Positions 1 through 64,000 of a stretch of 64,000 nucleotides of DNA are shown one piece after another (the stretch's first letter is position 1; the number at the start of each line of letters is the position of its first letter). This stretch comes from Syntrophobacter sp. SbD2 (GTDB taxonomy: Bacteria; Desulfobacterota; Binatia; UBA9968), in assembly GCA_945889495.1 (NCBI GenBank), contig CAMDBU010000003.1, forward strand, positions 6,665-70,664, in the 5' to 3' direction. The position numbers and the translations under genes are program-made. A model generated the notes under the pieces. The model was not told where the DNA came from, made no database searches, and saw nothing but the letters and a program-made list of their open reading frames with translations.

Positions 1-323
1 CAAACATTACCGAAGTGGGCGATAACAATTTCGATGCTGAAGTGCTCAAATCCACCGTGCCGGTGCTGGTCGACTTCTGGGCGCCCTGGTGCGGTCCCTG
101 TAAAGCGATCGCGCCGATGGTCGAGGAGATCGCCGGCGAATACGCCGGCAAGCTGAAGGTCGCCAAACTCAACGTTGACGACCATCCCGCCACCGCGGCC
201 AAGTACGGCATCCGCGGCATTCCCAATTTAATTATTTTAAAAGGCGGCGCGGTTAAGGAACAAATTGTCGGCGCGGTGCCAAAAACCAAATTGGTCGCCG
301 CCATCGACAAAGCCCTCCAGTAA
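1..323 (+). CDS. trxA: thioredoxin, 5'-partial (the window starts inside the gene)
   Basis: WAPWCGPCK active-site motif; whole ORF aligns with TrxA (…VLVDFWAPWCGPCK…AKLNVD…YGIRGIPNLII…); the frame stays open to nt 1. Confidence 0.9.
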   Translation, partial: NITEVGDNNFDAEVLKSTVPVLVDFWAPWCGPCKAIAPMVEEIAGEYAGKLKVAKLNVDDHPATAAKYGIRGIPNLIILKGGAVKEQIVGAVPKTKLVAAIDKALQ

Positions 324-327
324 GATT

Positions 328-402
328 GGAGTGATGGAGTACTGGAGTGTTGGGTTCCCGAATCCGACCCGGCACTCCAGTACTCCATCACCCCATCACT
401 CC
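328..402. terminator. bidirectional hairpin between convergent trxA and rodA
   Basis: 19-bp perfect inverted repeat gtgatggagtactggagtg (331-349) / cactccagtactccatcac (373-391); an extra ggagtgatgg / ccatcactcc pairing offers an alternative register. Confidence 0.6.
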
Positions 403-407
403 ATTCT

Positions 408-1511
408 TCAGAAGACATAGCGCCGCATGCTGACGTTGATGATGACGCCGACGGCGAACATCATCGATGCCAGCGCCGAGCCGCCGTAGCTCACCATCGG
501 CAGCGGCACGCCGACCACCGGCATGACGCCGGTGACCATCGAGACATTGATGGTCACATGCCAGAAGATAATCGACAGCATGCCGAACACCAGTAGCGCG
601 CCGAAGCGATCCTTGGCGCGCTGCACCACGCGCAGGCAATAGCCGATCATGATCACGAACAAGAGCAACAGCAGGACGCAGCCGGCAAAACCCCACTCTT
701 CGGAGAACACCGCGAAGATAAAATCGGTGTGCTGCTCGGGCAGGAAGTTCAAACGGTTCTGGGTGCCGTGCAGCCAACCCTTGCCGAATAGTTTTCCCGA
801 GCCGATGGCGATCTGCGATTGAATCACATGATAACCGGCGCCCAATGGATCGCGGTCGGGATCGAGAAAGGTCAAGATGCGATTGCGCTGGTAGGTCTTG
901 AGAAATTGCCAAGCGATCGGCATGAAGGCGATGCCGGCGGCGACTAAATATGAAAACGAGCGCAGCCGCAAACCGCCCATCAACACCATGCTCATGAACA
1001 CGATGCCGAGAATGATCGCCGTGCCCAAATCGGGTTGGATCAGGGTCAAGAAAATCAGCGGCGCCACCATGGCGAAGGGCACCACGAGATCGCGCAGATA
1101 ATATCCCTTGGCTGGCTCGTCGCTCTGAAAATATTTCGCCATGACCAACACGATGGCGAGTTTGGCCGGCTCCGACGGTTGCAGCCGAAAGAACCCTAGA
1201 TTGATCCAGCGCTGCGAACCGCCGCCGGAATGGCCGACGATGATGACGAGGATTAACAAGAACAGCATCAAGCCGTAAAACGGATAGGCCAAGCGATCGA
1301 TATAGTGATAGTCGAAACTGATGGCGACGAACATCGCGATCAGGCCGAGACCCAGCCAGGTAAACTGGCGCATCGGCAACACGCCGGCATGGCCGGTGGC
1401 GAGATTATAGTTGGCGCTGTAGATGGTCGTGATACCGACACCGACCATGGCCAGGACCAGCAAAAAAAGCGTCCAGTCGAAGTGCGAGATCAGCCGCCGG
1501 TCAATCTGCAC
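408..1511 (-). CDS. rodA: rod shape-determining protein RodA (SEDS family peptidoglycan glycosyltransferase)
   Basis: 367 aa polytopic membrane protein of the FtsW/RodA family; last gene of the mreBCD-mrdA operon; overlaps the mrdA stop by 11 nt. Confidence 0.85.
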   Translation of the reverse strand: MQIDRRLISHFDWTLFLLVLAMVGVGITTIYSANYNLATGHAGVLPMRQFTWLGLGLIAMFVAISFDYHYIDRLAYPFYGLMLFLLILVIIVGHSGGGSQRWINLGFFRLQPSEPAKLAIVLVMAKYFQSDEPAKGYYLRDLVVPFAMVAPLIFLTLIQPDLGTAIILGIVFMSMVLMGGLRLRSFSYLVAAGIAFMPIAWQFLKTYQRNRILTFLDPDRDPLGAGYHVIQSQIAIGSGKLFGKGWLHGTQNRLNFLPEQHTDFIFAVFSEEWGFAGCVLLLLLFVIMIGYCLRVVQRAKDRFGALLVFGMLSIIFWHVTINVSMVTGVMPVVGVPLPMVSYGGSALASMMFAVGVIINVSMRRYVF

Positions 1512-3372
1512 GGCTTACTCCTGGCGCTTGGACATGCTGTTTATCGGTGGCCTTTTTTTGCAGCTCGATGAACTTCTCGTAAACTTTCTTGGCCATGGGC
1601 GCCGCCGCGTCGCCGCCATGGCCGCCATGTTCGACCAGCACCGCCACCGCCACCTGAGGCGATTGCACCGGCGCGTAGGAGACGAACCAGGCATGGTCGC
1701 GGGTGAACTGGCTCAACTGTTCACTCTTTAAGTAGGCGCCTTTCATTTCGATCACCTGGGCGGTGCCGGTCTTGCCGGCGATTTCAATCAACGGCGAGCG
1801 CGCCATGCCACCGGTGCCACCCTTGACGACATCGGCGAGCGCGTTGTGCACGCGATTGAGCGTATCCGGCTTCATTTCGATCTGGCGAATCAGCTCGGGG
1901 GCGAATTCGCGCACCGTGGCGCCATCCACCGATTCGACTTTGCTGACCAGCCGCGGGCGGAAAAGCTTGCCGCCGTTGGCCACCGCGGCCATCATGTTGG
2001 CCATCTGTAACGGCGTCACGGTGACATAGCCTTGGCCAATGGCGACCGAGAGAGTTTCGCCGGCGTACCAGGGCTGGCGGTAGCGTTTCATCTTCCATGC
2101 GGTGTCGGGAATCGTGCCGCTGCGCTCGTCGTCCAACTCGATGCCGGTTTTCTCACCGAGACCGAAGGCGCGCGCCCATTTGGCGATCTTGTCGACGCCC
2201 AACTTGTTGCCGAGCTGGTAGTAATACGTGTCACAGGAGATCACCAAGGAATGGTGCAAATTGACCGAGCCATGGCCGCCCTGTTTCCAGTCACGAAACG
2301 CTCGGTTGCCGAAATGGAAGAAACCGGGATCGGATATCGCCGCGTTGGGGTCGACCGCGCCCTCTTCGAGACCGGCGATGAACATGACGACTTTAAATGT
2401 CGAGCCGGGTGGAAATTGTCCCTGGGTGGCGCGATTGCTGAGCGGCCGCATGCGGTCGTTGATCAGCGCATTCCATTCAGGCCCCTTAATGCCTCGGGCA
2501 AATACATTGGGATCGAAGGCCGGCGTGCTGGCCAGTGCCAAGATCGCTCCCGAGTTGACGTCGATGGCGACGATGGTGCCTTGCTTGCCACTGAGCGCTT
2601 CGAACGCTGCCTGCTGCATTTGACGATCTAAGGTCAAGTGTACCGTGTAGCCCGGCACATCGTTGACCTGGTGCAGTACGCGCACGCGCCGGCCGAGCGC
2701 GTCGACTTCCACCTGCTGGCCGCCATGTTGGCCGCGCAAGACTTCTTCCCAGCGCCGTTCGAGCCCCGACTGGCCGATCTCATCGCCGACTAGATAACCC
2801 TGTTCTTTGTAATTTTTTAACTGTCGCTGATTGATCTCGCCCATGTAGCCCATAATATGCGCCGCCCCTGGACCGTCGGCATAATTGCGCCGCGGCCGGA
2901 TACGCAAGCTGACGCCGGGCAAATCGAGCTGATGGGTTTCCACCGCCACCACCGCGGCCCACTCGATGTCCTTGCCCAAGACGATTTCATCGAAGGCGGA
3001 GCGGCTCTTGTTATCTTCGTAGGTTTGCAACAGCTCGTCGACATCCCAGGTTAGCCGGCCGGCCAAAGCGCGCAATGTCTGCTCGGGGTCTTTAGTGTCT
3101 TCCGGGACGAAAATCAGATCGAAGGATGGCCGGCTATCGACCAACAACTCGCCGTTACGGTCGTAAATCATGCCCCGAGTGCCGGGCACGCGCTTGAGCC
3201 GCACCCGGTTGTTCTCCGACAAAAAGGTGTAGCGTTCGCCGTGAACCAGCTGCAGATAGACCAAACGCGCGGTCAAACCGATGAACACGATGGCGAGTAG
3301 ACCGTAAATAAAGGCGGCGCGCCGGCGAATCTCCGGAGCGCCATCCTGTTTATTGATTTCCAGTGTCGCCAT
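1501..3372 (-). CDS. mrdA: penicillin-binding protein 2 (peptidoglycan D,D-transpeptidase)
   Basis: STFK, SxN and KTGT transpeptidase motifs and an N-terminal membrane anchor; probable start is MATLEIN at 3372 (the ORF-track N-terminal extension is likely spurious). Confidence 0.9.
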   Translation of the reverse strand: MATLEINKQDGAPEIRRRAAFIYGLLAIVFIGLTARLVYLQLVHGERYTFLSENNRVRLKRVPGTRGMIYDRNGELLVDSRPSFDLIFVPEDTKDPEQTLRALAGRLTWDVDELLQTYEDNKSRSAFDEIVLGKDIEWAAVVAVETHQLDLPGVSLRIRPRRNYADGPGAAHIMGYMGEINQRQLKNYKEQGYLVGDEIGQSGLERRWEEVLRGQHGGQQVEVDALGRRVRVLHQVNDVPGYTVHLTLDRQMQQAAFEALSGKQGTIVAIDVNSGAILALASTPAFDPNVFARGIKGPEWNALINDRMRPLSNRATQGQFPPGSTFKVVMFIAGLEEGAVDPNAAISDPGFFHFGNRAFRDWKQGGHGSVNLHHSLVISCDTYYYQLGNKLGVDKIAKWARAFGLGEKTGIELDDERSGTIPDTAWKMKRYRQPWYAGETLSVAIGQGYVTVTPLQMANMMAAVANGGKLFRPRLVSKVESVDGATVREFAPELIRQIEMKPDTLNRVHNALADVVKGGTGGMARSPLIEIAGKTGTAQVIEMKGAYLKSEQLSQFTRDHAWFVSYAPVQSPQVAVAVLVEHGGHGGDAAAPMAKKVYEKFIELQKKATDKQHVQAPGVSRAD

Positions 3373-3376
3373 GAAT

Positions 3377-3883
3377 TTATGCGGTTGCCGGATCGAGTCT
3401 TTCGATGATTTTTTGCCCGCGCCGCAACAAAGCGAACAACACCGGCGCGAGCAGCGCCGCCAGGGTCGCCTCCCACAGCACGTAGCGCGCCGCGCCACTC
3501 CAGAAGCCGTCGACGCTAAGAAAGATCGCCCAGATCACCACCATCGCCGCGCCTTTGACCAAGGCCGCTAACATAACCACCACCGAACTGACCATCGGAT
3601 GATGCAGCCAGATCGAACGGGCGCAGAGATAGACGGCTAGATAGACCAACGACATGGCAAAGGCATTAAAGCCTAAAATCGGGCTCGACACGATATCGAT
3701 GGAATAGCCCAAGAAAAACGAGCCCAACACTCCGCCCACCGACGGATGGTACAGCCCCAGGTAAACACAGAGGACCAGAATCAAGTCGGGCACCACCGGC
3801 CCGATCGGCAATAGATGAAACAGCGTGGTCTGCAAGACCACGAGAAAAATCCCGGCGAGAAAAAACATCAGGAACAGTTTCAT
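3377..3883 (-). CDS. mreD: rod shape-determining protein MreD
   Basis: 168 aa hydrophobic protein lying between mreC and mrdA. Confidence 0.75.
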   Translation of the reverse strand: MKLFLMFFLAGIFLVVLQTTLFHLLPIGPVVPDLILVLCVYLGLYHPSVGGVLGSFFLGYSIDIVSSPILGFNAFAMSLVYLAVYLCARSIWLHHPMVSSVVVMLAALVKGAAMVVIWAIFLSVDGFWSGAARYVLWEATLAALLAPVLFALLRRGQKIIERLDPATA

Positions 3884-3908
3884 GGTAGATTAAGCGCGCT
3901 GCTTCGCG

Positions 3909-4742
3909 CTACTTTTTCGTCGCTTCGGTTTCAACGCCGACCACCAGCACTTCTTCGACCCGCGCGACTTGCGCCGCCGGCCAGACTTCGATGCTTTGAA
4001 ACAGGCCACGGTTTTGTTTGCGCACTTTGATCACCGTGCCGACCAATAGGCCCTTGGGATAAACACTGTCCATGCCGGAGGTCACCAACCGGTCGCCCTC
4101 CTGAACATCCTCGCTGCGCTTGACGTATTTTAGCATGGTGCCGCTGTCGAGCGAACCGGAAACGATGGCGCGGCTGCGCGTGCGTTGAACGTAGACATCG
4201 ATGCCGCTGTTGGGATCGGTGAGCAATAGCACTTTGGCGGTTCGGCCAGTGACGGCGACGACCTTGCCAATGACGCCCAACGGCGTCACCACCGCCATAC
4301 CTTTGCGCACGCCGTCGGTGCTGCCTTTATTGAGCACGCAGCTTTGAAACCAACTCGTGGCGCTGCCGGCGATGATCGTCGCGGTGATCGCGCCGCTCGG
4401 TAGCTCGTTGCGAAAGTCGAGCAGTTTTTGCAGCTGGCGGTTGGTCGCTTCGGCTTCGAGCAAGCGCTGGCGCTCGATCTCGAGGGTTTGGACGCGCTTT
4501 CTCAGCCGCTCGTTTTCACTGCGAAAGCCGGCCAGCGTGTCGTAGTTGTCGCGAAAACCTTTGATCCAGTCGGCGGTGCTTTGCCCGGCGATCTGCAACG
4601 GCCGCAAGAGCCACATCAACAGGGCACCGACCGGTTCGTTCTTGATCTGGCCGCGCGCCGCCGCGGTTAAGATATAAAGCGAAACAAGGAGACAGACACA
4701 GGAGCTAAAAAAAATTTGATTCCTGCGTAGGAAAGCAAGCAT
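3909..4742 (-). CDS. mreC: rod shape-determining protein MreC
   Basis: 277 aa with N-terminal TM, coiled-coil region (…RLRKRVQTLEIERQRLLEAE…) and beta-rich C-terminus; position immediately after mreB. Confidence 0.8.
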   Translation of the reverse strand: MLAFLRRNQIFFSSCVCLLVSLYILTAAARGQIKNEPVGALLMWLLRPLQIAGQSTADWIKGFRDNYDTLAGFRSENERLRKRVQTLEIERQRLLEAEATNRQLQKLLDFRNELPSGAITATIIAGSATSWFQSCVLNKGSTDGVRKGMAVVTPLGVIGKVVAVTGRTAKVLLLTDPNSGIDVYVQRTRSRAIVSGSLDSGTMLKYVKRSEDVQEGDRLVTSGMDSVYPKGLLVGTVIKVRKQNRGLFQSIEVWPAAQVARVEEVLVVGVETEATKK

Positions 4743-4790
4743 GGCAGGTCGATCGTCCCCGAACTACGAAATCCATCAGGGCCCCAGACG

Positions 4791-5927
<1,137 letters not shown>

Positions 5928-6020
5928 TTAATCGATCCACCGCGGGTTGCATAACCAGACACCATTTTTTATCATGCGTGGACTAGTTTTACGTCGTTTT
6001 CACGAAAGGTTCGACCATCG

Positions 6021-7931
6021 ATGCTAGATTTTTTACGCAAAAGAAAAAGAAACTGGGCGATCCTCTTTCTACTGGTGCTGATCATCATTGTATTCGTCGC
6101 GTTTTACGGTGGCAACAAGATGGGCGACCCGGTCACTTCGGAAGTAGCGATGATCAACGGCGAGCCAATCAGCCAACGCGAGTTTGCCGTCGAGTATCAA
6201 CGGGCCGTCGAACGTTATCGTGAGATGCTCAAAGGCCAGCTCACCGAGGACATGATCAAAGGGCTCAATATCAAAGGCAACATCGTCGAAGGGCTGGTGC
6301 AAAAAAAGCTCGTTCTCCAGGAAGCGCGCAGTCTCGGGCTACTTGCCACCGACGATGAAGTCGCCGAGCAATTGGCCAAGGTGCCGGAGTTCCAAGTCGC
6401 CGGGCGCTTCAATAAGGAGCGCTATTTGCAGCTGCTGCAAGCCAATCGCTTACAACCGGCGCAGTTCGAAGAAGACCAACGCCACCAGATCACCTTGCAG
6501 CGGCTCTACAATATCATTCTCGATTCGGTTCAGGTGAGCGACGCCGAGGTGCGCGAACGCTATCGGCTCGACCAAGAGAAGATCAACCTGCAGTATGTGA
6601 AACTTTCGGTCAGCGAGTTCGCCACTCAGGTCAAACTCACCGACGACGATATAAAAAAATTCTACGACCGCAATAAGGAATCGCTCAAGGAGCCGCTTAA
6701 AATCCAGCTAGAATATTTGACCTTCCCCTTCGAGCAGTTCTCCGCCAACGCCAAGGTGAGCGCCAAGGAGATCGAAGAGTATTATCAGAACAATCAGAAG
6801 ACCAAATTTCATCGCCCGCGCGAGGCCAAGCTACGCTACATCGCGCTGGCCAGCGCGGCCAACGCCAGCGCGGAGGAGAAAAAGGCGGTGATGGCCAAGG
6901 CCGAAGCGGTCGTCAAGGAAGCGCGCCGCGGCAAAGACTTTGGCCAACTAGCCAAAAAACAATCGGCCGATCCAACCGCTGCTAAAGGTGGCGAGATCGG
7001 CTGGGTGGTCAAAGGCCAGTTGCCGCCGGAAGTCGACAAACTGATTTTCGGTATCGGCAAGGGCGATGTCAGCGATCCGGTGGAGACTCCCGGCGGCGTG
7101 CAGATTTTCAAAATCGACGACGTCCGCGATGAAAAGAATCTCACCCTGAAGGAAGCCAGCGCGGAGATCACCCAGATATTAAAGACCGAACAGGCCAAAA
7201 AAGAGGCCGGTAAGGTCGCCGACAACGAGCGCGTCAAAGCGCTCGCCGGTACCGATTTCGCCAAACTGGCGCAGGAGAGCGGCGTGACGGTTAAGGAGAC
7301 CAAACTATTCGCCGCCGGAGAAATCCAGCCGGAGTTCGGCCAGAACCAAGAAATTTATAAAATCGCTTTCGCTCTTGGAGCGAAAGACGTGAGCCAGATC
7401 GTTACCATCAACGATGGCTATATTTTCCTGCGCCTCAAACAGCGCAAGGAACCGGCCATCCCGCCATTGGAAAGCGTCAAGGAGCAAGTCGAGAAAGGCG
7501 CCAAGGAAGCCAAAGCTTATGAATTGGCCTTGCAAAAGGGCAACAGCTTGCTCGATCAGCTGAAGAAGGAAAAAGATCTGCCAGCGCTGGCCAGCGCCAA
7601 CGGCCTGAAAGCCGAGGAAACCGGCTGGTTCCAGCGCAACGCGCCGCAGCTGCCCAAGATTGGCGATTTGGCCGAGCTACGCGGCGGCGGTCTATCGCTG
7701 TCGGCGCATAAGCCAGTGGCGGAGAAGCTTTACACGCAAAAGGACGCCGCTTACATTCTGGCGTTTAAGGAAAGCCAGCCCGCCGACATGGAGCAATACG
7801 CGCGGGAAAAAGCGAACTTGAAGCAGCAAGCGATCGTGGAAAACCGCCAGCGCGCGTTGGCGAAATATCTCGAAAGCCTCAAAGCCAAGGCGACGATCAA
7901 GTTCAACAACGATTTCCTGGAAGCGAGCTAA
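6021..7931 (+). CDS. ppiD: periplasmic chaperone PpiD/SurA-like, PpiC-type peptidyl-prolyl isomerase
   Basis: N-terminal TM anchor, SurA-N-like region and a parvulin domain (GGEIGWVVKGQLPPEVDKLIF…); 636 aa. Confidence 0.75.
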   Translation: MLDFLRKRKRNWAILFLLVLIIIVFVAFYGGNKMGDPVTSEVAMINGEPISQREFAVEYQRAVERYREMLKGQLTEDMIKGLNIKGNIVEGLVQKKLVLQEARSLGLLATDDEVAEQLAKVPEFQVAGRFNKERYLQLLQANRLQPAQFEEDQRHQITLQRLYNIILDSVQVSDAEVRERYRLDQEKINLQYVKLSVSEFATQVKLTDDDIKKFYDRNKESLKEPLKIQLEYLTFPFEQFSANAKVSAKEIEEYYQNNQKTKFHRPREAKLRYIALASAANASAEEKKAVMAKAEAVVKEARRGKDFGQLAKKQSADPTAAKGGEIGWVVKGQLPPEVDKLIFGIGKGDVSDPVETPGGVQIFKIDDVRDEKNLTLKEASAEITQILKTEQAKKEAGKVADNERVKALAGTDFAKLAQESGVTVKETKLFAAGEIQPEFGQNQEIYKIAFALGAKDVSQIVTINDGYIFLRLKQRKEPAIPPLESVKEQVEKGAKEAKAYELALQKGNSLLDQLKKEKDLPALASANGLKAEETGWFQRNAPQLPKIGDLAELRGGGLSLSAHKPVAEKLYTQKDAAYILAFKESQPADMEQYAREKANLKQQAIVENRQRALAKYLESLKAKATIKFNNDFLEAS

Positions 7932-7944
7932 GCGGAACTTCAAC

Positions 7945-8577
7945 GTGCAAATCGTCCTCGTGCGCCATGGCGCCACCGATTGGAATCTTGAACATCGCTG
8001 CCAAGGCGCCACCGATCGCGATTTGAGCGAAGTCGGACTGCGCCAGGCCGAAGAGATCGCCGAGCGGCTGCGCCAGGAGACCATTCACGCCGTCTACTCC
8101 AGCGATCTGCGTCGGGCGCGGCGCACCGCCGAGGTCATCAGCCAACACCACAAGCTACCGGTGGTCGTCGAGGCAAGCATCCGCGAACTCGATCATGGCC
8201 ATTTGGAAGGATTAACCTTCAACGAGATCAAGCAGAGCTACGGCGACTTTCTCACTCGCTGGCGTACCCAACCGGCGGAGCTGCAAGTGCCCGGCGGCGA
8301 GCGCTTGGCGGACGTCGTCGAGCGCGCTTGGCTGGGGCTGAACCGAATCGTCGCGCGCCATGAACCGGCGCACACCATTGTCATCGTCAGCCACAACTTC
8401 CCCATTGTCGGCATCGTCTGCCGCATCACCGGCACCCCTTTGAACGACTACCGCAATTATCACTTGGACCCCTGCGGCATGAGCCGGCTCAAGCATAACG
8501 ACGACGGCAGTTGGCAGGTCACCCATATCAACGGCGACGAGTTTGACCAGCATCGCGGCCGGGCGATTCCCGCCTGA
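7945..8577 (+). CDS. histidine phosphatase family protein (phosphoglycerate mutase-like)
   Basis: LVRHGATDWN catalytic RHG motif; GTG start; 210 aa. Confidence 0.8.
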   Translation: MQIVLVRHGATDWNLEHRCQGATDRDLSEVGLRQAEEIAERLRQETIHAVYSSDLRRARRTAEVISQHHKLPVVVEASIRELDHGHLEGLTFNEIKQSYGDFLTRWRTQPAELQVPGGERLADVVERAWLGLNRIVARHEPAHTIVIVSHNFPIVGIVCRITGTPLNDYRNYHLDPCGMSRLKHNDDGSWQVTHINGDEFDQHRGRAIPA

Positions 8578-8585
8578 TGCTCGAA

Positions 8586-10124
8586 TCACTCGCGTTCGAC
8601 AAAATAGCCGATCAGAAAAAATATCCCAGCCACCGCCAGGTAGGCGATGAAAAACTCCGGCGCCGCCATCCAGCCAAAGCGGCTAGTGATCCCGCCAGCC
8701 GTCAGTTCATAGGCATGAATGATGCCGAGAGCGGAGAACAGCGCCGCCGCCACCGACCACATGCCGGCCCGGGCAAACTTTCGTTCGATCAAGGCAACAC
8801 CGATAGCGGCTAGTATCATTGACGTGAAAATAAAGCCGCGCTCGAGTGAAATCATACCGTGGATCGCCACGCTTTCCTGGCTGAATTTTCCCAACCCGAC
8901 TTCGTAGAGCGATTTCCCCGCCACGCGCACGCCGGTCTCGACCATCATCAAGCCCCAGCCGGCCAATGCCGGAACCAATCCCAACGCCACCGCCGGCGCG
9001 TGCTCTTTGGGCGTTTCTTGAAACGATTGGGCAACGATTATGATGCCGATGTAGAGAAGAATGCCGATGCCAGCTTCTAACGGGATGACCCCGAGCACCG
9101 ATTGAATCGTCCCGGTCAGACAGAGAAAGCCGATAAATATTCCATTGAGCGACGAGTAACCGGAGCGCGCGCCCAACCGTTTCCAGCCCGGATGGCCGAT
9201 ATAAATCGTCGTTGGAAACACGCTGCCGAACAGCGCCGCGACCACCGAACCGATGCCGTTGGCCATCAAGGAGGGAAATGTTTTGTAGCGGTCGCCGGCC
9301 GCTTCGGCGCTTTCGATATTTTGCAGCGAACCGACGACGTTGAAAATCCCCATGGGAAGAATTACCGAGAAATAATTCAAGAACGCCGGATGAACCAGCG
9401 CTTCCCAGAGCGAGTCGCCGCTAAACGCCGGCAACGACAGCGACCAGTTGAGCGTCAGCGCTTGCGCGTTCATCGTGCCCAGCGACCAACCGAGCAGCGT
9501 GCCGACGGCGATGGCGACCATGCCGCCGGGTAGGCCGAGAGGCATCTTCTGATGGGAGAAGTAGGCGACAAAAATCAACGCCATGGGCACCAGCGCCACC
9601 AGCGGCTGGGCGAATATTTTGAACGTGAAATCCATGGCGATGAAAGTAATCGCGATGCCGGACAGCGCCGACAGCAAAGCCGCCCGCGGCGTCACCCGGC
9701 GCACCGCCTCGGCGACGAAGGCGCCGAGAATTTCAATCACGCCGTTGAGAAAGCAGGCGACCAGACCGACCTTCCAGGCCCACACCGGATCTTTGGTCTC
9801 TTGAACGATCGGCAGCATGATGAAAAACACAAAGGCGAACAGACTCACGGTATTGATGCCGTAGGGCAACGCCGTGACATCGTCACGGCCGCTCTGCCGC
9901 GCCAGCTGGCGCGCCTGCCAAGCGTAGAAAAAGTTGCCGACCAAAATCGAAATCGCCGCACCGGGGAGAATCTTGCCGAAAATATAACTGTCTGGCAGAC
10001 CGATTAAGCCGCGGCATAAACCGACGATGAGGATCAGCTGGATCAGATTGTCGATCATCAGGCCGAAAAAGCCGTCGAGATCCTTGCGCACGAACCAGGG
10101 TGGAGGCGTAGCAGTTTGAGCCAT
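8586..10124 (-). CDS. polytopic membrane permease, probably NCS2/AzgA-like nucleobase permease superfamily
   Basis: 512 aa with about 12-14 TM segments; loose resemblance to PbuG/AzgA core segments (…ALPYGINTVSLFAFVF… vs …APGMGLNAFFAF…); family call is tentative. Confidence 0.45.
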   Translation of the reverse strand: MAQTATPPPWFVRKDLDGFFGLMIDNLIQLILIVGLCRGLIGLPDSYIFGKILPGAAISILVGNFFYAWQARQLARQSGRDDVTALPYGINTVSLFAFVFFIMLPIVQETKDPVWAWKVGLVACFLNGVIEILGAFVAEAVRRVTPRAALLSALSGIAITFIAMDFTFKIFAQPLVALVPMALIFVAYFSHQKMPLGLPGGMVAIAVGTLLGWSLGTMNAQALTLNWSLSLPAFSGDSLWEALVHPAFLNYFSVILPMGIFNVVGSLQNIESAEAAGDRYKTFPSLMANGIGSVVAALFGSVFPTTIYIGHPGWKRLGARSGYSSLNGIFIGFLCLTGTIQSVLGVIPLEAGIGILLYIGIIIVAQSFQETPKEHAPAVALGLVPALAGWGLMMVETGVRVAGKSLYEVGLGKFSQESVAIHGMISLERGFIFTSMILAAIGVALIERKFARAGMWSVAAALFSALGIIHAYELTAGGITSRFGWMAAPEFFIAYLAVAGIFFLIGYFVERE

Positions 10125-10245
10125 GGGTGAAGAAATCTCCCGGGAAATTTCGCCGACTGTAGCCGTCGACGGTCAACGCTGTCAAACCGCGCTCGAACAA
10201 CTCACCTTGAAACCTCGGATGATGGACGATAATAGTGGGAAAGCG

Positions 10246-10947
10246 ATGTCGACCCTGCTGTACAAAAGTTTTGGAAGCGTAGATTACCTCGCTGCCGTCC
10301 AATTACAGGAACGGCTCGTCGCGCTCAAGCAGCAGGAATCACTGGCCGACATCTTACTGTTCGTCGAACACCCCCATGTCTACACGCTAGGCCGCGGCGG
10401 TAATGAATTGAATGTCCTCTCGGCACAAGACGTCCCCGTCCACCGTACCAGCCGCGGCGGCGATGTGACTTACCATGGACCGGGCCAATTGGTGGTCTAT
10501 CCGATCGTCGATCTGCGCTCGAAACTGCGCAAAGACGTGCATCGCTATGTGCGGAATTTGGAACAGAGCGCGATCCAGACGCTGGCCGACTTTGGCATCG
10601 CCACCAAACGCCGTCCGCCGCACACGGGAATCTGGATCGATGACCGAAAGATCGCCGCCATCGGCGTTGCCGTGCGGCGCTGCATCAGCTATCACGGTCT
10701 AGCGCTCAACGTGAACACCGATCTCAGTTATTTTCAGCGCATCATTCCCTGCGGCCTTGGCTGGGCTCAAGTAACTTCGATGGAAAAGGAACTCGGTGCG
10801 GTGCCGAGCATGAGCGCAGTGAGGCAGCGATTTCTAGAAAATTTCGCCGCTATCTTCGGCTACACAGATACTAGAATCGACGATGGAGGATCGAAGATAG
10901 AGGATCTTCATTCTCCATTTTCAATTCTCCATTCTCAATTGTCCTAA
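10246..10947 (+). CDS. lipB: lipoyl(octanoyl) transferase
   Basis: …HPHVYTLGRGG…HRTSRGGDVTYHGPGQLVVYPI… LipB catalytic region; start chosen at MSTLLYK (the ORF track extends to 10123); the 3' end is encoded by a short tandem repeat. Confidence 0.85.
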   Translation: MSTLLYKSFGSVDYLAAVQLQERLVALKQQESLADILLFVEHPHVYTLGRGGNELNVLSAQDVPVHRTSRGGDVTYHGPGQLVVYPIVDLRSKLRKDVHRYVRNLEQSAIQTLADFGIATKRRPPHTGIWIDDRKIAAIGVAVRRCISYHGLALNVNTDLSYFQRIIPCGLGWAQVTSMEKELGAVPSMSAVRQRFLENFAAIFGYTDTRIDDGGSKIEDLHSPFSILHSQLS

Positions 10948-10948
10948 C

Positions 10949-11797
10949 ATGCCTCGAAGACACCCCGATTGGATCAAAGTTAAAGCTCCCGGTAATCCCA
11001 ACTACCTGCGGCTGAAAAAACTCATGCGCGAGAAAAACCTCCACACGGTGTGCGAGGAAGCGCGCTGTCCGAACATCGGCGAGTGCTGGGGCAACAAGAC
11101 CGCGACGTTTTTAATTCTCGGCGACACCTGCACCCGCGGCTGCCGTTTCTGCGCGATCGATAAAGGCAAACCGCTGGCGCTCGATCCCGAAGAGCCGCGC
11201 AACGTCGGCCTCACGGTCAAGGACTTGGGCCTGGATCATATCGTCGTCACCTCGGTCAACCGCGACGATCTGCCCGACGGCGGCGCCAACCATTTCGCCA
11301 AGACGGTTTTCTGGATCAAGACTTTGAATCCGGGCATCCGCGTTGAGTTGCTGATTCCCGATTTTGAAGGCAACCTCGACGCGCTCAAGACCGTGGTCAA
11401 CTCCGGCATCGAGATTTTGAATCACAACATTGAGACCGTGCCGCGCCTCTACGGCAAAGTCCGGCCGGGCCACACCTATGAATGTTCGGTGAATATTTTG
11501 AAAACCGCCAAAGAGCTGCGGCCGGAAGTGCTAACCAAGACCGGTATGATGTTGGGCGTCGGCGAGAGCAAAGAAGAAGTGATGACGACGCTGCACGAGC
11601 TCAAAGCAAACCATGTCGACATCGTGACCTTGGGACAATACCTGCAACCTTCGCCGAAGTTATTGAAGGTTGAACGTTATCTGCACCCGGATGAATTTTT
11701 GGAATTTAAAGCCGAAGCCGATAAGCTTGGCTTTCGCCATGTCGAGTCCGGCCCGCTAGTGCGCAGCTCCTACCACGCCTGGAGCCATGTGAACTAA
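10949..11797 (+). CDS. lipA: lipoyl synthase
   Basis: CEEARCPNIGECW and CTRGCRFC radical-SAM/auxiliary cluster motifs; directly follows lipB. Confidence 0.95.
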   Translation: MPRRHPDWIKVKAPGNPNYLRLKKLMREKNLHTVCEEARCPNIGECWGNKTATFLILGDTCTRGCRFCAIDKGKPLALDPEEPRNVGLTVKDLGLDHIVVTSVNRDDLPDGGANHFAKTVFWIKTLNPGIRVELLIPDFEGNLDALKTVVNSGIEILNHNIETVPRLYGKVRPGHTYECSVNILKTAKELRPEVLTKTGMMLGVGESKEEVMTTLHELKANHVDIVTLGQYLQPSPKLLKVERYLHPDEFLEFKAEADKLGFRHVESGPLVRSSYHAWSHVN

Positions 11798-11810
11798 ATA
11801 TCGCTGGCGC

Positions 11811-13151
11811 TTAAACCTCAGCCATCTTCTTAGAAAGCCAGCGCGCCGTGCGGAGAAGCCTCCCATCGCCACCGCGCGGCCCGACCAGCTGCACGCCCAT
11901 CGGCAAGCCATCGCTGCTTTGCAACAGCGGCAAGGTGATGCTCGGCATACCACACAGCGTCCACAATGTGCAAAAAGAAGGATCGCCAGTGGACGACAAT
12001 CCCTTGGGCGCCGCGCTCGGCGCCGCCGGCGTGAGTATCGCGTCGTAGCGTTGTTCGAAGAGCTCCGCGAAGCTGTCATGCATGGGCGCGATCTGTCGGA
12101 GCGCCCGTTGATAATCCACCGCTAGCACTTCGCGGCCGCGTTCGATCTGGCCACGAAGCTGTTCGGATAGCAGCGCGCGGTTGTTTTGCCATTCCCGTTC
12201 GAAATTATGCGCCACCTCGGCGCCCATGATCGTCTGATGCCATTGCCAGGCATCGTTGGCCGACGGGAACAATTCCACTTCTTCAACTTGCCCACCCAGC
12301 TGTTGGGCGATCTCGGCAAAGCCGTCTCGCGTATCCTCGTCAGTGCGCTCCCACATCGGCGTCTTGATGAATGCAAACATCGGTGGCAGCGGCGGCTCCT
12401 CGGCGGAAAGTGTCGAATAAGGAATGCGCGCGCCCGGCCGCGTGTCGGGATCGTTTTCATCGTAGGCGACCAACTGCTCGGCGAGCAGCGCGATGTCGTC
12501 AAGCGTGCGGGCGAACAGGCCGACATGGTCGAGGGTGCGCGATAGCGGCGACACCCGATGGCGGGAAATCAGCCCATGGGTCGGCTTAAAACCGATGACG
12601 CCGCAGTAGGCCGCCGGACGAATCGTCGAACCGGCGGTCTGGCTGCCGATGGCGAGCGGCACCATATGCGCCGCCACCGCCGCCGCCGAACCACTCGATG
12701 AGCCGCCCGGCGTGTGCTCAGGATTATGCGGATTGTGTGTCTTGCCGGGACTTAGAAAAGCGAACTCAGTGGTCACCGCCTTGCCCATGATCACCGCGCC
12801 GGCACCGCGCAGCAAAGCCACCGGCGTGGCATCCCGCGACGGCGTGCGCCCGGCATGAATCGGCGAGCCATACTCAGTCGGCATATCGGCGGTATCGAAA
12901 ATATCTTTGATCGCGATGGGCACGCCGTGCAACGGCCCGGTCGGTTTGCCTTCAAGGCGATACTGATCGAGCGCCCGCGCCTGGCTCAGCGCGTACGCCG
13001 GATCGAGAAACGCCCAGGCGTGAATCCGGTCATCGACTGCGCGGATCTGCGCCAAGCACGCCTCGACCAGCTGCTCCGAGCTGATCGCACCGTCGCGAAT
13101 CAGTCGCGCCGCTTCGGTCGCTGACAGCAGATGAAGATTGCTTAAATCCAT
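11811..13151 (-). CDS. amidase (amidase-signature family, GatA-like)
   Basis: GGSSSGSAAAVAA amidase signature with Ser-cisSer-Lys context; 446 aa. Confidence 0.85.
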   Translation of the reverse strand: MDLSNLHLLSATEAARLIRDGAISSEQLVEACLAQIRAVDDRIHAWAFLDPAYALSQARALDQYRLEGKPTGPLHGVPIAIKDIFDTADMPTEYGSPIHAGRTPSRDATPVALLRGAGAVIMGKAVTTEFAFLSPGKTHNPHNPEHTPGGSSSGSAAAVAAHMVPLAIGSQTAGSTIRPAAYCGVIGFKPTHGLISRHRVSPLSRTLDHVGLFARTLDDIALLAEQLVAYDENDPDTRPGARIPYSTLSAEEPPLPPMFAFIKTPMWERTDEDTRDGFAEIAQQLGGQVEEVELFPSANDAWQWHQTIMGAEVAHNFEREWQNNRALLSEQLRGQIERGREVLAVDYQRALRQIAPMHDSFAELFEQRYDAILTPAAPSAAPKGLSSTGDPSFCTLWTLCGMPSITLPLLQSSDGLPMGVQLVGPRGGDGRLLRTARWLSKKMAEV

Positions 13152-13272
13152 TTGGGCGTCGGAGATTCCAAGGCAAAATGCAAAATGAATAATGCAAAAG
13201 TTAAAATTCCGGAGATTCCGGACTCTTCATTTTGCCTTTTGCACTTTGCACTTTGCCTTCTGCCTTTTCCGA
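13152..13272. repeat. repeat-rich AT-biased intergenic element (amidase 5' region / dctM 3' region)
   Basis: direct repeat ggagattcc at 13161 and 13211; tandem tttgc(a/c)c heptamers at 13231-13265; imperfect inverted repeat gcaaaatgcaaaatg / cattttgccttttgc. Confidence 0.5.
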
Positions 13273-15360
13273 TTAGTTTCCATAGAGAAATTCCGGCAAC
13301 CACAGCGTCATGCCCGGCCATATGTACATGCAGACCAAACATAAGCAGACGATCAACATGTAAGGCATCATGCCGGCGAAAATCTGATTGAGCGTGACAT
13401 GCTTGGGCGCCACGCCTTTGAGATAAAACGCCGACATCGCCACCGGCGGCGACAGAAACGCCGCCTGGAGATTCACCGCCACCATGGTGCCGAAGAGAAT
13501 CGGATCGACGTTGAAATGGCTCAGCAGCGGAATGAAGATCGGACAGAAGATGACAATGATTTCGGTCCACTCGAGGGGCCAGCCGAGGATGAAAATAATC
13601 GCCTGGGCGACCAGCTGAAAGCCCAGCGGCGAGAGGTTCAGGCTCAACACCCAGCGTTCGATCAATCCCTGGCCGCCGTGCAACGCGAAGACGCCGGAAA
13701 ACAGCGCCGAGCCGATGAACAGCCAGCACACCATCGCCGTGGTCTTGGCGGTGAGAAAAGTTGCTTCTTGAAGATTACGCCGGAGCTCCGGCGACTTTGG
13801 CAGACCAATTATGAGCGGAATCCCGGTGCCAATAAACGCCGCACCCAGTGATCCCGAAACGATCAACGTGGCGATGTCGCCGCGCTGCATGCCGAGCACG
13901 ATGCCGATCACCGCACCCAATAGACTCCACCAACCGCAGCTGCGCGGGAACTTCACTAACACTGCAAGATAAAGCGCGCCCAAGGCGCCGATCGCCGCGG
14001 ACTCAGTGGCCGTGCAAATGCCCAGGAGAATCACCACCAGCACGACGATGGTCAGCACCCCCAACGGCACCACGGCGATGGCCATCTCTTTGAGGATCTC
14101 GAACTGCTCGCCGTCCATGCGCCAGTAGTAATAAATCAACAGCAGCGTCGAGAGCCCGACCAACGCCCAAAACCAAGTGTAGAATTGCGCCGGTACTTTA
14201 CCTCCGCCACCGGCCGCGGCTGGCTCGGTGATCGAACCCATCTCTTGCGGCGGCGCATCGGCCGGGCGCACCGGTTCCGTCGGTTCGACTGTGCTCTCCG
14301 CCGCACCGAGCTCTTGCGGCTTGGTTTCAACGCCGCCCAACTCCTGCGGCTTGTCATCCGCGCCGCCAAGCGCCTGCGGTTTTTCGGACGGCGCGGGCGC
14401 GGCAACCTGCGGCGGCGCCGCGGGCTGTGGCGTTGGGACTGTCACGCTGGTCGCCGCCGGCGCGCTGTGAATGACCACATACCACCAAGTGCCGGCGTAG
14501 GTGCCGACCGTCAACGCCAAGGGCACCAGCAACGCGATCACATTGTTAACGATGAAACCGTAACTGACCGGCTGGCCATCCGGTCGCGCCACGCCATGCA
14601 GTTTGCCAGGTTGAAACAATAGCGAGAGGATGGCGCCGAACACGCGCTTTGACGGGCCCCGTTCGAGCGGCTGCAACCATTCTGGCACCGCGACGCGGTA
14701 CTGATCCGGCGACAGCTTAGGGGCGATCTTCGGATTGATCATCGCCCAGCCGAGAATATAAACGAGATAGAGAAACGTCAGGAAAAAACCCGGAATCATC
14801 GCCGCGGCGTAGAGTTTGACGATCGACTGCCCGGCGACGGCGGCGTAGACGATCAGCATCACCGACGGCGGAATGAGTATGCCGAGGGTGCCGCCGGCGG
14901 TGATCGCGCCGGAAGCTAAACGCACATCGTAGCCGGCGTTGAGCATCGGCCGCATGGCGATGACGCCCATTAGCACGACGACTGCGCCGACGATGCCCGA
15001 GGCGATGCCCCAGAAAGCGCAGACCAGTAATGTCGTAACCGCCAGCGACGCCGGCACCCGGCGAAACGCCAACTGCACGCTATGAAACATGCGGTCGACC
15101 AGCGCGGCGCGCTCCATGATGTAGCCCATGAAGACGAACAACGGCACCGATAAAAGCGTGTCATTGGTCATGACGCCGTAGGTGCGCTGGACCATCAGAT
15201 CGAAGATCCGATTCTGCCACCAGTGATGGGCCGGATCCCAAAAAGCGACATAGCCGAAGATCATGCCCAGGCCCATGAGCGTGAAGGCGGTGGGAAACCC
15301 CATCATGATCGCCGCCACAACCAGCCCCAACATAGTTAAGCCGAGGATCGGATCGCTCAT
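13273..15360 (-). CDS. dctM: TRAP transporter large permease (DctM; COG4664-type) with a ~110-aa proline-rich repeat insertion
   Basis: DctM-like TM core split by a hydrophilic insert …PAPSEKPQALGGADDKPQELGGVETKPQELGAAE…; 695 aa versus about 430-450 aa typical. Confidence 0.8.
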   Translation of the reverse strand: MSDPILGLTMLGLVVAAIMMGFPTAFTLMGLGMIFGYVAFWDPAHHWWQNRIFDLMVQRTYGVMTNDTLLSVPLFVFMGYIMERAALVDRMFHSVQLAFRRVPASLAVTTLLVCAFWGIASGIVGAVVVLMGVIAMRPMLNAGYDVRLASGAITAGGTLGILIPPSVMLIVYAAVAGQSIVKLYAAAMIPGFFLTFLYLVYILGWAMINPKIAPKLSPDQYRVAVPEWLQPLERGPSKRVFGAILSLLFQPGKLHGVARPDGQPVSYGFIVNNVIALLVPLALTVGTYAGTWWYVVIHSAPAATSVTVPTPQPAAPPQVAAPAPSEKPQALGGADDKPQELGGVETKPQELGAAESTVEPTEPVRPADAPPQEMGSITEPAAAGGGGKVPAQFYTWFWALVGLSTLLLIYYYWRMDGEQFEILKEMAIAVVPLGVLTIVVLVVILLGICTATESAAIGALGALYLAVLVKFPRSCGWWSLLGAVIGIVLGMQRGDIATLIVSGSLGAAFIGTGIPLIIGLPKSPELRRNLQEATFLTAKTTAMVCWLFIGSALFSGVFALHGGQGLIERWVLSLNLSPLGFQLVAQAIIFILGWPLEWTEIIVIFCPIFIPLLSHFNVDPILFGTMVAVNLQAAFLSPPVAMSAFYLKGVAPKHVTLNQIFAGMMPYMLIVCLCLVCMYIWPGMTLWLPEFLYGN

Positions 15361-16064
15361 GGCTTTTTCTTTTCCTCGTCCATGTCCATGGAGCTGCGAT
15401 GACGCGCGGCGTCGTCAATGGCGTGGGCCGAGCGCATGGTCGCCAAGCGCGACTCTTCGTCGATAAATTGGCTGTGCGACAGTTGGGTTTCGATGACGTC
15501 GATCTCTTCGACGTCGTTCAACCGCGCCGGCCAAGCGCCGCTGCGAATACAAACGATGCAGCGGACGATTTCCGCGAAACCCTGAAGCATGACAAACGCT
15601 CCGGCGACCGGGATCACGGTCTTGAAGTAATAGATCGGTGGCCCCTCCGCGGTCACATTCGAGTGCTCGGCGATGCGCCAGGAGTCGGCGGCGTAGCCGT
15701 AGCCGGCGTAGACCAGTCCTAAAATACCCGGCATGAAGAACAAAAAATATAATAATAGATCGAGCGAGGCCTGGGCGCGCGGCTTCAAATAGATATAAAC
15801 AAAGTCGGCGCGCACATGGCCGGCGAGCGCCAAGGTGTAAGCGCCGCACATCATGAATAGCGTGCCGTAAAGCATATTGTTCAGATCGAAGATCCAGGAG
15901 GTCGGCGCGTTCAGGATGTAGCGCTTGAACACCTCGATGGAGACCACCAGGGTCAGTCCGAGGATCAGCCAGGCGAACGCTTTGCCGGTCCAGTAACTGA
16001 TCTGGTCGACGATGCGGAGCAGCGGTTTGGCATCCATGATTGGTCTCGAAAAAAAGCCAGTCAT
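15357..16064 (-). CDS. dctQ: TRAP transporter small permease (DctQ)
   Basis: four-TM small-subunit topology between dctP and dctM; overlaps the dctM start by 4 nt; carries a ~50-aa charged C-terminal tail. Confidence 0.75.
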   Translation of the reverse strand: MTGFFSRPIMDAKPLLRIVDQISYWTGKAFAWLILGLTLVVSIEVFKRYILNAPTSWIFDLNNMLYGTLFMMCGAYTLALAGHVRADFVYIYLKPRAQASLDLLLYFLFFMPGILGLVYAGYGYAADSWRIAEHSNVTAEGPPIYYFKTVIPVAGAFVMLQGFAEIVRCIVCIRSGAWPARLNDVEEIDVIETQLSHSQFIDEESRLATMRSAHAIDDAARHRSSMDMDEEKKKP

Positions 16065-16112
16065 CCGGTCAGCGCCGGATGACTGGCATACTGCGGCAAG
16101 GGCTTTTGGAAG

Positions 16113-17255
16113 TTAACCCTTCTTGGCGAAGTAATGATTGTACGCCATGCGCCGGCTAACATTGGTGTCGAGATCCCACTTGACCGCCCGGGCGGCGAAA
16201 GCGCGCTGGGAGTCGGCGATCTCCTTGAAGAGCGGATTCTCGCCCGCCTTCTTCGACTCGACTTGGTCGAATACGACCAGCTGCTTCTGCAACACTGAAT
16301 CGGGCGTCTTATAGAAGCGGACTTTGTCTTTACTCTGCAGCTCGATGTAGTCTTTCGAGTAACGATCGATCGCCTTCCACAGCATATCCGCCGACGCCGC
16401 ATCGACGGCGTAGGCGATGATCGCCTTCATTTTCTCCGGCAGACCGTCATACTTGGTCTTGTTGAACAGGATCTCAAACTGCTCGGCATTCTGATGGTAG
16501 CTCTGCAACATGCAAACTTTCGAAACATCGGCGAAGCCGAGCGAGCGGTCCGAGGACGCATTGTTGAACTCGGCGGCATCGAGCAGGCCGCGGTCCATGG
16601 CGGGGACGATTTCGCCGCCCGGCAGCGCGTTCACCGCAGCGCCCATGCCTTGAAACAGATCGATAGAGATGCCGACGGTGCGGAACTTCATGCCCTTGAA
16701 GTCCTCCGGTTTCGTCACCGGCTTCTTGTACCAGCCAAGCGGCTGGGTCGGCATCGGACCGTAAGGAAAAGACACCACGTTGGCACCGATCGAGGCATAG
16801 AGCTTATTGAGCAACTCTTTGCCGCCGCCGTACTTGTGCCAGGAGAGCAGCATGTTGGCGTCCATGCCATAGGCCGGGCCGGATCCCCAAAGCGCCAGAG
16901 CGTTTTGCTTGCCATAGTGATAAGCAAGCACGCCATGGCCGCCGTCGAGGGTACCTTTGGAGACCGCTTCGAGCAGACCGAAGGCCGGCACCACCGCGCC
17001 AGCGGGCAGCACTTCGATCTTCAAATCACCGCCGGTCATGTCGTTAACTTTTTTGGCGAAGTCGTTGGCAAACTCGTGGAAAATATCCTTGGCCGGCCAG
17101 GTGCTCTGCCAGCGCATCGAGGTCACGCCTTGCGCCTTGACGATGTTGGGGAATCCCAGCACCGCCGCGCCGCCCGCCGCCATCGCCGCCTTCAAAACAT
17201 TGCGCCGTGAAATCGGTTTCGTTGCCGGCGCGTCAATCTTGGTATCTTCGGTCAT
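16113..17255 (-). CDS. dctP: TRAP transporter substrate-binding protein (DctP; COG4663-type) with Tat signal
   Basis: SRRNVLKAAMAAGGAAVLGF twin-arginine signal; DctP-like fold, 380 aa. Confidence 0.85.
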   Translation of the reverse strand: MTEDTKIDAPATKPISRRNVLKAAMAAGGAAVLGFPNIVKAQGVTSMRWQSTWPAKDIFHEFANDFAKKVNDMTGGDLKIEVLPAGAVVPAFGLLEAVSKGTLDGGHGVLAYHYGKQNALALWGSGPAYGMDANMLLSWHKYGGGKELLNKLYASIGANVVSFPYGPMPTQPLGWYKKPVTKPEDFKGMKFRTVGISIDLFQGMGAAVNALPGGEIVPAMDRGLLDAAEFNNASSDRSLGFADVSKVCMLQSYHQNAEQFEILFNKTKYDGLPEKMKAIIAYAVDAASADMLWKAIDRYSKDYIELQSKDKVRFYKTPDSVLQKQLVVFDQVESKKAGENPLFKEIADSQRAFAARAVKWDLDTNVSRRMAYNHYFAKKG

Positions 17256-17373
17256 GGTCTGCCTCCTAAAGAATACAAACGTTGTAAGCTTATATTACGG
17301 CGGGCTCAATTTAGTCAATCTTGAAACCAGCCAGGTTGACACCCGGTTTAGCTCTCGGTTACGGTTGCCGCAC

Positions 17374-18810
17374 ATGGATAAGCGGGAATTGATTACTGAG
17401 CTGCGCCGGATTGTCGGCACGCCATACGTTCTAATCGAAAAAGAAGATGTCATCGTTTACGAGCAGGACGGTTCGATCTTCCAGGTCATGCCGGAGATTG
17501 TCGTCGTGCCGGCCAATGTCGAAGAAGTCTCAGCGGTGGTGCGAGCGGCGCGAAGCGCGAGCGTTCCAATCGTCCCGCGCGGCTCGGGCACCGGTCTCGC
17601 CGGCGGCGCGGTGCCGGCCGAAGGCGGTATCATCCTGTCGCTCACCCGCTTCGACCGCATATTGAAAATCGATCTGGAGAATCACCTTGCCATCGTCGAG
17701 CCGGGCGTGATCAATCTCGACGTCACCAAGGCGGTCGCCAAGGACGGCTTTTTCTACGCCCCCGACCCGAGCAGCCAAGCCGCCTGTTCCATCGGCGGCA
17801 ATGTCGCGAACAATTCCGGCGGCCCGCATACGCTCGCCTACGGCGTCACGACCAATCATGTATTAGGCATCGAAGTCGTCCTCGACGACGGCGAAGTCGT
17901 TTGGTTGGGCGGCGAAGTGGCCGACACGCCGGGCTACGATCTCTGCGGCGTTTTCGTCGGCTCCGAAGGGACCATGGGCATCGTGACAAAAATCGCCGTC
18001 AAACTCATGCAGACGCGCGAGTCGGTGCGCACATTACTGGCAATCTTTGACGACATGGATTTTGCGACCAACACGGTGGTCGAGATTACCTCGGAAGGAA
18101 TTATTCCGGCAGCACTGGAAATCATGGACCATATGTCCATCGAAGCGGTGGAGCGCGGCGCGCCGGTGGGATTTCCGCGCGACGCCGCCGCGGTGTTGAT
18201 CGTCGAGGTCGAAGGATTGAGCGAACAGACCGAGCGGTCGATCATGCTCGCCAGTGAAATTTGCCGGCGCAACGGTGCGCGAGAAGTAAAGGTTGCCAAG
18301 AACGACGCCGAGCGCCAGCTATTATGGAAAGGGCGCAAAGGCGCCTTCGGCGCCATGGGCACGCTGGCGCCTAATTATTACGTCCAAGACGGGGTGGTGC
18401 CGCGCAGCCAATTGCCGGAAATGATGCGCCGGGTCGCCGCCATCAGCAAAGAATTTAATCTAACCATCGCCAACGTGTTCCACGCCGGCGACGGCAATCT
18501 GCACCCGAATATTTTGTTCGACATGCGCAACCCCGGCGAGCTGGAGCGGGTCATCGAGGCCGGCGCCGCGACCCTACGCGCCTGCGTCGAACTGGGCGGT
18601 AGCATCACCGGCGAACATGGCGTCGGCATGGAAAAGAAAGCGTACATCGGTTGGTTATTTAACGACGCCGACCTCGCCGCCATGACCCGCGTTCGCCACG
18701 CCTTCGACCCGGACAACCGGTTTAACCCAGCAAAACTTTTTCCGACGCCGGCGAGCTGCGGCGAAGTTCGGTTAGAACCGGGGAAAATTCCCGCGGGATT
18801 GTGGAAATGA
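17374..18810 (+). CDS. glcD: glycolate oxidase subunit GlcD (FAD-linked oxidase)
   Basis: FAD-binding PCMH domain (…VVVPRGSGTGLAGGAVP…) plus FAD-oxidase C-terminal domain; start taken at MDKRELI (the ORF track's 5' extension from 16957 overlaps dctP antisense and is treated as spurious). Confidence 0.85.
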   Translation: MDKRELITELRRIVGTPYVLIEKEDVIVYEQDGSIFQVMPEIVVVPANVEEVSAVVRAARSASVPIVPRGSGTGLAGGAVPAEGGIILSLTRFDRILKIDLENHLAIVEPGVINLDVTKAVAKDGFFYAPDPSSQAACSIGGNVANNSGGPHTLAYGVTTNHVLGIEVVLDDGEVVWLGGEVADTPGYDLCGVFVGSEGTMGIVTKIAVKLMQTRESVRTLLAIFDDMDFATNTVVEITSEGIIPAALEIMDHMSIEAVERGAPVGFPRDAAAVLIVEVEGLSEQTERSIMLASEICRRNGAREVKVAKNDAERQLLWKGRKGAFGAMGTLAPNYYVQDGVVPRSQLPEMMRRVAAISKEFNLTIANVFHAGDGNLHPNILFDMRNPGELERVIEAGAATLRACVELGGSITGEHGVGMEKKAYIGWLFNDADLAAMTRVRHAFDPDNRFNPAKLFPTPASCGEVRLEPGKIPAGLWK

Positions 18811-18817
18811 CTAATTC

Positions 18818-18882
18818 GTTTCGAGTTCCGAGTTTTGGGTTTCGAGTTATTAACGCGAAACTCGAAACCCGTAACTCGAAAC
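18818..18882. repeat. composite hairpin built from direct and inverted copies of gtttcgagtt
   Basis: gggtttcgagtt (18837-18848) pairs perfectly with aactcgaaaccc (18859-18870); an outer gtttcgagtt (18818-18827) pairs with aactcgaaac (18873-18882); the motif occurs three times in each orientation. Confidence 0.55.
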
Positions 18883-18886
18883 AGAT

Positions 18887-20194
18887 TTGAGAATACCGTT
18901 GGCCCATATCCACCCCACACAAGAACAAACTAACAACGCGAAAGTGCCAAGCCTCGACCTCGCCGAACTCTACCAGTGCGTTCACTGCGGTTTGTGCCTG
19001 AACCAATGTCCGACCTACCGCGTCACCAGGCTTGAGGCGGAATCGCCGCGCGGCCGCATCCATCTGGTCAAAGCGGCGGCTGACGGCCGCATCGAGTTGA
19101 ACGACCGCTTCAAAGAACATCTGCAACTTTGTCTGCTCTGCCGCGCCTGCGAATCCGCCTGTCCTTCCGGCGTTCAGTATGGCCGCATCGCCGAGACCGC
19201 CCGCGAACTGATCGGTCCGCCGGGCTCGCCGCTAGTTCGGAGAATTTTAAATTTCGTCTTCACCCAACTGCTGCCCTACGCCGGCCGGCTGAAGCTGGCG
19301 TTCACGCTACTACGCTGGTACCAGCGCACCGGCCTGCAAACAGTCGCCCGCCTGCTCATGCCGGCAAAACTGCGCGCCATGGACGCCATGCTGCCGGCGA
19401 TTCCGGCAAAGTTTTTTCAGCCCACCGCGAATACCTTACCCGCCATCGGCCCACGCCGCGCCCGGGTCGCCATGTTGAACGGCTGCGTCATGCCGCTGCT
19501 GTTTGGCGATGTTAACGAAGCCACGGTGCGCGTGCTACGGCGTAGCGGCTGCGAGGTGATTTTCCCTGAGCAAACTTGCTGCGGCGCCTTGAACATTCAT
19601 AACGGCGAGCAAGTGGCCGCCAAACAGATGGCGCGGAAAAACATCGACGCGTTTCTCGCAGCCGACGTCGACGCCATCGTCGTTAACGCCGCCGGCTGCG
19701 GCGCGGCAATGAAGGAATATGACTTTCTTTTGCGCGACGACCCCGAGTACGCCGACAAAGCGAAACGCTTCGCCGCCCTGGTCAAAGACGCCGGCGAATT
19801 TGTCGCCGGCCTTGGTCTCGTCGGTCGGTTGCAACCGATCAATTTGACCGTCACCTACCAAGACCCCTGCCATCTCGCCCATGGGCAAAAAATTCGCCGC
19901 CAACCGCGCGAGCTGCTGCAAGCGATTCCCGGATTGAAATTAGTCGAGATGGACGGCAGCGATCGCTGCTGCGGCAGCGCCGGCATTTACAACCTGACCC
20001 ACGCCGGCATGTCGCAGGAGCTGCTCAAGGAAAAAATGCGCGGCGTCGGCGCCGCCAACGCCGACGCCATCGTCGCGCCGAATCCCGGCTGCATGTTGCA
20101 ACTGCGCTATGGCGGCAAAACCTATGGTCCGCAGCTGCCGGTCTACCACCTGATGGACTTGCTCGACCGCGCCTACGGCGAGGTGGCGGAATAG
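18887..20194 (+). CDS. glcF: glycolate oxidase iron-sulfur subunit GlcF
   Basis: two 4Fe-4S ferredoxin motifs (CVHCGLCLNQCP; CLLCRACESACP) followed by two CCG domains; the exact start (TTG at 18887?) is uncertain. Confidence 0.85.
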   Translation: MRIPLAHIHPTQEQTNNAKVPSLDLAELYQCVHCGLCLNQCPTYRVTRLEAESPRGRIHLVKAAADGRIELNDRFKEHLQLCLLCRACESACPSGVQYGRIAETARELIGPPGSPLVRRILNFVFTQLLPYAGRLKLAFTLLRWYQRTGLQTVARLLMPAKLRAMDAMLPAIPAKFFQPTANTLPAIGPRRARVAMLNGCVMPLLFGDVNEATVRVLRRSGCEVIFPEQTCCGALNIHNGEQVAAKQMARKNIDAFLAADVDAIVVNAAGCGAAMKEYDFLLRDDPEYADKAKRFAALVKDAGEFVAGLGLVGRLQPINLTVTYQDPCHLAHGQKIRRQPRELLQAIPGLKLVEMDGSDRCCGSAGIYNLTHAGMSQELLKEKMRGVGAANADAIVAPNPGCMLQLRYGGKTYGPQLPVYHLMDLLDRAYGEVAE

Positions 20195-20196
20195 CG

Positions 20197-21468
20197 ATGA
20201 AGCTAGCCACCGAACAGCTCGGCCAGCGCTTGGCCGCCGACCTCGGCGCCGACGCGGTCAGCGCCGATGAACTTCGACTAGCGGCCCACGCCATCGACGG
20301 CGTCACGCCAAAATTGATCTGCGCGCCGTCCACGGCCGAGCAATTGGCCGCCGCCGTGAAAATCTGCGCCGACGCGCAAGCCGCCATGGCGCCCTGGGGG
20401 GGCGGCACGGCGATGAGCTTGGGCAATCCGCCGCGCGCTCTCGATGTCGTCTTAAAAACCAGCCACCTTGATCAGGTGATCGAACATGATCACGCCAACC
20501 TGACGGCGACGGTGCAAAGCGGTATCACACTCAACGCCCTGCAAGCCGTCTTGGCGCGACAAAAGCAGTTCCTGCCCATCGACGCACCGCTGCCGGAGCG
20601 CTCGACCATCGGCGGCATCGTCGCGGCCAATTTGAACGGCCCGCGGCGATCGAGCTACGGCAGCGTGCGCGATCTGGTCATCGGGATGAAGGTGGTGCTC
20701 GCGTCGGGAGAAATAATCAAAGCCGGCGGCAAAGTGGTCAAGAACGTCGCCGGCTACGACATGTGCAAGCTCTTCACCGGCGCGCTGGGAACTCTGGGCA
20801 TCGTCACCGAAGTCACCTTGCGCGTGGCGCCGCTGCCAGCCCACTCCTCCACCGTCATCGTCAGCGGGACATGGGCCCAAGCGGCGCAATGCGCCAACCA
20901 ACTCATGGGGACGAAACTACTGCCCAGCGCGATGTTTCTCGTGAACCCCGGTGCAAACCGCTCGTGGCAACTAGCGATCAGTTTCGACGGCTTCGAAGAA
21001 ACCGTCGCGCGGCAAGTGAACGAGTTGAGTGCGATGGCCCAGCCGCTCGGTCTCAGCCAGGAAGTCATCCACGGAGAAAAACAACGGCAGTACTGGCAGG
21101 AGATCGCCGACCTGCCGGTCAGCCAGAACCGAGTGATCTACCGCGTCACGGTGCCACGCGGCGCGGTCCAGCGAACCATTGCGACGATCGCTGATCTAGC
21201 GCCGCAGCTCTGCGCCGATCTCGCCATGGGAACCATCTGGATTGAGATGCCAGCGAATCAGACGACGCGAGATTTATTTCCCCGCCTGATCGCCTGGGCG
21301 CAGCAACAACGCGGTCACGCGACCATCTTCAACACCCCCGCTGAATTGAAGCGAACTACTGATGTCTGGGGCCCAGTACCCCCAGCCCACGCGCTCATGC
21401 GAAAGATCAAGCAAGAATTCGATCCAGCGGGACTGTTCAACCCCGGACGATTCATCGGCGGGATATAG
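20197..21468 (+). CDS. glcE: glycolate oxidase FAD-binding subunit GlcE
   Basis: FAD-binding PCMH-type domain lacking the GlcD C-terminal catalytic region; follows glcF with a 2-nt gap. Confidence 0.75.
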   Translation: MKLATEQLGQRLAADLGADAVSADELRLAAHAIDGVTPKLICAPSTAEQLAAAVKICADAQAAMAPWGGGTAMSLGNPPRALDVVLKTSHLDQVIEHDHANLTATVQSGITLNALQAVLARQKQFLPIDAPLPERSTIGGIVAANLNGPRRSSYGSVRDLVIGMKVVLASGEIIKAGGKVVKNVAGYDMCKLFTGALGTLGIVTEVTLRVAPLPAHSSTVIVSGTWAQAAQCANQLMGTKLLPSAMFLVNPGANRSWQLAISFDGFEETVARQVNELSAMAQPLGLSQEVIHGEKQRQYWQEIADLPVSQNRVIYRVTVPRGAVQRTIATIADLAPQLCADLAMGTIWIEMPANQTTRDLFPRLIAWAQQQRGHATIFNTPAELKRTTDVWGPVPPAHALMRKIKQEFDPAGLFNPGRFIGGI

Positions 21469-21481
21469 CGGAACTCGGCGC

Positions 21482-21524
21482 GGGCGGGTTTGAAACCCGC
21501 CCCGACATTTCAAAATCTTTTTTG
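21482..21524 (+). terminator. intrinsic terminator after glcE
   Basis: gggcggg-tttgaaa-cccgccc hairpin followed by aaaatcttttttg. Confidence 0.55.
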
Positions 21525-21557
21525 CGCCTTTTGCGTTCTTTGCGGCCAACTCCCCTC

Positions 21558-22061
21558 TTAGAAAAACCGCACCACCCACCCGCTGAACCAATTATCGACG
21601 CCATAGGCCGCGCTGCCTTTGATCGCGAAGTAAATCGCCGCGATGAGAAAGACAAAATTATCGCGCAGGCCAACTTCATGAGCGTGATAGGACTGCCGGT
21701 CGAAGGAGCGGAAATAGCCTTGCGCTTTGTCGTCTTTGATCGCCGCCTTGACCACCGGCACCATGGTTGGGAGAACTTTCAGCCAATGCCAGTGCAGGCC
21801 GAAAGTCGGGATCAAGAAGATCACCACCATCACGGCGCAGATGGGGGTCTGGATACCGGCCATCAGGCCAAAGCCGCCGACGACCATCAAGAAGGTCGCC
21901 ATGAAGCCGAAAAATACCGCGCCGGTGGGAAAAAGAATGCTCGCGGTATTGACCGGGTTGGGCCAGCGGGCGACGTTGCTGATGCCGCTGATCAACATGC
22001 GCCAGCCCAATACCGCCCGCAATAGCGCCTCCGCGACCAAAACTAATGTTGCAGTATCCAA
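21558..22061 (-). CDS. small integral membrane protein (DoxX-like?)
   Basis: 167 aa with about four TM helices; preferred over the fully overlapping plus-strand ORF 21522-22025, which is charged and low-complexity. Confidence 0.5.
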   Translation of the reverse strand: MDTATLVLVAEALLRAVLGWRMLISGISNVARWPNPVNTASILFPTGAVFFGFMATFLMVVGGFGLMAGIQTPICAVMVVIFLIPTFGLHWHWLKVLPTMVPVVKAAIKDDKAQGYFRSFDRQSYHAHEVGLRDNFVFLIAAIYFAIKGSAAYGVDNWFSGWVVRFF

Positions 22062-22351
22062 GCGATCCAGCCTCCTAAAGTTAGAGTAAGAAATTTCGCC
22101 GCACTATAGTCAGCCTAGGCACGAGCGTCAAATTGCCGCCGCGCATGGACCATAAACGGACAATCGCGGGCACCGTCACCGAGCGCGCGATTGCCAGAGA
22201 GCCGTCGTCGGGCGCGGCACTGTCCGCCAAACTACTCGCGATTGATTGTTTCTACCAAGGAACTTCTCTAGAATGCAGCGAGCGCAGCAGTTTGATTGAT
22301 GGCATATCGGTTGCTCACTTTAACTGCCGGTACAAGATAAAGGAGGTGGCG

Positions 22352-23608
22352 ATGAAACATTTGTCACGTTGGCTACTGACCCTCTTGATCTCCCATCTGG
22401 CATTCTTGCCAGCTCCGGCATCGGCCCAGCGGACCAGCTCCGCCGCCAAGCCGTTCCCAGTGCCCGCTGGGCTCGAACCCGCCGTCGAGTTTTGGAAAAA
22501 AGTTTTCACTGAATACAGCTTTGCGCAATTGATCTTCTTCGATCCCCTCGACATGACCAAGATCTATGAAGTCATCGAGGTCGGCGAGGAAAGCCGGCCC
22601 AATGGCTACATCGACGGCGAGCGCTCGCGCATCGCCGCCGCCAACGGCGTCGATATCGAGCGTGTCAAAGCTCAGCGCGGCGTGCGCGAGCGCACCGCCG
22701 ATGGCTTGAAACGCGCCGGCCGCTGGTTGGCGCAGATGCAGCAAATCTTCATCGACCGCGGCCTACCGCCCGAGCTGACATTCCTGCCGGTAGTGGAGTC
22801 GTCCTACGATATGAGCGCCCGCTCCTTTGTCGGCGCCGTCGGCATCTGGCAGTTCATGCCAGCCACCGGCAAAAGCTACATGCGCGTCGACCGACTCATC
22901 GACGAGCGCCGCGACCCACTCGAATCGACCCGCGCCGCCGCCGCCTATTTAGATCAAGCCTATGGTTATCTCGGCAGCTGGCCGCTAGCGATCACGTCCT
23001 ACAATTACGGCCAGGCCGGCATGGCACGCGCCGTGGCGGAAATCGGCTCAAGCAATCTGGTCGATTTGATTCAGCGCTACAATCATCCTTACTGGGGCTT
23101 TGCGCCCAAGCAATTCTACGCCGAGTTTCTCGCCGCCGTGGAGATCGGCCAGAACTTCAGTCGCTACTTCCCCGGTATCGAGCAAGATGCGCCACGCAAG
23201 ATTCAAGAGCTCACTCTGGCCAGCAACACCTCGCTGGGCGCCGCGATCAGCTCAACCGGTCTCAGCCAAGAGGAATTCATGGAGTGGAATCCGGCGCTAT
23301 CGGCCGGGGTTCGCGTGCTGCCGGCCGGTTATCGGGTGAAATTACCGGCCAACCGTTCGGCCGAACCGATCACCGAGGTCGCCCAGTTGAATTATCAAGC
23401 GCCGGCTCCCACGCCGCGCCGGGTCGCTGCCGCCCAGCCGCGCGCCGCTCAGGCCCAAGTCATTCATCATCGGGTGCAGCGCGGCGAGACTCTCCATCAG
23501 ATCGCCCTGCGCTATGGCGCTTCGGTGCAGCGGATTTTGCAGGCCAATGGAATCCGCCGGGCGAACCTGGTCCAAGCCGGCATCACCTTGCGCATTCCGG
23601 TGGCTTAA
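22352..23608 (+). CDS. lytic transglycosylase (SLT domain) with C-terminal LysM, MltD-like
   Basis: signal peptide MKHLSRWLLTLLISHLAFLPAPASAQ; SLT catalytic motif ESSYDMSARSFVGAVGIWQFMPATG; LysM (…VQRGETLHQIALRYGASVQRILQANGI…); AGGAGG RBS 6 nt upstream. Confidence 0.85.
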   Translation: MKHLSRWLLTLLISHLAFLPAPASAQRTSSAAKPFPVPAGLEPAVEFWKKVFTEYSFAQLIFFDPLDMTKIYEVIEVGEESRPNGYIDGERSRIAAANGVDIERVKAQRGVRERTADGLKRAGRWLAQMQQIFIDRGLPPELTFLPVVESSYDMSARSFVGAVGIWQFMPATGKSYMRVDRLIDERRDPLESTRAAAAYLDQAYGYLGSWPLAITSYNYGQAGMARAVAEIGSSNLVDLIQRYNHPYWGFAPKQFYAEFLAAVEIGQNFSRYFPGIEQDAPRKIQELTLASNTSLGAAISSTGLSQEEFMEWNPALSAGVRVLPAGYRVKLPANRSAEPITEVAQLNYQAPAPTPRRVAAAQPRAAQAQVIHHRVQRGETLHQIALRYGASVQRILQANGIRRANLVQAGITLRIPVA

Positions 23609-23642
23609 AGTTAGCTTCATCAACAGCAAGTCTTGTACAAAC

Positions 23643-23680
23643 AAGGCCGAGTTCCCCAGCGGAGCTCGGCCTTTTTGCTT
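23643..23680 (+). terminator. intrinsic terminator after the transglycosylase gene
   Basis: aaggccgagttcc-ccagc-ggagctcggcctt 13-bp stem followed by tttttgcttt. Confidence 0.7.
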
Positions 23681-23706
23681 TCGCCCAGCGATTACCGGGC
23701 GACGCG

Positions 23707-23736
23707 TTGACAAGCTTTCCCACCGCCCTTTATAGT
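23707..23736 (+). promoter_or_regulatory. sigma70-like promoter (TTGACA-18-TATAGT), probably giving a leaderless transcript
   Basis: TTGACA at 23707-23712 and TATAGT at 23731-23736; the GTG start of the SBP gene lies only 7 nt downstream of the -10 box. Confidence 0.5.
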
Positions 23737-23743
23737 TGCTCCG

Positions 23744-24703
23744 GTGAAACGACTCACAGGCAATTCCATCCTCAGCGCGCTATTAGTTTTAAGTTTGAAC
23801 GCGCCCGTTGAAGCCCAAGATCAGCGCAAAGTGCGCCTGGCCTACTCGGCCTTTAGCGTGTCGTTTTTGAATCTGTTTGTCGCCCGCGACGCCGGCCTGT
23901 TCAAAAAACATGGTCTGGAGCCGGAGCTGATTCAGATGGCTGGACCGCTGCCGGTGGCGGCGCTGGCCTCGGGCGAGATTGATTATCTAACCGGCTACAC
24001 CACCGGCATTATCGCCACCGGCCAGGGCGCGCCGCTCAAGGGCATCATGATCGCCCTGCGCAAACCGCCTTTCTACGTCGTCGCCGAGCCCAGTATCCAA
24101 CGGATCAACGATCTCGCCGGCAAACGCATCGGCGTCGATCGTATCGGCAGCTTGCAGCACCTGGTGGTCCGGTTGTTAATGCGCGCCAAAGGCGCCGATC
24201 CGGAGAAGGCAATCTTCACTCAGACCGGTTCGGTGTCCAACACCGTCAGCAGCCTCGGCCAGGGCGCGGTGTCGGCCGCGGTGTTGTCCGGGCCGCACAA
24301 CGTCATCATGGGGCAAAAAGGCTTTCGCCAGGTCGGCGCCGCGGACGAGTTGCAAATGCAGTTTCCCACCAGCGGCCTGGTGGTGAACGAGAAACAGTTA
24401 AAGAGCGACAGCGCGCGCATCAAAAACGTTATCCGGGTCATGCTCGACGCTCAAGCTTTCTGCCGTAAAGAAAGAAGCTGGATGGTCGGCTACATCCGCG
24501 ACAAGTGGAAGGTCGAACAAAAAACCGCCGAGACGGTCTACGATCAGTGGTTAAGCATCCTCACCGCCGACGGCAAGATCGCCATCAAGGACATGCAGGA
24601 ATATTTCGACCTCGCCTACAGCCAAAAACAGATCCCCGCACCGGTCAACGTCGCCGCGGTCACCGACTACACCTTAATTGACCAGATATTAGCGGGAAAA
24701 TAA
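23744..24703 (+). CDS. ABC-type substrate-binding protein, NMT1/THI5/SsuA/TauA-like (NitT/TauT family); orphan
   Basis: signal peptide followed by a two-lobe periplasmic binding fold typical of SsuA/ThiY/NMT1-like proteins. Confidence 0.75.
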   Translation: MKRLTGNSILSALLVLSLNAPVEAQDQRKVRLAYSAFSVSFLNLFVARDAGLFKKHGLEPELIQMAGPLPVAALASGEIDYLTGYTTGIIATGQGAPLKGIMIALRKPPFYVVAEPSIQRINDLAGKRIGVDRIGSLQHLVVRLLMRAKGADPEKAIFTQTGSVSNTVSSLGQGAVSAAVLSGPHNVIMGQKGFRQVGAADELQMQFPTSGLVVNEKQLKSDSARIKNVIRVMLDAQAFCRKERSWMVGYIRDKWKVEQKTAETVYDQWLSILTADGKIAIKDMQEYFDLAYSQKQIPAPVNVAAVTDYTLIDQILAGK

Positions 24704-24779
24704 TCATGTTAAGTTGCCAGCAGTCAGCGCGTGGTTGAAACGGAACGCGAGACGCGAGACACAGAACAAGGAGTTATTT

Positions 24780-25451
24780 ATGGTAGACGGCAAAGCACTC
24801 GTCGATTCAGTTAGAAAAGAAATCATCGAGCCAGGCATTCAAAAATTGATGGACACGCAGTACTTCACCGAACTGCGCCAGGGCAAGCTATCGATCAAAA
24901 GAATGCAGGGCTGGGCGATCCAGCATTATCTGCACAACAAGGCGATCTTGAAGTCCTTCGCCCTCGGCATGGTAAAGAACGCCCATGAACCGGTGATGTT
25001 CGACTACTTCATCGAGCAGCTCACCGAAGAGCAGAGCCATCCCGATCTCGCCAAACGCTTCGGCCTGGCCATCGGTTTGAAGGAAGAAGATTTCACCGAG
25101 GCGACCCAGATGTTCGAGTGCCAGATCCACTCGGCGCGCACGGTTTATAACACGTTAATGGGTTACGCGCCGCAGAACCGCGCCTCGGCGCTGACCAGCG
25201 AGAGCATGGTGTGCCGCTACTCGGAAGAGTTTTTGAACGCCGGCCGCAAGCATTACGGCCTGTCGGACCGCGACCTGACTTTTTTCACGGTCCACATGGT
25301 CGCCGACCAGGAGCACACCGCGCGCTCAGCCGAGTTAATCGCCAAGATGGTCAAGACGCCGCGCGAAGAGCGTCTGGTGCGCGAGAGCGCCCAGTACATG
25401 GTGCGCATCAAGCTCGGCAAGTTCGAAGGGCTCTACCGCGAGTACGCCTAG
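24780..25451 (+). CDS. TenA/PqqC-like iron-containing redox enzyme family protein (heme-oxygenase-like fold)
   Basis: …RMQGWAIQHYLHNKAI… resembles the PqqC/TenA helical core; AAGGAG RBS precedes the ATG at 24780. Confidence 0.55.
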   Translation: MVDGKALVDSVRKEIIEPGIQKLMDTQYFTELRQGKLSIKRMQGWAIQHYLHNKAILKSFALGMVKNAHEPVMFDYFIEQLTEEQSHPDLAKRFGLAIGLKEEDFTEATQMFECQIHSARTVYNTLMGYAPQNRASALTSESMVCRYSEEFLNAGRKHYGLSDRDLTFFTVHMVADQEHTARSAELIAKMVKTPREERLVRESAQYMVRIKLGKFEGLYREYA

Positions 25452-25457
25452 ACTGGA

Positions 25458-26468
25458 TTGTTAATGAAAATATTTTGCCTACTCGCTGGCCTCGGCTTGT
25501 TCATCGGTGAAGCCTGGGCGCAGACCGATTTGTCTTCGCTCATCGCCGGCGCGCGTAACGAGAAAGAAGTCGTCTGGTACACCACCACGTCGGCCGGCGA
25601 CAACCAGGCCATCGTCGCCGGCTTCAACAAAAAGTATCCGTTTCTAAAAGTCCAAGTGCTGCGCAGCACCGGCGAGAAGCTGCGCCAGCGCGTCCTGGCG
25701 GAAACCCAGGGCGGGCAGTATTTCTCCGATGTCATGAGCGTTAGCAGCATGGAGATGGGCCTACTCAAGTCGCGCAATCTGCTGCAAGCCTACGACGCGC
25801 CGGAAGCGGAGCACTATCCCGCCAACGCGCGGGACAAGGAAAAAGCTTTCACGGCGATCTACGCGCGCAACTTCGTCATCGGCTACAACACCGCCATGCT
25901 GAGCGACAAAGAGCGGCCGCGCGACTGGCCCGAACTGCTAGCGCCCTTTTGGAAGGGCAAGTTCGCCATGGACGAAGAAGAGTTCGAATGGTTCGGCACG
26001 CTGGTCGACTACTGGGGCCGGGAAAAAGCCGGCAAATTCATTCGCGCTCTCGTCGCCCAGCAACCGCAACTGCGGCGCGGCCATAGTCTGCTCGCCCAGC
26101 TGCTCGCCGCCGGCGAGTTCCACGCCGCCATCGTTTTTCCCTTTGAGATCGAACAGCTCAAACAAAAAGGCGCGCGGGTGGACTGGGCCGCCACCTCCGA
26201 TCCCATCGTTACGTCGATCAATGTCATGGCGCTGTCGGCCAAAGCGCCGCATTCGAATGCCGGCAAGCTGCTGATCAACTACGTGCTGTCCGAAGAAGGC
26301 CAGACCATTATCAGGAATCTTTCCCGCGTGCCGATCCGTCCTGGCGTTAAACCGAGCATCGCCAAGCTCGATCAATCGGCGCTAAAAATCCATTACGTCC
26401 CCGCCGACATGTTCCGCAAAGTCGCCGACTACGAGAAGGAATTCCGCGAACTGTTCTGGAAGAAATAG
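25458..26468 (+). CDS. ABC-type substrate-binding protein, family 1 (Fe3+/FbpA-AfuA-like); orphan
   Basis: signal peptide MLMKIFCLLAGLGLFIGEAWAQ; distant paralogue of the 28704 and 29709 genes. Confidence 0.7.
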   Translation: MLMKIFCLLAGLGLFIGEAWAQTDLSSLIAGARNEKEVVWYTTTSAGDNQAIVAGFNKKYPFLKVQVLRSTGEKLRQRVLAETQGGQYFSDVMSVSSMEMGLLKSRNLLQAYDAPEAEHYPANARDKEKAFTAIYARNFVIGYNTAMLSDKERPRDWPELLAPFWKGKFAMDEEEFEWFGTLVDYWGREKAGKFIRALVAQQPQLRRGHSLLAQLLAAGEFHAAIVFPFEIEQLKQKGARVDWAATSDPIVTSINVMALSAKAPHSNAGKLLINYVLSEEGQTIIRNLSRVPIRPGVKPSIAKLDQSALKIHYVPADMFRKVADYEKEFRELFWKK

Positions 26469-26493
26469 GCGCGACCGGCGGTCGCCCTGGCCG

Positions 26494-27549
26494 CTAGATT
26501 ATCCCGAGCCACAAGAGCCCGGCGGTGCCCGCCATCATCACCAGCCCCAGTGGCACGCCGAGCTTGGCCCATTCGCTGCTTTTGATGTGCAGCGCATGGG
26601 CAGCGATGATGTTGGGGATGTTGCCCGGGATCAGCATGCCGCCGGCGATGAGCAAGCCCAACAGCGCGCTTTTGATCTGCGCTTCGCTTAACGTCGGGCC
26701 GATCTCGGCGGCCGCTAGCGTGGCGTTGTCAAGGATCGCTGAGACCATGTTGACCCAAAACAAAATCTGCGATGGCAAGTTGATAATGTAAGCGTCGATT
26801 AGCGGCTTGAAGCCGGCGCCGAGAAAGATCAGCGCCATGACGAAAATGTAAACCTTGCCGCTTCTGACAAATACCTCGCTGAGTTTTTCTTCCTCTGCTT
26901 CAGCCGCCAGTGACGCCTCGGTGTCTTCAAGTTTTTCGTGCACCAGAAAAATCGCCGCGATACCGAGCACGACGACCGCCGGCACGACATAGGAAGCCAA
27001 CAGGTTAGCTAGATAGAAGAAGCCGGCGTGGATCGGCGGCCCGCGCAGTTTCGACACCGCGATGGTCGACAGCGGCTCGCCCAACGGCGTCAAGGCGGCG
27101 CCCAAGCCGATGGCGAAGCAAGCGATGATCGTCAGATTGATCTCGGCGTGGCGATGGAGCGGCAGGACGGTGATGAACTCCACCAACAACAACGCCGCGA
27201 TGATCGCCGAAATCACGCTGGAGAAAAGCCCCAAGAAGATAATCCCGACGGACACGATCACCGCCAGCGGCACCGTGACTAGCACCCGGCGCATCAGGTG
27301 GTCGAGATAACCGCGCAGGTAGTGAAACAGCACGCCGGCGCCAAGGACGGCAAGCGTGATACTGATCGGCGCGACGAAGCCCTCGTGGATCACTTCGCTG
27401 CTCCAGGCGTTGGACATGGTCGCACTGACCACGCCCATGGCGAACAGGAACGCCTCGAGATTGGCTTCAACCTTCTTATTCAAGAATGGGCCGAGCAGAA
27501 CGACGACGAAGATTAATAACAGACCGATCATTAGCATGGTATTTTCCAT
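26494..27549 (-). CDS. polytopic membrane protein, DUF1646-like predicted cation transporter
   Basis: 351 aa with about 10 TM segments; family call made from recalled sequence pattern only. Confidence 0.4.
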   Translation of the reverse strand: MENTMLMIGLLLIFVVVLLGPFLNKKVEANLEAFLFAMGVVSATMSNAWSSEVIHEGFVAPISITLAVLGAGVLFHYLRGYLDHLMRRVLVTVPLAVIVSVGIIFLGLFSSVISAIIAALLLVEFITVLPLHRHAEINLTIIACFAIGLGAALTPLGEPLSTIAVSKLRGPPIHAGFFYLANLLASYVVPAVVVLGIAAIFLVHEKLEDTEASLAAEAEEEKLSEVFVRSGKVYIFVMALIFLGAGFKPLIDAYIINLPSQILFWVNMVSAILDNATLAAAEIGPTLSEAQIKSALLGLLIAGGMLIPGNIPNIIAAHALHIKSSEWAKLGVPLGLVMMAGTAGLLWLGII

Positions 27550-27669
27550 CCTGGGTTTCTACAACATTCCGGCGTTAACAAGCAATGGCGATGCCGCGGA
27601 GTAAATTAAAGTGGCAATTGGCTTGGGCCATTGGTAATGTAGGGAAAATCCCCGCCGTGGAGGTTTACG

Positions 27670-28659
27670 ATGACTCGTATTCAAGTACGTAATCGAATTG
27701 CCGTGCTGACGCTGTTGACGGCCATGCTCATTACTCGTGCAGCGACTGCCCAAGATTTGACCTTGCGCGCGGTGTACAACGCGCTGAGCGGCGTCATGGC
27801 GCCACTCTGGGTGGCGGCGGACGCCGGGTTGTTCACCAAGCATGGCGTCACCGTCGACGTGAAATACTTGGCCGCGACCTCGGCGGTGCAGGCGATGGTC
27901 GGCGGCGGCGAGGAAGTCGGCTTCGTCGGCAACCAGGGCATCGACGCCAAGATCGAAGGCGCCGATTTGGTCTACATCGCCAGCGGCCTGCCGACCTTCG
28001 TCTTTCAGCTCTACTCCCGGCCCGAGATCAAAACCATCGCCGATCTCAAGGGCAAAGTGATCGCAGTGACTCAACCCGCCGCGTCGACCGACTACGCCAC
28101 CCGCATGCTGCTGCGCAGAAATGGCTTGGACCCGGACAAAGACGTAAAAATTCTCTACGCCCAGGACAGCATCAATGTCATCAATACGGTGATCACCGGC
28201 AACGCCGCCGCGGGCATCAATTCTCATCCCAATGCCTTGAAGCTCAAGGCCGCCGGCATGCGCACGCTGGTCGACATCACCGAGTTGAAGATTCCGTTCC
28301 TATTCACCGGCATGTTGTCGTCGCCCAAAGTCGTGCGCGAAAAGAACGAAGCGCTGACCCGCTACCTGCGCGCGTATATTGAAGCGATGGCGCTGATCCG
28401 GCGCGACAAGGAGATCACCATCAAGTCGATCGGCAAGTTTCTTAAAAGCACCGACCGCGAGGCTTTGGAATCGACCTACGAAGAATACAAAAACGTCTTT
28501 CCGACTACTCCATTGATGACCGCGGCGGAGGTCCAAGCGGTGCTCGACGTTGCCAAGAGTCCCAAGGCGAAATCCATGAAGGCGCAAGACTTCTTCGATA
28601 ACTCGATCGTCCAGAAGATTCAGGCGAGCGGCTTTATCGAGCAAGTGAACAAGAAATAG
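27670..28659 (+). CDS. ABC-type substrate-binding protein, NMT1/SsuA/TauA-like; orphan
   Basis: signal peptide …LITRAATAQ; NMT1-like fold; paralogue of the 23744, 34688 and 36311 genes. Confidence 0.75.
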   Translation: MTRIQVRNRIAVLTLLTAMLITRAATAQDLTLRAVYNALSGVMAPLWVAADAGLFTKHGVTVDVKYLAATSAVQAMVGGGEEVGFVGNQGIDAKIEGADLVYIASGLPTFVFQLYSRPEIKTIADLKGKVIAVTQPAASTDYATRMLLRRNGLDPDKDVKILYAQDSINVINTVITGNAAAGINSHPNALKLKAAGMRTLVDITELKIPFLFTGMLSSPKVVREKNEALTRYLRAYIEAMALIRRDKEITIKSIGKFLKSTDREALESTYEEYKNVFPTTPLMTAAEVQAVLDVAKSPKAKSMKAQDFFDNSIVQKIQASGFIEQVNKK

Positions 28660-28703
28660 CCTGGCGATCGCTGACGATTTTTTACCAAGTTGCGAGGGCG
28701 CTT

Positions 28704-29708
28704 ATGAAAATCGCGGATGTCTGGTGGCTGGTATCGTTGATCATCTTTCCGGCGCTCGGCTTCGCTCAGAGCCAGGAGCTGATAAGTAGAGCCGAGAAAG
28801 AGGGAGAGGTAAATCTCTACGCCACCATGTCGGTGGCCGACTTCGCCTATCTCGCCAAGGCCTTCAAAGAAAAATATCCTCGTATCAACCTGCGTCATAT
28901 CTCCTTGCCTTCGTCGCGCCAAACCGCCCGGGTGATGCAGGAGTTTCGCGCCGGCGGCGTCCAGGCCGATGTCTTGGGTAACAGCCCCGATACGCTGCTC
29001 TACCTCAAACAACAAGGTGTGGTGGGGGCCTATCGATCGCCAGAGACCAAGAACCTATTTCCCGGCGCCTGGGACAACGACGGCTTCTGGTCCGGCATCA
29101 CGACCGATTTGTTGGTCACCGGTTACAATCCGCGCTTGCTATCGAGGGCCGCGGTGCCGAAGAGTTATGACGATTACCTCCGGCCGCAGCTGAAAAGCCA
29201 AATCGCGGTCAATCGCGGCGTGCCCTATCCCTTGACGGGGATGGTCTCCCTGCGCGGCGAAGAACAAGGCGTCGCCTACTTCAAAAAACTCAGCCAGCAG
29301 GATTTGCGCTTGATCGGCGACTTCAACCACATGGTTAACCTGATGGCCGCGGGCGAATATTCCCTCACCGGCTTCATGCAAGTCTCCAAGCTCGATGCCA
29401 TGAAACGCAAAGAAGCGCCGGTGGATTGGGTGGCGTCACCGCAAACCTTGGCGACCATCGCCAGCATCGGCATGGTGAAAAATCCACTCCATCCCGCGGG
29501 CGCCCAGCTATTGATCGATTTTTATCTCTCCGTCGAGGGCCAACGGGCGTTAGCGGCGGCAGGAAAAATTCCCATCAGAAAAGGCGTGAAGAGCCCGTCG
29601 AAAGATATCGATCAAGTGCTGGAGAGCGGCAACCTGCACGTCATCCGCCCCGACGGCGGCTACGACAAGTACATGAAGATTTACAACGAGTATCTGGGAG
29701 TACGGTAG
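28704..29708 (+). CDS. ABC-type substrate-binding protein, family 1 (Fe3+-type); orphan; tandem paralogue A
   Basis: signal peptide …FPALGFAQ; about 85% identical to the gene immediately downstream. Confidence 0.75.
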   Translation: MKIADVWWLVSLIIFPALGFAQSQELISRAEKEGEVNLYATMSVADFAYLAKAFKEKYPRINLRHISLPSSRQTARVMQEFRAGGVQADVLGNSPDTLLYLKQQGVVGAYRSPETKNLFPGAWDNDGFWSGITTDLLVTGYNPRLLSRAAVPKSYDDYLRPQLKSQIAVNRGVPYPLTGMVSLRGEEQGVAYFKKLSQQDLRLIGDFNHMVNLMAAGEYSLTGFMQVSKLDAMKRKEAPVDWVASPQTLATIASIGMVKNPLHPAGAQLLIDFYLSVEGQRALAAAGKIPIRKGVKSPSKDIDQVLESGNLHVIRPDGGYDKYMKIYNEYLGVR

Positions 29709-30722
29709 ATGAGGAAGTTTATTATGACCATGAAAACTCTCGCGCTGTTGGCGCTTTTGTTGCCGTCGCTGGCCTGGGCGCAGTCGGCGGATTTGCTCAG
29801 CCAGGTGAAGAAAGAAGGCGGCGAAATCATTCTCTACACCACCATGACCGTCGGTGACTTCGCCCATTTCGGCAAAGCGTTCAGCGAAAAATATTCCGGC
29901 GTCAATCTGCGCCATGTGTACTTGAGCTCATCGCGCCAGACCGCCCGGGTGATGCAGGAGTTTCGCGCCGGCCGGGTGCAGGGCGATGTCTTGGGCAACA
30001 GTCCCGAGCCGTTGACCTATCTCAAGTCCCAAGGCGTGCTCGGCCAGTATCGCTCGCCGGAGGCGAAGAATTTATTATCCGGCGCCTGGGACCCCGACGG
30101 CTTCTGGTCCGGCATCACGACGGATTTGTTGGTGACTGGATTCAATCCCCGCATGCTGGCGAAGTCGGGGGTGCCGAAGAGCTATGACGACTATTTGCGA
30201 CCGCAGTTCAAAAGCCAGATCGCCGTCAATCGCGGCGTGCCCTACCCGTTGACTGGAATGGTGTCGCTGCGCGGCGACGAGCAAGGTGTGGCCTATTTCA
30301 AGAAACTTAGCCAGCAGGATCTACGCTTGGTCGAAGGCTATAGCCACACCATCAACATGATGGCGGCGGGCGAATACCCACTCACCGGTTTCATGCAGGT
30401 GTCCAAGCTCGAAGCGATGAAACGCAAAGACGCGCCGGTGGATTGGCTGCCGGCATCCCAGCCGTTGGCGACCATCTCGACCATCGCCATGGTAAAAAAT
30501 CCGCTCCATCCGGCCGGCGCCCAGCTGCTGATCGATTTTTATCTCTCCGCCGAAGGACAGCGAGCACTAGCGGCGGCAGGAAAAATCCCGCTGCGCAAAG
30601 GCGTCAGAAGCCTGTCCAAAGACATCGATCAACTGATGGAAGCTAATCCTCATGTCATCCGCGCTGAAGGCGGCTATGATAAGTACATGAAGGTTTTTAA
30701 CGAGTATCTGGGGATTCGGTAG
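29709..30722 (+). CDS. ABC-type substrate-binding protein, family 1 (Fe3+-type); orphan; tandem paralogue B
   Basis: near-identical to 28704-29708 along its whole length; start is 1 nt after the upstream stop. Confidence 0.75.
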   Translation: MRKFIMTMKTLALLALLLPSLAWAQSADLLSQVKKEGGEIILYTTMTVGDFAHFGKAFSEKYSGVNLRHVYLSSSRQTARVMQEFRAGRVQGDVLGNSPEPLTYLKSQGVLGQYRSPEAKNLLSGAWDPDGFWSGITTDLLVTGFNPRMLAKSGVPKSYDDYLRPQFKSQIAVNRGVPYPLTGMVSLRGDEQGVAYFKKLSQQDLRLVEGYSHTINMMAAGEYPLTGFMQVSKLEAMKRKDAPVDWLPASQPLATISTIAMVKNPLHPAGAQLLIDFYLSAEGQRALAAAGKIPLRKGVRSLSKDIDQLMEANPHVIRAEGGYDKYMKVFNEYLGIR

Positions 30723-30814
30723 AGTCGACGGGCTGGTTGCTCCCTCCGCCGAAGCTCGGCTATGAAGACGCTGCTACCATGTGACAAATTACCTGGTGAA
30801 AGGAGGGTGAAAAC

Positions 30815-31066
30815 ATGGCAGCTCTGGATTGGTCCAAATGTCCCGCCGTGGAGAGCATCCCCGGAAAAGTTAGCGGCGCCTGGGTTTTCCGTGACACCCG
30901 GCTGCCGGTAGCGACGGTCATTGAGAATCTTGAGGACTTAAGCGTTGACGAAGTGATCGAGCAGTTCGATGTCACCCGGGAACAGATCAAAGCGGTCCTC
31001 GATTTCGTCGCCGAGAGTCTGAAGGCTCCAGCTTCGGCGGCAGCGGACGATGCTCATACTGTTTGA
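30815..31066 (+). CDS. DUF433 domain protein (antitoxin-like partner of DUF5615)
   Basis: 83 aa; …GAWVFRDTRLPVATVIENLEDLSVDEVIEQF… DUF433 core; GGAGGG RBS upstream; local GC is lower than the flanks. Confidence 0.7.
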   Translation: MAALDWSKCPAVESIPGKVSGAWVFRDTRLPVATVIENLEDLSVDEVIEQFDVTREQIKAVLDFVAESLKAPASAAADDAHTV

Positions 31067-31390
31067 CCACGGAACTCCCAAGGGACTGGCCCGCGCCTTC
31101 GCCGGCCACGTAGTGACTACCGCCCAAGCGCGAGGGTAGGACCGGCTAAACAATGGCGCGTTGCTCAACGCCGCGGAGGAAGCGGCCATTGATCTTTTGG
31201 TCACCACCGACCGGAGAATCCGCTACCAGCAAAATCTAGGCGGCAGGAAAATCGCCCTGGTGATTTTGACCGGCACTACGAAATGGTCACAGGTCAAATT
31301 GCATATAGAACAGATCGCCGCCGTAGTGAACGCAGCTACACCTGGCAGTTACAGTGAAATAGAAATACCCTTCGGAGCCGCTATTTTTTC
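31049..31390 (+). pseudogene. DUF5615 (PIN-like toxin) gene disrupted by an in-frame TAG
   Basis: the ATG at 31049 overlaps the DUF433 stop; translation MLILFDHGTPKGLARAFAGHVVTTAQARG*DRLNNGALLNAAEEAAIDLLVTTDRRIRYQQNLGGRKIALVIL… matches the DUF5615 pattern, with the TAG at 31136-31138 where a Trp codon (TGG) is expected; no proper stop follows before the ORF runs into the convergent SBP gene. Confidence 0.6.
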
Positions 31391-32409
31391 GCCGCCAACA
31401 CCTCCCGATAAAACCCACTCTTCTCCAACCGCTGCCAGGGCGCGTCGTCGACTACGTCTTCGACTTTCACGGTTTTCACTTTGGGATTCGATAGGGCCAG
31501 GAAGCGCGCCATGTTTTGAATGCCGGGAATCGTCGGCTTGATATCGAGGTTGTACAACCATTGCAGCGCGGCGTAGCCGATTTCGGCGTCCTGGGCGCTT
31601 TTCAGGCGCAGGTTTTTGACCAGCGATTTGGTGACGATGTCTTTATTTCCCGGCCGATGAATGAACGCCACGGTATCGATGAAACCGCGCATCAGCGAGT
31701 CGATGACTTGGGGATTTTGCTTCAGATAGCCGCGCCGAGTCGCCGCCGCCAATCCTTGATAGGGAATCGGCGCTTTGCCGAGATCGAGCAACACTGGAAA
31801 ACTTTTTTCCTTGAGCGCGCGGCTGTGGGTGTAGTTTAAATAGGTCGCTTCGATGTTGCCCTGCTCCAGGGACTGCGCCAACACCGGCGAGTCGCCGACG
31901 ACCATGATGGTCATTTTGTCGCGGCTCGGTTCCAATCCTAAATGCTCGATGGCGAGCATCGCCATCGACCAAACCCCGCCGCCGATGCTTTGCACGCCGA
32001 TCCGTTTGCCTTTCAAATCTTCGGCGCCGCGAATGCTCGTGCCGGCGATGAAATCGCCGTCGGCTTTATTGACGATGCCGGCGAAGAAGGCGACGTCCAA
32101 TCCGCTGGTCGCCGCGCTGACCACCGAGCCGGGAATCGTGTAGGCGACTTGGATGTCGCCCGAGACCAACGCCGCCATGGTTTGCGGCCCGCTGCGAATA
32201 TTGATGACCTCGACGTTGACGCCATGCTTGCGAAACAACCCTTGTTCGGCGCCGAGCCAGAGCGCGACGACTTTTTCGCTGAAGGCGCCATGGGCGATAC
32301 GGACTAAAGGCAACTCGGCGGCTTGGCTGGGCGCGCCGATTGCCATGAACAGCAAGCAACCGCGCGCTAGCAAGAAAAACTTTCGGGACGGTAATCGGAT
32401 CGATTTCAT
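31381..32409 (-). CDS. ABC-type substrate-binding protein, NMT1/SsuA/TauA-like; orphan
   Basis: signal peptide …FMAIGAPSQAAE; NMT1-like fold. Confidence 0.75.
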   Translation of the reverse strand: MKSIRLPSRKFFLLARGCLLFMAIGAPSQAAELPLVRIAHGAFSEKVVALWLGAEQGLFRKHGVNVEVINIRSGPQTMAALVSGDIQVAYTIPGSVVSAATSGLDVAFFAGIVNKADGDFIAGTSIRGAEDLKGKRIGVQSIGGGVWSMAMLAIEHLGLEPSRDKMTIMVVGDSPVLAQSLEQGNIEATYLNYTHSRALKEKSFPVLLDLGKAPIPYQGLAAATRRGYLKQNPQVIDSLMRGFIDTVAFIHRPGNKDIVTKSLVKNLRLKSAQDAEIGYAALQWLYNLDIKPTIPGIQNMARFLALSNPKVKTVKVEDVVDDAPWQRLEKSGFYREVLAAKK

Positions 32410-32444
32410 TGAACGAAACCTCCTTACCTGTCGGTCGAACGATA

Positions 32445-33428
32445 TTATTGCGCTTTGTTCAGCTCCGCGAAAAACCCGCTCCTATCCAGCTCCTGGACGA
32501 AACGGCTGTCGACGAAATCCTCCGGCTTGGCGCTTTTCGCCTTGGGGTTGCGCGCCTCAGTGGCTTTGAGGATGGTCGATAGCCCGGCGAGCGCTGGATA
32601 GGGCGGCAGAATGTAATTCTGCTTGACGATCCAATTGTAACTTTCGTCCAGCAGTTCCTTGTCGTCGTTGCGAAAATATTTCGCCATAACTTTCTTCGCG
32701 AAGTTGGCGTCGCGCTTGGCCAACGCGACCCCTTCGGCCTGGGCCATCAGGAAACGGCGCACGACGGCGCCGTTAGTGCGCAAGTAGCTGCGCGTCGCCA
32801 CCATGCCGTTGAACGGAAAGTTGGCTTCCAGCTTCGACACGTCGAGGATTTCGCGCAGGCCGAGTTTGCGCGCGCGGATGGTCGCTGGCGCGGTCAGCGC
32901 CACCGCTTGAATGCGGTTGGTGTTCAACGCCGACACGCTTTCCGCCGGGCCGCCGGTTTGGAGGATCGCCACATCTTTTTCCGGCTGCAAGCCGAATTTC
33001 GCCACCGCGAAGCGGGCGGCGAAGTCGGAGTTAGCGCCATAGCGCGTCACGCCGATCGCTTTGCCTTTCAAGTCGGCGACGGTCTGAATCTCCGGCCGGC
33101 TGTAGATGTAATAAACGAAGTTTTTAATCAGCGTGGTGATGATGACCAGATCGCCGCCGGCGAGGTTGGCGTCGATCACCGCCGCCGCGCCGATTTGGCT
33201 AAAGGGCATTTCGCCGGCGAGCATGGTGCTGACCACCAGCGAGCTGCCGGACAAGCGCAGCAGCTCCACCGACAAGCCATGCTTCTCGTAAAGCCCGGCA
33301 TCCTTGGCGAACCAGAGCGCCGCTTCGGTGGCGGAGTCCGACGAACGGGCGACGCGAATCTTGTCGAGCTGTTGGGCGTCGGCGAGGTTGGACCAGCAGA
33401 GAATTGCGATTAGCAGTAGCGATTTCAT
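32445..33428 (-). CDS. ABC-type substrate-binding protein, NMT1/SsuA/TauA-like; orphan
   Basis: start taken at MKSLLLIAILCWSNLADAQ (AAGGAG RBS upstream); the 5' extension in the ORF track is treated as spurious. Confidence 0.75.
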   Translation of the reverse strand: MKSLLLIAILCWSNLADAQQLDKIRVARSSDSATEAALWFAKDAGLYEKHGLSVELLRLSGSSLVVSTMLAGEMPFSQIGAAAVIDANLAGGDLVIITTLIKNFVYYIYSRPEIQTVADLKGKAIGVTRYGANSDFAARFAVAKFGLQPEKDVAILQTGGPAESVSALNTNRIQAVALTAPATIRARKLGLREILDVSKLEANFPFNGMVATRSYLRTNGAVVRRFLMAQAEGVALAKRDANFAKKVMAKYFRNDDKELLDESYNWIVKQNYILPPYPALAGLSTILKATEARNPKAKSAKPEDFVDSRFVQELDRSGFFAELNKAQ

Positions 33429-33543
33429 TAATGCTCCTTCGGTTGGCGGTACCATAGGGAAAGGCCGCTGGAGCGTCAAGCCGGGTTGACAGCGGCGCGC
33501 CATCGCAGTTAGTTGGGCCATCATCACAGTTTCGGAGGACTTC

Positions 33544-34617
33544 ATGGCAACCGACACCACCGGCATGACCCGCATCAATCACGAGAAACTGATTCGCTTC
33601 GTCACCCGTTCGTTTGAAAAACTCGGCGTACCGACGAGCGACGCCGAGATCGCGGCAAATGTATTGGTCGCCTCCGACTTGCGCGGCGTCGACACCCACG
33701 GCGTGATTCGTTTCAATCCCAACGCCTGGTACGTCAAATGGCTGCGCGACGGCGTCATGACCGCCAAGCCGAACATTCGCGTGATCACCGAGACCGCGTC
33801 CACGGCGCTCCTCGATGCCGATAACGGTATGGGCTTTGTCGCCGGCCACCGCGCCATGGAGCTAGCGGTCAAGAAAGCCAAACAGACCGGCGTCGGCATC
33901 GTGACAGTTCGCAACAGCCGCCACTACGGCATGTCGGCGTATTATTCCATGCTCGCCTTGCCACACGACATGATCGGCATCGCCATGACCAACGCCAGCC
34001 GCCAAGTGGTGCCGACCTTCGGTCGCGAAGCGCGCTTCGGCACCAACCCGATCTCGTTTGCTATCCCAGCCAAGGACGAACAGCCCTTCGTCCTCGACAT
34101 GGCGACGACGACCGCGGCGGCGGGAAAATTGGAATTAGCGATCCGTCTAGGCAAGCCGGTGCCGACCGGTTGGGCGTTGAACGAAAAAGCCGAAGCGACG
34201 ACGGATCCGAAGATTGCCCAGTCAGCGCGCCGCCTGCTGCCGCTGGGTGGCACGCGCGAGAGCGGCAGTCACAAGGGCTACGGCTTAGGAATTCTCGTGG
34301 AAATTCTCTGCGGCGTGCTCACCGGCACGGTAACGGCACTTAACGCCAACCAAGAACCGCGCGGGCATTTATTTGGCGCTATTGATCCAGCAGCCTTTCG
34401 CCCGGTGGCGGAATTCAAAGCCGACATGGACCGCCTGATCCGCGAACTAAAATCGACCCCGCCCATCGCAGGCGAAAGCCGCGTCTACGTCGCCGGCGAA
34501 ATCGAATTCGAAACCGCCGAGGAGAGAAGCGAACGCGGCATTCCACTGCATAGCTCGGTGCTCAAAGGTTTGCGCGATGTCGGCACCGAGTTGGGCGTGC
34601 CGTATGATTTGGAGTAG
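33544..34617 (+). CDS. Ldh_2 family oxidoreductase (malate/L-lactate/sulfolactate dehydrogenase family)
   Basis: 357 aa; Ldh_2 hallmarks …LRGVDTHGV…GFVAGHRAMELAV…HYGMSAYY…. Confidence 0.8.
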   Translation: MATDTTGMTRINHEKLIRFVTRSFEKLGVPTSDAEIAANVLVASDLRGVDTHGVIRFNPNAWYVKWLRDGVMTAKPNIRVITETASTALLDADNGMGFVAGHRAMELAVKKAKQTGVGIVTVRNSRHYGMSAYYSMLALPHDMIGIAMTNASRQVVPTFGREARFGTNPISFAIPAKDEQPFVLDMATTTAAAGKLELAIRLGKPVPTGWALNEKAEATTDPKIAQSARRLLPLGGTRESGSHKGYGLGILVEILCGVLTGTVTALNANQEPRGHLFGAIDPAAFRPVAEFKADMDRLIRELKSTPPIAGESRVYVAGEIEFETAEERSERGIPLHSSVLKGLRDVGTELGVPYDLE

Positions 34618-34641
34618 AAGAGACTTGCGGGTTCAAGGGAG

Positions 34642-34683
34642 GGCGGGTTTTCCAACCCGCCTGGCGGACTGGAAAGTCCGCCC
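34642..34683. terminator. twin GC hairpins between convergent genes
   Basis: ggcgggtt-ttcc-aacccgcc (34642-34661) and ggcggact-ggaa-agtccgcc (34664-34683), followed by ctcctttatttg on the plus strand. Confidence 0.6.
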
Positions 34684-34687
34684 TCCT

Positions 34688-35662
34688 TTATTTGAACACC
34701 CCCGCCGCCACTAATTCCTTCACAAACCGATCGTCAGCGAACTGATCCCACTTAGCACTCTTCGCTTTGGGATTTTCCGAGGCGGCAAGCACCGCTTCGA
34801 TGGCTTGTTGGTTGGGCGTGGGGATGCGTTCCCAGCCGGGCTCGTTGGTGGCGAGCGATTCCTGCAGCTGGGCGGGGTCGGTGATCTTGGTGTATTTGGA
34901 CATGATTGAAATCGCGTCGGCGCGGTTTTTACGGGCGTAGTCGATGCCTTCGGCGGCGCTGCGAACGAAGCGGCGCACCAGATCCGTATTCTCCTTGATG
35001 AACGAGCGGGTGGTGCCGATGGCGTGCTGGACGAAGGGGATTTTCAGCGCGCCGATATCGACCAGCTCCTTGAAACCCAGGTTGCGCGCGGTGAGCGTGC
35101 TCGGCGCCGAGACGATCGCCGCGTCGATGATGCCTTGCTGCAAGGCGCCCACCAGCGCTGGCAGTTCTTTCAGATAAACGAACTTCACATCGACGTCGGG
35201 CTTCAAGCCGTTTTGCGTCAACACCATGCGGCCGGCGATGTCGGTGGGCGTGCCTTTGTTGGTGGCGCCGATGGTTTTGCCGGCGAGGCTTTTCACGCTC
35301 GTGATCTCCGGCTTGCTGTAGATGGAAAAGACGAAGGTGTTGACCGGATTTAAAATATAAACCGTGTCGGCACCGGCGAGATTGGCTTCGATGATCTGCG
35401 GGCCGGCGGTGGTAAAATGTATTTTGCCGCCGACCAGCGCCTGCACTGCCTGAGTGGTCGGAATATGGGTGAGATCGATGTTGAGGCCGTTTTTCTTAAA
35501 CAGGCCGCGCTCCTGGGCGATCCATAAATAAATTGGATCGGTGGCGATGACGCCGTAGACCGCGGTGGCCTGGAGTAGCGGCGTCTCGGCGGCGCGGCTC
35601 AAGCCGCACAGGAGGAACACCCACAGTAAAGACCAGATCGTTGTGAGCTTGGTTCTTCGCAT
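34688..35662 (-). CDS. ABC-type substrate-binding protein, NMT1/SsuA/TauA-like; orphan
   Basis: signal peptide …LLCGLSRAAE; NMT1-like fold. Confidence 0.75.
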   Translation of the reverse strand: MRRTKLTTIWSLLWVFLLCGLSRAAETPLLQATAVYGVIATDPIYLWIAQERGLFKKNGLNIDLTHIPTTQAVQALVGGKIHFTTAGPQIIEANLAGADTVYILNPVNTFVFSIYSKPEITSVKSLAGKTIGATNKGTPTDIAGRMVLTQNGLKPDVDVKFVYLKELPALVGALQQGIIDAAIVSAPSTLTARNLGFKELVDIGALKIPFVQHAIGTTRSFIKENTDLVRRFVRSAAEGIDYARKNRADAISIMSKYTKITDPAQLQESLATNEPGWERIPTPNQQAIEAVLAASENPKAKSAKWDQFADDRFVKELVAAGVFK

Positions 35663-35697
35663 CGTTTCCTCCCATGCGCTGGAGCGCGCTAGAAAAA

Positions 35698-36294
35698 TTA
35701 ATAACTACCGCGGCTGATGACGATTTCCTTGATCACCACCTCTTTGATTGGCCGATCACGGCCGTCGCGCGGCGCGGCGCCGATGGCGACGACGACTTCT
35801 TGGCCTTTGATCACTTCGCCGAACACGCTATGACGGTTGTCGAGATGGAGTGTCGGCGCCAGGGTGATGAAGAACTGGCTGCCGTTGGTGTTCGGTCCGG
35901 CGTTGGCCATGGACAGAACGCCGCCTTTGGTGTGGCGCAGGTCGGGATGGAATTCATCTTCGAAGCGGTAGCCCGGTCCGCCGGTGCCGTTGCCCAAGGG
36001 ATCGCCGCCCTGGATCATGAAGCCGGGGATGACGCGGTGAAAGATCGTGCCGTTATACAGCGGCTTTTTGACCTTCTCATTGGTCTTGCTGTCGGTCCAT
36101 TCCTTTGTGCCGCTGACCAGGCCGACGAAGTTGGCGACGGTCTTGGGCGCTTTGTCGTCGAACAGCTGAATCACAATGTCGCCCATGCTGGTTTTCATGG
36201 TCGCGTACAGCGGCCCTTTTTTCTCCTGGCTGTTGGCGTTGGCAGTCAATCCGAAAACCGCGCATAGCAGCGCGCCGATCAATAATTTTTTCAC
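35698..36294 (-). CDS. ppiA: peptidyl-prolyl cis-trans isomerase, cyclophilin type (periplasmic)
   Basis: signal peptide; …[15 protein letters not shown]… cyclophilin signature; 198 aa. Confidence 0.9.
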
Positions 36295-36310
36295 TCTTGC
36301 CTCCTGAGAT

Positions 36311-37258
36311 TTATTTCTGATTTAACTCGGCCATCACTTCATTGACGAATCGCAGATCCATATATTCGCGCACCGGCCGCTTCGGTTTGGTATTCAATGC
36401 CACGGCCTGCCACTGGGCCATCAGTTCGACGCCCTTTTCCGTCGGCACCGGCTGCAGCGCTTCCTTGACTAAGTTGTAAGCGTCGACGGAAACTTCCCGC
36501 TCCATGCGCCAGTGCTTCATCATGGTTAGAATCGCGTCTTCGGGATAGTCGCGGGTATGAATCACGCCGCGCACCATGGCGCGCACCATGCGTTTGACGA
36601 ACTGCGGGTTTTCTTTGATGGTCTTACCCGTCGCCGCCAGACCGCTAAAGGAAGTCTCTTTGAAGATGTCGGCCAAGTTAACCAGCCGTTTGAAACCGGC
36701 CTTCAAGGCGACGTAGTCGGCCGGCGGCGCCAACAGCGCGGCTTGAATGATCCCCTGCTGCATGGCGGCGATCTTCGGCTGGCTGCCCGGGATGCTGACA
36801 TACTGCACGTCCTTGTCGGGATTCATCTTGTAAAGTTCCAACAGCGCCTTGGTGCCGGCGAAGGTCGAGCCGCCGAAGCTGACGCCGATTTTCTTGCCCT
36901 TCAGATCGGCGACGGTCTTGATGTCTTGGGTCACCATCATGGAAAAAGTCGGCCGGCCGATTTGCTGGGCCAGGAGAATAATGTCGCTGCCTTCCCAGAT
37001 CGACGGCATCTGCGGGCCGACGGAAAAAATGAAATGAATCTGATTGCCGAGGAGCGCCTGCACCGCGGTGACCGCGTTGCGGACGGAAATTAACTCGGCG
37101 TCCAACCCCTCACGCTTGTAGAAACCTTTTTCCAAGGCGACGAAGGCGGGGAGAAATTGCACGTTGGCCGACGGATAGGCGCCGCGGACGACTTCGCCAC
37201 TGGCAGCGAGCGGGCTGAACAGAATCGCTGCGAGCAGCGCGATAGTGGACAATGCCAT
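36311..37258 (-). CDS. ABC-type substrate-binding protein, NMT1/SsuA/TauA-like; orphan
   Basis: signal peptide [21 protein letters not shown]; NMT1-like fold. Confidence 0.75.
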
Positions 37259-37261
37259 AAA

Positions 37262-38251
37262 CTATTTGCTCTCCCCTTTGAGTTCTTGAATCAACGACAG
37301 ATCGAAATATTTGTACGGCGGGATCTGGCCGAAGGCCGGATCTTCGTAGACCATGGTCTTCAAGACGTTGACGATCGCTTCTTCGGTGGGAAACAGGTCG
37401 GGCCGAGCATCCGCCTTCATGATCCGATAGGAATATTCCAAACTGTCGCGGTCGTCGATTTTCAACACTTGGGACATTACATTGAGCGTCGATTCCTTGT
37501 CGTTCATCATCAGACGGACGGAATCGGCGAAGCCGCGCAGATAATTTTTCACCGTGTCGCGGTTCTTCGCCATGTAGGAGCGCCGAGTAACATTGATGCC
37601 CCAGATATATTCCAGCGGGATCGGCAGCACGGTGAGGCCGAGCTTCTCGGCGTGGCGCCCTTGCAAGGACGAGATCAAGGTTGCGTCGAGGTTGCCCGAG
37701 ACTACCGCGGCCAAGCGCACCGGCGAGCCGCCCGACAACGGCAAGATCTGCACGTCGGTCTTGGGATTTAGGCCGGCTTTAGTCAGCATGAAATTGATAA
37801 ACGCTTCGGCGCGTCCGCCGGCGCCGCTGGAGGCGATCTTTCGGCCTTTTAGTTCTCTAATGTCCTTGATCTTGATCCGGCTGCCGACGCTGTAGGGCGA
37901 GGCGTTGTTCCACGACGCGATGCCCACCGCGTCCAAGCCCTGCTTGCCCAAGTAAAAAAGGCCGGTGGAGCTGGAGGTCAGGAACTGGACGCTGTCGGAC
38001 ATCAGCGCCTGCATGTTCATCTGCTCGTTACGCGTGGCGATCACCTCGACGGTCAGGCCATAGCGCTGAAACACGCCCCGCTTGGCGCCGAGATAAATCG
38101 GCAAGGCGCCGGTGAGCGCGCCCGGAGTAGCGACCCGCAACAGGGTTTGCGCCGCGGCCGGCTGGGCTGCGCAGGCACAGAGCAGCAGTGCGAGCTTAAT
38201 GAACCGAGAATAATCGATCATATCGGGGAAGTGTCGCCTTAAGCTAAACAA
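37262..38251 (-). CDS. ABC-type substrate-binding protein, NMT1/SsuA/TauA-like; orphan
   Basis: signal peptide …LLCACAAQPAAAQ; starts 3 nt after the upstream paralogue ends (tandem pair). Confidence 0.7.
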   Translation of the reverse strand: MFSLRRHFPDMIDYSRFIKLALLLCACAAQPAAAQTLLRVATPGALTGALPIYLGAKRGVFQRYGLTVEVIATRNEQMNMQALMSDSVQFLTSSSTGLFYLGKQGLDAVGIASWNNASPYSVGSRIKIKDIRELKGRKIASSGAGGRAEAFINFMLTKAGLNPKTDVQILPLSGGSPVRLAAVVSGNLDATLISSLQGRHAEKLGLTVLPIPLEYIWGINVTRRSYMAKNRDTVKNYLRGFADSVRLMMNDKESTLNVMSQVLKIDDRDSLEYSYRIMKADARPDLFPTEEAIVNVLKTMVYEDPAFGQIPPYKYFDLSLIQELKGESK

Positions 38252-38465
38252 AGTGGCTCAGACGGTCAAGAAGACGCGCCAATTTGTCGATTTTTCCGCG
38301 CCGCGTGGCGGACTATTGGCGCTGTTTCATCTTCTCCAATCGCACTGCCAACCTCACAGCCCAAAACCCGCTCGTCCACCCTGCTGGTATTCGCCACTGC
38401 GTTTTGACAATGAGATTCTCGAATGTTATTAGGAAACTCGGCCCAAACAGGGGGAGAACCAAATA

Positions 38466-38987
38466 ATGGCTTGGTTTGATAAAAGCCCTGGCGGAAAAAA
38501 AACTGAAACGGAACCGCAAAACGTGGCACCAGTAACCAAACCGGCGCCCGAACCCGTGGCCACCGTAGCCGCGCCGGCGCCGCAGCCTGCGCCCAAGGTG
38601 GAAGCGCCGCGGCCGGAGCCAACGACGGCGGGCTTAGTCGGCTATCTATATAAAGGCAGCCGGGTTAGCGGTCAGCTGAGTTTCCAAGGACCGGCGCGCA
38701 TCGACGGCATCGTCGATGGTGAAGTGAATTGCCAGGATACTCTGACCATCGGAGAGGGCGCGGAAGTCAAAGCCAAGATTACCGGCCGGGTGGTGGTGAT
38801 TCGCGGCAAGGTCGAAGGCAACGTCAGCGCCAAGGAACGGATTGAGCTGTTAGCGCCAGCGCGTATGACCGGTAATATCGACGCACCTAGACTAATCATT
38901 GCTGAAGGCGTGATATTTGACGGTGACTGCTCCATGGGAGTGGCCAAACAACAGGGTGGAGTCGCGGCGTCGGCGCCTAAGGCGTAG
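38466..38987 (+). CDS. bactofilin (polymer-forming cytoskeletal protein) with proline-rich N-terminus
   Basis: repetitive beta-helical bactofilin core (…GQLSFQGPARIDGIVDGEVNCQDTLTIGEGAEVKAKITGRVVVIRGKVEGNVSA…). Confidence 0.85.
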   Translation: MAWFDKSPGGKKTETEPQNVAPVTKPAPEPVATVAAPAPQPAPKVEAPRPEPTTAGLVGYLYKGSRVSGQLSFQGPARIDGIVDGEVNCQDTLTIGEGAEVKAKITGRVVVIRGKVEGNVSAKERIELLAPARMTGNIDAPRLIIAEGVIFDGDCSMGVAKQQGGVAASAPKA

Positions 38988-39151
38988 GTCGATTTAAGTC
39001 ATAGACTTTGGTTCGCTGTCCGTCACTTCCTCGGTCCTAAAGATCCTGCGTTCGCAAAGGAATGTGGGTTTTTTATTGCTTGGCTACCGGGATTGGCCAT
39101 GCCATGTGCGGCGATATCGGACAAAATTATTGTATTATCGGTCGTTGACCC

Positions 39152-39580
39152 ATGATTCATCTCGATCAAAGTATAATTTATCAGGTCGTCCTGTTCGTCG
39201 TCCTCTGGCTGATCCTCAACAAGCTACTGTTCCAGCCCTATTTGCGCTTGTTGGAAGAGCGCGAGCATAAGACCACCGGGGCGCAGCATGATTCCGTCGA
39301 TTTGGAGCATGAAGGCGCCAAGTTGAAGGCCCAGTTCGACGAAAAAATGGCCCAGGGGCAAGCCGCCGGCTACGCGGCTAAAGAAGCGATCAACCAAACC
39401 GCCCGCCAGGAGCGGGAAAAAATTCTTAGCCAAGCGCGCGATGAGGCGACCCGCAGCCTCGAACAGGTTAGACAGGAAGTCGCCACCGCCATGGAGCTGG
39501 AAAAACAGTTGGCCGCCGCCGAAGTGAGCGCGGTAGCCGCCGACATGGTGAATAAAGTTTTAGGGAGGAAAGTCGGGTGA
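39152..39580 (+). CDS. atpF2: F0F1 ATP synthase subunit b'
   Basis: 142 aa with a single N-terminal TM and a long charged helix; first of two b-type genes. Confidence 0.7.
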   Translation: MIHLDQSIIYQVVLFVVLWLILNKLLFQPYLRLLEEREHKTTGAQHDSVDLEHEGAKLKAQFDEKMAQGQAAGYAAKEAINQTARQEREKILSQARDEATRSLEQVRQEVATAMELEKQLAAAEVSAVAADMVNKVLGRKVG

Positions 39581-40143
39581 ACAGCCAGGATTTTCTCAAC
39601 CTTTTCGCCGTCGCGCAGGCATGGGCGTCCGAAGCCGGCGGTCATGGCGCGGCGCACCATGTGCCGTCGATCTCCGAAGTCATCTTCCCTGCCCTCAATT
39701 TTCTCATTTACGCTTTCATCATCGTCAAATACGCCTTGCCGGCGGTGCGGAGTTTTCTCAAGAGCCGGCGCGAAGAAGTGATCGCCACTATGACCCAGGC
39801 CTCGGCCAAGAAAGCCGCGGCCCAGGCGCTGGTCGATGACTACAAAACCAAACTCACCGGCGTGGACCGGGAAGTGCTAACCCTGCAAGCGACGCTGCGC
39901 GACGAGGGCGAGCGCGACAAAGCCAAGCTGATTAGCGATGCCAACGCCATGGCGGCGAAGATCAAAGCCGACGCCATGGTGCTGGCCGATCAAGAAGTGA
40001 AAATGGCGCGCCAGCAGATTCGCGAAGAGATGGCGCTCCAAGCCGAAGCCAGCGCGCGGGCATTGCTCCAACGCAATCTATCGGTGGACGATCAAAACCG
40101 TTTGGCGGATGAATTTATTCAAAGCATTGGGCAGACGCGATGA
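39577..40143 (+). CDS. atpF: F0F1 ATP synthase subunit b
   Basis: 188 aa b-type subunit; overlaps the neighbouring genes by 4 nt on each side. Confidence 0.75.
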   Translation: MNSQDFLNLFAVAQAWASEAGGHGAAHHVPSISEVIFPALNFLIYAFIIVKYALPAVRSFLKSRREEVIATMTQASAKKAAAQALVDDYKTKLTGVDREVLTLQATLRDEGERDKAKLISDANAMAAKIKADAMVLADQEVKMARQQIREEMALQAEASARALLQRNLSVDDQNRLADEFIQSIGQTR

Positions 40144-40682
40144 TTGAAGGCAGCTTAGCACGCAGGTACACCAGGGCGCTGTTTCAGCTGGCGCGCGAAG
40201 GCGGCCAGGAAGACGCTGTGGGCGTCGAAGTGGGGCAGTTTTACGCCGACTACACGAGCTCCGCGCTCCAGCAAGTGCTCACCAATCCGGCCTTCGCGCT
40301 GGACAGCCGCAAGCAAATCCTCAATCAGGTCGCGCAAGGCCAGAAGCTCTCGTCATTGACAGTTCGATTCTTGTCGCTGCTTCTGGAGCGCGACCGTTTG
40401 AGCCATTTGACCGGCATCGTCAACTGTTACCGCCGCCTGCTCAACGAAGCGCGCGGCCGGGTCGATGCCAAAGTGGTCAGCGCCACCGCGCTTGAGCCGG
40501 TGATGGTCGAGCGCGTACGCGCCCAGCTGCGCAGTATTTCCGGCAAAGAAGTGATTCTCCAACAGGTCGTCGATGGCGATTTACTCGGCGGCCTGCAGGT
40601 GGAGCTCGAAGGCAAGATCTACGACGGCAGCGTGCGCACGCAATTGGCAAAGATGAAACAGCGCATCGCGCGCGGTTATTAG
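40140..40682 (+). CDS. atpH: F0F1 ATP synthase subunit delta (OSCP)
   Basis: 180 aa; position between atpF and atpA. Confidence 0.8.
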   Translation: MIEGSLARRYTRALFQLAREGGQEDAVGVEVGQFYADYTSSALQQVLTNPAFALDSRKQILNQVAQGQKLSSLTVRFLSLLLERDRLSHLTGIVNCYRRLLNEARGRVDAKVVSATALEPVMVERVRAQLRSISGKEVILQQVVDGDLLGGLQVELEGKIYDGSVRTQLAKMKQRIARGY

Positions 40683-40696
40683 TTAAGGAGTAAGAG

Positions 40697-42205
40697 ATGG
40701 AGATCGGAACAGCGGAAATCAGCCGAATCATCAAAGAGCAGATTCGCGATTACGATAAGACGGTTGAGATCCAGGAAGTCGGCTCGGTGTTGTCCACCGG
40801 CGACGGTATCGCGCGTATTCACGGCCTCGACAAGGTCGCCGCCGGCGAACTCTTGGAATTCCCCCATGGGATTTTCGGCATCGCGCTCAACTTGGAAGAA
40901 GACAATGTCGGCGCCGCGCTGTTCGGCGAAACTCACATGATCAAAGAGGGCGACACGGTCAAACGGACCGGCCGTATCGCCGAAGTTCCAGTCGGTAAAG
41001 CCTTGATCGGCCGGGTGGTCGACGCCCTGGGCAATCCCATCGACGGCCGCGGTCCCATCGAAACCACCGAGCGGCGGCGCATCGAACTCAAAGCCCCCGG
41101 CATCGTCGCCCGCCAGCCGGTCAAAGAGCCGCTGCAGACCGGTCTCAAAGCCATCGACGGCATGATCCCCATCGGCCGCGGCCAACGCGAGCTGATCATT
41201 GGCGACCGCCAAACCGGCAAAACCGCCGTCGCTCTCGACGCCATCATCAACCAAAAGGGCGGCAACGTCATCTGCATCTACGTCGCCATCGGCCAGAAAC
41301 GTTCCACCGTGGCGCAGGTCGTCGACCGTTTGCGCGAAGCCGGCGCCATGGAATACTCCATCGTGGTCGCGGCCACCGCGTCTGAATCCGCGCCGTTGCA
41401 GTTCATTGCGCCCTACTCGGGCTGCACCATGGGCGAATTTTTCCGCGACAACGGCGGCCATGCGCTGGTGATCTACGACGATCTGTCCAAACACGCCGTG
41501 GCCTACCGGCAATTGTCCTTGCTGCTGCGCCGTCCGCCCGGACGCGAAGCCTATCCCGGTGACGTTTTCTATTTGCATTCCCGTTTGCTCGAGCGCGCGG
41601 CGAAAATGAGCGCCGACCGCGGCGGCGGTTCACTGACCGCCTTGCCAATCATCGAAACCCAAGCCGGCGACGTTTCGGCGTACATCCCGACCAACGTCAT
41701 ATCGATCACCGACGGGCAGATTTTTCTCGAAAGCGATCTCTTTTATTCCGGTGTCCGGCCGGCGATCAACGTCGGTATTTCGGTCTCCCGGGTCGGCGGT
41801 AACGCGCAGATCAAGGCGATGAAGCAAGTCGCCGGCACGCTGCGTTTGGATCTTGCCCAGTACCGGGAAATGGCCGCCTTCGCCCAGTTCGGTTCCGATC
41901 TCGATGCCGCGACACAAAAGCAGCTGAACCGCGGCGCGCGTCTGGTCGAACTGCTCAAGCAGGGCCAATACCAGCCGCTGGCAGTCGAGCAACAGGTAGT
42001 CATCCTTTACGCCGGCACCACCGGCCAGGTCGACGATCTACCGGTGGCTTCGCTCAAGCGCTATGAGCAGGAACTATTCGCCTTCATCAACTCGCGCCAT
42101 CCCGATGTCTTCTCCGACATCCTGACCAAGCGCGAATTGGACGGCGACCTGCGCGCCAAGCTCAACAAAGTGTTGGAAGAGTTCAAAGGGGTGTTTAAGG
42201 CTTAG
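40697..42205 (+). CDS. atpA: F0F1 ATP synthase subunit alpha
   Basis: Walker A GDRQTGKT; full-length 502 aa alpha subunit. Confidence 0.97.
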
Positions 42206-42274
42206 TTGCCAGTTCCCAGTTGTTAGTTCCGAACCACTAGCAACTGCCAACTAGCGACTAGAAACTATCGAATC

Positions 42275-43141
<867 letters not shown>

Positions 43142-43195
43142 AAATCGTGATCGTCGCTCGTGATCGTGTTCGTAAAGACTGGGAACACGGATTGA

Positions 43196-44653
<1,458 letters not shown>

Positions 44654-44726
44654 TTAGGCATGAGGCGCGAGGCGCGAGGCTTGAGTCTGACTTCGGACTC
44701 GCGCCTCATACCTTTCGCCTCGCGCC

Positions 44727-45155
44727 TTGGTATTTTCCATGGCAGACAAGATCAAACTAAGAGTGGTCACGCCGAGCCGGCTGGTTCTCGAAGAGGACGT
44801 CGACGAGGTCAGCGCGCCGGGGGAACTGGGCGAGTTCGGCGTGTTGCCCGATCATATTTCGTTCCTGTCGACTCTGGTGGCCGGCGAGATGAGCTACAAG
44901 CAGGGCGCCGCCCGTCATGCTTTGGTGGTCGGCGGCGGCTATGCCGAGGTTCTCGACAACGTCATGACCGTCCTCGCCTCGGCGGCGGAGTTCGCCGGCG
45001 AGATCGACAGCGCACGCGCCCAGCGCGCCAAGGAGCGCGCTGAGAAGCGCATGGGCGAAGTTAATTTCGATGACCCCGAATACCCGCAGTTGGAAGAAGC
45101 CCAGCGCCGCGCCCTGGCCCGGCTCCAGGTTGCTAGTAAAGAAACAAGAAGATAA
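44727..45155 (+). CDS. atpC: F0F1 ATP synthase subunit epsilon
   Basis: 142 aa with beta-sandwich and helical hairpin; last gene of the operon. Confidence 0.85.
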   Translation: MVFSMADKIKLRVVTPSRLVLEEDVDEVSAPGELGEFGVLPDHISFLSTLVAGEMSYKQGAARHALVVGGGYAEVLDNVMTVLASAAEFAGEIDSARAQRAKERAEKRMGEVNFDDPEYPQLEEAQRRALARLQVASKETRR

Positions 45156-45194
45156 GTAAATAAGTAAAGCGAAAGCAGTCAAGGAGGAAGTTCT

Positions 45195-46328
45195 ATGGCC
45201 GAAGCAGAAAAACAAGAACCCGTAATCACCATGTGGAGCAAGGAATTCACCTACGACCGCTGGATGAAGTCCAAAGGCATCCCAATCCACAAGGGTTATT
45301 TCATCCCCGATCTCCGCACCGTCGAGTTGGAATGGTGGGAAGAACGAGGCTGCAAAGCCGCCTTCATCCAGCTCTGGGGCCAGGAAGGCGTCAGCGCCGC
45401 CCGGGTCACCGAAATTCCTCCCGGCAAATCTTTGCCGCCAGTGAAGTTCGCCTTGGACGAAGTGGTCTACGTTTGCGCCGGCCGCGGTTTGACCACCGTC
45501 TGGTCTGGCGAAGGCAAGCCCAAGAAGAACTTCGAATGGCAAGAGCACTCGATGTTTCTCATCCCGCGTAACCACTGGCATGTGTTCAGCAACATGACCG
45601 GCGACAAACCGGTTAAGCTATTTCACTATAGCTATATGCCGATGGCGATGTCGGCGTTGCCCGAACCCGACATGTATTTCAACAATCCTTACGAATCGAA
45701 GATCACCGCCGATCAGGGTGACTTCTATTCCGAAGCCAAGATGGTTCAGGCCAAGGACGCCGACGAAGGCTTGGGCATGCGCGCTTTCTGGTACGGCAAC
45801 TTTTTCCCTGACATGCGTGCTTGGAACAAGCTCGACGCCAACGAACGGCGCGGCGCCGGCGGCAAGAGCGTGTTCATGCAGTTCCCCAACTCCGAACTCA
45901 CCGCCCATATGTCGGTGTTCGCGCCCAAGACTTATAAGAAAGCGCACCGCCATGGTCCGGGCCGGGCGATCATCATTCCCGCCGGCGAGGGTTACTCGAT
46001 TATGTGGGAAGAGGGCAAAGAGAAAATCGTTTGCCCATGGCATGAATGCAGCATGATCACGCCGCCAGACAAATGGTTCCACCAGCATTTCAATGCCGGC
46101 GGCGACATGGCGCGTTATTTGGCGCTCCATCCGCCCATGCAGTTCCATGGCCACGCGGAGAAGATCGAAGACCGGGCCAAGGATCAGATCGAGTATCCCA
46201 ACGAGGATCCGTTCATTCGTCAGAAGTTCGAAGAAGAGCTGGGCAAGCGCGGCATCGAGAGCATCATGCCGGCCGAAGCCTACTCCAACCCGGACTACGA
46301 CTGGTCCAAGGCGATGGGCAAGCAATAG
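45195..46328 (+). CDS. bicupin protein (gentisate/1-hydroxy-2-naphthoate dioxygenase-like); metal site only in the C-terminal cupin
   Basis: two cupin barrels; the C-terminal one carries AHRHGPGRAIIIPAGEGY … WFHQH metal-ligand motifs, while the N-terminal cupin lacks the HxH. Confidence 0.55.
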   Translation: MAEAEKQEPVITMWSKEFTYDRWMKSKGIPIHKGYFIPDLRTVELEWWEERGCKAAFIQLWGQEGVSAARVTEIPPGKSLPPVKFALDEVVYVCAGRGLTTVWSGEGKPKKNFEWQEHSMFLIPRNHWHVFSNMTGDKPVKLFHYSYMPMAMSALPEPDMYFNNPYESKITADQGDFYSEAKMVQAKDADEGLGMRAFWYGNFFPDMRAWNKLDANERRGAGGKSVFMQFPNSELTAHMSVFAPKTYKKAHRHGPGRAIIIPAGEGYSIMWEEGKEKIVCPWHECSMITPPDKWFHQHFNAGGDMARYLALHPPMQFHGHAEKIEDRAKDQIEYPNEDPFIRQKFEEELGKRGIESIMPAEAYSNPDYDWSKAMGKQ

Positions 46329-46355
46329 ATCATAATTAACCAGAAATTCGATTAC

Positions 46356-46385
46356 GGAATCCCCGCTCCAGCGAGCGGGGATTCC
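46356..46385 (+). terminator. perfect 12-bp GC-rich hairpin between the bicupin and eutA-like genes
   Basis: ggaatccccgct-ccagcg-agcggggattcc, followed by tgttatt. Confidence 0.45.
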
Positions 46386-46405
46386 TGTTATTGGGGTAGG
46401 ACAAA

Positions 46406-47950
46406 ATGGCGGACGCAATCCAGAGGCTACAGATGCACGACGATATTTACGATCACGACCATCCGGATAATTTCATTATCAAAGAGGATGAGATCGTTAC
46501 CGACATCGAAGGATTGGAGATGTTTTCGCTCAAAAGCGTCGGCATCGACATCGGCTCTTCGACTTCGCATTTAATTTTCTCGCATATCACACTGCGCCGC
46601 GAAGGCGCGGCCTTGTCGGGAAAATTCCGCGTCACCGGCCGCGAGGTGCTCTACCGCTCGCCGATCATGCTGACGCCCTATATCTCGGCGACCAAGATCG
46701 ACACCGACAAGATCAATGACTTCATCCACAACGCCTACAAAGAAGCCGGCTTGACGCCGGAGGATGTCGACACCGGCGCAGTGATCATCACCGGCGAAGC
46801 TTTGAAAAAAGAAAATGCCCAGCCGATCGTTGAGAACTTCGCCAAATACTCCGGTAAGTTTATCTGCGCGTCGGCGGGCCACAATCACGAAGCGTTGCTG
46901 GCGGCCTACGGCTGTGGCGCGGTGGATCTATCGAAGGGCGAGCATAAGACCGTGCTCAACGTCGACATGGGCGGCGGTACGACTAAATTTTCTTTGGTGG
47001 AAGACGGCGTGGTGACGCAGACCGCGGCGATTAGCATCGGCGCGCGCTTGATCGCCTACGACGAAAAGGAACAGATCACGCGCATTGAAGATCCGGGCCG
47101 GACGATGATGAAAGAGCTTGGCCATAAAGTCGAGATCGGCCAGAAAATCAGCGAGAAAATGAAAGAAGACTTCGGCGCCTATATGGCGAAGATTCTCTAC
47201 GAGGTCATCGAAACCGGGCCTAAATCGCCGATGGCGACCTCGCTCATGGTGACGCCGCCGTTCGTCAACTACAGCGGCTTCAAGCAGATACAGCATTTAG
47301 TTTTTTCCGGCGGCGTCTCCGAGCATGTCTACGACCGCGATGCGAAGTCCTATGGCGACATCGGCCCGGTGCTGGGCCGGAACATGCGCGATTATCTAAA
47401 AAAGCTGCCCAAGGATGTCCTGCGCGAACCCATCGAGGGCATTCGCGCCACGGTCATCGGCGCCGGCGAGTACACCATCCAGGCCAGCGGCAACACCAGC
47501 TACGTCTCCAATGAAAAAGCTTTGCCGGTGCATGGCTTAAAAGTTATCCAAGCACCGGTACGCGAAGGCGCATCGGTGGCCGACGGCATCAAACAGGCGC
47601 TGCGCAAGTTCGACCTCGGCTGTTTTACCTCCGGTCTGGCGTTGTCTTTAACCGTCAGCGGCGTACCCGACTATCAATCGGTGCGGCGCATCGCCGAAGG
47701 CGTCGCTGAGATCCTCAAGGGCGCCGACGACGCCAACTGCCCGCTCTACTTGACCTTGGACTTAGACATCGCCAAGTCGCTCGGCGCGATCCTGCGCGAG
47801 GAGCTGAAAATTACCCGCGACATCATCGCCATCGACGGCATCGAAGTCGGCGATTTGGACTACATCGACATCGGCGAATGCTTGGGCATCACCGAAGTCA
47901 TTCCGGTGACGGTCAAGTCGCTGATGTTTCCGACCACAGCCAGCGAATAA
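46406..47950 (+). CDS. eutA: EutA-like ASKHA-fold protein (ethanolamine ammonia-lyase reactivase homologue)
   Basis: …VGIDIGSSTSHLIFS…GAVIITGEA…LNVDMGGGTT… parallels the EutA motifs VGIDIGTTTTQVIFS / GAIIITGE / NIDIGGGT. Confidence 0.7.
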   Translation: MADAIQRLQMHDDIYDHDHPDNFIIKEDEIVTDIEGLEMFSLKSVGIDIGSSTSHLIFSHITLRREGAALSGKFRVTGREVLYRSPIMLTPYISATKIDTDKINDFIHNAYKEAGLTPEDVDTGAVIITGEALKKENAQPIVENFAKYSGKFICASAGHNHEALLAAYGCGAVDLSKGEHKTVLNVDMGGGTTKFSLVEDGVVTQTAAISIGARLIAYDEKEQITRIEDPGRTMMKELGHKVEIGQKISEKMKEDFGAYMAKILYEVIETGPKSPMATSLMVTPPFVNYSGFKQIQHLVFSGGVSEHVYDRDAKSYGDIGPVLGRNMRDYLKKLPKDVLREPIEGIRATVIGAGEYTIQASGNTSYVSNEKALPVHGLKVIQAPVREGASVADGIKQALRKFDLGCFTSGLALSLTVSGVPDYQSVRRIAEGVAEILKGADDANCPLYLTLDLDIAKSLGAILREELKITRDIIAIDGIEVGDLDYIDIGECLGITEVIPVTVKSLMFPTTASE

Positions 47951-47973
47951 GTTTGTTATTGGATAAATATTAC

Positions 47974-48010
47974 AAAAGGCTCCGCCCGCGCGGGGCCTTT
48001 TGTGTTTTTG
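47974..48010. terminator. bidirectional intrinsic terminator
   Basis: aaaaggctccgc-ccgc-gcggggcctttt hairpin with an A-run on one side and a T-run on the other, followed by ttttgtgtttttg. Confidence 0.8.
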
Positions 48011-48036
48011 TGTGGATTACACAGTCGGCACTATGC

Positions 48037-48176
48037 CCGGCAAGGGGCAAGCCCGCAGCAGTGAAGCCACCCGACTGTGCAATCGCAAAGTCATTCCCCA
48101 ACCGCAGTTTCCTAAAAACGTCGCTCAGAAGCAGAGGCCCATTTGGCTTCACTGCGGAGGGCTTGCCCCTTGCCGG
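48037..48176. repeat. 32-bp near-perfect inverted repeat (30/32) around a 76-nt spacer
   Basis: ccggcaaggggcaagcccgcagcagtgaagcc (48037-48068) versus ggcttcactgcggagggcttgccccttgccgg (48145-48176); lies in the 3' region of the minus-strand methyltransferase gene. Confidence 0.7.
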
Positions 48177-48189
48177 ATCGCTGGCGATT

Positions 48190-48741
48190 CTAACGAATTT
48201 CGAAAAGCATCACCGAATGGTCATGGACGAAAGTACCCGGCACCGACTCCTGGCGCGTCGGCACCCAGCCTTCCACCGGATAGTCGTGCGAGACCACCCG
48301 GGTGCCGGGTTTCAACTGGCGATCCATGATCGGCCGTAGCTTGGCATTGAACTCGGGCAGCATGTAAAGGGTCAGCACGGTGGCCGGCGACATGTCGACG
48401 GTGAAAGCGTCTTGAGCGCGGAACTCGACCAGGTGCTCGACCTTTTCGATATGGGCGTTGCTGCGCGCGCGGGCGACCAGGTCGGCATCGATCTCGATAC
48501 CGACGCCTTTGACGCCGTATTTCTTGGCCGCGTGAATGATGATCGCGCCGTCGCCGCTACCGATGTCGTAAATCACATCGCCAGATTTGACCCGCGCCAG
48601 TTCGAGCATGCGCTCGATCACCTGCGGCTTCGAGCGGACAAACGGCACTTCGCCGTCGGTCCACACCGCCACCGACGAGCCACAGCCGGACAAAATCAAT
48701 AAGCCGAAAATAATTTTCACTTGGTTTACGAGCTTCATCAC
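48190..48741 (-). CDS. class I SAM-dependent methyltransferase with lipoprotein signal peptide
   Basis: MMKLVNQVKIIFGLLILSGC lipobox; motif I VIYDIGSGDGAII. Confidence 0.7.
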   Translation of the reverse strand: MMKLVNQVKIIFGLLILSGCGSSVAVWTDGEVPFVRSKPQVIERMLELARVKSGDVIYDIGSGDGAIIIHAAKKYGVKGVGIEIDADLVARARSNAHIEKVEHLVEFRAQDAFTVDMSPATVLTLYMLPEFNAKLRPIMDRQLKPGTRVVSHDYPVEGWVPTRQESVPGTFVHDHSVMLFEIR

Positions 48742-48858
48742 TGGAGGTTATAAGCGGCCCCCAGCTTCGGGTCAATGCGCCGGCACCACGTTTGCCTTGA
48801 CATCATCGCCGGTTTGTTATGAACATCGGCAAAATTGCGATTGCGAGGAGGAATTCAC

Positions 48859-49581
48859 ATGGCCAGTTGGGACGATATTTTGACGCCGCGCGACAAGGAA
48901 GTGTTCGCGCTCTCGGGTTTCGGTAAAAAAGCCGGTCTCGGCCAACGGCCCGCGCTGTTGATCATCGACGTCAATTACAATTTCACCGGCGATAAACCCG
49001 AGCCGATATTGGAATCGGTGAAGCGCTTTCGCACCAGTTGCGGCGAAGAAGGTTGGGACGGCGTCCACGCGATTCGTGAGCTACTCGGCGAAGCGCGCAA
49101 AAAGCATATGCCGACCTTTTACACCACCGCCGAGGAGAACCGCGCCAATTCCACTGTGCTCGTCGGCGGCTGGGCGGCCAAAAGCAACCGGGCTACCGAA
49201 GACACCACTGAACAATGGGAAAAGGCCAACCAAATCGTCGACGAGATCGCGCCCCAGCCCGGCGACATCGTCGTGCGCAAGCAAAAGCCGAGCGCCTTTT
49301 TCGGCACGCCGCTCATGAGCATGCTGACCGAAGTTCATGCCGATAGCTTGCTAGTCTGCGGCACGACCACTAGCGGCTGCGTGCGCGCCAGCGTCATCGA
49401 TGCTTTTTCCTATAACTTAAAAGTTTCCGTGGTCGAAGAATGCGTCTTCGACCGCGGCCAGGCCTCGCACAAGATCAATTTATTCGACATGGCGATGAAA
49501 TACGCCGATGTGATTCCATTGAAAGAAGCGATTGATTACGTGCGCGCGCTGCCGAACAATCTCTACGCGCCGGCGCTGTGA
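48859..49581 (+). CDS. isochorismatase-family cysteine hydrolase
   Basis: …ALLIIDVNYNF… plus catalytic Cys context …LLVCGTTTSGCVRASVIDA…; GAGGAG RBS upstream. Confidence 0.8.
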   Translation: MASWDDILTPRDKEVFALSGFGKKAGLGQRPALLIIDVNYNFTGDKPEPILESVKRFRTSCGEEGWDGVHAIRELLGEARKKHMPTFYTTAEENRANSTVLVGGWAAKSNRATEDTTEQWEKANQIVDEIAPQPGDIVVRKQKPSAFFGTPLMSMLTEVHADSLLVCGTTTSGCVRASVIDAFSYNLKVSVVEECVFDRGQASHKINLFDMAMKYADVIPLKEAIDYVRALPNNLYAPAL

Positions 49582-49607
49582 TAGGTTCGGTTTAGATCGA
49601 TGCCAAA

Positions 49608-50363
49608 CTAGGATCGCGCTTGAATCAGCGCCCGGGCGATGAGAATCACGCCGATGATCGACAGCAGCACCATCAGGCCGCGGCTAAAGGTTTTTTGGTT
49701 TACCCGGTCCTGGATTTTCAAGCCGGCGTAGAAGCCTAGGGTGGTGAAGAGAATAACCTGGAGCGATAGCGTCAAGGTGTTCCAGTTGAACAGGTTCCAG
49801 GTCGACACCGCGATCAATTGAGTGGCCTTGGTAATCATGAAAATGGTCGCGACGGACTTCACGAAGTCACGCTTTTCCAACTTCAGGCTGTAAAAATAAA
49901 TCGCCAGCACCGGTCCGGCGGCGTTGGTCATGCCGTTCAAAAAGCCGCTCAAGAATCCCACCACTGGCGAGAGGAACTTTTCCGCCGCCGGCGACACCGT
50001 GAAGTCAAACTTCAACAGGTTGGAAATCACGAAGACGATAACCATGATGCCGAGGCAAAGATTGAGCGCCCAGAGCGGCAGCATCACCAGCACCATGGTG
50101 CCGAGAAAGACCCCGATCATGGTCAGACCGATCATCGATTTGAAGCGGCGCAGGATCGCGCTCGGGGAACCGTCGCGAAACACTTGGGTCACGTCCATCA
50201 ACAGATTGGGCAGAATCAGGATCGTCACCGCGATGCGGATGTCGAGCAGCAACGCCACCGTCGGCGTGGCGATCAGCGGAAAGCCTAAACCGGTGGCGCC
50301 TTTGACGAAGGCGGCGAACAGCAGGGCGACGCCGACCAGAACGTAAGTTAAATCGAAAGGCAT
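49608..50363 (-). CDS. TauE/SafE family sulfite/organosulfonate exporter (DUF81)
   Basis: 251 aa, 7-8 TM segments, internal duplication with GxxxG-rich helices typical of TauE/SafE. Confidence 0.75.
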   Translation of the reverse strand: MPFDLTYVLVGVALLFAAFVKGATGLGFPLIATPTVALLLDIRIAVTILILPNLLMDVTQVFRDGSPSAILRRFKSMIGLTMIGVFLGTMVLVMLPLWALNLCLGIMVIVFVISNLLKFDFTVSPAAEKFLSPVVGFLSGFLNGMTNAAGPVLAIYFYSLKLEKRDFVKSVATIFMITKATQLIAVSTWNLFNWNTLTLSLQVILFTTLGFYAGLKIQDRVNQKTFSRGLMVLLSIIGVILIARALIQARS

Positions 50364-50378
50364 GGTGGTTCGAAGACT

Positions 50379-50831
50379 ATGAGATTTTTTAGCCGCACGC
50401 CGGTGCGCAGTTTTATCATCTATCCCGCGGTTACGCTGCTATGGGAGCTGGCGCTGCATGGTCGACAGTTGGAACCCAATCTGTGGTTCACGCCGCTGAT
50501 GCTCTGGGGCTATTTGCAATACCGCCTATGCGGCCGCTACCGGGTGCGCATCGGCGGTGGCGGTCCGGGACTAGAAACCCCGCCGCAACGTTTAGTCTCT
50601 AGCGGTCTTTACGCTTATACCCGCAATCCAATGTACCTGGGCCATATTATTTTTCTCATCGGCCTGACATTGACGTTAAAATCCTGGCTCGCGGCGTTGA
50701 TCACCATCGGCACGGCGATCTGGTTTCACTGGCGCGTGGTCGGCGACGAAGGGAAACTCGTCGAACGGCTGGGCCAGCCCTACCGAGAATATCTCACCAA
50801 CGTGAAACGCTGGCTGCCGGGACTCTTCTAA
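50379..50831 (+). CDS. isoprenylcysteine carboxyl methyltransferase (ICMT/PEMT) family membrane methyltransferase
   Basis: …SGLYAYTRNPMYLG… motif and C-terminal conserved EE/R region. Confidence 0.8.
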   Translation: MRFFSRTPVRSFIIYPAVTLLWELALHGRQLEPNLWFTPLMLWGYLQYRLCGRYRVRIGGGGPGLETPPQRLVSSGLYAYTRNPMYLGHIIFLIGLTLTLKSWLAALITIGTAIWFHWRVVGDEGKLVERLGQPYREYLTNVKRWLPGLF

Positions 50832-50840
50832 ACCGGTCTA

Positions 50841-50900
50841 GGGTCTAGCGTCTCGGGTCTGGAGTTCCGAACTCCAAACGCTAGACCCCAGACGCTAGAC
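50841..50900. terminator. compound inverted repeat between convergent genes
   Basis: gtctagcgtc (50843-50852) pairs perfectly with gacgctagac (50891-50900); gggtctag pairs with ctagaccc; inner palindrome ggagttccgaactcc. Confidence 0.55.
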
Positions 50901-50910
50901 AGTCCCATGA

Positions 50911-52509
50911 TTACGACTTCTTCCTCTGCCCGGTCTGCTTCTTACCAGTCTCAAAATAATCGCCCTTGACCGCCAGATCTGCTTCCTCTTCGTCCTGCTT
51001 GGTCCAGGCGCCCAGGCTGTAGCCGAACCAGGGCATGCGCGGTTTGAGCGGCGGCAGCTCGAGCTCTTCCCAAATCTGTTTGGAGCGCTCCATGAATTCT
51101 TTTTTCGGCAAGGACACCGGCGTGTAGGGCCAGGGGCGGATAGCGTTGATCAGCAGGGCCGAAGTTGACGACGCGCGCCGGTCCTCATGTTCCGAGCCGG
51201 GTGGGTATGTCGACGGATCGAGGCCGGGCATTTTACCTTTGGAGATCTCGACATCCTCGCCCGGGCGCATGTTGTAGCACAGCGCCCAATTGATCATCGC
51301 CGGGTCTTGAATGTCGATGTCTTCATCCACGGCGATACAGACTTTGGCGTAGCTGCCGTTGAAGCCGGCGGTGGCGTGGAGCGCGCGCCAGGCCTCAGCT
51401 TTAGTCGCGTTGCGCATCTTGATCACGCAGAAAGCCTGGCCGCTGCCGCTCACTTCGTCATGCAGCGCGACGTCGATGACCGCTGAGTTGCCGCTGTCTT
51501 GGCGCAAGAGTTTGTAAATAATTTTCTCGGTTCCCGTATGCTTGATCTTGCTCGATTCGCTGGGCGGAAACTGGCTCATCAGCGCGGTGTAAATCGCGCC
51601 CTGCCGGTGGGTGATGCAGGTGACTTCGAGGAATGGCGATTCGGTGCGATGGCCCATGTAGCCGGGATACTCGCCGAAGGGCCCTTCGGGCTCGACGATG
51701 TCGGTGGGAATGGTCCCTTCGATGATGATTTCCGCGGTGGCCGGCACGAGCAAGTCCACCGTCTTCGCTTGGACGACTTCCACCGGCGCGCCGGCCAAGC
51801 CGCCGGCTAGACGATATTCGTCGAAATCGTAGGGAATTTTCGCCGTAGCGGAATAAGCGATGCTCGGCACCACGCCGATGGCGATGCAGGCTTCCAAGCG
51901 CTGCCCTTTGGCTTTGGCCTTGCGCCAATGCTGTCCCATATGTTGCGAGGTAAATAGACCGCCGGTGCGGTTGGCCGATTTGATCTGGCTGCGGTAGTTG
52001 CCGATGTTGTAAATGCCGGTCTCGGGATCCTTGGTGATCCAGTTGGCCGAGGTTAAATACGGTGCGTTGTCGAATCCCGGCGTCGAGATCGGCACCGGGA
52101 TCATGTCGAGGCCGTGGCCATTGAGAATATCTTGGCCCTGCCAGACGATCTCATGGACAGGCGCCGAAGTTACTTTTATCGGGTCGAAAGGGTTTAACTG
52201 CGCTTGGCTCCAACGCTCGGCGATTTGCTCGGGCTCGCACATCATGCCGATGGCGTAGATTTCCGTAGTCGCGGCTAGGGTGCCGACGGTTACCGGCATC
52301 GAATAGCGTTTGCCCTTGGAGTCGATGACGTTCTCGAACATGAACGCTTTCCGGTCGCGTTCTTCCAGGCCGCGAAACTGCCAGCGCACCAGCGGCATCA
52401 GCTCGGTGTCTTTGTTGATTTCCCGGGTGATGCGAATCAGTTTGCCGCGCTCTTCAAGCGCCTTTAAATGCTCACGAAAGTCACGATAATATTTCACGCT
52501 GTTGGCCAT
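50911..52509 (-). CDS. UbiD-family (prFMN-dependent) decarboxylase
   Basis: …EGPFGEYPGYMG… UbiD signature; start taken at MANSVKYY (GGGAGA RBS upstream). Confidence 0.85.
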   Translation of the reverse strand: MANSVKYYRDFREHLKALEERGKLIRITREINKDTELMPLVRWQFRGLEERDRKAFMFENVIDSKGKRYSMPVTVGTLAATTEIYAIGMMCEPEQIAERWSQAQLNPFDPIKVTSAPVHEIVWQGQDILNGHGLDMIPVPISTPGFDNAPYLTSANWITKDPETGIYNIGNYRSQIKSANRTGGLFTSQHMGQHWRKAKAKGQRLEACIAIGVVPSIAYSATAKIPYDFDEYRLAGGLAGAPVEVVQAKTVDLLVPATAEIIIEGTIPTDIVEPEGPFGEYPGYMGHRTESPFLEVTCITHRQGAIYTALMSQFPPSESSKIKHTGTEKIIYKLLRQDSGNSAVIDVALHDEVSGSGQAFCVIKMRNATKAEAWRALHATAGFNGSYAKVCIAVDEDIDIQDPAMINWALCYNMRPGEDVEISKGKMPGLDPSTYPPGSEHEDRRASSTSALLINAIRPWPYTPVSLPKKEFMERSKQIWEELELPPLKPRMPWFGYSLGAWTKQDEEEADLAVKGDYFETGKKQTGQRKKS

Positions 52510-52694
52510 CGGAATCTCCCTGTCCTTGGTACTCCCGTCATCTATTGTCTGGGCCACCGAGGTTGTCAAGCGTTGGCCGGTGAACGCGAGGACGAACCTG
52601 AGGGCTGAACGCAACAAGATATCCTTGTTAGAGCTAGACCGGGTCTGGTACACTAGCGTTTCACTACCGAATTTATCTGAGCAGATTCGTCGCA

Positions 52695-55157
52695 ATGGCC
52701 AACACTCATAGCAAGCCTTCCTCCAGTCTCGGCAATAGTTCGTCAACACCCCGATCCGAGCCGGCGGTCCAGTCGCGTTACCTTTGGATACTCGCAGTGC
52801 TGTTGGTTGGGTTATTTTATTTGATCGATCTGTGGACGCCTGGGCATATCGCGATTCATATCAGTTACGTCGCCGCGCTGGTGTTAGCCGTGGCCCTGCC
52901 TGGAAAAAGGGAGAAAATTGCCGTGGCGGTGGCCTGTACGGTCATGCTGGTGGCGGACGTTTTTTTCGTCCACTCCAACTCGGGCTCGCCAACCTGGGTC
53001 GGATTGGTCAATCAAGGGTTCGCGCTTTTGATGGTCTGGAGCGTGACAACCTTGGGCTTGCGTCATCACGCGGTTGAAGCCCGCCAGCGCGATAGCGAGC
53101 GCGTCGCCAACGAGCGCATGGCGCTGCTCAATACCATCTACTCCTCGGCGCCGGTGGGCTTATGCTTCGTCGATCTCAATTTACGCTATCTATCGATGAA
53201 CGCCGCGTTGGCCGAGATGAACGGCCGGCCGGCGGAATATTATATCGGCAAAACCATCCGCGAAGCGATTCCAGAACTCGCCGATATCATCGAAGTTCAC
53301 TACCGACGGGTGATCGAAAGCGGTCAGCCTATCCTCGATGTGGAAATCAAAGGCGTAATCATGACCCAGCCGGGAGAGCACCGCGCATGGCTGGCAAGTT
53401 ATTTCCCAGTGCATAATCCGGGCGGCCAACTGCTCGGCGTCAACGTCGCGGTGCGCGATATCACCGCGCGCAAGCAGGCTGAAGCCGACACGCTATTTCT
53501 CCTCGATCTCGCCGAATGTATCCGTTTCGCCGCCAATGCCGATGAATTGGCCTGGGCGGTCGCGGTGGCTTTGGGCGAGCATGCCAAAGTCAAGCGTTGC
53601 GCGTTTATTGAGATCGATACGGCAAGCAACCGGTTCACCTTGCAGCGTGATTACCACCCGCATATCCCATCGTTGGTTGGCAGCTACCCACTCGGAATGT
53701 TCGGACCGAGTTTGATCGACACCGGCAGCGCCGGCCAAACCACTACCATTGCCAATGTCACCCTGGACCTACGGACCAGGGACCATATCGAAGCTTACCG
53801 ATCGGTGGGCGTTCAGTCGTTTGTCGCCGCGCCGCTGCTCCGCGACGGCGCGCTGGTTTGCGCCTTGATCATGGCCGACACCGATCCGCGCCAATGGAGC
53901 GAACGGGAAATCTCGCTGATCAATTTGGTGGCTGAGCGCACTTGGCTGGCGGTGGAAAAACTCCGCCTTGACGAGGCCCTGCGCGCCAGCGGCGAGGCGC
54001 TGCGCGAGGCTGACCGGCGCAAGGATGAGTTCTTGGCTACGCTCGCCCATGAGCTACGCAACCCGCTGTCGCTGGTGCGCAACGTCGTCACCTTGCAACA
54101 AAGCTCCCAAAGCCCGCTGCCCGATCCCCACTGGGGCCAGGACATCATCGATCGCCAGGTGAAGTATCTCACCCGCTTGACCGACGATCTATTCGATGTC
54201 AGCCGCATCACCCGGGAAAAATTGGTTCTGCAAAAGGAGCCGCTCAATTTGAGCGAGATCGTCAAGGCGGCGGTGGAATCGAGCCGGCCGCTGATCGACC
54301 AACGGCAGCATGAACTGACCGTCACCATGTCGCAGGATTCGATCTATGTCGACGCCGACCGGCTGCGGTTTACCCAGGTGATCATGAACCTGTTGAACAA
54401 CGCCGCCAAGTACACGCCCGACCCCGGCCATATCTGGCTCAACGTCGAGCAGGCTGGCGACACCGTGGTGATCCGGGTCAAGGATACCGGCGTCGGCATC
54501 GCGGCGGAGAGCTTGCCCCATGTCTTCGAGCTGTTTTACCAAGTTGACCGGTCCTATACGCGCAGCGAAGGCGGTCTCGGTTTGGGCTTGACGCTGGTGC
54601 ACCGGCTGGTGGAATTGCATGGCGGTAAAGTCGAGGTGCGCAGCGAAGGCATGAACCGTGGCAGCGAATTCATCGTCCAATTGCCGGTGACCGCCCAGCG
54701 GCCGGAAAGCGAGAGTTTGGAATCCGATCGAGTCGAAGAACTTCCCTTGCCAGCGCGCTGCCGGCGCATTTTGGTCGCCGATGATTTCCCCCAGTCCGCC
54801 GAGACCCTGGCGCGCCTCTTGGAAAAAGATGGCAACGAGGTGCAGATCGCCGAGGATGGTGTCGCCGCAGTGGAGGCGGCGGCGGAATTTCTCCCGGATA
54901 TCGTTCTCATGGACATCGCCATGCCGCGCCTCGACGGCTATCAAGCGGCCAAACAGATCCGCCAACAGCCCTGGGGCAAACAGATGATTCTCATCGCGCT
55001 CACCGGCTGGGGCCAGCAGCAAGACCGCCGGCGCACCCAGGAAGCCGGCTTCGACGCCCATCTGACCAAACCGGTCAACTACGCCGCGATCATGGATTTG
55101 CTCAGCACTCTGTCAAACGCGCCCACCGTTGCGGCAAGTCATGGCCTACCGCATTGA
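52695..55157 (+). CDS. hybrid sensor histidine kinase (membrane N-domain, PAS, GAF, HisKA, HATPase_c, receiver)
   Basis: HisKA H-box ATLAHELRNPL; HATPase N, G1 and G2 boxes; C-terminal REC with …LVADD…MDIAMP…; 820 aa. Confidence 0.9.
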   Translation: MANTHSKPSSSLGNSSSTPRSEPAVQSRYLWILAVLLVGLFYLIDLWTPGHIAIHISYVAALVLAVALPGKREKIAVAVACTVMLVADVFFVHSNSGSPTWVGLVNQGFALLMVWSVTTLGLRHHAVEARQRDSERVANERMALLNTIYSSAPVGLCFVDLNLRYLSMNAALAEMNGRPAEYYIGKTIREAIPELADIIEVHYRRVIESGQPILDVEIKGVIMTQPGEHRAWLASYFPVHNPGGQLLGVNVAVRDITARKQAEADTLFLLDLAECIRFAANADELAWAVAVALGEHAKVKRCAFIEIDTASNRFTLQRDYHPHIPSLVGSYPLGMFGPSLIDTGSAGQTTTIANVTLDLRTRDHIEAYRSVGVQSFVAAPLLRDGALVCALIMADTDPRQWSEREISLINLVAERTWLAVEKLRLDEALRASGEALREADRRKDEFLATLAHELRNPLSLVRNVVTLQQSSQSPLPDPHWGQDIIDRQVKYLTRLTDDLFDVSRITREKLVLQKEPLNLSEIVKAAVESSRPLIDQRQHELTVTMSQDSIYVDADRLRFTQVIMNLLNNAAKYTPDPGHIWLNVEQAGDTVVIRVKDTGVGIAAESLPHVFELFYQVDRSYTRSEGGLGLGLTLVHRLVELHGGKVEVRSEGMNRGSEFIVQLPVTAQRPESESLESDRVEELPLPARCRRILVADDFPQSAETLARLLEKDGNEVQIAEDGVAAVEAAAEFLPDIVLMDIAMPRLDGYQAAKQIRQQPWGKQMILIALTGWGQQQDRRRTQEAGFDAHLTKPVNYAAIMDLLSTLSNAPTVAASHGLPH

Positions 55158-55269
55158 TCTAGCACTCGTCCGTTGTTGCCAATAGCGGACGAAAAATATA
55201 TCCCATAGCCAGCCTAGCCGCGCCGTTACGTCAAGCGCGCGGCAAAATAATTGCAGCAGTGGAGGGTTC

Positions 55270-56457
55270 GTGGCGACTAGAGTGATCATGCCGGCGTTTG
55301 GCGCAACTCAAACCACCGGAGTTTTGCTCAAATGGTTCAAGCGCGAAGGCGAAACCGTCGCCAAGGGCGAAGCTCTCATGGAAGTGGAAACCGATAAGTC
55401 CACCGTGGAGGTCGCGGCCAATGCGACGGGAGTGCTATTGGGCCGTCGCGCCGCCGAGGGCGATACCATTCCGGTGGGACAGATAATCGCCCTCATCGGT
55501 GCAGCGGGAGAAAAATTGGATGAAACGAGTTGGGGGCCGAATAGAACCGAACCCACAACCGCGAACCCCAGCGTAGCCATGACCGATTCAACAGTTCACC
55601 GACCTGTCGCGCAGCCAGTAAGCGCCAGTCCCGGTCACCCGCTAGCATCGCCGGCGGCGCGCCGCATCGCCCGGCAGAATTCACTGGACATCGGCGCGAT
55701 TCGCGGTAGCGGTCCGGGTGGCGCGGTGCTGACACGGGATTTGCAATCGCCAGGCAACGGGTCATCGGATGGCTCGCTCATGCCGCTCAACGCCATGCGC
55801 CGGATCACCGGCGCGCGTATGAGCGCGAGCAAACAAAGCGCGCCACATTTTTATATTAGTGTAGACATCGACATGAGCGCAGTAACCAAACTCAGAAAGG
55901 CAGCCAAGGAACGCGGCGACGAGGTGGTGCCGTCAATCAACGACTTCATTCTCCAAGCGTGCGCTCGCGCACTTAAAGATTTTCCGTCGATGAATTCGAG
56001 CTTCACCGAGCGCGGCATCCAGCAGCATGCCGATATCAACATCGGTATCGCCGTCGCCCTTGACGAGGGCTTGGTCGTACCAGTGATTCGCAACGCGGAC
56101 CAGCTTGATTTAATGGAACTCGCCAAGCAGAGCCGCGAACTCGCCGACAAGGCGCAAAACAAAAAACTTTCCCCCCTGGACTACGAGGGTGGTACTTTCA
56201 CGATTTCCAATCTCGGCATGCTCGGTGTCGATAGTTTCATCGCGATCATCAATCCGCCGCAGGCGGCGATCCTGGCGGCGGGCCGGGTCGGACCGCGGGT
56301 GATCGCCGAGGACGATGCCATGGCGATCCGCGAAATGATGACCATCACGTTGTCGGCGGATCATCGAGTCGCCGACGGTGCGGTGGGCGCGCGATTCTTG
56401 CAGTCGATCAAGAAATATCTCGAAACCGGCAGCCGGACCGCGGCGGTAGAAGCCTGA
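55270..56457 (+). CDS. 2-oxoacid dehydrogenase E2 component (dihydrolipoamide acyltransferase)
   Basis: lipoyl domain (…EVETDKSTVEV…), E3-binding PSBD (PAARRIARQNSLDIGAIRGSGPGG) and catalytic DHRVADGA; no E1 or E3 gene adjacent. Confidence 0.85.
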   Translation: MATRVIMPAFGATQTTGVLLKWFKREGETVAKGEALMEVETDKSTVEVAANATGVLLGRRAAEGDTIPVGQIIALIGAAGEKLDETSWGPNRTEPTTANPSVAMTDSTVHRPVAQPVSASPGHPLASPAARRIARQNSLDIGAIRGSGPGGAVLTRDLQSPGNGSSDGSLMPLNAMRRITGARMSASKQSAPHFYISVDIDMSAVTKLRKAAKERGDEVVPSINDFILQACARALKDFPSMNSSFTERGIQQHADINIGIAVALDEGLVVPVIRNADQLDLMELAKQSRELADKAQNKKLSPLDYEGGTFTISNLGMLGVDSFIAIINPPQAAILAAGRVGPRVIAEDDAMAIREMMTITLSADHRVADGAVGARFLQSIKKYLETGSRTAAVEA

Positions 56458-56462
56458 CAGCA

Positions 56463-56753
56463 ATGGCTGAAGACGATCCCTCGATTGATGCGGTTGTCGT
56501 CGTGCCCATCGAAGATCATCTCGATCTCCATCCGTTTCAACCCATAGACATCTCCAGCGTGGTCGAAGAATATCTCGATCAATGTAAGTTAGCCGGATTT
56601 CGCCAGGTGCGCTTGATCCACGGCAAGGGCAAAGGCGTGCAGCGCAATATCATTCGCGCGCTGTTGGAGAAGCGCGGCGATGTCGAGTCGTTTCACGACG
56701 CGCCGCTGGAAGCCGGCAGCTGGGGCGCCACCGTGGTGATGCTGAAAAACTAA
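56463..56753 (+). CDS. Smr domain protein
   Basis: …LDLHPFQPID…VRLIHGKGKGVQRNIIRALLEKRGDVESF… Smr (MutS2 C-terminal) nicking-endonuclease fold; starts 6 nt after the E2 stop. Confidence 0.7.
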   Translation: MAEDDPSIDAVVVVPIEDHLDLHPFQPIDISSVVEEYLDQCKLAGFRQVRLIHGKGKGVQRNIIRALLEKRGDVESFHDAPLEAGSWGATVVMLKN

Positions 56754-56759
56754 TATCAG

Positions 56760-59558
56760 TTAAACGCTTGCAGCGGCGTTAAGTACGCCGGCGCAGCGCG
56801 GGCAGGCTGTCGGGTGATTGTGGTCGGCGCCGACTTTGACGTCGTATTTCCAGCAGCGCTCGCACTTCGGCCCGTCGGCCTTGCTCACGGCAACCGACAA
56901 CCCTTCTTGCTGGTTCGCGCCTTGATCCGCCTCGGCCCCAACCTGGGAAACGATCAGCAAATCCGCCAGTCGTTGCGGGTCGCTGGTTAACATGGCGTGC
57001 AGCGCTGAAGGTTTGGTCGCGCCGTTATGGAGCACCACCTTGGCGTCGAGGGGGTGGCCGATGGTCTTGTCGGTGCGCGCCTGTTCGAGGGCTTTCAACA
57101 CCTGGCCGCGCTCGGCGAAAATCCGTTCCCACTTTTCCGTCAGCGCGGCGTCAGCGAATCTAGCATCGGGCTCGGGCAGGGGCGATAGAAATACACTGCT
57201 GGGCCGCTGGGCTTTATCCGGTAAATGCTGCCAGATCTCTTCGGCGGTAAACGACAAGATCGGCGCGGTCAGATGCACCAGCACGTCGAGAATCCGCGCC
57301 ATGGTCGTCTGGGCGGCGCGCCGTTGGTGCGAGTTGGTTGCCTCACAATAGAGCCGGTCTTTGACAATGTCCAAATACTGCGCGCTCAGATCGACGGCGC
57401 AGAAATTATTGACGCTGTGATAGACCACATGGAATTCGCACTTCTCGTAGGCGTCGCGGCAGCGGCCGAGTAAGGCTTCGGTGCGCTGGAGAATCCAGCG
57501 GTCGAGCTCGTCAAGGTCGGCCGCTTCGACGCGGTCCTTGACCGGATCGAAATCGTAAAGATTGCTGATCAAAAAGCGCGCCGTATTGCGTACCCGCCGG
57601 TAGGCTTCGACCAGGCGGTTTAAAATCTCATCCGAGATCCGCACGTCCTCGCGGTAGTCTTCAGCGGAGACCCACAGGCGCAAAATTTCCGCGCCGAATT
57701 TTTTCGCGATGTCCTGGGGCGCGATGGTATTGCCCATGGATTTGGACATTTTCCTGCCCTTGCCATCCAAGGTGAAGCCATGGGTGAGCACGGCGGCGTA
57801 GGGCGCGCGGTCGCGGGTCGCGAGAGAGGTCAATAGCGCGGTGTGAAACCAGCCGCGATGCTGATCGCTGCCTTCCAAATACAAATCGGCGCGACCGCCG
57901 AGCCGCGCGTCCTGCTCGACCACCGAGGCGTAACTGACGCCGGAATCGAACCAGACATCGAGAATGTCCTCTTCGCGGGAGAAATCCTGGCCGCCGCAAT
58001 CGGGACACTTGAGATCGGCGGGCATGAGTTCTTGCACCGGCCGGATATACCAAGCGTCGGAACCTTCCTTTTCGAAGATCGCCGCGACGTGATTGCAGAT
58101 CGCTTGGGTTAGCACCGCGTGATTGCATTTCTTGCAATAGACCGCCGGGATCGGCACGCCCCAGGAACGTTGGCGCGAGATGCACCAGTCGGGCCGCGCT
58201 TCGAGCATGCCGCGAATCCGGTCCCGGCCCCAGGGCGGAATCCATTTGACCTCGTCGATGGCGCGCAGCGCCTGATTGCGCAGGTCATTTTTCTCCATGG
58301 AGATAAACCACTGCTCGGTGGCGCGGAAGATCACCGGCTTTTTGCAGCGCCAGCAGTGCGGATAGCTATGGGATAATTTGTCTTCCTTGAGCAGAGCATT
58401 TTGCTCGACCAATTTTTGCACGATGCGCGGATCGGCGCGGAACACCGACTCGCCTTGCAAGTCGCCCGCTTCGGCGGTGAATTTGCCTTCGGGATCCACC
58501 GGCGCCAGCACCGGCAAGCCGTAGCGCATGCCGACTTCGTAGTCCTCCTGGCCGTGACCAGGCGCGATGTGAACGCAGCCGGTGCCTTGGTCTTGGGTGA
58601 CGTAATCGCCGAGAACGATCTGCGCGTCGCGGTCGAGCCAGGGATGGCGGCAGACGATGGCTTCCAGCTCAGCGCCGGTCCAGCCATCGGGGCCGATCTC
58701 GTAGTCTTTGGCTTCCAGGCCGATCGCTACCATCACCTGTTCGATCAATTCTTGATTGACGATCAAATTGCCATGGGCAGTCTTAACCAGTCGATAAGTG
58801 AACTTCGGGTGAACCGCGATCGCCTGGTTGGCCGGCAAGGTCCAAGGTGTGGTCGTCCAGATGACGAAGAATGTGTTGCCATCTGCTGGTAGTTTGCCCC
58901 GACCGTCGGTGACCGCGAATTTTACATAGACCGAAGTCGAAATATGATCTTCATACTCGACTTCGGCTTCGGCCAACGCCGTCACGCAGGAAGCGCACCA
59001 ATAGACCGGCTTTTTCTTGCGATAAAGTGCGCCCGAGGCAACGAATTTTCCCAACTCGCGCACTTCCTGGGCTTCGTACTGCGGTTCCAAGGTTCGATAG
59101 GGCTTGTCCCAATCGCCGAGCACACCCAACCGCTTGAACTCATCGCGCTGAATCGCGATATATTTTTCCGCGTACTCTTTGCACAGTTTGCGAATCTCGG
59201 CCTTGCTCATGGCCAGTTTCTTCGCCCGGCCGACATTCTTTTCGACTTGCAGCTCGATCGGCAAGCCATGGCAGTCCCAGCCCGGCACATAGGGCGCCGA
59301 GTGGCCGGTCATGGCTTTGTACTTGATGATAATGTCTTTGAGGATCTTATTTAACGCATGGCCGATGTGGATGTTGCCATTCGCATAGGGCGGACCGTCA
59401 TGGAGAATAAACCTGGGCTTGCCCCGGTTGGCTTCAAGGATTTGAAAATAAGCCCGTTCCTGGTCCCATTTCTCGACCTGCTTGGGTTCGTTCTGCGGTA
59501 AATTACCACGCATGGGAAAGTCGGTCTTCGGTAGGTTTAAGGTGTCTTTGTAGTCCAT
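56760..59558 (-). CDS. ileS: isoleucine--tRNA ligase
   Basis: HIGH-class motifs ([13 protein letters not shown]; KMSKS), editing domain, C-terminal Zn finger CERCW…CPRC. Confidence 0.97.
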
Positions 59559-59571
59559 GGCAATGGCGTAT

Positions 59572-59949
59572 TTATTTCTGATGGTTCAAGCCGCGCGCCA
59601 TGCGGGTGGCGAACATATCGGCTTTGTTTTCCGCGTCGGCCCAGAACACATAGTGACCCATCTCATGGTAGACCAGATTGATCCAGCGCCGGGCGGTGTT
59701 GTACTTGCGGCCCTTTTTCCAATTGTCGGGATGAACCAAGTATATCTGGCCGGTTTCGTAGGTCTTGCCGGCGGTCTTGCCCCAATCGATATATTCAAAC
59801 CACTCGATCTTCGGCTGCTTCAGATGATAAAACCGGCACAGCAAGCTGATCGCTTTTTTGAAGTCCGAAGCTTTGCAGTCGCTAAAAAATGCCGACAGCA
59901 AACGGTCGATGGCCCGCCGTTCCTTTAGCGGAGGTAAAATCATGCGCAT
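59572..59949 (-). CDS. small HExxH-motif protein (putative minimal zinc metallopeptidase)
   Basis: 125 aa; [11 protein letters not shown] motif; ends 13 nt upstream of the ileS start on the same strand. Confidence 0.45.
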
Positions 59950-60200
59950 AAATATTGTCCGGCTTCACGGCAGTCGGAAATTATTACCACACCTCCACTC
60001 CAATAGGAATAACCCCGGCTCCAGAGGGCAAATGCGTGGGTTCGGTAAGTAGCTGAACTTATGTTGGTTTCCTGGTAATGGCCGGAGCGCCGCAGGGACC
60101 ACCGGTGGTCGGTTGAGCAGTTGATACGGGAAAAAAAGTAGCGTAGATTGGCGTACTTTATAGCACTGGTGAGCGATGTGGCGCGGTTAGCTCTCGATAA

Positions 60201-61145
60201 TTGATGATCGCCTGGCTGTCGGGAAAACTTGCATACCTAAGTACTTGGTTGGGATTCAAGTTGGGTTGCCTGGCGATCCGGGTCTGGCCAGGTGCGGTTT
60301 TTTTGCTCTCGGATGGGCTAGCCAAGGTCGCATTTTACTTATTTCGCGGCTTTCGCACTCGGTCCGTCGCCAATATTCGCATCGCTTTAGGCGCTGGGCT
60401 GAGTGATGGTGAGATTGACCAGGTCGCGCGCCACTCGTTGCGGAATTTTTTTCGCGCCTGCGTGGAAATCGGCGTTGCGGTGGTAGCATCCTACGCCCAG
60501 CTTAGGGCGGAAATTCCGATTGTCGGTCGCAAGCATCTCGATGCCGCCCTCGCCAAGGGTAAAGGCGTGCTGCTTTTGAGCGCCCACTTGGGCAATTTTT
60601 TTCTGGTCGGTTGCCGGATCGCCATCGACGGCCAACCGGCTTTTGTCTTGGTGAACCAACCCCGCGATGGTCGCTTTGCCGAGCTGATGGATGATTACCG
60701 GCTGCAGGTGCGACAAAAAACCGTTCACGCCCGGCCGCGTTATCAGGCGTTGCGCGAGCTTACTGATTTGCTGCGGCGCAATCAGGTGGCGGTGGTGATC
60801 GCCGACGAATACCGGCGCGGCTCTGGCATTGAAGTGCCGCTGTTTGGTAAGACGGTGATTGCCCGGCGTGGGCCGGTTAGTCTGGCGCTACGCACCGGCG
60901 CCGCGGTGGTGCCGGCTTGCATGGTGCGCCAGGCCGACGATAGTTTGCGCTTGGTGATCGAGCCCGAGTTGGAGCTGGCGCGGGACGAGCGCAACGCCGG
61001 AGCGATCCAGGAGAATACCATTCGTATCACCCGCTGGCTCGAACGCACGGTGCGCAGCTATCCCGAGCAGTGGAACTGGATGAACATCCACTGGTGGGCG
61101 GACGGCACCAGGAGTGAAACCCAGGCGAAACCAGAAATTAACTAG
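60201..61145 (+). CDS. LpxL/HtrB-family lipid A (lysophospholipid) acyltransferase
   Basis: N-terminal TM; HLGNFFL H-box (cf. LpxL HFLTLEL) and the downstream …VIADEYRRGSGIEVPLFGKT… block. Confidence 0.75.
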   Translation: MMIAWLSGKLAYLSTWLGFKLGCLAIRVWPGAVFLLSDGLAKVAFYLFRGFRTRSVANIRIALGAGLSDGEIDQVARHSLRNFFRACVEIGVAVVASYAQLRAEIPIVGRKHLDAALAKGKGVLLLSAHLGNFFLVGCRIAIDGQPAFVLVNQPRDGRFAELMDDYRLQVRQKTVHARPRYQALRELTDLLRRNQVAVVIADEYRRGSGIEVPLFGKTVIARRGPVSLALRTGAAVVPACMVRQADDSLRLVIEPELELARDERNAGAIQENTIRITRWLERTVRSYPEQWNWMNIHWWADGTRSETQAKPEIN

Positions 61146-61171
61146 CCCATCGACGGAAAGGGGATTTAGCG

Positions 61172-61918
61172 GTGAAAATCAGCAAAAAAGACACTGACGA
61201 ATTGAAACGCAAGGTTGCGCTCGGCAACCGCATCATGTTCCACCAAGGCCTGGCCGATTACCATGGCCATGTCAGCGCGCGCATTCCAGGCACGCGCAAG
61301 TTTTTTATCAAGCCGGTGCTCGCGCCGCTGGGCGAAGTGGAGCCCAGGCATATTATCGAAGTCGACATCGATCAGTACTTCGAAGTCTGCGAGGACAATT
61401 ACGCCAAGGCCGGCAACAAACGCAGCGTGACTAAAATCAAAAATCCGCCGCGGGAAACGATGATTCACGCGGCGATCTACAACGCCCGGCCGGATGTCAA
61501 TTCGGTGGTCCATACTCATCAGACCATCGCCACGGCGTTTTCCGTCGCTGGCACGCCGATCCTGCCGATCTATAACCAGGCCGCGGTGTTCGCCCCGGAA
61601 ACACCGATTTTCCCGAGCCCACGCTTGATCTATACCATGCGCGATGGCCGCGAGATCTGCGCCACCCTGCAAGACCGCATGGCGATGTTGCTCAAAGGCC
61701 ATGGCATTATTGTGTGTGGCGACAGCTTAGAATATGCTACGGTCCACGCGATTTACTTGGAGCGCACCGCCTACATGCAGTTCATCGCCAGCTGCGTCGG
61801 CAAGCCGTCGGTCATGCCCCAGGCTGAGATCGATTACATGAAAGAAAATATGATGTTCCGTTCCTACGATGCCTTCGCCTATTTTCGCTCGCAGTTGCCC
61901 AAAGGCGCCCGGCTGTAG
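61172..61918 (+). CDS. class II aldolase/adducin family protein
   Basis: 248 aa with the class II aldolase/adducin N-terminal-domain pattern …HGHVSARIPG…VVHTHQ…. Confidence 0.75.
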   Translation: MKISKKDTDELKRKVALGNRIMFHQGLADYHGHVSARIPGTRKFFIKPVLAPLGEVEPRHIIEVDIDQYFEVCEDNYAKAGNKRSVTKIKNPPRETMIHAAIYNARPDVNSVVHTHQTIATAFSVAGTPILPIYNQAAVFAPETPIFPSPRLIYTMRDGREICATLQDRMAMLLKGHGIIVCGDSLEYATVHAIYLERTAYMQFIASCVGKPSVMPQAEIDYMKENMMFRSYDAFAYFRSQLPKGARL

Positions 61919-61954
61919 GATTGAATTTATTAGTTAGAACTCTGGAGGATAACC

Positions 61955-63541
61955 ATGGCTAAGCAGCAAGCAAAAGTAACCGAGACCAAGAAACCGATCC
62001 AAGACCTGCGCGAGTGGTTGAGCCGCGTCGAAGCGCTGGGCGATCTAGTCCGGGTCAAGGACGCGGTGAGCTGCGACGAAGAAATGAGCGCCATCGGTTA
62101 TCTGGTCGCCAAACAGAAGCCCTCGCCAGCGATCCTGTTCGACAACATCAAGGGCTACGAAAAGAGTTTCTACAAGGCGCAATCTTTGTGGAATATCTTG
62201 GGCCCGAGCATCCCGCGCATCGCCTTGACCATGGAAGAACCCCATGACACGCCGACCGTGGAACTGATTCGGCGCACCAAAGACAAATTGAAAAACCGCA
62301 TGGCGCCGCGCGAAGTGCCGGCGGCCGAAGCGGCGATGTATCAGAACACGCTCACTGGCGACCAGATCGATCTCACCGAATTACCAATTCCACGCCACTG
62401 GCCGCTTGACGGTGGCCGTTATGCCGGCACCGCCGACTGCGTCATCACCCGCGATCCCGACAGCGGTTACTTGAACGTCGGCACCTACCGCATGATGCTG
62501 CAAGGCAAGAACGAATGCGGTCTCTATTTGTCCCCCGGCAAAGATGCGCGCTTGCACATCACCCGTTCCTGGCAGCAGGGCAAGCCGGTGGAGGTGGCGG
62601 CGGCCTGGGGCATCGATCCCTTGTTCATGGTGCTCGGTTCGCAAACTTTTCCGAAGAACGTTTCTGAGTATGAATACTTGGGCGGCATCAAGGGTGAGCC
62701 GATTCCGGTGGTCAAGGGCAAAACGACCAATTTGCTATTGCCAGCCAACGCCGAGTTCATGATCGAAGGTATCATCAAGCCCAACTCGGTCAGGAGCGAA
62801 GGCCCCTTCGGCGAATTCCCCGGCTACTACGGCCGCCCCGAAGCGGGCTGTCCGTTGGTCGAGATCACCGCGGTGCATTACCGCAACAATCCGATCCTGA
62901 CCAATGCCTTGATGGCGGACTATCCGTCCAACGAGCAGAGCGGCTTTTTCTCAATCATTCGCTCGGCACGCATTTGGGATGACATGGACAAGCTCGGCAT
63001 CCCCGGCATCCAAGGCGTCTACGCCCATCCGGCCGGCGCCGGCGGTTTCGGCATGACGGTGATCGCTCTCGAGCAGCGCTACGCCGGCCACGCCGCCCAG
63101 GCGCTCGCTTTGGCGGCCCAGGTGCCCGGCGGCGCCTATTACACCAAGTGGATCATCGCCGTCGACGAAGACGTCGACCCCACCGATATGGACCAGGTGA
63201 TCTGGGCCATGAGCAGCCGCTGCAATCCCATCGACGACATCGATATCCTGCGCAACACCTGGTCGACCTGGCTCGACCCGACGCAGAATCCGCCGGAGAA
63301 ACGTCCCTATGGTTCCAAGGCGTTGATCAACGCCTGTAAAGAACACCGTTACCTGCCGGTCTTCTCCAAGCGCACCGCGCTGCGCAAGGAGATGTACGAC
63401 AAGGTCGCCGGCGAGTGGAAGAAGCTCGGCTTGCCTGGGACCATTCCCGAGGTTCGCGCCTTCGAGGAAAAGAAGGACGTGGTATACCACGAAGTCGGCG
63501 GCTTCGAACCCGGCAAGCAGCCGGGGGAAGATAAGAAGTAG
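61955..63541 (+). CDS. UbiD-family (prFMN-dependent) decarboxylase, second copy
   Basis: …EGPFGEFPGYYG… UbiD signature; 528 aa; distinct paralogue of the 50911-52509 gene. Confidence 0.85.
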   Translation: MAKQQAKVTETKKPIQDLREWLSRVEALGDLVRVKDAVSCDEEMSAIGYLVAKQKPSPAILFDNIKGYEKSFYKAQSLWNILGPSIPRIALTMEEPHDTPTVELIRRTKDKLKNRMAPREVPAAEAAMYQNTLTGDQIDLTELPIPRHWPLDGGRYAGTADCVITRDPDSGYLNVGTYRMMLQGKNECGLYLSPGKDARLHITRSWQQGKPVEVAAAWGIDPLFMVLGSQTFPKNVSEYEYLGGIKGEPIPVVKGKTTNLLLPANAEFMIEGIIKPNSVRSEGPFGEFPGYYGRPEAGCPLVEITAVHYRNNPILTNALMADYPSNEQSGFFSIIRSARIWDDMDKLGIPGIQGVYAHPAGAGGFGMTVIALEQRYAGHAAQALALAAQVPGGAYYTKWIIAVDEDVDPTDMDQVIWAMSSRCNPIDDIDILRNTWSTWLDPTQNPPEKRPYGSKALINACKEHRYLPVFSKRTALRKEMYDKVAGEWKKLGLPGTIPEVRAFEEKKDVVYHEVGGFEPGKQPGEDKK

Positions 63542-63554
63542 TGGCTCCGGTCGG

Positions 63555-64000
63555 TTAAAAGAACAGCGTAATTGTGATGGTATCCGAGTAGGTACCGACT
63601 TTGACATTTTGCCCGGGCGGGATGCGGCCGAAGATCGGCAGGGTGATGTCGCGATTGTTGGGTTGCGGGTTGGTGATTTGAAACGCTTGGGTACCGCCAC
63701 TGCCATCGCCCCAAACAATGGTTCGCCCGGTATCTCGGTAGAGATTGTAAAATAGCTGCTGGCTACCATTGACCATACGTCGGGTCGAGAACGAGCTACC
63801 GCTGCCGCGGCTTAACGTGATCATCACGTTGTGGTCTTTCTGGTTGCACTGAAACACCAACGAGCCAATCGTATCCAACGGCGCCAAGCTCAAGGCGTCG
63901 TAGGTGCCAAAGGCCACCGAGGCCCCGCCTGAACTGCACGCCGCGCGCGCCCAACCTGGCTGGAGTAGGATCGCCCAAGTGACGATGACGATCGTTGCCA
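63555..64000 (-). CDS. spore coat protein U (SCPU)/Csu-type secreted pilin subunit, 5'-partial (the start lies beyond the window edge)
   Basis: signal peptide …TWAILLQPGWARAAC followed by a Gly/Ser/Thr-rich beta-strand protein (…AFGTYDALS…) as in SCPU-domain pilins; the frame is open to nt 64000. Confidence 0.6.
   Translation of the reverse strand, partial: ATIVIVTWAILLQPGWARAACSSGGASVAFGTYDALSLAPLDTIGSLVFQCNQKDHNVMITLSRGSGSSFSTRRMVNGSQQLFYNLYRDTGRTIVWGDGSGGTQAFQITNPQPNNRDITLPIFGRIPPGQNVKVGTYSDTITITLFF

Follow-up and report, generated by a model that had tools for sequence, protein, structure and literature searches.

An island of approximately 14.5 kb (23744-38251), in the 64-kb window that makes up the whole stretch of DNA analysed here, carries ten genes for secreted substrate-binding proteins (SBPs), seven of the NMT1/THI5 type and three of the SBP_bac_6/8/1 type by Pfam, and at the level of the locus the ratio of SBPs to importer components is 10:0. 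The host is a soil-dwelling member of Candidatus Binatia, a class with no cultured representative. By analogy, the island is best read as a situation like that of the orphan Bug/TctC proteins, arising here within the NMT1 family.

The census of seven and three, each with its own signal peptide, was made in an earlier, sequence-only reading and is borne out by both profiles and translations. PF09084 (NMT1/THI5) matches the seven N-type proteins at 57–92 bits against a gathering cut-off of 20.5, F1, F2 and F3 match SBP_bac_6/8/1/11, and all ten N-termini can be read as Sec signal peptides with an A-x-A type cleavage site (that of N1 ends ...APVEA/QD); a lipobox was sought in the same ten N-termini and none was found. 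The alternating strands that had been described resolve instead into four operon-like, co-directional runs (N1-HDO-F1, N2-F2-F3, N4-N3 and N7-N6-cyclophilin-N5) with internal gaps of 0–83 bp (3 bp between N7 and N6), and strong hairpins, thought to flank each gene, lie only at run ends: 23643-23673, upstream of N1 with a stem of 13 bp; 26471-26485; and 34663-34682, behind N5. Terminator-like sites number 31, against 20.2 ± 5.7 expected. Five other genes are interspersed, encoding an HDO/TenA/CADD-like enzyme (HDO), DUF1646 and DUF433 proteins, an Ldh_2-family dehydrogenase and a periplasmic cyclophilin (Table 1). No sulfonate-catabolic gene (ssuD/E, tauD) adjoins an SBP gene, and a riboswitch search returned no TPP or other riboswitch.

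Table 1. Genes of the island and two further genes of the window, with profile scores in bits and, where available, orthologue identity and dN/dS.
Product	Position	Strand	Matches and placement	Identity of orthologues	dN/dS
12-TM protein	8586-10124		No family match
N1, NMT1-type periplasmic SBP	23744-24703	+	Pfam NMT1 75; heads run N1-HDO-F1	78-92% (homologues, among matches listed)
HDO, cytoplasmic haem-oxygenase-like (TenA/PqqC/CADD-type) enzyme	24714-25451	+	Pfam Haem_oxygenas_2 52, TENA_THI-4 37; NCBIfam CADD family 71, below cut-off 200; between N1 and F1
F1, family-1 (SBP_bac_6/8/1) periplasmic SBP	25458-26468	+	Pfam SBP_bac_6 70
DUF1646 membrane protein	26494-27549	-	Pfam DUF1646 379; ~8 TM by crude hydropathy count; no sequence relative in PDB; divergent from N2, 120-bp gap
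N2, NMT1-type SBP	27670-28659	+	Pfam NMT1 60, Phosphonate-bd 45; heads run N2-F2-F3	67-85%	0.13-0.16
F2, family-1 SBP	28704-29708	+	Pfam SBP_bac_6 55
F3, family-1 SBP	29709-30722	+	Pfam SBP_bac_6 62; begins right after F2 stop	77-90%	0.06-0.10
Small DUF433 ORF	30938-31207	-	No NCBIfam match; between F3 and N3 runs; PF04255 gene at equivalent place in L001
N3, NMT1-type SBP	31381-32409	-	Pfam NMT1 57; second in run N4-N3	70-93%	0.10-0.13
N4, NMT1-type SBP	32445-33428	-	Pfam NMT1 68; first in run N4-N3	85-95%, only in some relatives (L038-L040)
Ldh_2-family dehydrogenase	33544-34617	+	Pfam Ldh_2 400; closest NCBIfam model L-sulfolactate dehydrogenase, 265 against cut-off 500; divergent from N4, convergent with N5	74-94%
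N5, NMT1-type SBP	34688-35662	-	Pfam NMT1 75; last in run N7-N6-PPIase-N5	477 homologues at E<=1e-5; 69-100% among the 120 matches listed
Cyclophilin-type peptidyl-prolyl isomerase, periplasmic	35698-36294	-	Pfam Pro_isomerase 172; signal peptide; inside SBP run	70-92%
N6, NMT1-type SBP	36311-37258	-	Pfam NMT1 92	76-87%	0.08-0.10
N7, NMT1-type SBP	37262-38251	-	Pfam NMT1 69; first in run	72-93%
TauE/SafE protein	49608-50363

Comparison with other Binatia indicates that the island is old, syntenic and under purifying selection, with no recent expansion. Apart from F2 and F3 (74%), its paralogues are 19–35% identical to one another (27–29% between F1 and either F2 or F3), while orthologues of those examined retain 65–95% identity in other Binatia, and dN/dS for the SBP genes tested (0.06–0.16) equals that of the neighbouring ATP-synthase genes atpF and atpF' and of the cyclophilin gene. 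Such divergence between copies, in an arrangement that is syntenic across Candidatus Binatia, gives no support to a local, lineage-specific expansion confined to this genome. F2 and F3 are evidently recent tandem duplicates, the only recent pair among the copies, and most related Binatia loci hold one copy only. Related loci contain up to six SBPs per 21 kb, and there the genes that recur next to the SBP genes encode cytoplasmic catabolic enzymes or further solitary SBPs. The run N1-HDO-F1 (gaps of no more than 83 bp) is kept in L031-L035, HDO following N1 in every one of them, and the SLT/LysM-N1-HDO context is the same in both N1 homologue loci looked up; Ldh_2 adjoins N5 in nearly all related loci that are long enough, and the cyclophilin gene stands ahead of N5 in those that reach upstream of it. 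Relatives of N4 at 35–50% identity are widespread in metagenomes, with Amidohydro_2, cupin, UbiD, Zn-ADH and SDR genes as recurrent neighbours. The partnerless SBP layout thus recurs across the class and, at the level of the locus, is the rule for this clade; because of this, ratios of SBPs to transporters such as that of the window are, at the same level, ordinary for the lineage.

The search for a membrane partner extended from the window to related and metagenomic loci. A Pfam/NCBIfam scan covered every sizeable ORF of the 64 kb outside the rodA-mrdA-mreC-mreB run, the genes for ATP synthase and IleRS and some short ORFs, and matched neither BPD_transp nor ABC_tran, TctA or TctB; a search of every window ORF of at least 80 aa for a Walker-A motif together with LSGGQ was negative; and tblastn with NitT/TauT ATPase and permease found no match in the window and 35 related loci (about 0.57–0.58 Mb). 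Profile, motif and tblastn scans therefore agree with the earlier statement that the 64 kb hold no ABC or TTT membrane partner and no additional TRAP one. Among 80 metagenomic loci with N4 relatives, none has a confirmed ABC importer component, the only ABC_tran matches being two ABC-F proteins and one ABC-2 exporter, and a confirmed importer component is likewise absent from all 16 of these loci that extend 2 kb or more to each side; L116 yields one sub-threshold BPD_transp_1 match (15 bits). The window's TRAP system, with its own Tat-exported DctP, had been taken for its only transporter, but further transporter-like genes, for the DUF1646 protein, a 12-TM protein and a TauE/SafE protein, are present too.

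The AF2 model of N5, the one SBP modelled (pLDDT 92.1, pTM 0.86), has the two-lobe type II periplasmic-binding-protein fold that characterises the NMT1/THI5-like superfamily (PF09084/PF13379). Its top Foldseek matches are 3qsl, 4nmy, TauA, ThiY, SsuA, THI5 and PqqT, with TM 0.67–0.80 and E-values of 1e-17 to 1e-20 for the first five. The model superposes, at TM 0.66–0.79, on SBPs of ABC transporters whose ligands range widely: thiamin (4nmy), taurine (TauA), sulfonates (SsuA), formylaminopyrimidine (ThiY) and PQQ (PqqT). Pfam domain and fold are shared with the binding proteins of NitT/TauT importers (SsuA, TauA, ThiY, NrtA/CmpA, PqqT; TM 0.66–0.76 for N5 against TauA, SsuA, ThiY and PqqT), but the window and related loci lack the permease and ATPase of such systems, and scores fall below the curated NCBIfam cut-offs (TIGR01728, TIGR01729, NF008588, NF008553) by which SsuA/TauA membership was judged. 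N-type proteins reach 57–101 bits (72 for N1) against the SsuA_fam cut-off of 163.5, and at most 40 bits with TauA models whose cut-offs are 304–490, and the functional label 'SsuA/TauA-type' used previously is not supported.

F1-F3 match the same Pfam families as AfuA, P5PA, PhnS and FbpA, and their best PDB sequence matches are 8x1a (an iron(III)-compound SBP), 6wce (the PLP-binding P5PA) and HitA. They are closest to PhnS, yet score only 45–68 bits against cut-offs of 310–395 (F1 with PhnS2, 68 against 393), and neither afuBC, fbpBC nor phnTUV adjoins them. In FbpA and HitA, adjacent tyrosines ligate Fe3+, together with His and Glu. As 'nnyyw' of HitA corresponds to 'gfmqvs' in F3, the iron-ligand tyrosines are missing there; F2 has the same residues as F3, and F1 has 'aaivfpfe' at that place. 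With the di-tyrosine absent from all three, the ferric FbpA/HitA type is rejected and the previous label 'Fe3+-type' is not upheld. Sulfonate, taurine and ferric iron are thus not supported as ligands. Membership of the TctC family is also rejected (PF03401 matches none of the ten SBPs), as is that of the TAXI-type TRAP receptors (TIGR02122, 23–28 bits against 84; PF16868, at most 24 against 27); TAXI-type TRAP receptors adjoin a fused DctQM, whereas DctQ and DctM are separate proteins in the TRAP system of the window.

[quoted passage not shown] Z2-YC6860 carries 434 copies (PMC5994714). The parallel drawn by the sequence-only reading is apt, both being cases of many solitary SBPs with no membrane partner: periplasmic SBP genes far outnumber nearby membrane components (for the island, at locus level), such genes frequently have genes for catabolic enzymes or for other transport functions as neighbours, most of the proteins have no assigned function, and the candidate explanations are the same three, namely a shared translocator, sensing or another role. 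In five metagenomic loci, TctC-type SBPs are even found together with N4 relatives. The island, however, is composed of NMT1/PF09084 and SBP_bac_6 proteins in Binatota, in copies that are ancient, syntenic and strongly constrained, whereas Bug/TctC proteins belong to PF03401, occur in Proteobacteria and are recent lineage-specific duplicates; given this difference in protein family, the expected partner would be an ABC importer, not TctAB. Orphan expansions of NMT1-type SBPs had been thought undescribed, and no paper describing one was found; the Binatota genome paper makes no mention of transporters (PMC8262859).

It is about an even call that the ten SBPs are functional receptors that bind small organic substrates with high affinity and have in common a few ABC translocators whose genes lie at a distance. 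Each protein would recognise a small organic compound of its own, probably an anion, which it would capture with high affinity and pass to one of the few shared translocators encoded elsewhere: a NitT/TauT-type permease and ATPase for the seven NMT1-type SBPs, on the assumption of an SBP-less operon in Binatia, and a PotD/Afu/Phn-type translocator for the three family-1 SBPs. Imported compounds would then feed neighbouring cytoplasmic enzymes, namely the HDO/TenA-like enzyme and Ldh_2 in the window and, at related loci, Amidohydro_2, UbiD, cupin and dehydrogenases. It is this co-transcription-like linkage to cytoplasmic enzymes that favours a transport role. The NMT1-type family can work with ABC translocators, as in Ensifer adhaerens: its homologue, at 29% identity the nearest from a cultured bacterium's sequenced plasmid, belongs to an operon of SBP, ATPase and permease genes with hydantoinase genes beside it. 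According to a passage of PMC3223731 that cites Thomas 2010, it is common for orphan SBPs to use ABC components encoded at a distance; an example is R. palustris RPA2014, an orphan SBP with potHI elsewhere (PMC3223731). The island resembles the systems of Thomas 2010 ('Homes for the orphans') in that SBP genes lie apart from translocator genes, with several SBPs per translocator; in those systems the surplus is one SBP or a few, whereas here there are ten in 14.5 kb and no translocator identified. Two observations count against shared translocators: no cognate translocator was seen in the window, the 35 related loci or the 80 metagenomic loci, and NMT1-type and family-1 SBPs are paired within one run, for which the model has no precedent (N1 with F1 and N2 with F3, repeated in L043, L081, L109 and L113).

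More than 100 related loci have no importer gene adjoining them, which would also suit SBPs with no dedicated translocator. On this reading, which we consider unlikely, the proteins would serve as periplasmic ligand sensors docking to histidine kinases or chemoreceptors, or as sponges or buffers by which an oligotroph keeps scarce substrates in its periplasm. Some orphan TTT SBPs have documented sensory roles (BctC/BctDE, as cited in a passage of PMC5994714), the window encodes a hybrid PAS-GAF histidine kinase 14 kb from the island (52695-55157), and a periplasmic cyclophilin inside an SBP run would suit any abundant periplasmic protein. However, it is catabolic cytoplasmic enzymes that recur beside the SBP genes, and no kinase, chemoreceptor or regulator does so; the kinase of the window has no identified predicted periplasmic SBP-docking domain, and a cytoplasmic enzyme flanked by N1 and F1 in one run is ill-suited to a purely periplasmic role.

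In most related loci examinable there, a membrane protein is the next or next-but-one gene past N2, and N2 with F2 and F3 might use a secondary, ATP-independent carrier of the IT superfamily at the island edge, DUF1646 in the window and a CitMHS-like protein in sister clades, although the prospect is slim. The DUF1646 and N2 genes are divergently oriented in the window and in L009, L013, L016-L018, L025 and L030 (orthologues 79–88% identical), a DUF1646-family gene lies 127 bp from an NMT1 SBP gene in L040, and Pfam-confirmed CitMHS-like genes are co-directional with an adjacent NMT1 SBP gene in L007 and L039 (gaps of 79 and 118 bp); L011 has an ORF of 627 aa for a putative membrane protein 49 bp from N2. 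DUF1646 and the CitMHS-like protein occupy one syntenic slot before msrA (the latter in L007) and have the motif 'SAILDN' in common, and DctM of TRAP and TctA of TTT systems are also IT-superfamily proteins. Against this, L010 has a CitMHS-like gene but no N2, Mrp antiporter genes lie directly at the island edge in L022, and Mrp and Na_Ca_ex genes stand beside the CitMHS-like gene in L012 and L026, which makes the edge genes look like an ion-homeostasis cluster merely abutting the island. Furthermore, N4 relatives have no recurrent membrane neighbour, nothing resembling a small DctQ or TctB subunit was seen, and pairwise comparison of DUF1646 with the CitMHS-like protein gives no significant similarity. 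Slimmer still is the chance that the N2-F3 pair, perhaps with others, involves no ABC transporter at all and delivers its substrate to the adjacent DUF1646/CitMHS-like protein; if true, this would be a third class of binding-protein-dependent secondary transporter beside TRAP and TTT, and would explain the absence of ABC genes near this SBP clade.

That some of the SBPs are periplasmic enzymes is highly improbable: THI5 (HMP-P synthase) and DszB (a desulfinase), of the same structural family, are among the Foldseek matches of the N5 model, but its best matches are true SBPs (3qsl, 4nmy, TauA, ThiY, SsuA), the invariant columns of the seven N paralogues comprise Gly, Pro, Ala, Leu, Ile and one Asp with no common catalytic Cys, His or Lys, and all ten proteins are exported, unlike the known enzymes of this fold, which to our knowledge are cytoplasmic.

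Gene starts and promoter-like sites complete the description of the island. N1 is preceded by a sigma-70-like promoter (11/12 match, 23707-23736), and HDO, which has no signal peptide, probably starts at an ATG near 24780. N4 is called at 327 aa with its start near 33428, the longest ORF, to 33578, overshooting it, and has a promoter-like site at 33479-33451; for N7 the called start is 38221 (319 aa).

Pfam scans place ten periplasmic substrate-binding proteins (SBPs) amongst the sixteen genes of the island at 23744-38251: the seven NMT1-type proteins N1-N7 match PF09084 (NMT1/THI5) at 57–92 bits (gathering score 20.5) and have NMT1_2 as their next-best family, and the three family-1 proteins F1-F3 are assigned to SBP_bac_6/8/1/11. 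In translation, all ten N-termini run from basic through hydrophobic to an A-x-A type signal peptide, and none carries a lipobox. Where the sequence-only reading had pictured single units on alternating strands, each gene with its own flanking hairpin, the genes instead form four co-directional runs: N1-HDO-F1 (+), in which HDO is a haem-oxygenase-like/TenA/CADD-type enzyme; N2-F2-F3 (+; gaps of 44 and 0 bp); N4-N3 (-; gap of 35 bp); and N7-N6-cyclophilin-N5 (-; gaps of 3, 16 and 35 bp). Strong hairpins stand at run ends only (23643-23673, 26471-26485 and 34663-34682), terminator-like sites are mildly enriched (31 observed vs 20.2 +/- 5.7 expected), and a promoter-like site with an 11/12 match lies immediately upstream of N1. 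The longest open reading frame for N4 (32445-33578) extends 150 bp beyond the called start and overlaps the start of the Ldh_2 gene; the true start at 33428 gives a divergent promoter region of 116 bp, with a promoter-like site at 33479-33451 within it. The cyclophilin also precedes N5 in those Binatia loci that reach upstream. NMT1-type and SBP_bac_6 proteins are repeatedly adjacent in one run, both in the window (23744-26468, N1 to F1; 27670-30722, N2 to F2/F3) and side by side in four metagenomic loci (L043, L081, L109, L113), a pairing for which we know of no precedent.

Genes of the island and other features of the window, with amino-acid identity of relatives to the window copy
Feature	Position	Strand	Family or remark	Identity
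N1	23744	+	NMT1/THI5	
HDO, haem-oxygenase-like/TenA/CADD-type enzyme	24714-25451	+	interspersed in island	
F1	25458	+	SBP_bac_6/8/1/11	
DUF1646 membrane protein	26494-27549	-	interspersed in island	
N2	27670	+	NMT1/THI5	67-85%
F2	28704	+	SBP_bac_6/8/1/11	
F3	29709	+	SBP_bac_6/8/1/11	77-90%
DUF433 small ORF			interspersed in island	
N3	31381	-	NMT1/THI5	70-93%
N4	32445	-	NMT1/THI5	
Ldh_2 dehydrogenase	33544-34617	+	interspersed in island	
N5	34688	-	NMT1/THI5	65-87%
Cyclophilin PPIase with signal peptide	35698-36294	-	interspersed in island	
N6	36311	-	NMT1/THI5	76-87%
N7	37262	-	NMT1/THI5	72-93%
atpF			comparison	58-82%
512-aa protein	8586-10124	-	~12 predicted TM helices	
TRAP system	13273-17255	-	DctP, DctQ, DctM	
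ATP synthase cluster	38466-45155	+	atpF'-F-H-A-G-D-C	
UbiD-family decarboxylase	50911-52749	-		
UbiD-family decarboxylase	61955-63541	+		

The observation that no ABC partner is encoded in the 64 kb is borne out by three lines of search. Neither a BPD_transp permease nor an ABC_tran ATPase, TctA or TctB turned up in Pfam and NCBIfam scans of most sizeable open reading frames of the window; a combined Walker-A and LSGGQ motif scan was negative; and so was tblastn with the NitT/TauT ATPase and permease of Ensifer. The same tblastn queries gave no match in the window together with 35 related loci (~0.57 Mb, partly redundant), and the ABC-ATPase motif is absent from 31 related loci. Such ABC importer genes as were seen are of other kinds, either with an SBP of their own (the SBP_bac_5/BPD_transp_1 system of L034) or of the Liv type (L024). 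A metagenome scan with N4 added 80 loci (495 kb in all; identity 35-95%), at which NMT1 SBP genes often lie in clusters of as many as six in 21 kb; no importer component is present at any of the 16 where the matched gene has 2 kb or more on each side. ABC_tran matches over all 80 amount to two ABC-F proteins (L057, L082) and one ABC-2 exporter on the opposite strand (L100), and a BPD_transp_1 match in L116 (1389-2327) reaches just 15 bits, below threshold, in a possibly chimeric open reading frame. Clustering of 284 neighbouring open reading frames revealed recurrent Amidohydro_2, cupin, UbiD, Zn-dependent and short-chain dehydrogenase, peptidase-like, D-Ala-D-Ala-ligase-type ATP-grasp and NamZ proteins, along with two further families of solitary SBP (TctC, ABC_sub_bind), and no recurrent membrane partner. 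Two membrane neighbours occur singly: MFS_3 in L049 and, in L066 (9935-11890), a nine-TM Cons_hypoth698 (YeiH-type) protein 25 bp after an N4-like SBP, the lone possible pairing of an SBP with a secondary carrier. Among sequenced plasmids of cultured bacteria, by contrast, the homologue nearest to N5, from Ensifer adhaerens (29% identity), lies in a textbook SBP-ATPase-permease operon beside hydantoinase genes. The lack of a partner is thus common to the entire clade of these SBPs in Binatia-like soil bacteria rather than peculiar to this locus.

How old is this arrangement? N6 has an exact match on the same contig in ENA soil assemblies and in MAG GCA_947446275.1. An alignment of N5 orthologues, run against the species representatives of GTDB, matched 21 loci, nearly all titled Candidatus Binatia or belonging to MAGs of that group called 'delta proteobacterium', and a protein search with a seven-paralogue profile gave N3 and N6 orthologues from Binatia and nothing else. 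Reciprocal BLAST of all open reading frames in the genomes of the N5 scan delineated a conserved block beside the ATP synthase operon, bactofilin-(N7-N6)-cyclophilin-N5-Ldh_2-(N3)-F3-N2-DUF1646. Conservation extends to the N1-HDO-(F1) run, which in every case stands behind TRAP-GlcDEF-SLT/LysM; what follows the run differs in other genomes, and includes further NMT1 SBPs and Amidohydro_2. N4 occurs in some relatives only (L038-L040), and F2, at 74% identity to F3, is a recent duplicate. As the two blocks are separately syntenic in relatives, the ten-gene island is their juxtaposition, with N4 and F2 added. Identity between paralogues is 19-35%, and dN/dS of the SBP genes against two Binatia clades is 0.06-0.16, with dS near saturation, in the same range as for cyclophilin, bactofilin and the ATP synthase b subunits. 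Judged from synteny and codon constraint, the SBP genes are old, individually maintained and functional rather than the product of a recent local burst; intact reading frames and the low dN/dS rule out pseudogenes or decaying remnants. Four orthologues of island SBPs (P0046, P0145, P0181, P0346; 73-92% identity to the corresponding window protein) come from MAGs labelled Candidatus Limnocylindria/Limnocylindrales or Chloroflexota at NCBI, and one locus titled Verrucomicrobiia (L018) has an N5 match at 68% identity; its full Binatia synteny suggests mis-binning rather than transfer as the source of such labels.

On first reading the proteins had been termed 'SsuA/TauA type' or 'Fe3+ type', and both terms proved to be family names only. 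N1-N7 score 57-101 bits against a cut-off of 163.5 for SsuA_fam and fall far under the TauA cut-offs, whilst the nearest models for F1-F3 are those of PhnS, at 45-68 bits against cut-offs of 310-395, and the iron-ligating di-tyrosine of HitA ('nnyyw') is replaced by 'gfmqvs' in F3/F2 and 'aaivfpfe' in F1. An AlphaFold2 model of N5 (48 input sequences, mean pLDDT 92.1) shows a type II SBP fold as in the NitT/TauT group. Its best Foldseek match in the PDB is 3qsl, an uncharacterised exported protein of Bordetella bronchiseptica (TM 0.79), followed by the thiamin-bound ABC SBP 4nmy, TauA, ThiY, SsuA, the enzyme THI5, the PQQ-binding PqqT, NrtA and CmpA; sequence searches of the PDB led back to these entries, with weak matches only (E 1e-5 to 1e-8). 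As these matches span diverse ligands, the ligand is not readable from family membership. Automated 'sulfonate/taurine/nitrate' or 'Fe3+' transporter calls for such genes in soil metagenomes are unfounded, and inflate the apparent potential for organosulfonate uptake. A link of the ThiY-like or TenA-like genes to thiamin or TPP is also unsupported: at gathering thresholds, no Rfam family, TPP included, matches in the 64 kb.

As to what the ten proteins do, the reading we favour, with about even chances, is that several SBPs share each predicted, distally encoded ABC translocator. Each protein would be a specific high-affinity receptor for one small organic compound, would dock to one of a few translocators encoded elsewhere, and would thereby supply the cytoplasmic enzymes encoded beside it. 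Orphan SBPs with distal translocators have been termed common, and COG0715 proteins bind carboxylates, amino compounds, guanine and thiamine (PMC3223731). That the proteins act in sensing or buffering is unlikely, since the strongest argument available, the linkage of SBP genes to cytoplasmic enzymes, favours transport: HDO is flanked by N1 and F1 in one run, Ldh_2 adjoins N5 nearly always, and members of the clade recur beside Amidohydro_2, UbiD and cupin enzymes, families known in aromatic and organic-acid catabolism.

Less probable still is a secondary-carrier partner, the IT-superfamily-like membrane protein next to N2 (DUF1646 or CitMHS-like). Such a gene is adjacent or next-but-one to N2 in most genomes that can be examined beyond N2; DUF1646 is divergent from N2, the CitMHS-like gene of sister clades runs in the same direction as the NMT1 SBP gene next to it (in L007 and L039, at distances of 79 and 118 bp), and in L011 a putative membrane protein of 627 aa is encoded 49 bp away from N2. 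Against this, L010 has the CitMHS-like gene and no N2, and Mrp and Na/Ca-exchanger genes abut the same island edge in L012, L022 and L026, so the membrane protein may be part of a neighbouring ion-homeostasis cluster. Should the partner prove not to be an ABC system, the classification of transporters would be considerably affected. In some Binatia the place between N2 and msrA is taken by DUF1646 (in L040 at 13371-14429, as in the window) and in others by a CitMHS-like protein of 590-630 aa (L007 15415-17193; L039 15605-17419), which looks like an in-situ non-orthologous replacement; a 'SAILDN' motif is all that the two sequences share, BLASTP between them is not significant, and DUF1646 has no sequence relative in the PDB. 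That some of the SBPs are enzymes with an SBP fold is the least credible reading, and very improbable.

Binding proteins without a partner have long been a puzzle, and most known cases belong to the Bug/TctC family of a few proteobacteria. The closest parallel is found in Bordetella, Cupriavidus, Advenella and Rhodoplanes, where orphan Bug/TctC SBPs are over-represented (PMC5994714); it has in common with the island solitary genes, catabolic linkage, a scarcity or absence of membrane components nearby and the same competing hypotheses. The island differs in phylum, in the age and synteny of its copies and in family, as NMT1 and family-1 SBPs are normally ABC-dependent. The suspicion that such expansions were undescribed for the NMT1 type held up, in that full-text literature searches yielded no such account for NMT1-type SBPs or for Binatia, and the Binatota genome paper makes no mention of transporters. 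The island is real and conserved, and orphan SBPs in general are already familiar; what is added is their occurrence in an ABC-type family and in Binatia. To our knowledge, the transport biology of this globally distributed, uncultured soil lineage is undescribed. Since the copies are few, ancient, syntenic and constrained like housekeeping genes, they offer defined targets for ligand screening, for example N5 with Ldh_2 or N1 with the HDO-like enzyme.

The rest of the window is ordinary chromosome. Most other sizeable open reading frames were scanned against Pfam or NCBIfam, whilst the names given to rodA-mrdA-mreC-mreB, IleRS and the ATP synthase genes come from their translations or from precomputed Pfam calls; further genes encode PpiD, LipB/LipA, an amidase, GlcD/F/E-like oxidase components, an SLT-LysM transglycosylase, bactofilin, a cupin, an EutA-like protein, TauE/SafE, a hybrid histidine kinase and an E2 acyltransferase, amongst others. 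The 512-aa membrane protein has no Pfam or NCBIfam match. The TRAP system is complete, with a Tat-signal DctP, a DctQ of 235 aa and a DctM of unusual length (695 aa, in which three stretches match DctM); it was rejected as partner of the SBPs, having its own DctP and GlcDEF, not SBPs, as conserved neighbour, and it adjoins GlcD/F/E-like genes in other Binatia too (L031, L034). The ATP synthase cluster encodes two b-type subunits and lacks genes for a and c; bactofilin before it and the conserved cupin and EutA-like genes after it keep their synteny across Binatia. Besides the two copies in the window, UbiD genes recur beside N4-like SBPs in metagenomic loci L080, L083, L085 and L090.

Follow-up and report, generated by a model that had tools for sequence, protein, structure and literature searches.

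The locus described here raises the question of what a protein related to EutA, the B12 reactivase, does beside a cupin. The window (the whole 64-kb stretch of DNA that was analysed) holds a module that consists of a bicupin gene and an EutA-family gene, and this module and its immediate surroundings contain the following features:

44727–45155, + strand: atpC (F1 epsilon), the terminal gene of the atpFHAGDC operon (39577–45155), from the ORF list
45156–45194, + strand: atpC–cupin spacer of 39 nt, with the Shine-Dalgarno sequence AAGGAGGA at 45182–45189, from the sequence
45195–46328, + strand: bicupin gene, 377 aa, uncharacterised family, from the ORF list and the sequence
46356–46385, + strand: intercistronic hairpin GGAATCCCCGCTC-CAGC-GAGCGGGGATTCC, followed by TGTTATT, from a scan
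46406–47950, + strand: EutA-family ASKHA ATPase gene, 514-aa ORF, from the match to PF06277
47971–48004, + strand: intrinsic-terminator-like hairpin (15 pairs) and T-run at the end of the transcription unit, from a scan and the sequence

The initial annotation had described a bicupin gene followed by a clear EutA homologue and a terminator. The coordinates of this arrangement are correct, with the 377-aa and 514-aa ORFs both on the + strand and the terminator-like hairpin and T-run behind them. The pairing of the 2 genes stands, but the module is not free-standing as had been supposed, because atpC ends 39 nt upstream, the Shine-Dalgarno sequence in the spacer is strong, and a promoter and terminator scan of the spacer found neither a terminator nor a promoter-like site. 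In the lineage of the window, the module and the ATP synthase operon probably share a transcript. The order atp, cupin, EutA also occurs in other loci (L007–L016, L023, and L087), and the Pfam family ATP-synt_DE was found in the orthologous loci L001, L002, L004, and L005.

The GC-rich intercistronic hairpin lies where it had been placed, with a stem of 13 bp, not 12 bp, and a loop of 4 nt. It is kept in L001, L005, and L007–L013, where loop-proximal changes preserve the pairing, and is missing in other clades; it has no second copy within the window and no match to an Rfam family. The hairpin may lower expression of the EutA-like protein relative to the cupin. Because it is kept only in the closest Binatia orthologues, a regulatory role would be local at best.

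The 377-aa protein has a bicupin architecture, with 2 double-stranded β-helix barrels per chain, and is matched weakly by the Pfam families Cupin_1 and Cupin_2. Its parts are encoded as follows:

45327–45644, + strand: N-terminal cupin barrel, about aa 45–150, no metal ligands, from alignment, with strands from an AF2 model
45867–46130, + strand: C-terminal cupin barrel, about aa 225–312, three-His site, from alignment
45945–45947, + strand: codon of H251, read from the sequence
45951–45953, + strand: codon of H253, read from the sequence
46080–46082, + strand: codon of H296, read from the sequence
46086–46088, + strand: codon of the second-sphere residue H298, joined in the second sphere by N300, read from the sequence

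An alignment of 36 diverse homologues, with identities down to 28%, revealed that (i) H251, H253, and H296 are invariant; (ii) H238, H298, and N300 are at least 90% conserved; and (iii) the N-terminal barrel has the invariant residues G96, G98, W115, F121, and P124, and no conserved His or cupin ligand of any kind. Comparison of cupin motifs 1 and 2 placed Arg257/Ala258 at the canonical Glu position of the C-terminal barrel, which makes the site a three-His site. Thus, a single C-terminal metal site is retained from the initial annotation, but the motif given for it, HRH…E…H, overstates the site by a Glu ligand. The family comprises more than 7000 database clusters with zero characterised members. 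Binatia and marine SAR202 are rich in bicupins of this family, and the SAR202 copies lie within Rieske-oxygenase arrays. The candidate identity of the bicupin with EutQ, the cupin of eut operons, was rejected, as the protein has no Pfam EutQ match and a different architecture.

The closest fold among solved structures is that of gentisate and salicylate 1,2-dioxygenases (PDB 3bu7, 2phd, and 2d40), at a Foldseek whole-chain TM of only about 0.45. These enzymes are class III ring-cleaving bicupins, and to them and the 5-aminosalicylate dioxygenase MabB the window bicupin is only 10–17% identical; against the NCBIfam MabB model it stays below threshold (18.6 bits, cut-off 650), and 10 of its paralogues score at most 39 bits. 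Comparison with this class revealed that (i) the C-terminal barrel region aligns to the HRH…H cupin domains of gentisate dioxygenases, and is paired with the C-terminal barrel of 3bu7 and with residues 99–170 of 2d40 and 2phd, which lie in the N-terminal, catalytic barrel of these two; (ii) the metal barrel of the window bicupin is the C-terminal one, whereas the gentisate/salicylate class carries its three-His Fe(II) site in the N-terminal barrel; and (iii) the window bicupin has a conserved C-terminal helical tail (QIEYxDEDPxIRxxFExEL), unlike the gentisate/salicylate dioxygenases. Outside Binatia, the paralogues have neighbours of aromatic catabolism (LigXa-type Rieske oxygenases, dienelactone hydrolase, LigB, and Amidohydro_2), among which a Rieske ferredoxin and reductase were also recognised by sequence reading only. 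The bicupin is most likely a non-haem metal enzyme, an O2-dependent C–C or ring-cleaving dioxygenase of the gentisate/salicylate type. No gentisate dioxygenase is known to require an ATPase partner, and none with such a partner turned up in literature searches.

The motifs VGIDIGSSTSH, GAVIITGE, and NVDMGGGTT, which had been quoted as marks of a clear EutA homologue, are all present in the 514-aa ORF, and this assignment is borne out by PF06277 (EutA), which scores 404.4 bits (cut-off 27) and pairs residues 42–508 with model positions 3–474 of 475. The protein is colinear with E. coli EutA (b2451) at 33% identity, and DIGSSTS, DTGAVIITGEA, VDMGGGTT, FSGGVSE, and GIRATVIGA are invariant in 14 sequences including E. 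coli EutA. The ASKHA nucleotide-binding motifs (phosphate 1, phosphate 2, and adenosine) are all intact in the cupin-linked homologues. The scores of the protein lie under all 4 NCBIfam EutA equivalog cut-offs, the best being 351 bits for NF007992 (cut-off 598) and the other 3 models giving 234–271 bits against cut-offs of 769–952. All but one of the specific names in public annotations are ethanolamine ammonia-lyase reactivase, probably an error in the case of the cupin-linked homologues. No structure was matched by sequence, and few studies underlie the mechanism of canonical EutA itself.

Orthologues and database gene calls begin at Met10 (nt 46433, MHDDIYDHDH), which is the conserved start of the EutA-like protein and gives 505 aa. 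Two features mark this protein:

46433–46537, + strand: His/Asp-rich N-terminal tail MHDDIYDHDHPDNF...EDIEGLEMF, aa 10–44, from alignment of homologues
46865–46867, + strand: codon tgc of Cys154, read from the sequence

The tail is not covered by the EutA models of Pfam and NCBIfam, and residues 1–28 of the 505-aa model have a pLDDT below 50, so that it is predicted to be disordered. A His/Asp-rich tail, with MHD...DHxH or a longer His run, occurs in all but one of the cupin-linked homologues with a complete N-terminus, His11 being present in 40 of 41 and His19 in 33 of 41; the Micromonospora tail contains 17 His, and Acidocella has an additional C-terminal His tail. Position 154 is Cys in 41/41 cupin-linked homologues. 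Outside the cupin-linked subfamily, the comparison comprises E. coli EutA and one cupin-less homologue (L053); both are devoid of the N-terminal tail, and position 154 is Val in the former and Ala in the latter. In the metallochaperone HypA, Ni is bound at an N-terminal Met-His-Glu (PMC7055735). At the level of sequence, the His-rich tails hint at metal handling, and the tail and Cys154 together would fit a helper that handles metal rather than cobalamin.

The conservation of the pairing, which the initial annotation had proposed as a check, was surveyed in 79 species-representative loci, retrieved through the bicupin with a 10-sequence bicupin alignment, and the outcome was positive. Of the 79 loci, 31 have an EutA homologue on the same strand at a distance of no more than 450 bp, and, for 36 of the 40 EutA genes in genome loci, a bicupin lies within 331 bp on the same strand. 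The pairing exceeds chance. Paired loci occur in Binatia, Dehalococcoidia/SAR202, other Chloroflexota, Acidocella (Alphaproteobacteria), and Micromonospora (Actinomycetota), so that the linkage recurs across at least 4 phyla. Look-ups that started from EutA-like proteins (P0127, P0393, P0395, P0428, and P0430) found a bicupin beside the EutA-like gene in 5/5; directly upstream of P0430 there is only a 100-aa product, and the same contig has an intact cupin–EutA pair 5.7 kb downstream. The pair occurs in both gene orders, and entire clades of the bicupin tree are EutA-linked. The unit is often cupin–EutA–cupin or 2 pairs, not 2 genes: the Acidocella locus reads eutA–cupin–eutA–cupin, SAR202 loci hold 2 diverged pairs, and several genomes have 2 or more EutA paralogues, each adjoining a cupin. 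Both genes are passed on and duplicated together. Roughly half of the bicupin paralogues lack an EutA within 10 kb; a helper would either act in trans or not be needed throughout the family. No active-site residue cleanly separates EutA-linked from unlinked cupins, the best near-metal discriminator being Arg257 (91% versus 45%).

That the window is free of eutB, eutC, microcompartment, and B12 genes had been stated at the outset, and it holds for tblastn searches with E. coli proteins and for Pfam analysis of 46 of the larger ORFs (some 40 of which belong neither to the module nor to the atp operon), which found no B12-dependent enzyme. When E. coli EutB, EutC, EutL, EutM, EutT, and EutJ were searched against the window and 85 loci by tblastn, the only matches were to EutA, and no eutB, eutC, shell, or eutT gene was found in the flanks of the loci (about 1.4 Mb). 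Hence no eutBC presents itself as the obvious EutA partner in the window or these flanks. In L002 and L004, a B12-binding radical-SAM gene lies 4 or 5 genes downstream.

The persistence of the pairing in at least 4 phyla, away from any B12 enzyme gene in the stretches searched, suggests a helper, so far undescribed, for loading or repair of the cupin metal site. It supports the suggestion of the initial annotation that an EutA-type chaperone or ATPase may service a cupin enzyme instead of a B12 enzyme. We propose, with moderate confidence, that the EutA-like protein is an ATP-dependent metallochaperone or reactivase dedicated to a three-His cupin dioxygenase. The bicupin would be a metal enzyme with one three-His centre in its C-terminal barrel, and its EutA-family partner would be its dedicated ATP-dependent maturation or reactivation factor. 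The flexible MHD...DHxH tail, probably with Cys154, would bind the metal ion; ATP binding and hydrolysis by the ASKHA core would power a conformational cycle on the bound cupin; and this cycle would put the right metal in place, or else remove a wrong or oxidised one or a dead-end ligand, on the model of EutA and the diol-dehydratase reactivase, which swap damaged cobalamin. Physical contact between the 2 proteins, a metal-binding role of the tail, the direction in which metal passes, and the substrate are what we infer in this scheme. The cupin metal may be Fe(II), as the likeness to gentisate dioxygenase would suggest; Ni or Co could also serve, given the HypA-like N-terminal Met-His-Asp. 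More tentatively, and with somewhat less than even confidence, EutA-family ASKHA ATPases with a HypA-like Met-His-Asp...His-x-His tail could form an unrecognised class of ATP-driven metallochaperones or reactivases for bicupin three-His centres, in which the B12 reactivase EutA would be one specialised branch of a broader group of cofactor-exchange chaperones and the Binatia pair would be expressed from the ATP synthase operon.

Other explanations of the pair were weighed against this one. The 2 proteins could form a two-component enzyme, in which the EutA-like protein is a catalytic subunit that activates the substrate with ATP, by phosphorylation or carboxylation-type chemistry as in hydantoinase/oxoprolinase, acetone/acetophenone carboxylase, and sugar/acid kinases, and the bicupin acts on the activated intermediate. 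We regard this as possible but rather unlikely. The sequence belongs to the full-length EutA family (404 bits) and to no kinase or carboxylase family, its His/Asp-rich tail and subfamily Cys are unexpected in a substrate kinase, such a partner is absent from the neighbourhood of half of the homologous cupins, and no additional hydantoinase-B-type subunit was seen.

A function of the bicupin as a metal-binding, storage, or sensor protein comparable to MncA and the seed-storage bicupins, loaded or unloaded by the EutA-like ATPase and with a possible tie to the expression of ATP synthase in Binatia, is improbable. Seed globulins and MncA are indeed among its structural neighbours, the partner is His-rich, the Binatia context is the atp operon, housekeeping rather than catabolic, and a ZnuA/ABC-3 transporter lies about 7 kb off in L087. 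However, the invariant three-His site and its conserved second sphere (YKKAHRHGPG and WFHQHFN) look enzymatic, the best fold and profile matches are ring-cleaving dioxygenases, paralogues occur in catabolic clusters with Rieske oxygenases, LigB, and amidohydrolase, and no consistent link to a metal transporter was seen.

An ATP-driven electron-transfer activator ("archerase", compare HgdC and BcrAD) could in principle re-reduce Fe(III) of the cupin to Fe(II). In HgdC-type activators, a [4Fe-4S] cluster is bridged and each monomer contributes 2 Cys. An Fe–S activator of this type was rejected because the EutA-like protein has a single conserved Cys, and its family is EutA, not BcrAD; we therefore consider this reading very improbable. 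That the EutA-like protein is an ordinary reactivase of ethanolamine ammonia-lyase or another B12 enzyme, with its client encoded elsewhere and the synteny with the cupin meaningless, would agree with the Pfam membership, with the specific names in public annotations, with the radical-SAM gene of L002 and L004, and with the extent of the eutBC search, which covered the window and the flanks, but is scarcely credible given the adjacency in both orders and as duplicated pairs in at least 4 phyla, the flanks free of eutBC, shell, and eutT genes, scores under every equivalog cut-off, an E. coli EutA devoid of His tail and Cys154, and the genomes in which each of several EutA paralogues adjoins a cupin.

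If the metallochaperone or reactivase reading is true, an ASKHA-type, ATP-driven loader or repairer would be a new cellular control over the choice of metal by cupins, whose metal sites are prone to mis-metallation, and the reactivase concept would extend beyond B12 enzymes. Thousands of metagenome proteins from soil, groundwater, and the deep ocean are named "ethanolamine ammonia-lyase reactivating factor", with no ethanolamine lyase gene near those examined, and this naming distorts metabolic reconstructions of Binatia and SAR202. The client bicupins sit among oxygenases proposed to degrade refractory aromatic matter; because the family is large, has no characterised member, and belongs to such oxygenase arsenals, knowledge of its reaction would close a gap in the biochemistry of the carbon cycle. 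Being small, the pair lends itself to a direct test by co-expression.

Literature searches on EutA in connection with cupins, dioxygenases, or Binatia, on EutA-like proteins, and on ATPase metallochaperones of cupins returned nothing relevant; they found no ASKHA-type metallochaperone and no description of the helper proposed here. Among known systems, EutA is alike over its full length, colinear, and also encoded beside the metalloenzyme that it presumably serves. The cupin-linked homologues differ from it in an extra His/Asp-rich N-terminal tail of 35–60 aa and in Cys154, and the neighbour here is a three-His bicupin, not an adenosylcobalamin enzyme. The reactivases DdrAB/GdrAB (PDB 2d0o) have no detectable sequence relationship to the EutA-like protein; they consist of an ASKHA large subunit and a small β subunit encoded beside an AdoCbl dehydratase, whereas neither a β subunit nor a dehydratase occurs here, and their client cofactor is cobalamin, whereas here it would be a bare metal ion.

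The NTPase metallochaperones HypA/HypB, UreE/UreG, and COG0523 (CobW, Nha3, and ZNG1) share with the EutA-like protein a His-rich metal-binding segment (here predicted only), a gene that adjoins the client, and nucleotide hydrolysis coupled to metal delivery, as proposed here. The N-terminal Met-His-Asp in particular recalls the Met-His-Glu at which HypA binds Ni (PMC7055735). By contrast, HypAB, UreEG, and COG0523 rely on SIMIBI-class P-loop GTPases/ATPases, and the protein described here, an ASKHA (actin/Hsp70-like) ATPase, does not have a P-loop (SIMIBI/G3E) NTPase domain. A further parallel is offered by the XylT-type ferredoxins, small [2Fe-2S] proteins that reactivate catechol 2,3-dioxygenase by re-reducing Fe(III), without ATP. 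XylT does not have the ASKHA fold, and its client is an extradiol vicinal-oxygen-chelate enzyme, not a cupin; the likeness to the proposed role is that of a dedicated, co-encoded protein that keeps the iron centre of a ring-cleavage dioxygenase active.

The bicupin gene and the EutA homologue, with the motifs quoted in the initial annotation, were confirmed from two open reading frames (ORFs), and the region is organized as follows:

39577–45155, upstream of the bicupin gene: ATP synthase operon atpFHAGDC
45195–46328, + strand: bicupin ORF, 377 residues (ORF list and sequence)
46356–46385, between the bicupin and EutA-like genes: hairpin with a 13-bp stem and a 4-nt loop (hairpin scan)
46406–47950, + strand: EutA-like ORF, 514 residues, with VGIDIGSSTSH, GAVIITGE, and NVDMGGGTT (ORF list and sequence)
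47971–48004, 3′ of the EutA-like gene: terminator-like hairpin and T-run (terminator scan)

The intergenic hairpin was thus correctly placed by the initial annotation, which gave its stem as 12 bp, and the closing terminator that it described is present. The atpC stop (45155) is separated from the bicupin ATG (45195) by 39 nt containing a strong Shine-Dalgarno sequence, and promoter and terminator scans found neither a promoter-like site nor a terminator in this gap. The order from the 3′ end of the atp operon to bicupin and EutA is kept in homologous loci of other genomes (L001, L002, L004, L005, L007–L016, L023, and L087); the atp-attached module is conserved across many Binatia genomes, and other phyla do not conserve this order.

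That the two genes are functionally coupled in some way is very probable. Scanning one genome per species yielded 79 loci on the cupin side, 31 of which had an EutA homologue within 450 bp of the bicupin on the same strand, and 36 of the 40 EutA genes in the surveyed loci were located within 331 bp of a bicupin. The four exceptions comprise two genes at a locus edge, one broken-looking gene, and the different EutA kind of locus L053. In all five look-ups from the EutA side, a bicupin gene neighboured an EutA-like gene; the protein match P0430 has directly upstream only a 100-aa product, and an intact pair lies 5.7 kb downstream. The co-occurrence survey proposed earlier was thus positive and did not refute the initial reading, and the linkage recurs across Binatia, Dehalococcoidia/SAR202, other Chloroflexota, Acidocella, and Micromonospora. 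Both gene orders were found, and the arrangements include (i) cupin-EutA-cupin in many loci (L002, L004, L005, L009, L015, L016, L061, and L073); (ii) eutA-cupin-eutA-cupin in Acidocella; and (iii) two pairs, diverged long ago, in SAR202 loci. In most lineages, 2 diverged bicupin paralogues (~66–76% or ~32–56% identical to the query) flank the EutA-like gene, often with one or two EamA-family permease genes between them in Binatia (the second cupin follows EamA genes in L001, L008, L010, L012, and L013); no second bicupin is nearby in the window or in L007, its closest relative. When 116 bicupins were placed in a neighbour-joining tree, linkage to EutA followed whole clades and other clades were never linked; no residue was found that cleanly splits linked from unlinked cupins.

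With more than 7258 matching clusters and 1681 representatives at 50% identity, the bicupin family is very large, the majority of its clusters coming from Candidatus Binatia or "Deltaproteobacteria" metagenome-assembled genomes, and the source names, where given, are all generic cupin-type or "hypothetical protein". Pfam returned weak Cupin_1 and Cupin_2 matches. Among 36 bicupins down to 28% identity, H251, H253, and H296 are among the invariant residues, and H238, H298, and N300 are conserved in at least 90%. Because Arg or Ala takes the place of the canonical Glu ligand and metal ligands are missing from the N-terminal barrel, the C-terminal barrel holds a single 3-His site, which upholds the single C-terminal site of the initial annotation (HRH…E…H) and removes its Glu. 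The AlphaFold model is confident (pLDDT 89, pTM 0.89). The family profile matched 3bu7 (E 7.6e-15) and aligned the C-terminal metal barrel onto the N-terminal barrel of 2d40 and 2phd, the catalytic barrel of those two structures. No NCBIfam model exists for the family, and the only NCBIfam matches of the window bicupin and ten paralogues were to 5-aminosalicylate dioxygenase MabB, all sub-threshold. By these results, the bicupin counts among the uncharacterised relatives of class III ring-cleaving dioxygenases, its barrel order being reversed.

The EutA-like protein matched Pfam PF06277 with 404 bits (residues 42–508 on model positions 3–474) and is 33% identical to E. coli EutA over its full length (tblastn, whole window), and it falls well under all four NCBIfam EutA equivalog cut-offs (best 351 bits versus 598). 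Its structure model reached moderate confidence only, with generic fold matches. The cupin-linked homologues align colinearly with E. coli EutA, retain every ASKHA motif, and are presumably active ATPases. They carry an N-terminal addition of 31–60 residues outside the Pfam and NCBIfam models, predicted disordered in the window protein, which is rich in His and Asp/Glu wherever the N-terminus is complete (MHDDIYDHDHP in the window, from Met10; elsewhere MHDADEDHEHF, MHDDADNPEHFH, and MHDEPWAHVHDPDE; MSEHHHQGHHHDHGHHHHCHHDDHGHSH in Micromonospora). The first Acidocella copy is His-rich at both ends, with 10–12 His in its C-terminal tail. His11 occurs in 40, His19 in 33, and Cys154 in all of 41 cupin-linked homologues; all three are missing in E. 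coli EutA and in the L053 homologue. Tails rich in His typify metal-delivery proteins. In the metallochaperone HypA, an N-terminal Met-His-Glu serves as the nickel site (PMC7055735). The His tail and Cys154 are the strongest clue to mechanism, and the helper appears to be made for holding a metal ion rather than cobalamin.

The L053 homologue (815–2299, − strand; 39% identity), which lacks the His tail, Cys154, and an adjoining cupin and has an aldo-keto-reductase-like gene downstream, may represent yet another, third type of client relationship in the EutA family.

We give about an even chance to the EutA-like protein being an ATP-dependent metallochaperone or reactivase that would act on the 3-His centre of the bicupin. 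A weakness of this reading is that half of the bicupin paralogues have no helper gene nearby. The main rival, a catalytic ATP-using subunit, seems rather unlikely.

Neighbouring genes in other lineages support an oxygenase role of the bicupin in aromatic catabolism. In Acidocella (L035 and L037, metagenome-assembled genomes of a genus with cultured members), an operon-like + strand run (5524–15625) encodes an IclR-like regulator, eutA-like, bicupin, eutA-like, bicupin, an NMT1/PhtD-like protein, a Rieske ferredoxin, a ferredoxin reductase, and a LigXa-type Rieske oxygenase; of the genes outside the two pairs, Pfam supports only the NMT1-like (weak) and Rieske oxygenase calls, the regulator, ferredoxin, and reductase being read from translated ORFs. 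On marine SAR202 contigs, four to six genes for LigXa-type Rieske oxygenases form arrays that enclose the pair, together with genes for GFO/IDH/MocA, dienelactone hydrolase, and aminotransferase proteins. Bicupin paralogues unlinked to EutA neighbour Rieske oxygenases, ABC-type binding proteins, Amidohydro_2, LigB, and class II aldolase genes. In the Binatia lineage of the window, the pair is joined to the atp operon instead. A non-enzymatic metal-storage role of the bicupin ranks below the catalytic-subunit reading and is improbable.

An Fe-S "archerase" function of the EutA-like protein, also ranked below the catalytic subunit, is highly improbable. Least credible is a B12-enzyme client encoded elsewhere, likewise ranked below it: tblastn with E. 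coli EutB, EutC, EutL, EutM, EutT, and EutJ over the whole window matched nothing but the EutA gene, Pfam found no B12-dependent enzyme among 46 of the larger window ORFs (~40 outside the module and atp operon), both bearing out the earlier statement that the window holds no eutB, eutC, microcompartment, or B12 genes, and ~1.4 Mb of sequence flanking the loci contained no EutB, EutC, shell, or EutT homologues.

Elsewhere in the window are 2 UbiD-family (prenyl-FMN type) decarboxylase genes, one (50911–52749, −) encoding a 94-residue N-terminal extension ahead of UbiD_N and the other (61955–63541, +) following a class II aldolase gene (61172–61918, +). A 512-aa ORF (8586–10124, −) and a 222-aa ORF (27559–28227, −), the latter adjoining a DUF1646 gene (26494–27549), had no Pfam match at E ≤ 1e-5. 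Nine periplasmic solute-binding protein genes (six NMT1-type, three SBP_bac_6/8-type) within ~15 kb, with no permease- or ATPase-like ORF of at least 180 aa beside them, form a strikingly expanded set of orphan binding proteins:

23744–24703, 25458–26468, 28704–29708, 29709–30722, 31381–32409, 32445–33578, 34688–35662, 36311–37258, 37262–38251: solute-binding protein genes

The Binatia hairpin (GGAATCCCCGC...GCGGGGATTCC) is kept in the closest orthologues (cupin identity at least 85%), where loop-proximal changes preserve pairing. It is not a dispersed repeat in the window, has no Rfam match, and is absent from other clades, whose cupin-EutA gap is 2–50 nt. SAR202 loci L051, L052, L057, and L058 have their own strong GC-rich hairpins at this position; some are unrelated to the Binatia hairpin and one (CAGGATTCCCGC...GCGGGAATCCTG) resembles it. 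A stem-loop between the two genes may have arisen more than once. The Binatia hairpin plausibly lowers downstream expression, a role that would be confined to its lineage.

Both protein families are already known. Nearly all public annotations with a specific name call these EutA-like proteins an ethanolamine ammonia-lyase reactivase; P0124, P0127, P0145, P0156, P0207, and others bear EutA-type names in IMG and NCBI ("ethanolamine utilization protein EutA", "ethanolamine ammonia-lyase reactivating factor EutA"), and one record (P0179) is named "recombinase"; the pattern suggests systematic over-annotation from the family name. The literature that we searched describes neither an EutA-family helper of a cupin nor an ASKHA-type metallochaperone. 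If the metallochaperone or reactivase reading is true, the EutA-like protein is a cofactor-exchange chaperone with a new client class and a metal-binding adaptation. It would then work much as EutA and the diol dehydratase reactivase do, with the difference that a metal ion would be exchanged.

Follow-up and report, generated by a model that had tools for sequence, protein, structure and literature searches.

In the Bacillus cereus group, the bcr1 repeat is a mobile element of ~155 bp that makes a 5-bp duplication, TTTAT; bcr1 is present in transcripts, and its compensatory changes point to a conserved RNA structure. REP/BIME sequences form 3′ stem-loops that protect the upstream mRNA. Their palindromic units of 20–40 nt have neither terminal repeats nor target duplications. 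They occur directly behind genes, in a preferred orientation, and depend on RAYT, an HUH enzyme, for their mobility. Correia and ERIC elements duplicate TA, not 5 bp. Prokaryotic MITEs as a class are shorter than 500 bp, carry terminal repeats of ~4–30 bp and, in young copies, direct repeats, and are intergenic and give rise to stable stem-loop transcripts (PMC10969869). Correia elements in Neisseria and ERIC elements in enterobacteria are small palindromic MITEs, co-transcribed with their neighbours, that form long RNA hairpins (PMC10969869). Messenger RNAs containing Correia elements are cleaved by RNase III, and ERIC elements at the 3′ ends of genes alter transcript levels via an RNase E site (PMC10969869).

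The locus described here lies in a 64-kb stretch of DNA, analysed as a whole and referred to below as the window. The locus contains an inverted repeat with arms at 48037–48069 and 48144–48176. Each arm is 33 nt long, the two are complementary at 31 of 33 positions (94%), and they are spaced by 74 nt. The two positions that do not pair are G48055·A48158 and A48057·G48156. A query with the arm, allowing ≤3 mismatches, returned just its two sites in the 64 kb and nothing in 100 shuffles, and the 33-bp repeat is the longest inverted repeat of the window, with no other such repeat present. The initial annotation, made from the window sequence, had reported a near-perfect inverted repeat of 32 bp, far beyond chance; both statements hold, and the repeat is one base longer in each arm. 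The annotation had also suggested folding both strands. Over positions 47960–48200 the predicted fold of each strand is much stronger than that of shuffled sequence (z = -7.7 and -6.8).

The inverted repeat is situated between two convergent genes. Upstream is a EutA-like gene on the plus strand (46406–47950; Pfam EutA, 9e-121), followed by its intrinsic terminator at 47971–48014, in which a hairpin with a 15-pair stem (47971–48004) precedes a T-run. On the far side of the element from the EutA-like gene, a SAM-methyltransferase gene on the minus strand ends with its stop codon at 48190–48192. The repeat had been placed in the 3′ UTR of the methyltransferase gene, beside the terminator, and the gene and terminator coordinates agree with this placement. 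The terminator had also been called bidirectional. A simple terminator scan called 47971–48004 on the plus strand only; on the minus strand, with 4–5 T of 8 in the tail, termination is plausible but weaker. The convergent methyltransferase gene probably also uses the EutA terminator.

Comparison with related loci shows that the inverted repeat was inserted as part of a larger unit. The window locus is present, 100% identical, in metagenome contigs L001 and L002. A more distant relative, L049, in which the methyltransferase, EutA and isochorismatase are 90%, 96% and 98% identical to those of the window, also carries the element. In the next relatives, L050–L053 (methyltransferase 84%, EutA 89–93%, isochorismatase 96%), the gene order is the same but the ~178-nt element is missing, and only 5 nt separate the methyltransferase stop codon, TAA, from the same terminator. 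As the terminator is present and conserved in these empty-site relatives, it is older than the element and lies outside it. Written in the orientation of the window, the empty site reads ...CCTTTTGCG-TTTTA-ACGTATTTC, and the filled site reads ...CCTTTTGTG-TTTTT-[about 178 nt]-TTCTA-ACGAATTTC. The pentamers TTTTT and TTCTA are consistent with a degraded 5-bp duplication that takes in the stop codon. The putative left target-site duplication (48005–48009, TTTTT) matches TTTTA of the L050/L053 empty site at four of five positions, as does the putative right target pentamer (48188–48192, TTCTA), which contains the methyltransferase stop codon (CTA on the plus strand, TAG on the minus strand). From the empty site and the match to the family HMM described below, the whole inserted element extends from about 48010 to 48187, with the plus strand in the family reference orientation; its outer limits, set by comparison with the empty site, could be off by several bases, and the right end is ambiguous. 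The insertion kept the methyltransferase reading frame and stop codon intact.

The element belongs to a dispersed family. Using a pattern found in both arms of the window copy and in both arms of the L049 copy (AAGCCCNNNGCAGTGAAGCCA), we scanned the metagenome and obtained 54 contigs. By BLAST and an HMM built from full-length copies, about 26 of these contigs contain a total of about 27 true copies, and the remainder are chance matches. The family HMM matches the window at 48017–48182 (model positions 12–223 of 251, E = 9.3e-35). With this HMM, the 64-kb window yields no further copy, and 203 kb of other Binatia-like loci yield none at all. None of the metagenome copies adjoins a methyltransferase or EutA orthologue. 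Their flanking genes are unrelated and encode, among others, a glycosyl hydrolase of family 3, DUF4911, an alpha/beta hydrolase, an amidohydrolase, RecD2, ThiD, a cupin and a fragment of an rve transposase. Two copies are located on one contig, L088, and four contigs (L063, L074, L096 and L111) end inside the element, as expected of a repeat. The host contigs have a GC content of 54–64%, like the window, and the element itself is not AT-rich. For both the window and L088, the closest relatives of the flanking proteins are proteins from ‘Candidatus Binatia’ MAGs.

Full-length copies are 240–246 bp long (~241 bp) and end in an 18-nt terminal inverted repeat with the consensus CCCGGATTCCGCAGTTGA, which has 0–1 mismatch in the young copies L068, L105 and L088b. 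From left to right, an intact copy consists of the 18-nt terminal repeat, a variable spacer of ~20 nt, an arm of 31–33 nt, a left motif, a variable center of ~70 nt, a right motif, the complementary arm, a second spacer and the other terminal repeat. Ten intact copies are surrounded by 5-bp direct repeats, exact in five (TTCAA, CTTAA twice, TTCAT and GTTAG) and matching at four of five positions in the others. Orthologous loci provide the empty sites. Reached via the TopoVI-B gene, L114 reads GA-TTGAA-CGGCGG where L088 reads GA-CTTAA-[element]-CTTAA-CGGCGG, and the second L088 copy is likewise absent from L114, again with a precise empty site. The locus downstream of DUF4911 is filled in three lineages (L090/L067, L086 and L099) and empty in three (L121–L128). 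Orthologous loci fetched via the TopoVI-B and AsmA-like flanking genes contained only empty sites and added no further filled pairs. Across the copies there is no conserved reading frame, and the longest frames differ in strand and frame. We rejected a protein-coding reading in the window: the 60-aa ORF at 47970–48152 on the minus strand lacks conservation, and it overlaps the element as well as the terminator.

The family is mobile, and its ~241-bp elements are MITEs by the criteria of PMC10969869, because they have 18-nt terminal repeats, AT-rich 5-bp duplications and precise empty sites, in addition to a length below 500 bp, dispersed copies and no transposase ORF. A MITE-like remnant had been one of the candidates in the initial annotation, which had added that many dispersed copies, marking a generic repeat, would refute its observation. 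About 27 copies in unrelated contexts, together with the terminal repeats, target-site duplications and empty sites, bear out the candidate, and the dispersed copies named as a refutation do exist.

The inverted repeat of the window is very probably the core stem of a decayed copy of this ~241-bp family. All parts of the copy can be followed on the plus strand in our alignment of the family (A3). The left terminal repeat (48011–48028, tgtggattacacagtcgg) is degenerate and matches the consensus at 11/18 positions. The left arm at 48037–48069, in which 48055–48057 (gca) corresponds to the GGA strand of the family's internal loop, occupies A3 columns 54–84, which are 96–98% paired in 24 copies. 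It is followed by the left-specific conserved motif (48070–48092, cccgactgtgcaatcgcaaagtc; A3 columns 85–107, mean pairwise identity 0.75), which resembles the right terminal repeat. What is left of the variable center (48093–48122) lacks 43 nt relative to full-length copies (A3 gap columns 130–172), a deletion found in the window and L049 only. The right-specific conserved motif (48123–48143, gctcagaagcagaggcccatt; A3 columns 177–200, identity 0.80) contains a 3-bp mini-hairpin, whose pair 190/195 is CG, UG or UA in different copies. In the right arm at 48144–48176, the other strand of the internal loop is 48156–48158 (gga); the arm is identical between the window and L049 over 31 aligned columns (A3 202–232), and the outermost bases, 48175–48176, differ (gg versus ac). 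A remnant of the right spacer and a truncated right terminal repeat complete the copy (48177–48187, atcgctggcga), with the outer ~7 nt missing. The left and right terminal repeats of the window are no longer complementary. With a degenerate left end, a truncated right end, 43 nt of the center deleted and unpaired ends, the window copy is an immobile relic. The decay of these ends is also the reason why the annotation saw no target-site duplication. We suggest that the element entered this site as a non-autonomous DNA transposon, at an AT-rich pentamer flanked by the terminator of EutA and the stop codon of the methyltransferase gene, in an ancestor shared by L049 and the window genome.

The annotation had further pointed to an 8-bp pairing that competes with the left arm, so that two mutually exclusive folds might form. 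The pairing exists and is longer, with 13 of 14 positions complementary between 48015–48028 and 48071–48084. It is specific to the window, with a z-score of -4.4 there and +0.4 in L049, and is not significant in any other copy; two alternative folds are thus not supported. The pairing arises because the left terminal repeat and the internal left motif resemble each other, and we regard it as incidental.

Which part of the element is conserved? The best-conserved part of the family is the internal stem with its two adjacent motifs, not the terminal repeats. Mean pairwise identity in A3 is 0.88–0.90 for the stem arms and 0.75–0.80 for the flanking motifs, compared with 0.60 for the terminal repeats and about 0.5 for the spacers and center; most copies were found via the arm pattern, which inflates the arm values, and the following correction is partial. 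Considering for each copy only the arm that was not used to find it, the arms are 90% identical to the consensus, versus 74–75% for the terminal repeats and 70% for the center. The window and L049 are the sole orthologous filled pair free of this ascertainment, having been found via protein. Overall their elements are 81% identical, the arms having changed very little and the middle a great deal: 59/62 arm positions are identical, compared with 40/68 in the rest of the element. At the 4-fold sites of the three flanking genes, 249 of 329 positions (76%) are identical, significantly fewer than in the arms (p = 3e-4). Since the insertion, the stem has changed more slowly than synonymous sites, and the transposition signals have decayed. 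It seems that the stem has been maintained by selection after the transposon ends were lost.

The same data bear on the explanation that survives best after a selected stem, namely that the window holds a dead MITE copy in which the long stem no longer does anything and the arms look conserved through descent, through ascertainment by the arm, or through homogenisation against other copies. This reading would account for the decayed ends and deleted center, and for an element that contains no promoter or terminator of its own; it also draws on the fact that most copies were recovered by their arms and that one pair is ascertainment-free. In that unbiased pair, however, the arms exceed the 4-fold sites in identity and the rest of the element does not. 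The terminal repeats, which transposition requires, are less conserved than the stem. Conversion between the two arms would preserve their complementarity, but not their sequence. We consider a neutral relic somewhat unlikely. The pattern of substitutions within the stem, analysed below, bears on it as well.

The substitutions have the character of a single-stranded structure. The paired fraction of cells in the A3 stem helices, 96–98%, falls to 32–43% in controls in which the partner strand is slid. Eight pairs show double compensatory changes, a level of covariation reached in 0 of 500 shuffles. Nearly all copies have a 3x3 internal loop in which GGA faces GGA, with G·A and A·G oppositions in 23/23; in the window, the middle position of this loop is now a C-G pair. 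One-sided transitions, read on the window plus strand, give G·U in 25 cells (13 pairs) versus A·C in 3 cells. A mutational strand bias is not supported as the source of this excess, as transitions in non-stem columns number 157 versus 144 and show no strand asymmetry. The G·U asymmetry has a Fisher p of 1e-4 by cells and 0.10 by columns, and a binomial p of 0.02 by pairs; because the copies are related by descent, cell counts overstate the independent events, and by columns the asymmetry reaches only p = 0.02–0.10. The plus-strand stem is more stable than its complement in 23/23 copies, by a mean of 8.5 kcal/mol, and the window hairpin has values of -61.9 kcal/mol on the plus strand and -61.4 kcal/mol on the complement. 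Between the window and L049, paired stem positions differ only at A3 columns 56 and 63, both C/U opposite G; the further differences are one internal-loop position and the outermost bases of the arms. A neutral relic is consistent with an asymmetry that is marginal by columns, but it would not be expected to confine the paired-position differences of the window and L049 to C/U opposite G. The pattern fits a single-stranded RNA or, less likely, a single-stranded DNA; a protein that reads the duplex would not yield it.

This last point concerns the protein-binding palindrome proposed in the initial annotation. If the arms were inverted sites in double-stranded DNA, such as subterminal sites for a transposase or sites for a host factor, they would co-vary under one protein, and mirrored compensatory changes would be expected here too. 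The symmetric position of the arms, about 35 nt from each end, would also suit such sites. The conserved GGA/GGA mismatch is difficult to reconcile with this idea: with GGA in both arms, the two sites differ as read on the duplex. Position 63/223 is T opposite G in 19/23 copies. A duplex-reading protein would be indifferent to strand, and one-sided changes are compatible with G·U over A·C by 25 to 3. Moreover, the arms remain conserved in copies that are unable to transpose. Variation confined to G·U therefore disfavors the palindrome, which we judge to be improbable.

A hairpin in single-stranded DNA, for instance on the lagging-strand template, recognised in the manner of REP/RAYT, IS200/IS605 ends or integron attC, would explain the strand specificity of the structural signal. 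DNA hairpins tolerate G·T pairs, and in most cases the gene upstream has its coding strand on the plus strand of the element. The terminal repeats and 5-bp duplications, however, are the signature of a DDE enzyme, with cut-and-paste or copy-paste movement, rather than of single-strand transposition by an HUH enzyme, no HUH or RAYT gene is seen near any copy, and a loop of 74–117 nt is unfavorable for extrusion. We find this explanation highly doubtful. Scarcely credible is a structured 3′-UTR element or sRNA gene that evolved locally at the methyltransferase or EutA locus: its position between the methyltransferase stop codon and the terminator and its very stable predicted fold are outweighed by its absence from the locus in the next relative (L050–L053), by the copies at about 26 loci that are unrelated and show terminal repeats and duplications, by the lack of an Rfam match, and by a family structural signal that is antisense to the methyltransferase mRNA. 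The structured 3′-UTR or sRNA that the annotation had listed first is supported in part, insofar as the stem has the features of a selected structure in one strand; that strand is the plus strand, not the one of the methyltransferase mRNA.

We return to a stem selected as RNA. All copies are intergenic. A gene can be identified on the 5′ side of the element at 13 independent loci; it runs in the direction of the element's plus strand at 11 of them and is divergent at the other two. By our own binomial estimate this corresponds to about p = 0.02, for a count based on heuristic ORF calls of which ten are confirmed by Pfam. The co-oriented upstream genes often end 1–7 nt before the element. The orientation bias could result from an asymmetric target, as the AT-rich pentamers often overlap stop codons, or from selection. 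In L089 and L088b the copy fills the entire gap between convergent genes. No promoter-like or terminator-like signal was found inside the element; one 9/12 match in L088a is not conserved. The stem does not have the form of an intrinsic terminator either, with a loop of 74–117 nt and no T-run after either arm on either strand.

Based on the covariation, the G·U-compatible changes and the placement of the copies, we suggest that the stem is active as a stem-loop of a single strand, most likely of RNA, when transcription continues out of the upstream co-oriented gene. In such RNA it may protect the 3′ end against exonucleases or be a site of processing or binding. At the window locus, the sense strand of the family lies behind the strong EutA terminator, a point against this reading. 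The complementary hairpin belongs to the methyltransferase 3′ UTR and precedes the shared terminator, and a transcript from either gene would contain a hairpin of about -60 kcal/mol. That the stem is a functional RNA hairpin under selection is the reading we favor, though at somewhat less than even probability. More tentatively, we propose that the MITE family is the carrier of a structured-RNA module, composed of the 31–33-bp stem, the invariant GGA/GGA loop and the two motifs, which is under purifying selection in the host. Transposition would then have spread a ready-made 3′-end hairpin, as a stabiliser, a processing site or a site for protein binding, behind many unrelated genes of Binatia-like bacteria, and the window copy would be a domesticated one that acts on the methyltransferase and/or EutA transcripts.

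The family was presumably moved in trans by a DDE transposase. In the IS1380 family, ends begin with CC and direct repeats are 4–5 bp long. The ISEcp1 IRL is CCTAGATTCTACGT, flanked by AT-rich 5-bp repeats (PMC6061673). Compared with the family end CCCGGATTCCGCAG, it is identical at 8 of 14 positions, and five of the six mismatches are transitions, a weak likeness for a 14-mer. This 8/14 match to the ISEcp1 IRL, the CC at the outer ends of the family and its AT-rich duplication of 5 bp make an IS1380-like enzyme a lead for the partner. No transposase with matching ends was found: in the window and about 780 kb of loci, the only matches to the terminal repeat are MITE copies.

Other collections were searched for the element. 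Viral contigs contain no match to the terminal repeat and two chance matches to the arm pattern, and BLAST of the window element and of a full-length copy against plasmids gave no match. In Rfam, positions 47000–49500 of the window returned only weak matches to the terminator at E <= 10, and twelve loci with full-length copies returned only an unrelated TPP riboswitch at E <= 1. The arm 18-mer CCGGCAAGGGGCAAGCCC gave 46 single matches, scattered across the phylogeny, in reference-genome contigs, at chance level and with no arm pairs, for a pattern that is too specific (its outer ‘CC’ is not conserved in the family). A literature search by sequence string returned no match to the element, and searches by sequence string and keyword returned no described mobile elements of Binatota, an uncultured phylum. 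The family thus appears to be a new and apparently undescribed MITE family of Binatia-like soil bacteria, for which we provide consensus ends, duplication and architecture.

Several consequences follow. A puzzling 33-bp palindrome is explained as the relic of a transposon. The family inserts at or beside stop codons and affects metagenome assembly, as contigs break inside the element. Its less usual feature is an internal module of stem and motifs that is better conserved than the signals for transposition, persists even in copies that are dead, and has a strand-specific variation like that of RNA. If the RNA-module reading is true, the family would clearly exemplify, for bacteria, how a mobile element can distribute a selected RNA module into the 3′ regions of many genes.

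How does the family compare with described systems? It resembles MITEs in general in its length of ~241 bp, its terminal repeats of 18 nt, the fading of its 5-bp direct repeats with age, lack of an ORF, strictly intergenic location, AT-rich targets and very stable predicted fold. It differs from them in that its sequence matches no described element, that it is not AT-rich and lies in GC-rich contigs, and that its internal stem and motifs surpass the terminal repeats in conservation. Like REP/BIME, the family is intergenic, located just downstream of genes and biased in orientation. We rejected membership in REP/BIME, as the family has a unit of 241 bp, ends in terminal repeats and makes 5-bp duplications, and no HUH gene occurs among the flanking genes examined. 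An IS200/IS605-derived PATE, which would have subterminal hairpins but neither terminal inverted repeats nor a target duplication, was rejected as well, since the family has both of the latter. By analogy, the mechanism described for Correia and ERIC elements would be the one proposed here for the family stem. There is no sequence relationship, and their hairpin is formed from the terminal repeats, whereas that of the family is formed from an internal, separately conserved stem with a GGA/GGA loop. The bcr1 repeat, which differs in phylum, sequence and size, is the closest precedent for a MITE with a selected RNA fold.

At the DUF4911/RNase R locus, alleles carrying the element can be compared with alleles that are empty. 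In the filled alleles (L090:6098-6350, L086:999-1250 and L099:788-1040, all metagenome contigs, as are the other L-numbered loci), the stop codon is followed by the element after 5-7 nt. In the empty alleles (L121:12963-13076, L124 and L126), by contrast, the same place is occupied by approximately 65 nt that cannot be aligned among one another. The right junction, TTGAA-ATCCCGCGGATTCC, is common to filled and empty alleles. The unalignable stretch together with this common junction indicates that the left flank was lost or replaced after insertion.

Four metagenome contigs (L063, L074, L096 and L111) end within the element, indicating that the family disrupts short-read assemblies of its host organisms. 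On L060, a full-length copy (2697-2942) lies 2 nt from a second, 5'-truncated copy in the same orientation (2945-3132, positions 63-251 of the family HMM). Two explanations fit the pair: a tandem or nested insertion, or an artefact of assembly.

An integrase-core fragment (rve/rve_3) of an IS3/IS481-type transposase, on the plus strand at L068:1726-2319, lies 44 nt upstream of an intact copy that is among the youngest of the family (L068:2361-2602). Because the ends expected for such a transposase do not match those of the MITE, the fragment probably belongs to an IS that is merely adjacent. On L076, the copy at 2747-2992 is on the same strand as a TPP riboswitch (2594-2702, minus strand; Rfam RF00059, 73.5 bits), which lies approximately 45 nt downstream of it. 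This MITE therefore landed in the gap that separates a gene from the operon next behind, which the riboswitch controls. An independent copy on the minus strand (L111:4750-4862) lies approximately 50 nt past the stop codon of L111:4252-4701, a plus-strand gene that is distantly paralogous to the methyltransferase gene of the window (47% identical), in a convergent layout like that of the window. The resemblance is probably coincidental.

The window itself contains three further long intergenic hairpins (327-395, 18825-18882 and 44663-44727), each located between genes or directly past a stop codon. Their arms of 29, 24 and 23 nt are 83-90% complementary, enclose short loops and are composed of short internal repeats such as GGAGT, TTCGAG and GGCGCGA. 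They show no sequence kinship to the MITE or to one another, and may represent a U-tract-poor terminator style of the window organism.

The EutA-like gene (Pfam EutA, 9e-121) and its preceding context span 45195-47950 of the window. No ethanolamine-lyase genes were seen in the gene neighborhood listed for L001, one of two metagenome contigs on which the window locus is 100% identical. The gene directly follows the ATP synthase operon along with a cupin gene; given that the protein's annotation is ethanolamine-ammonia-lyase reactivase, this setting is unusual.
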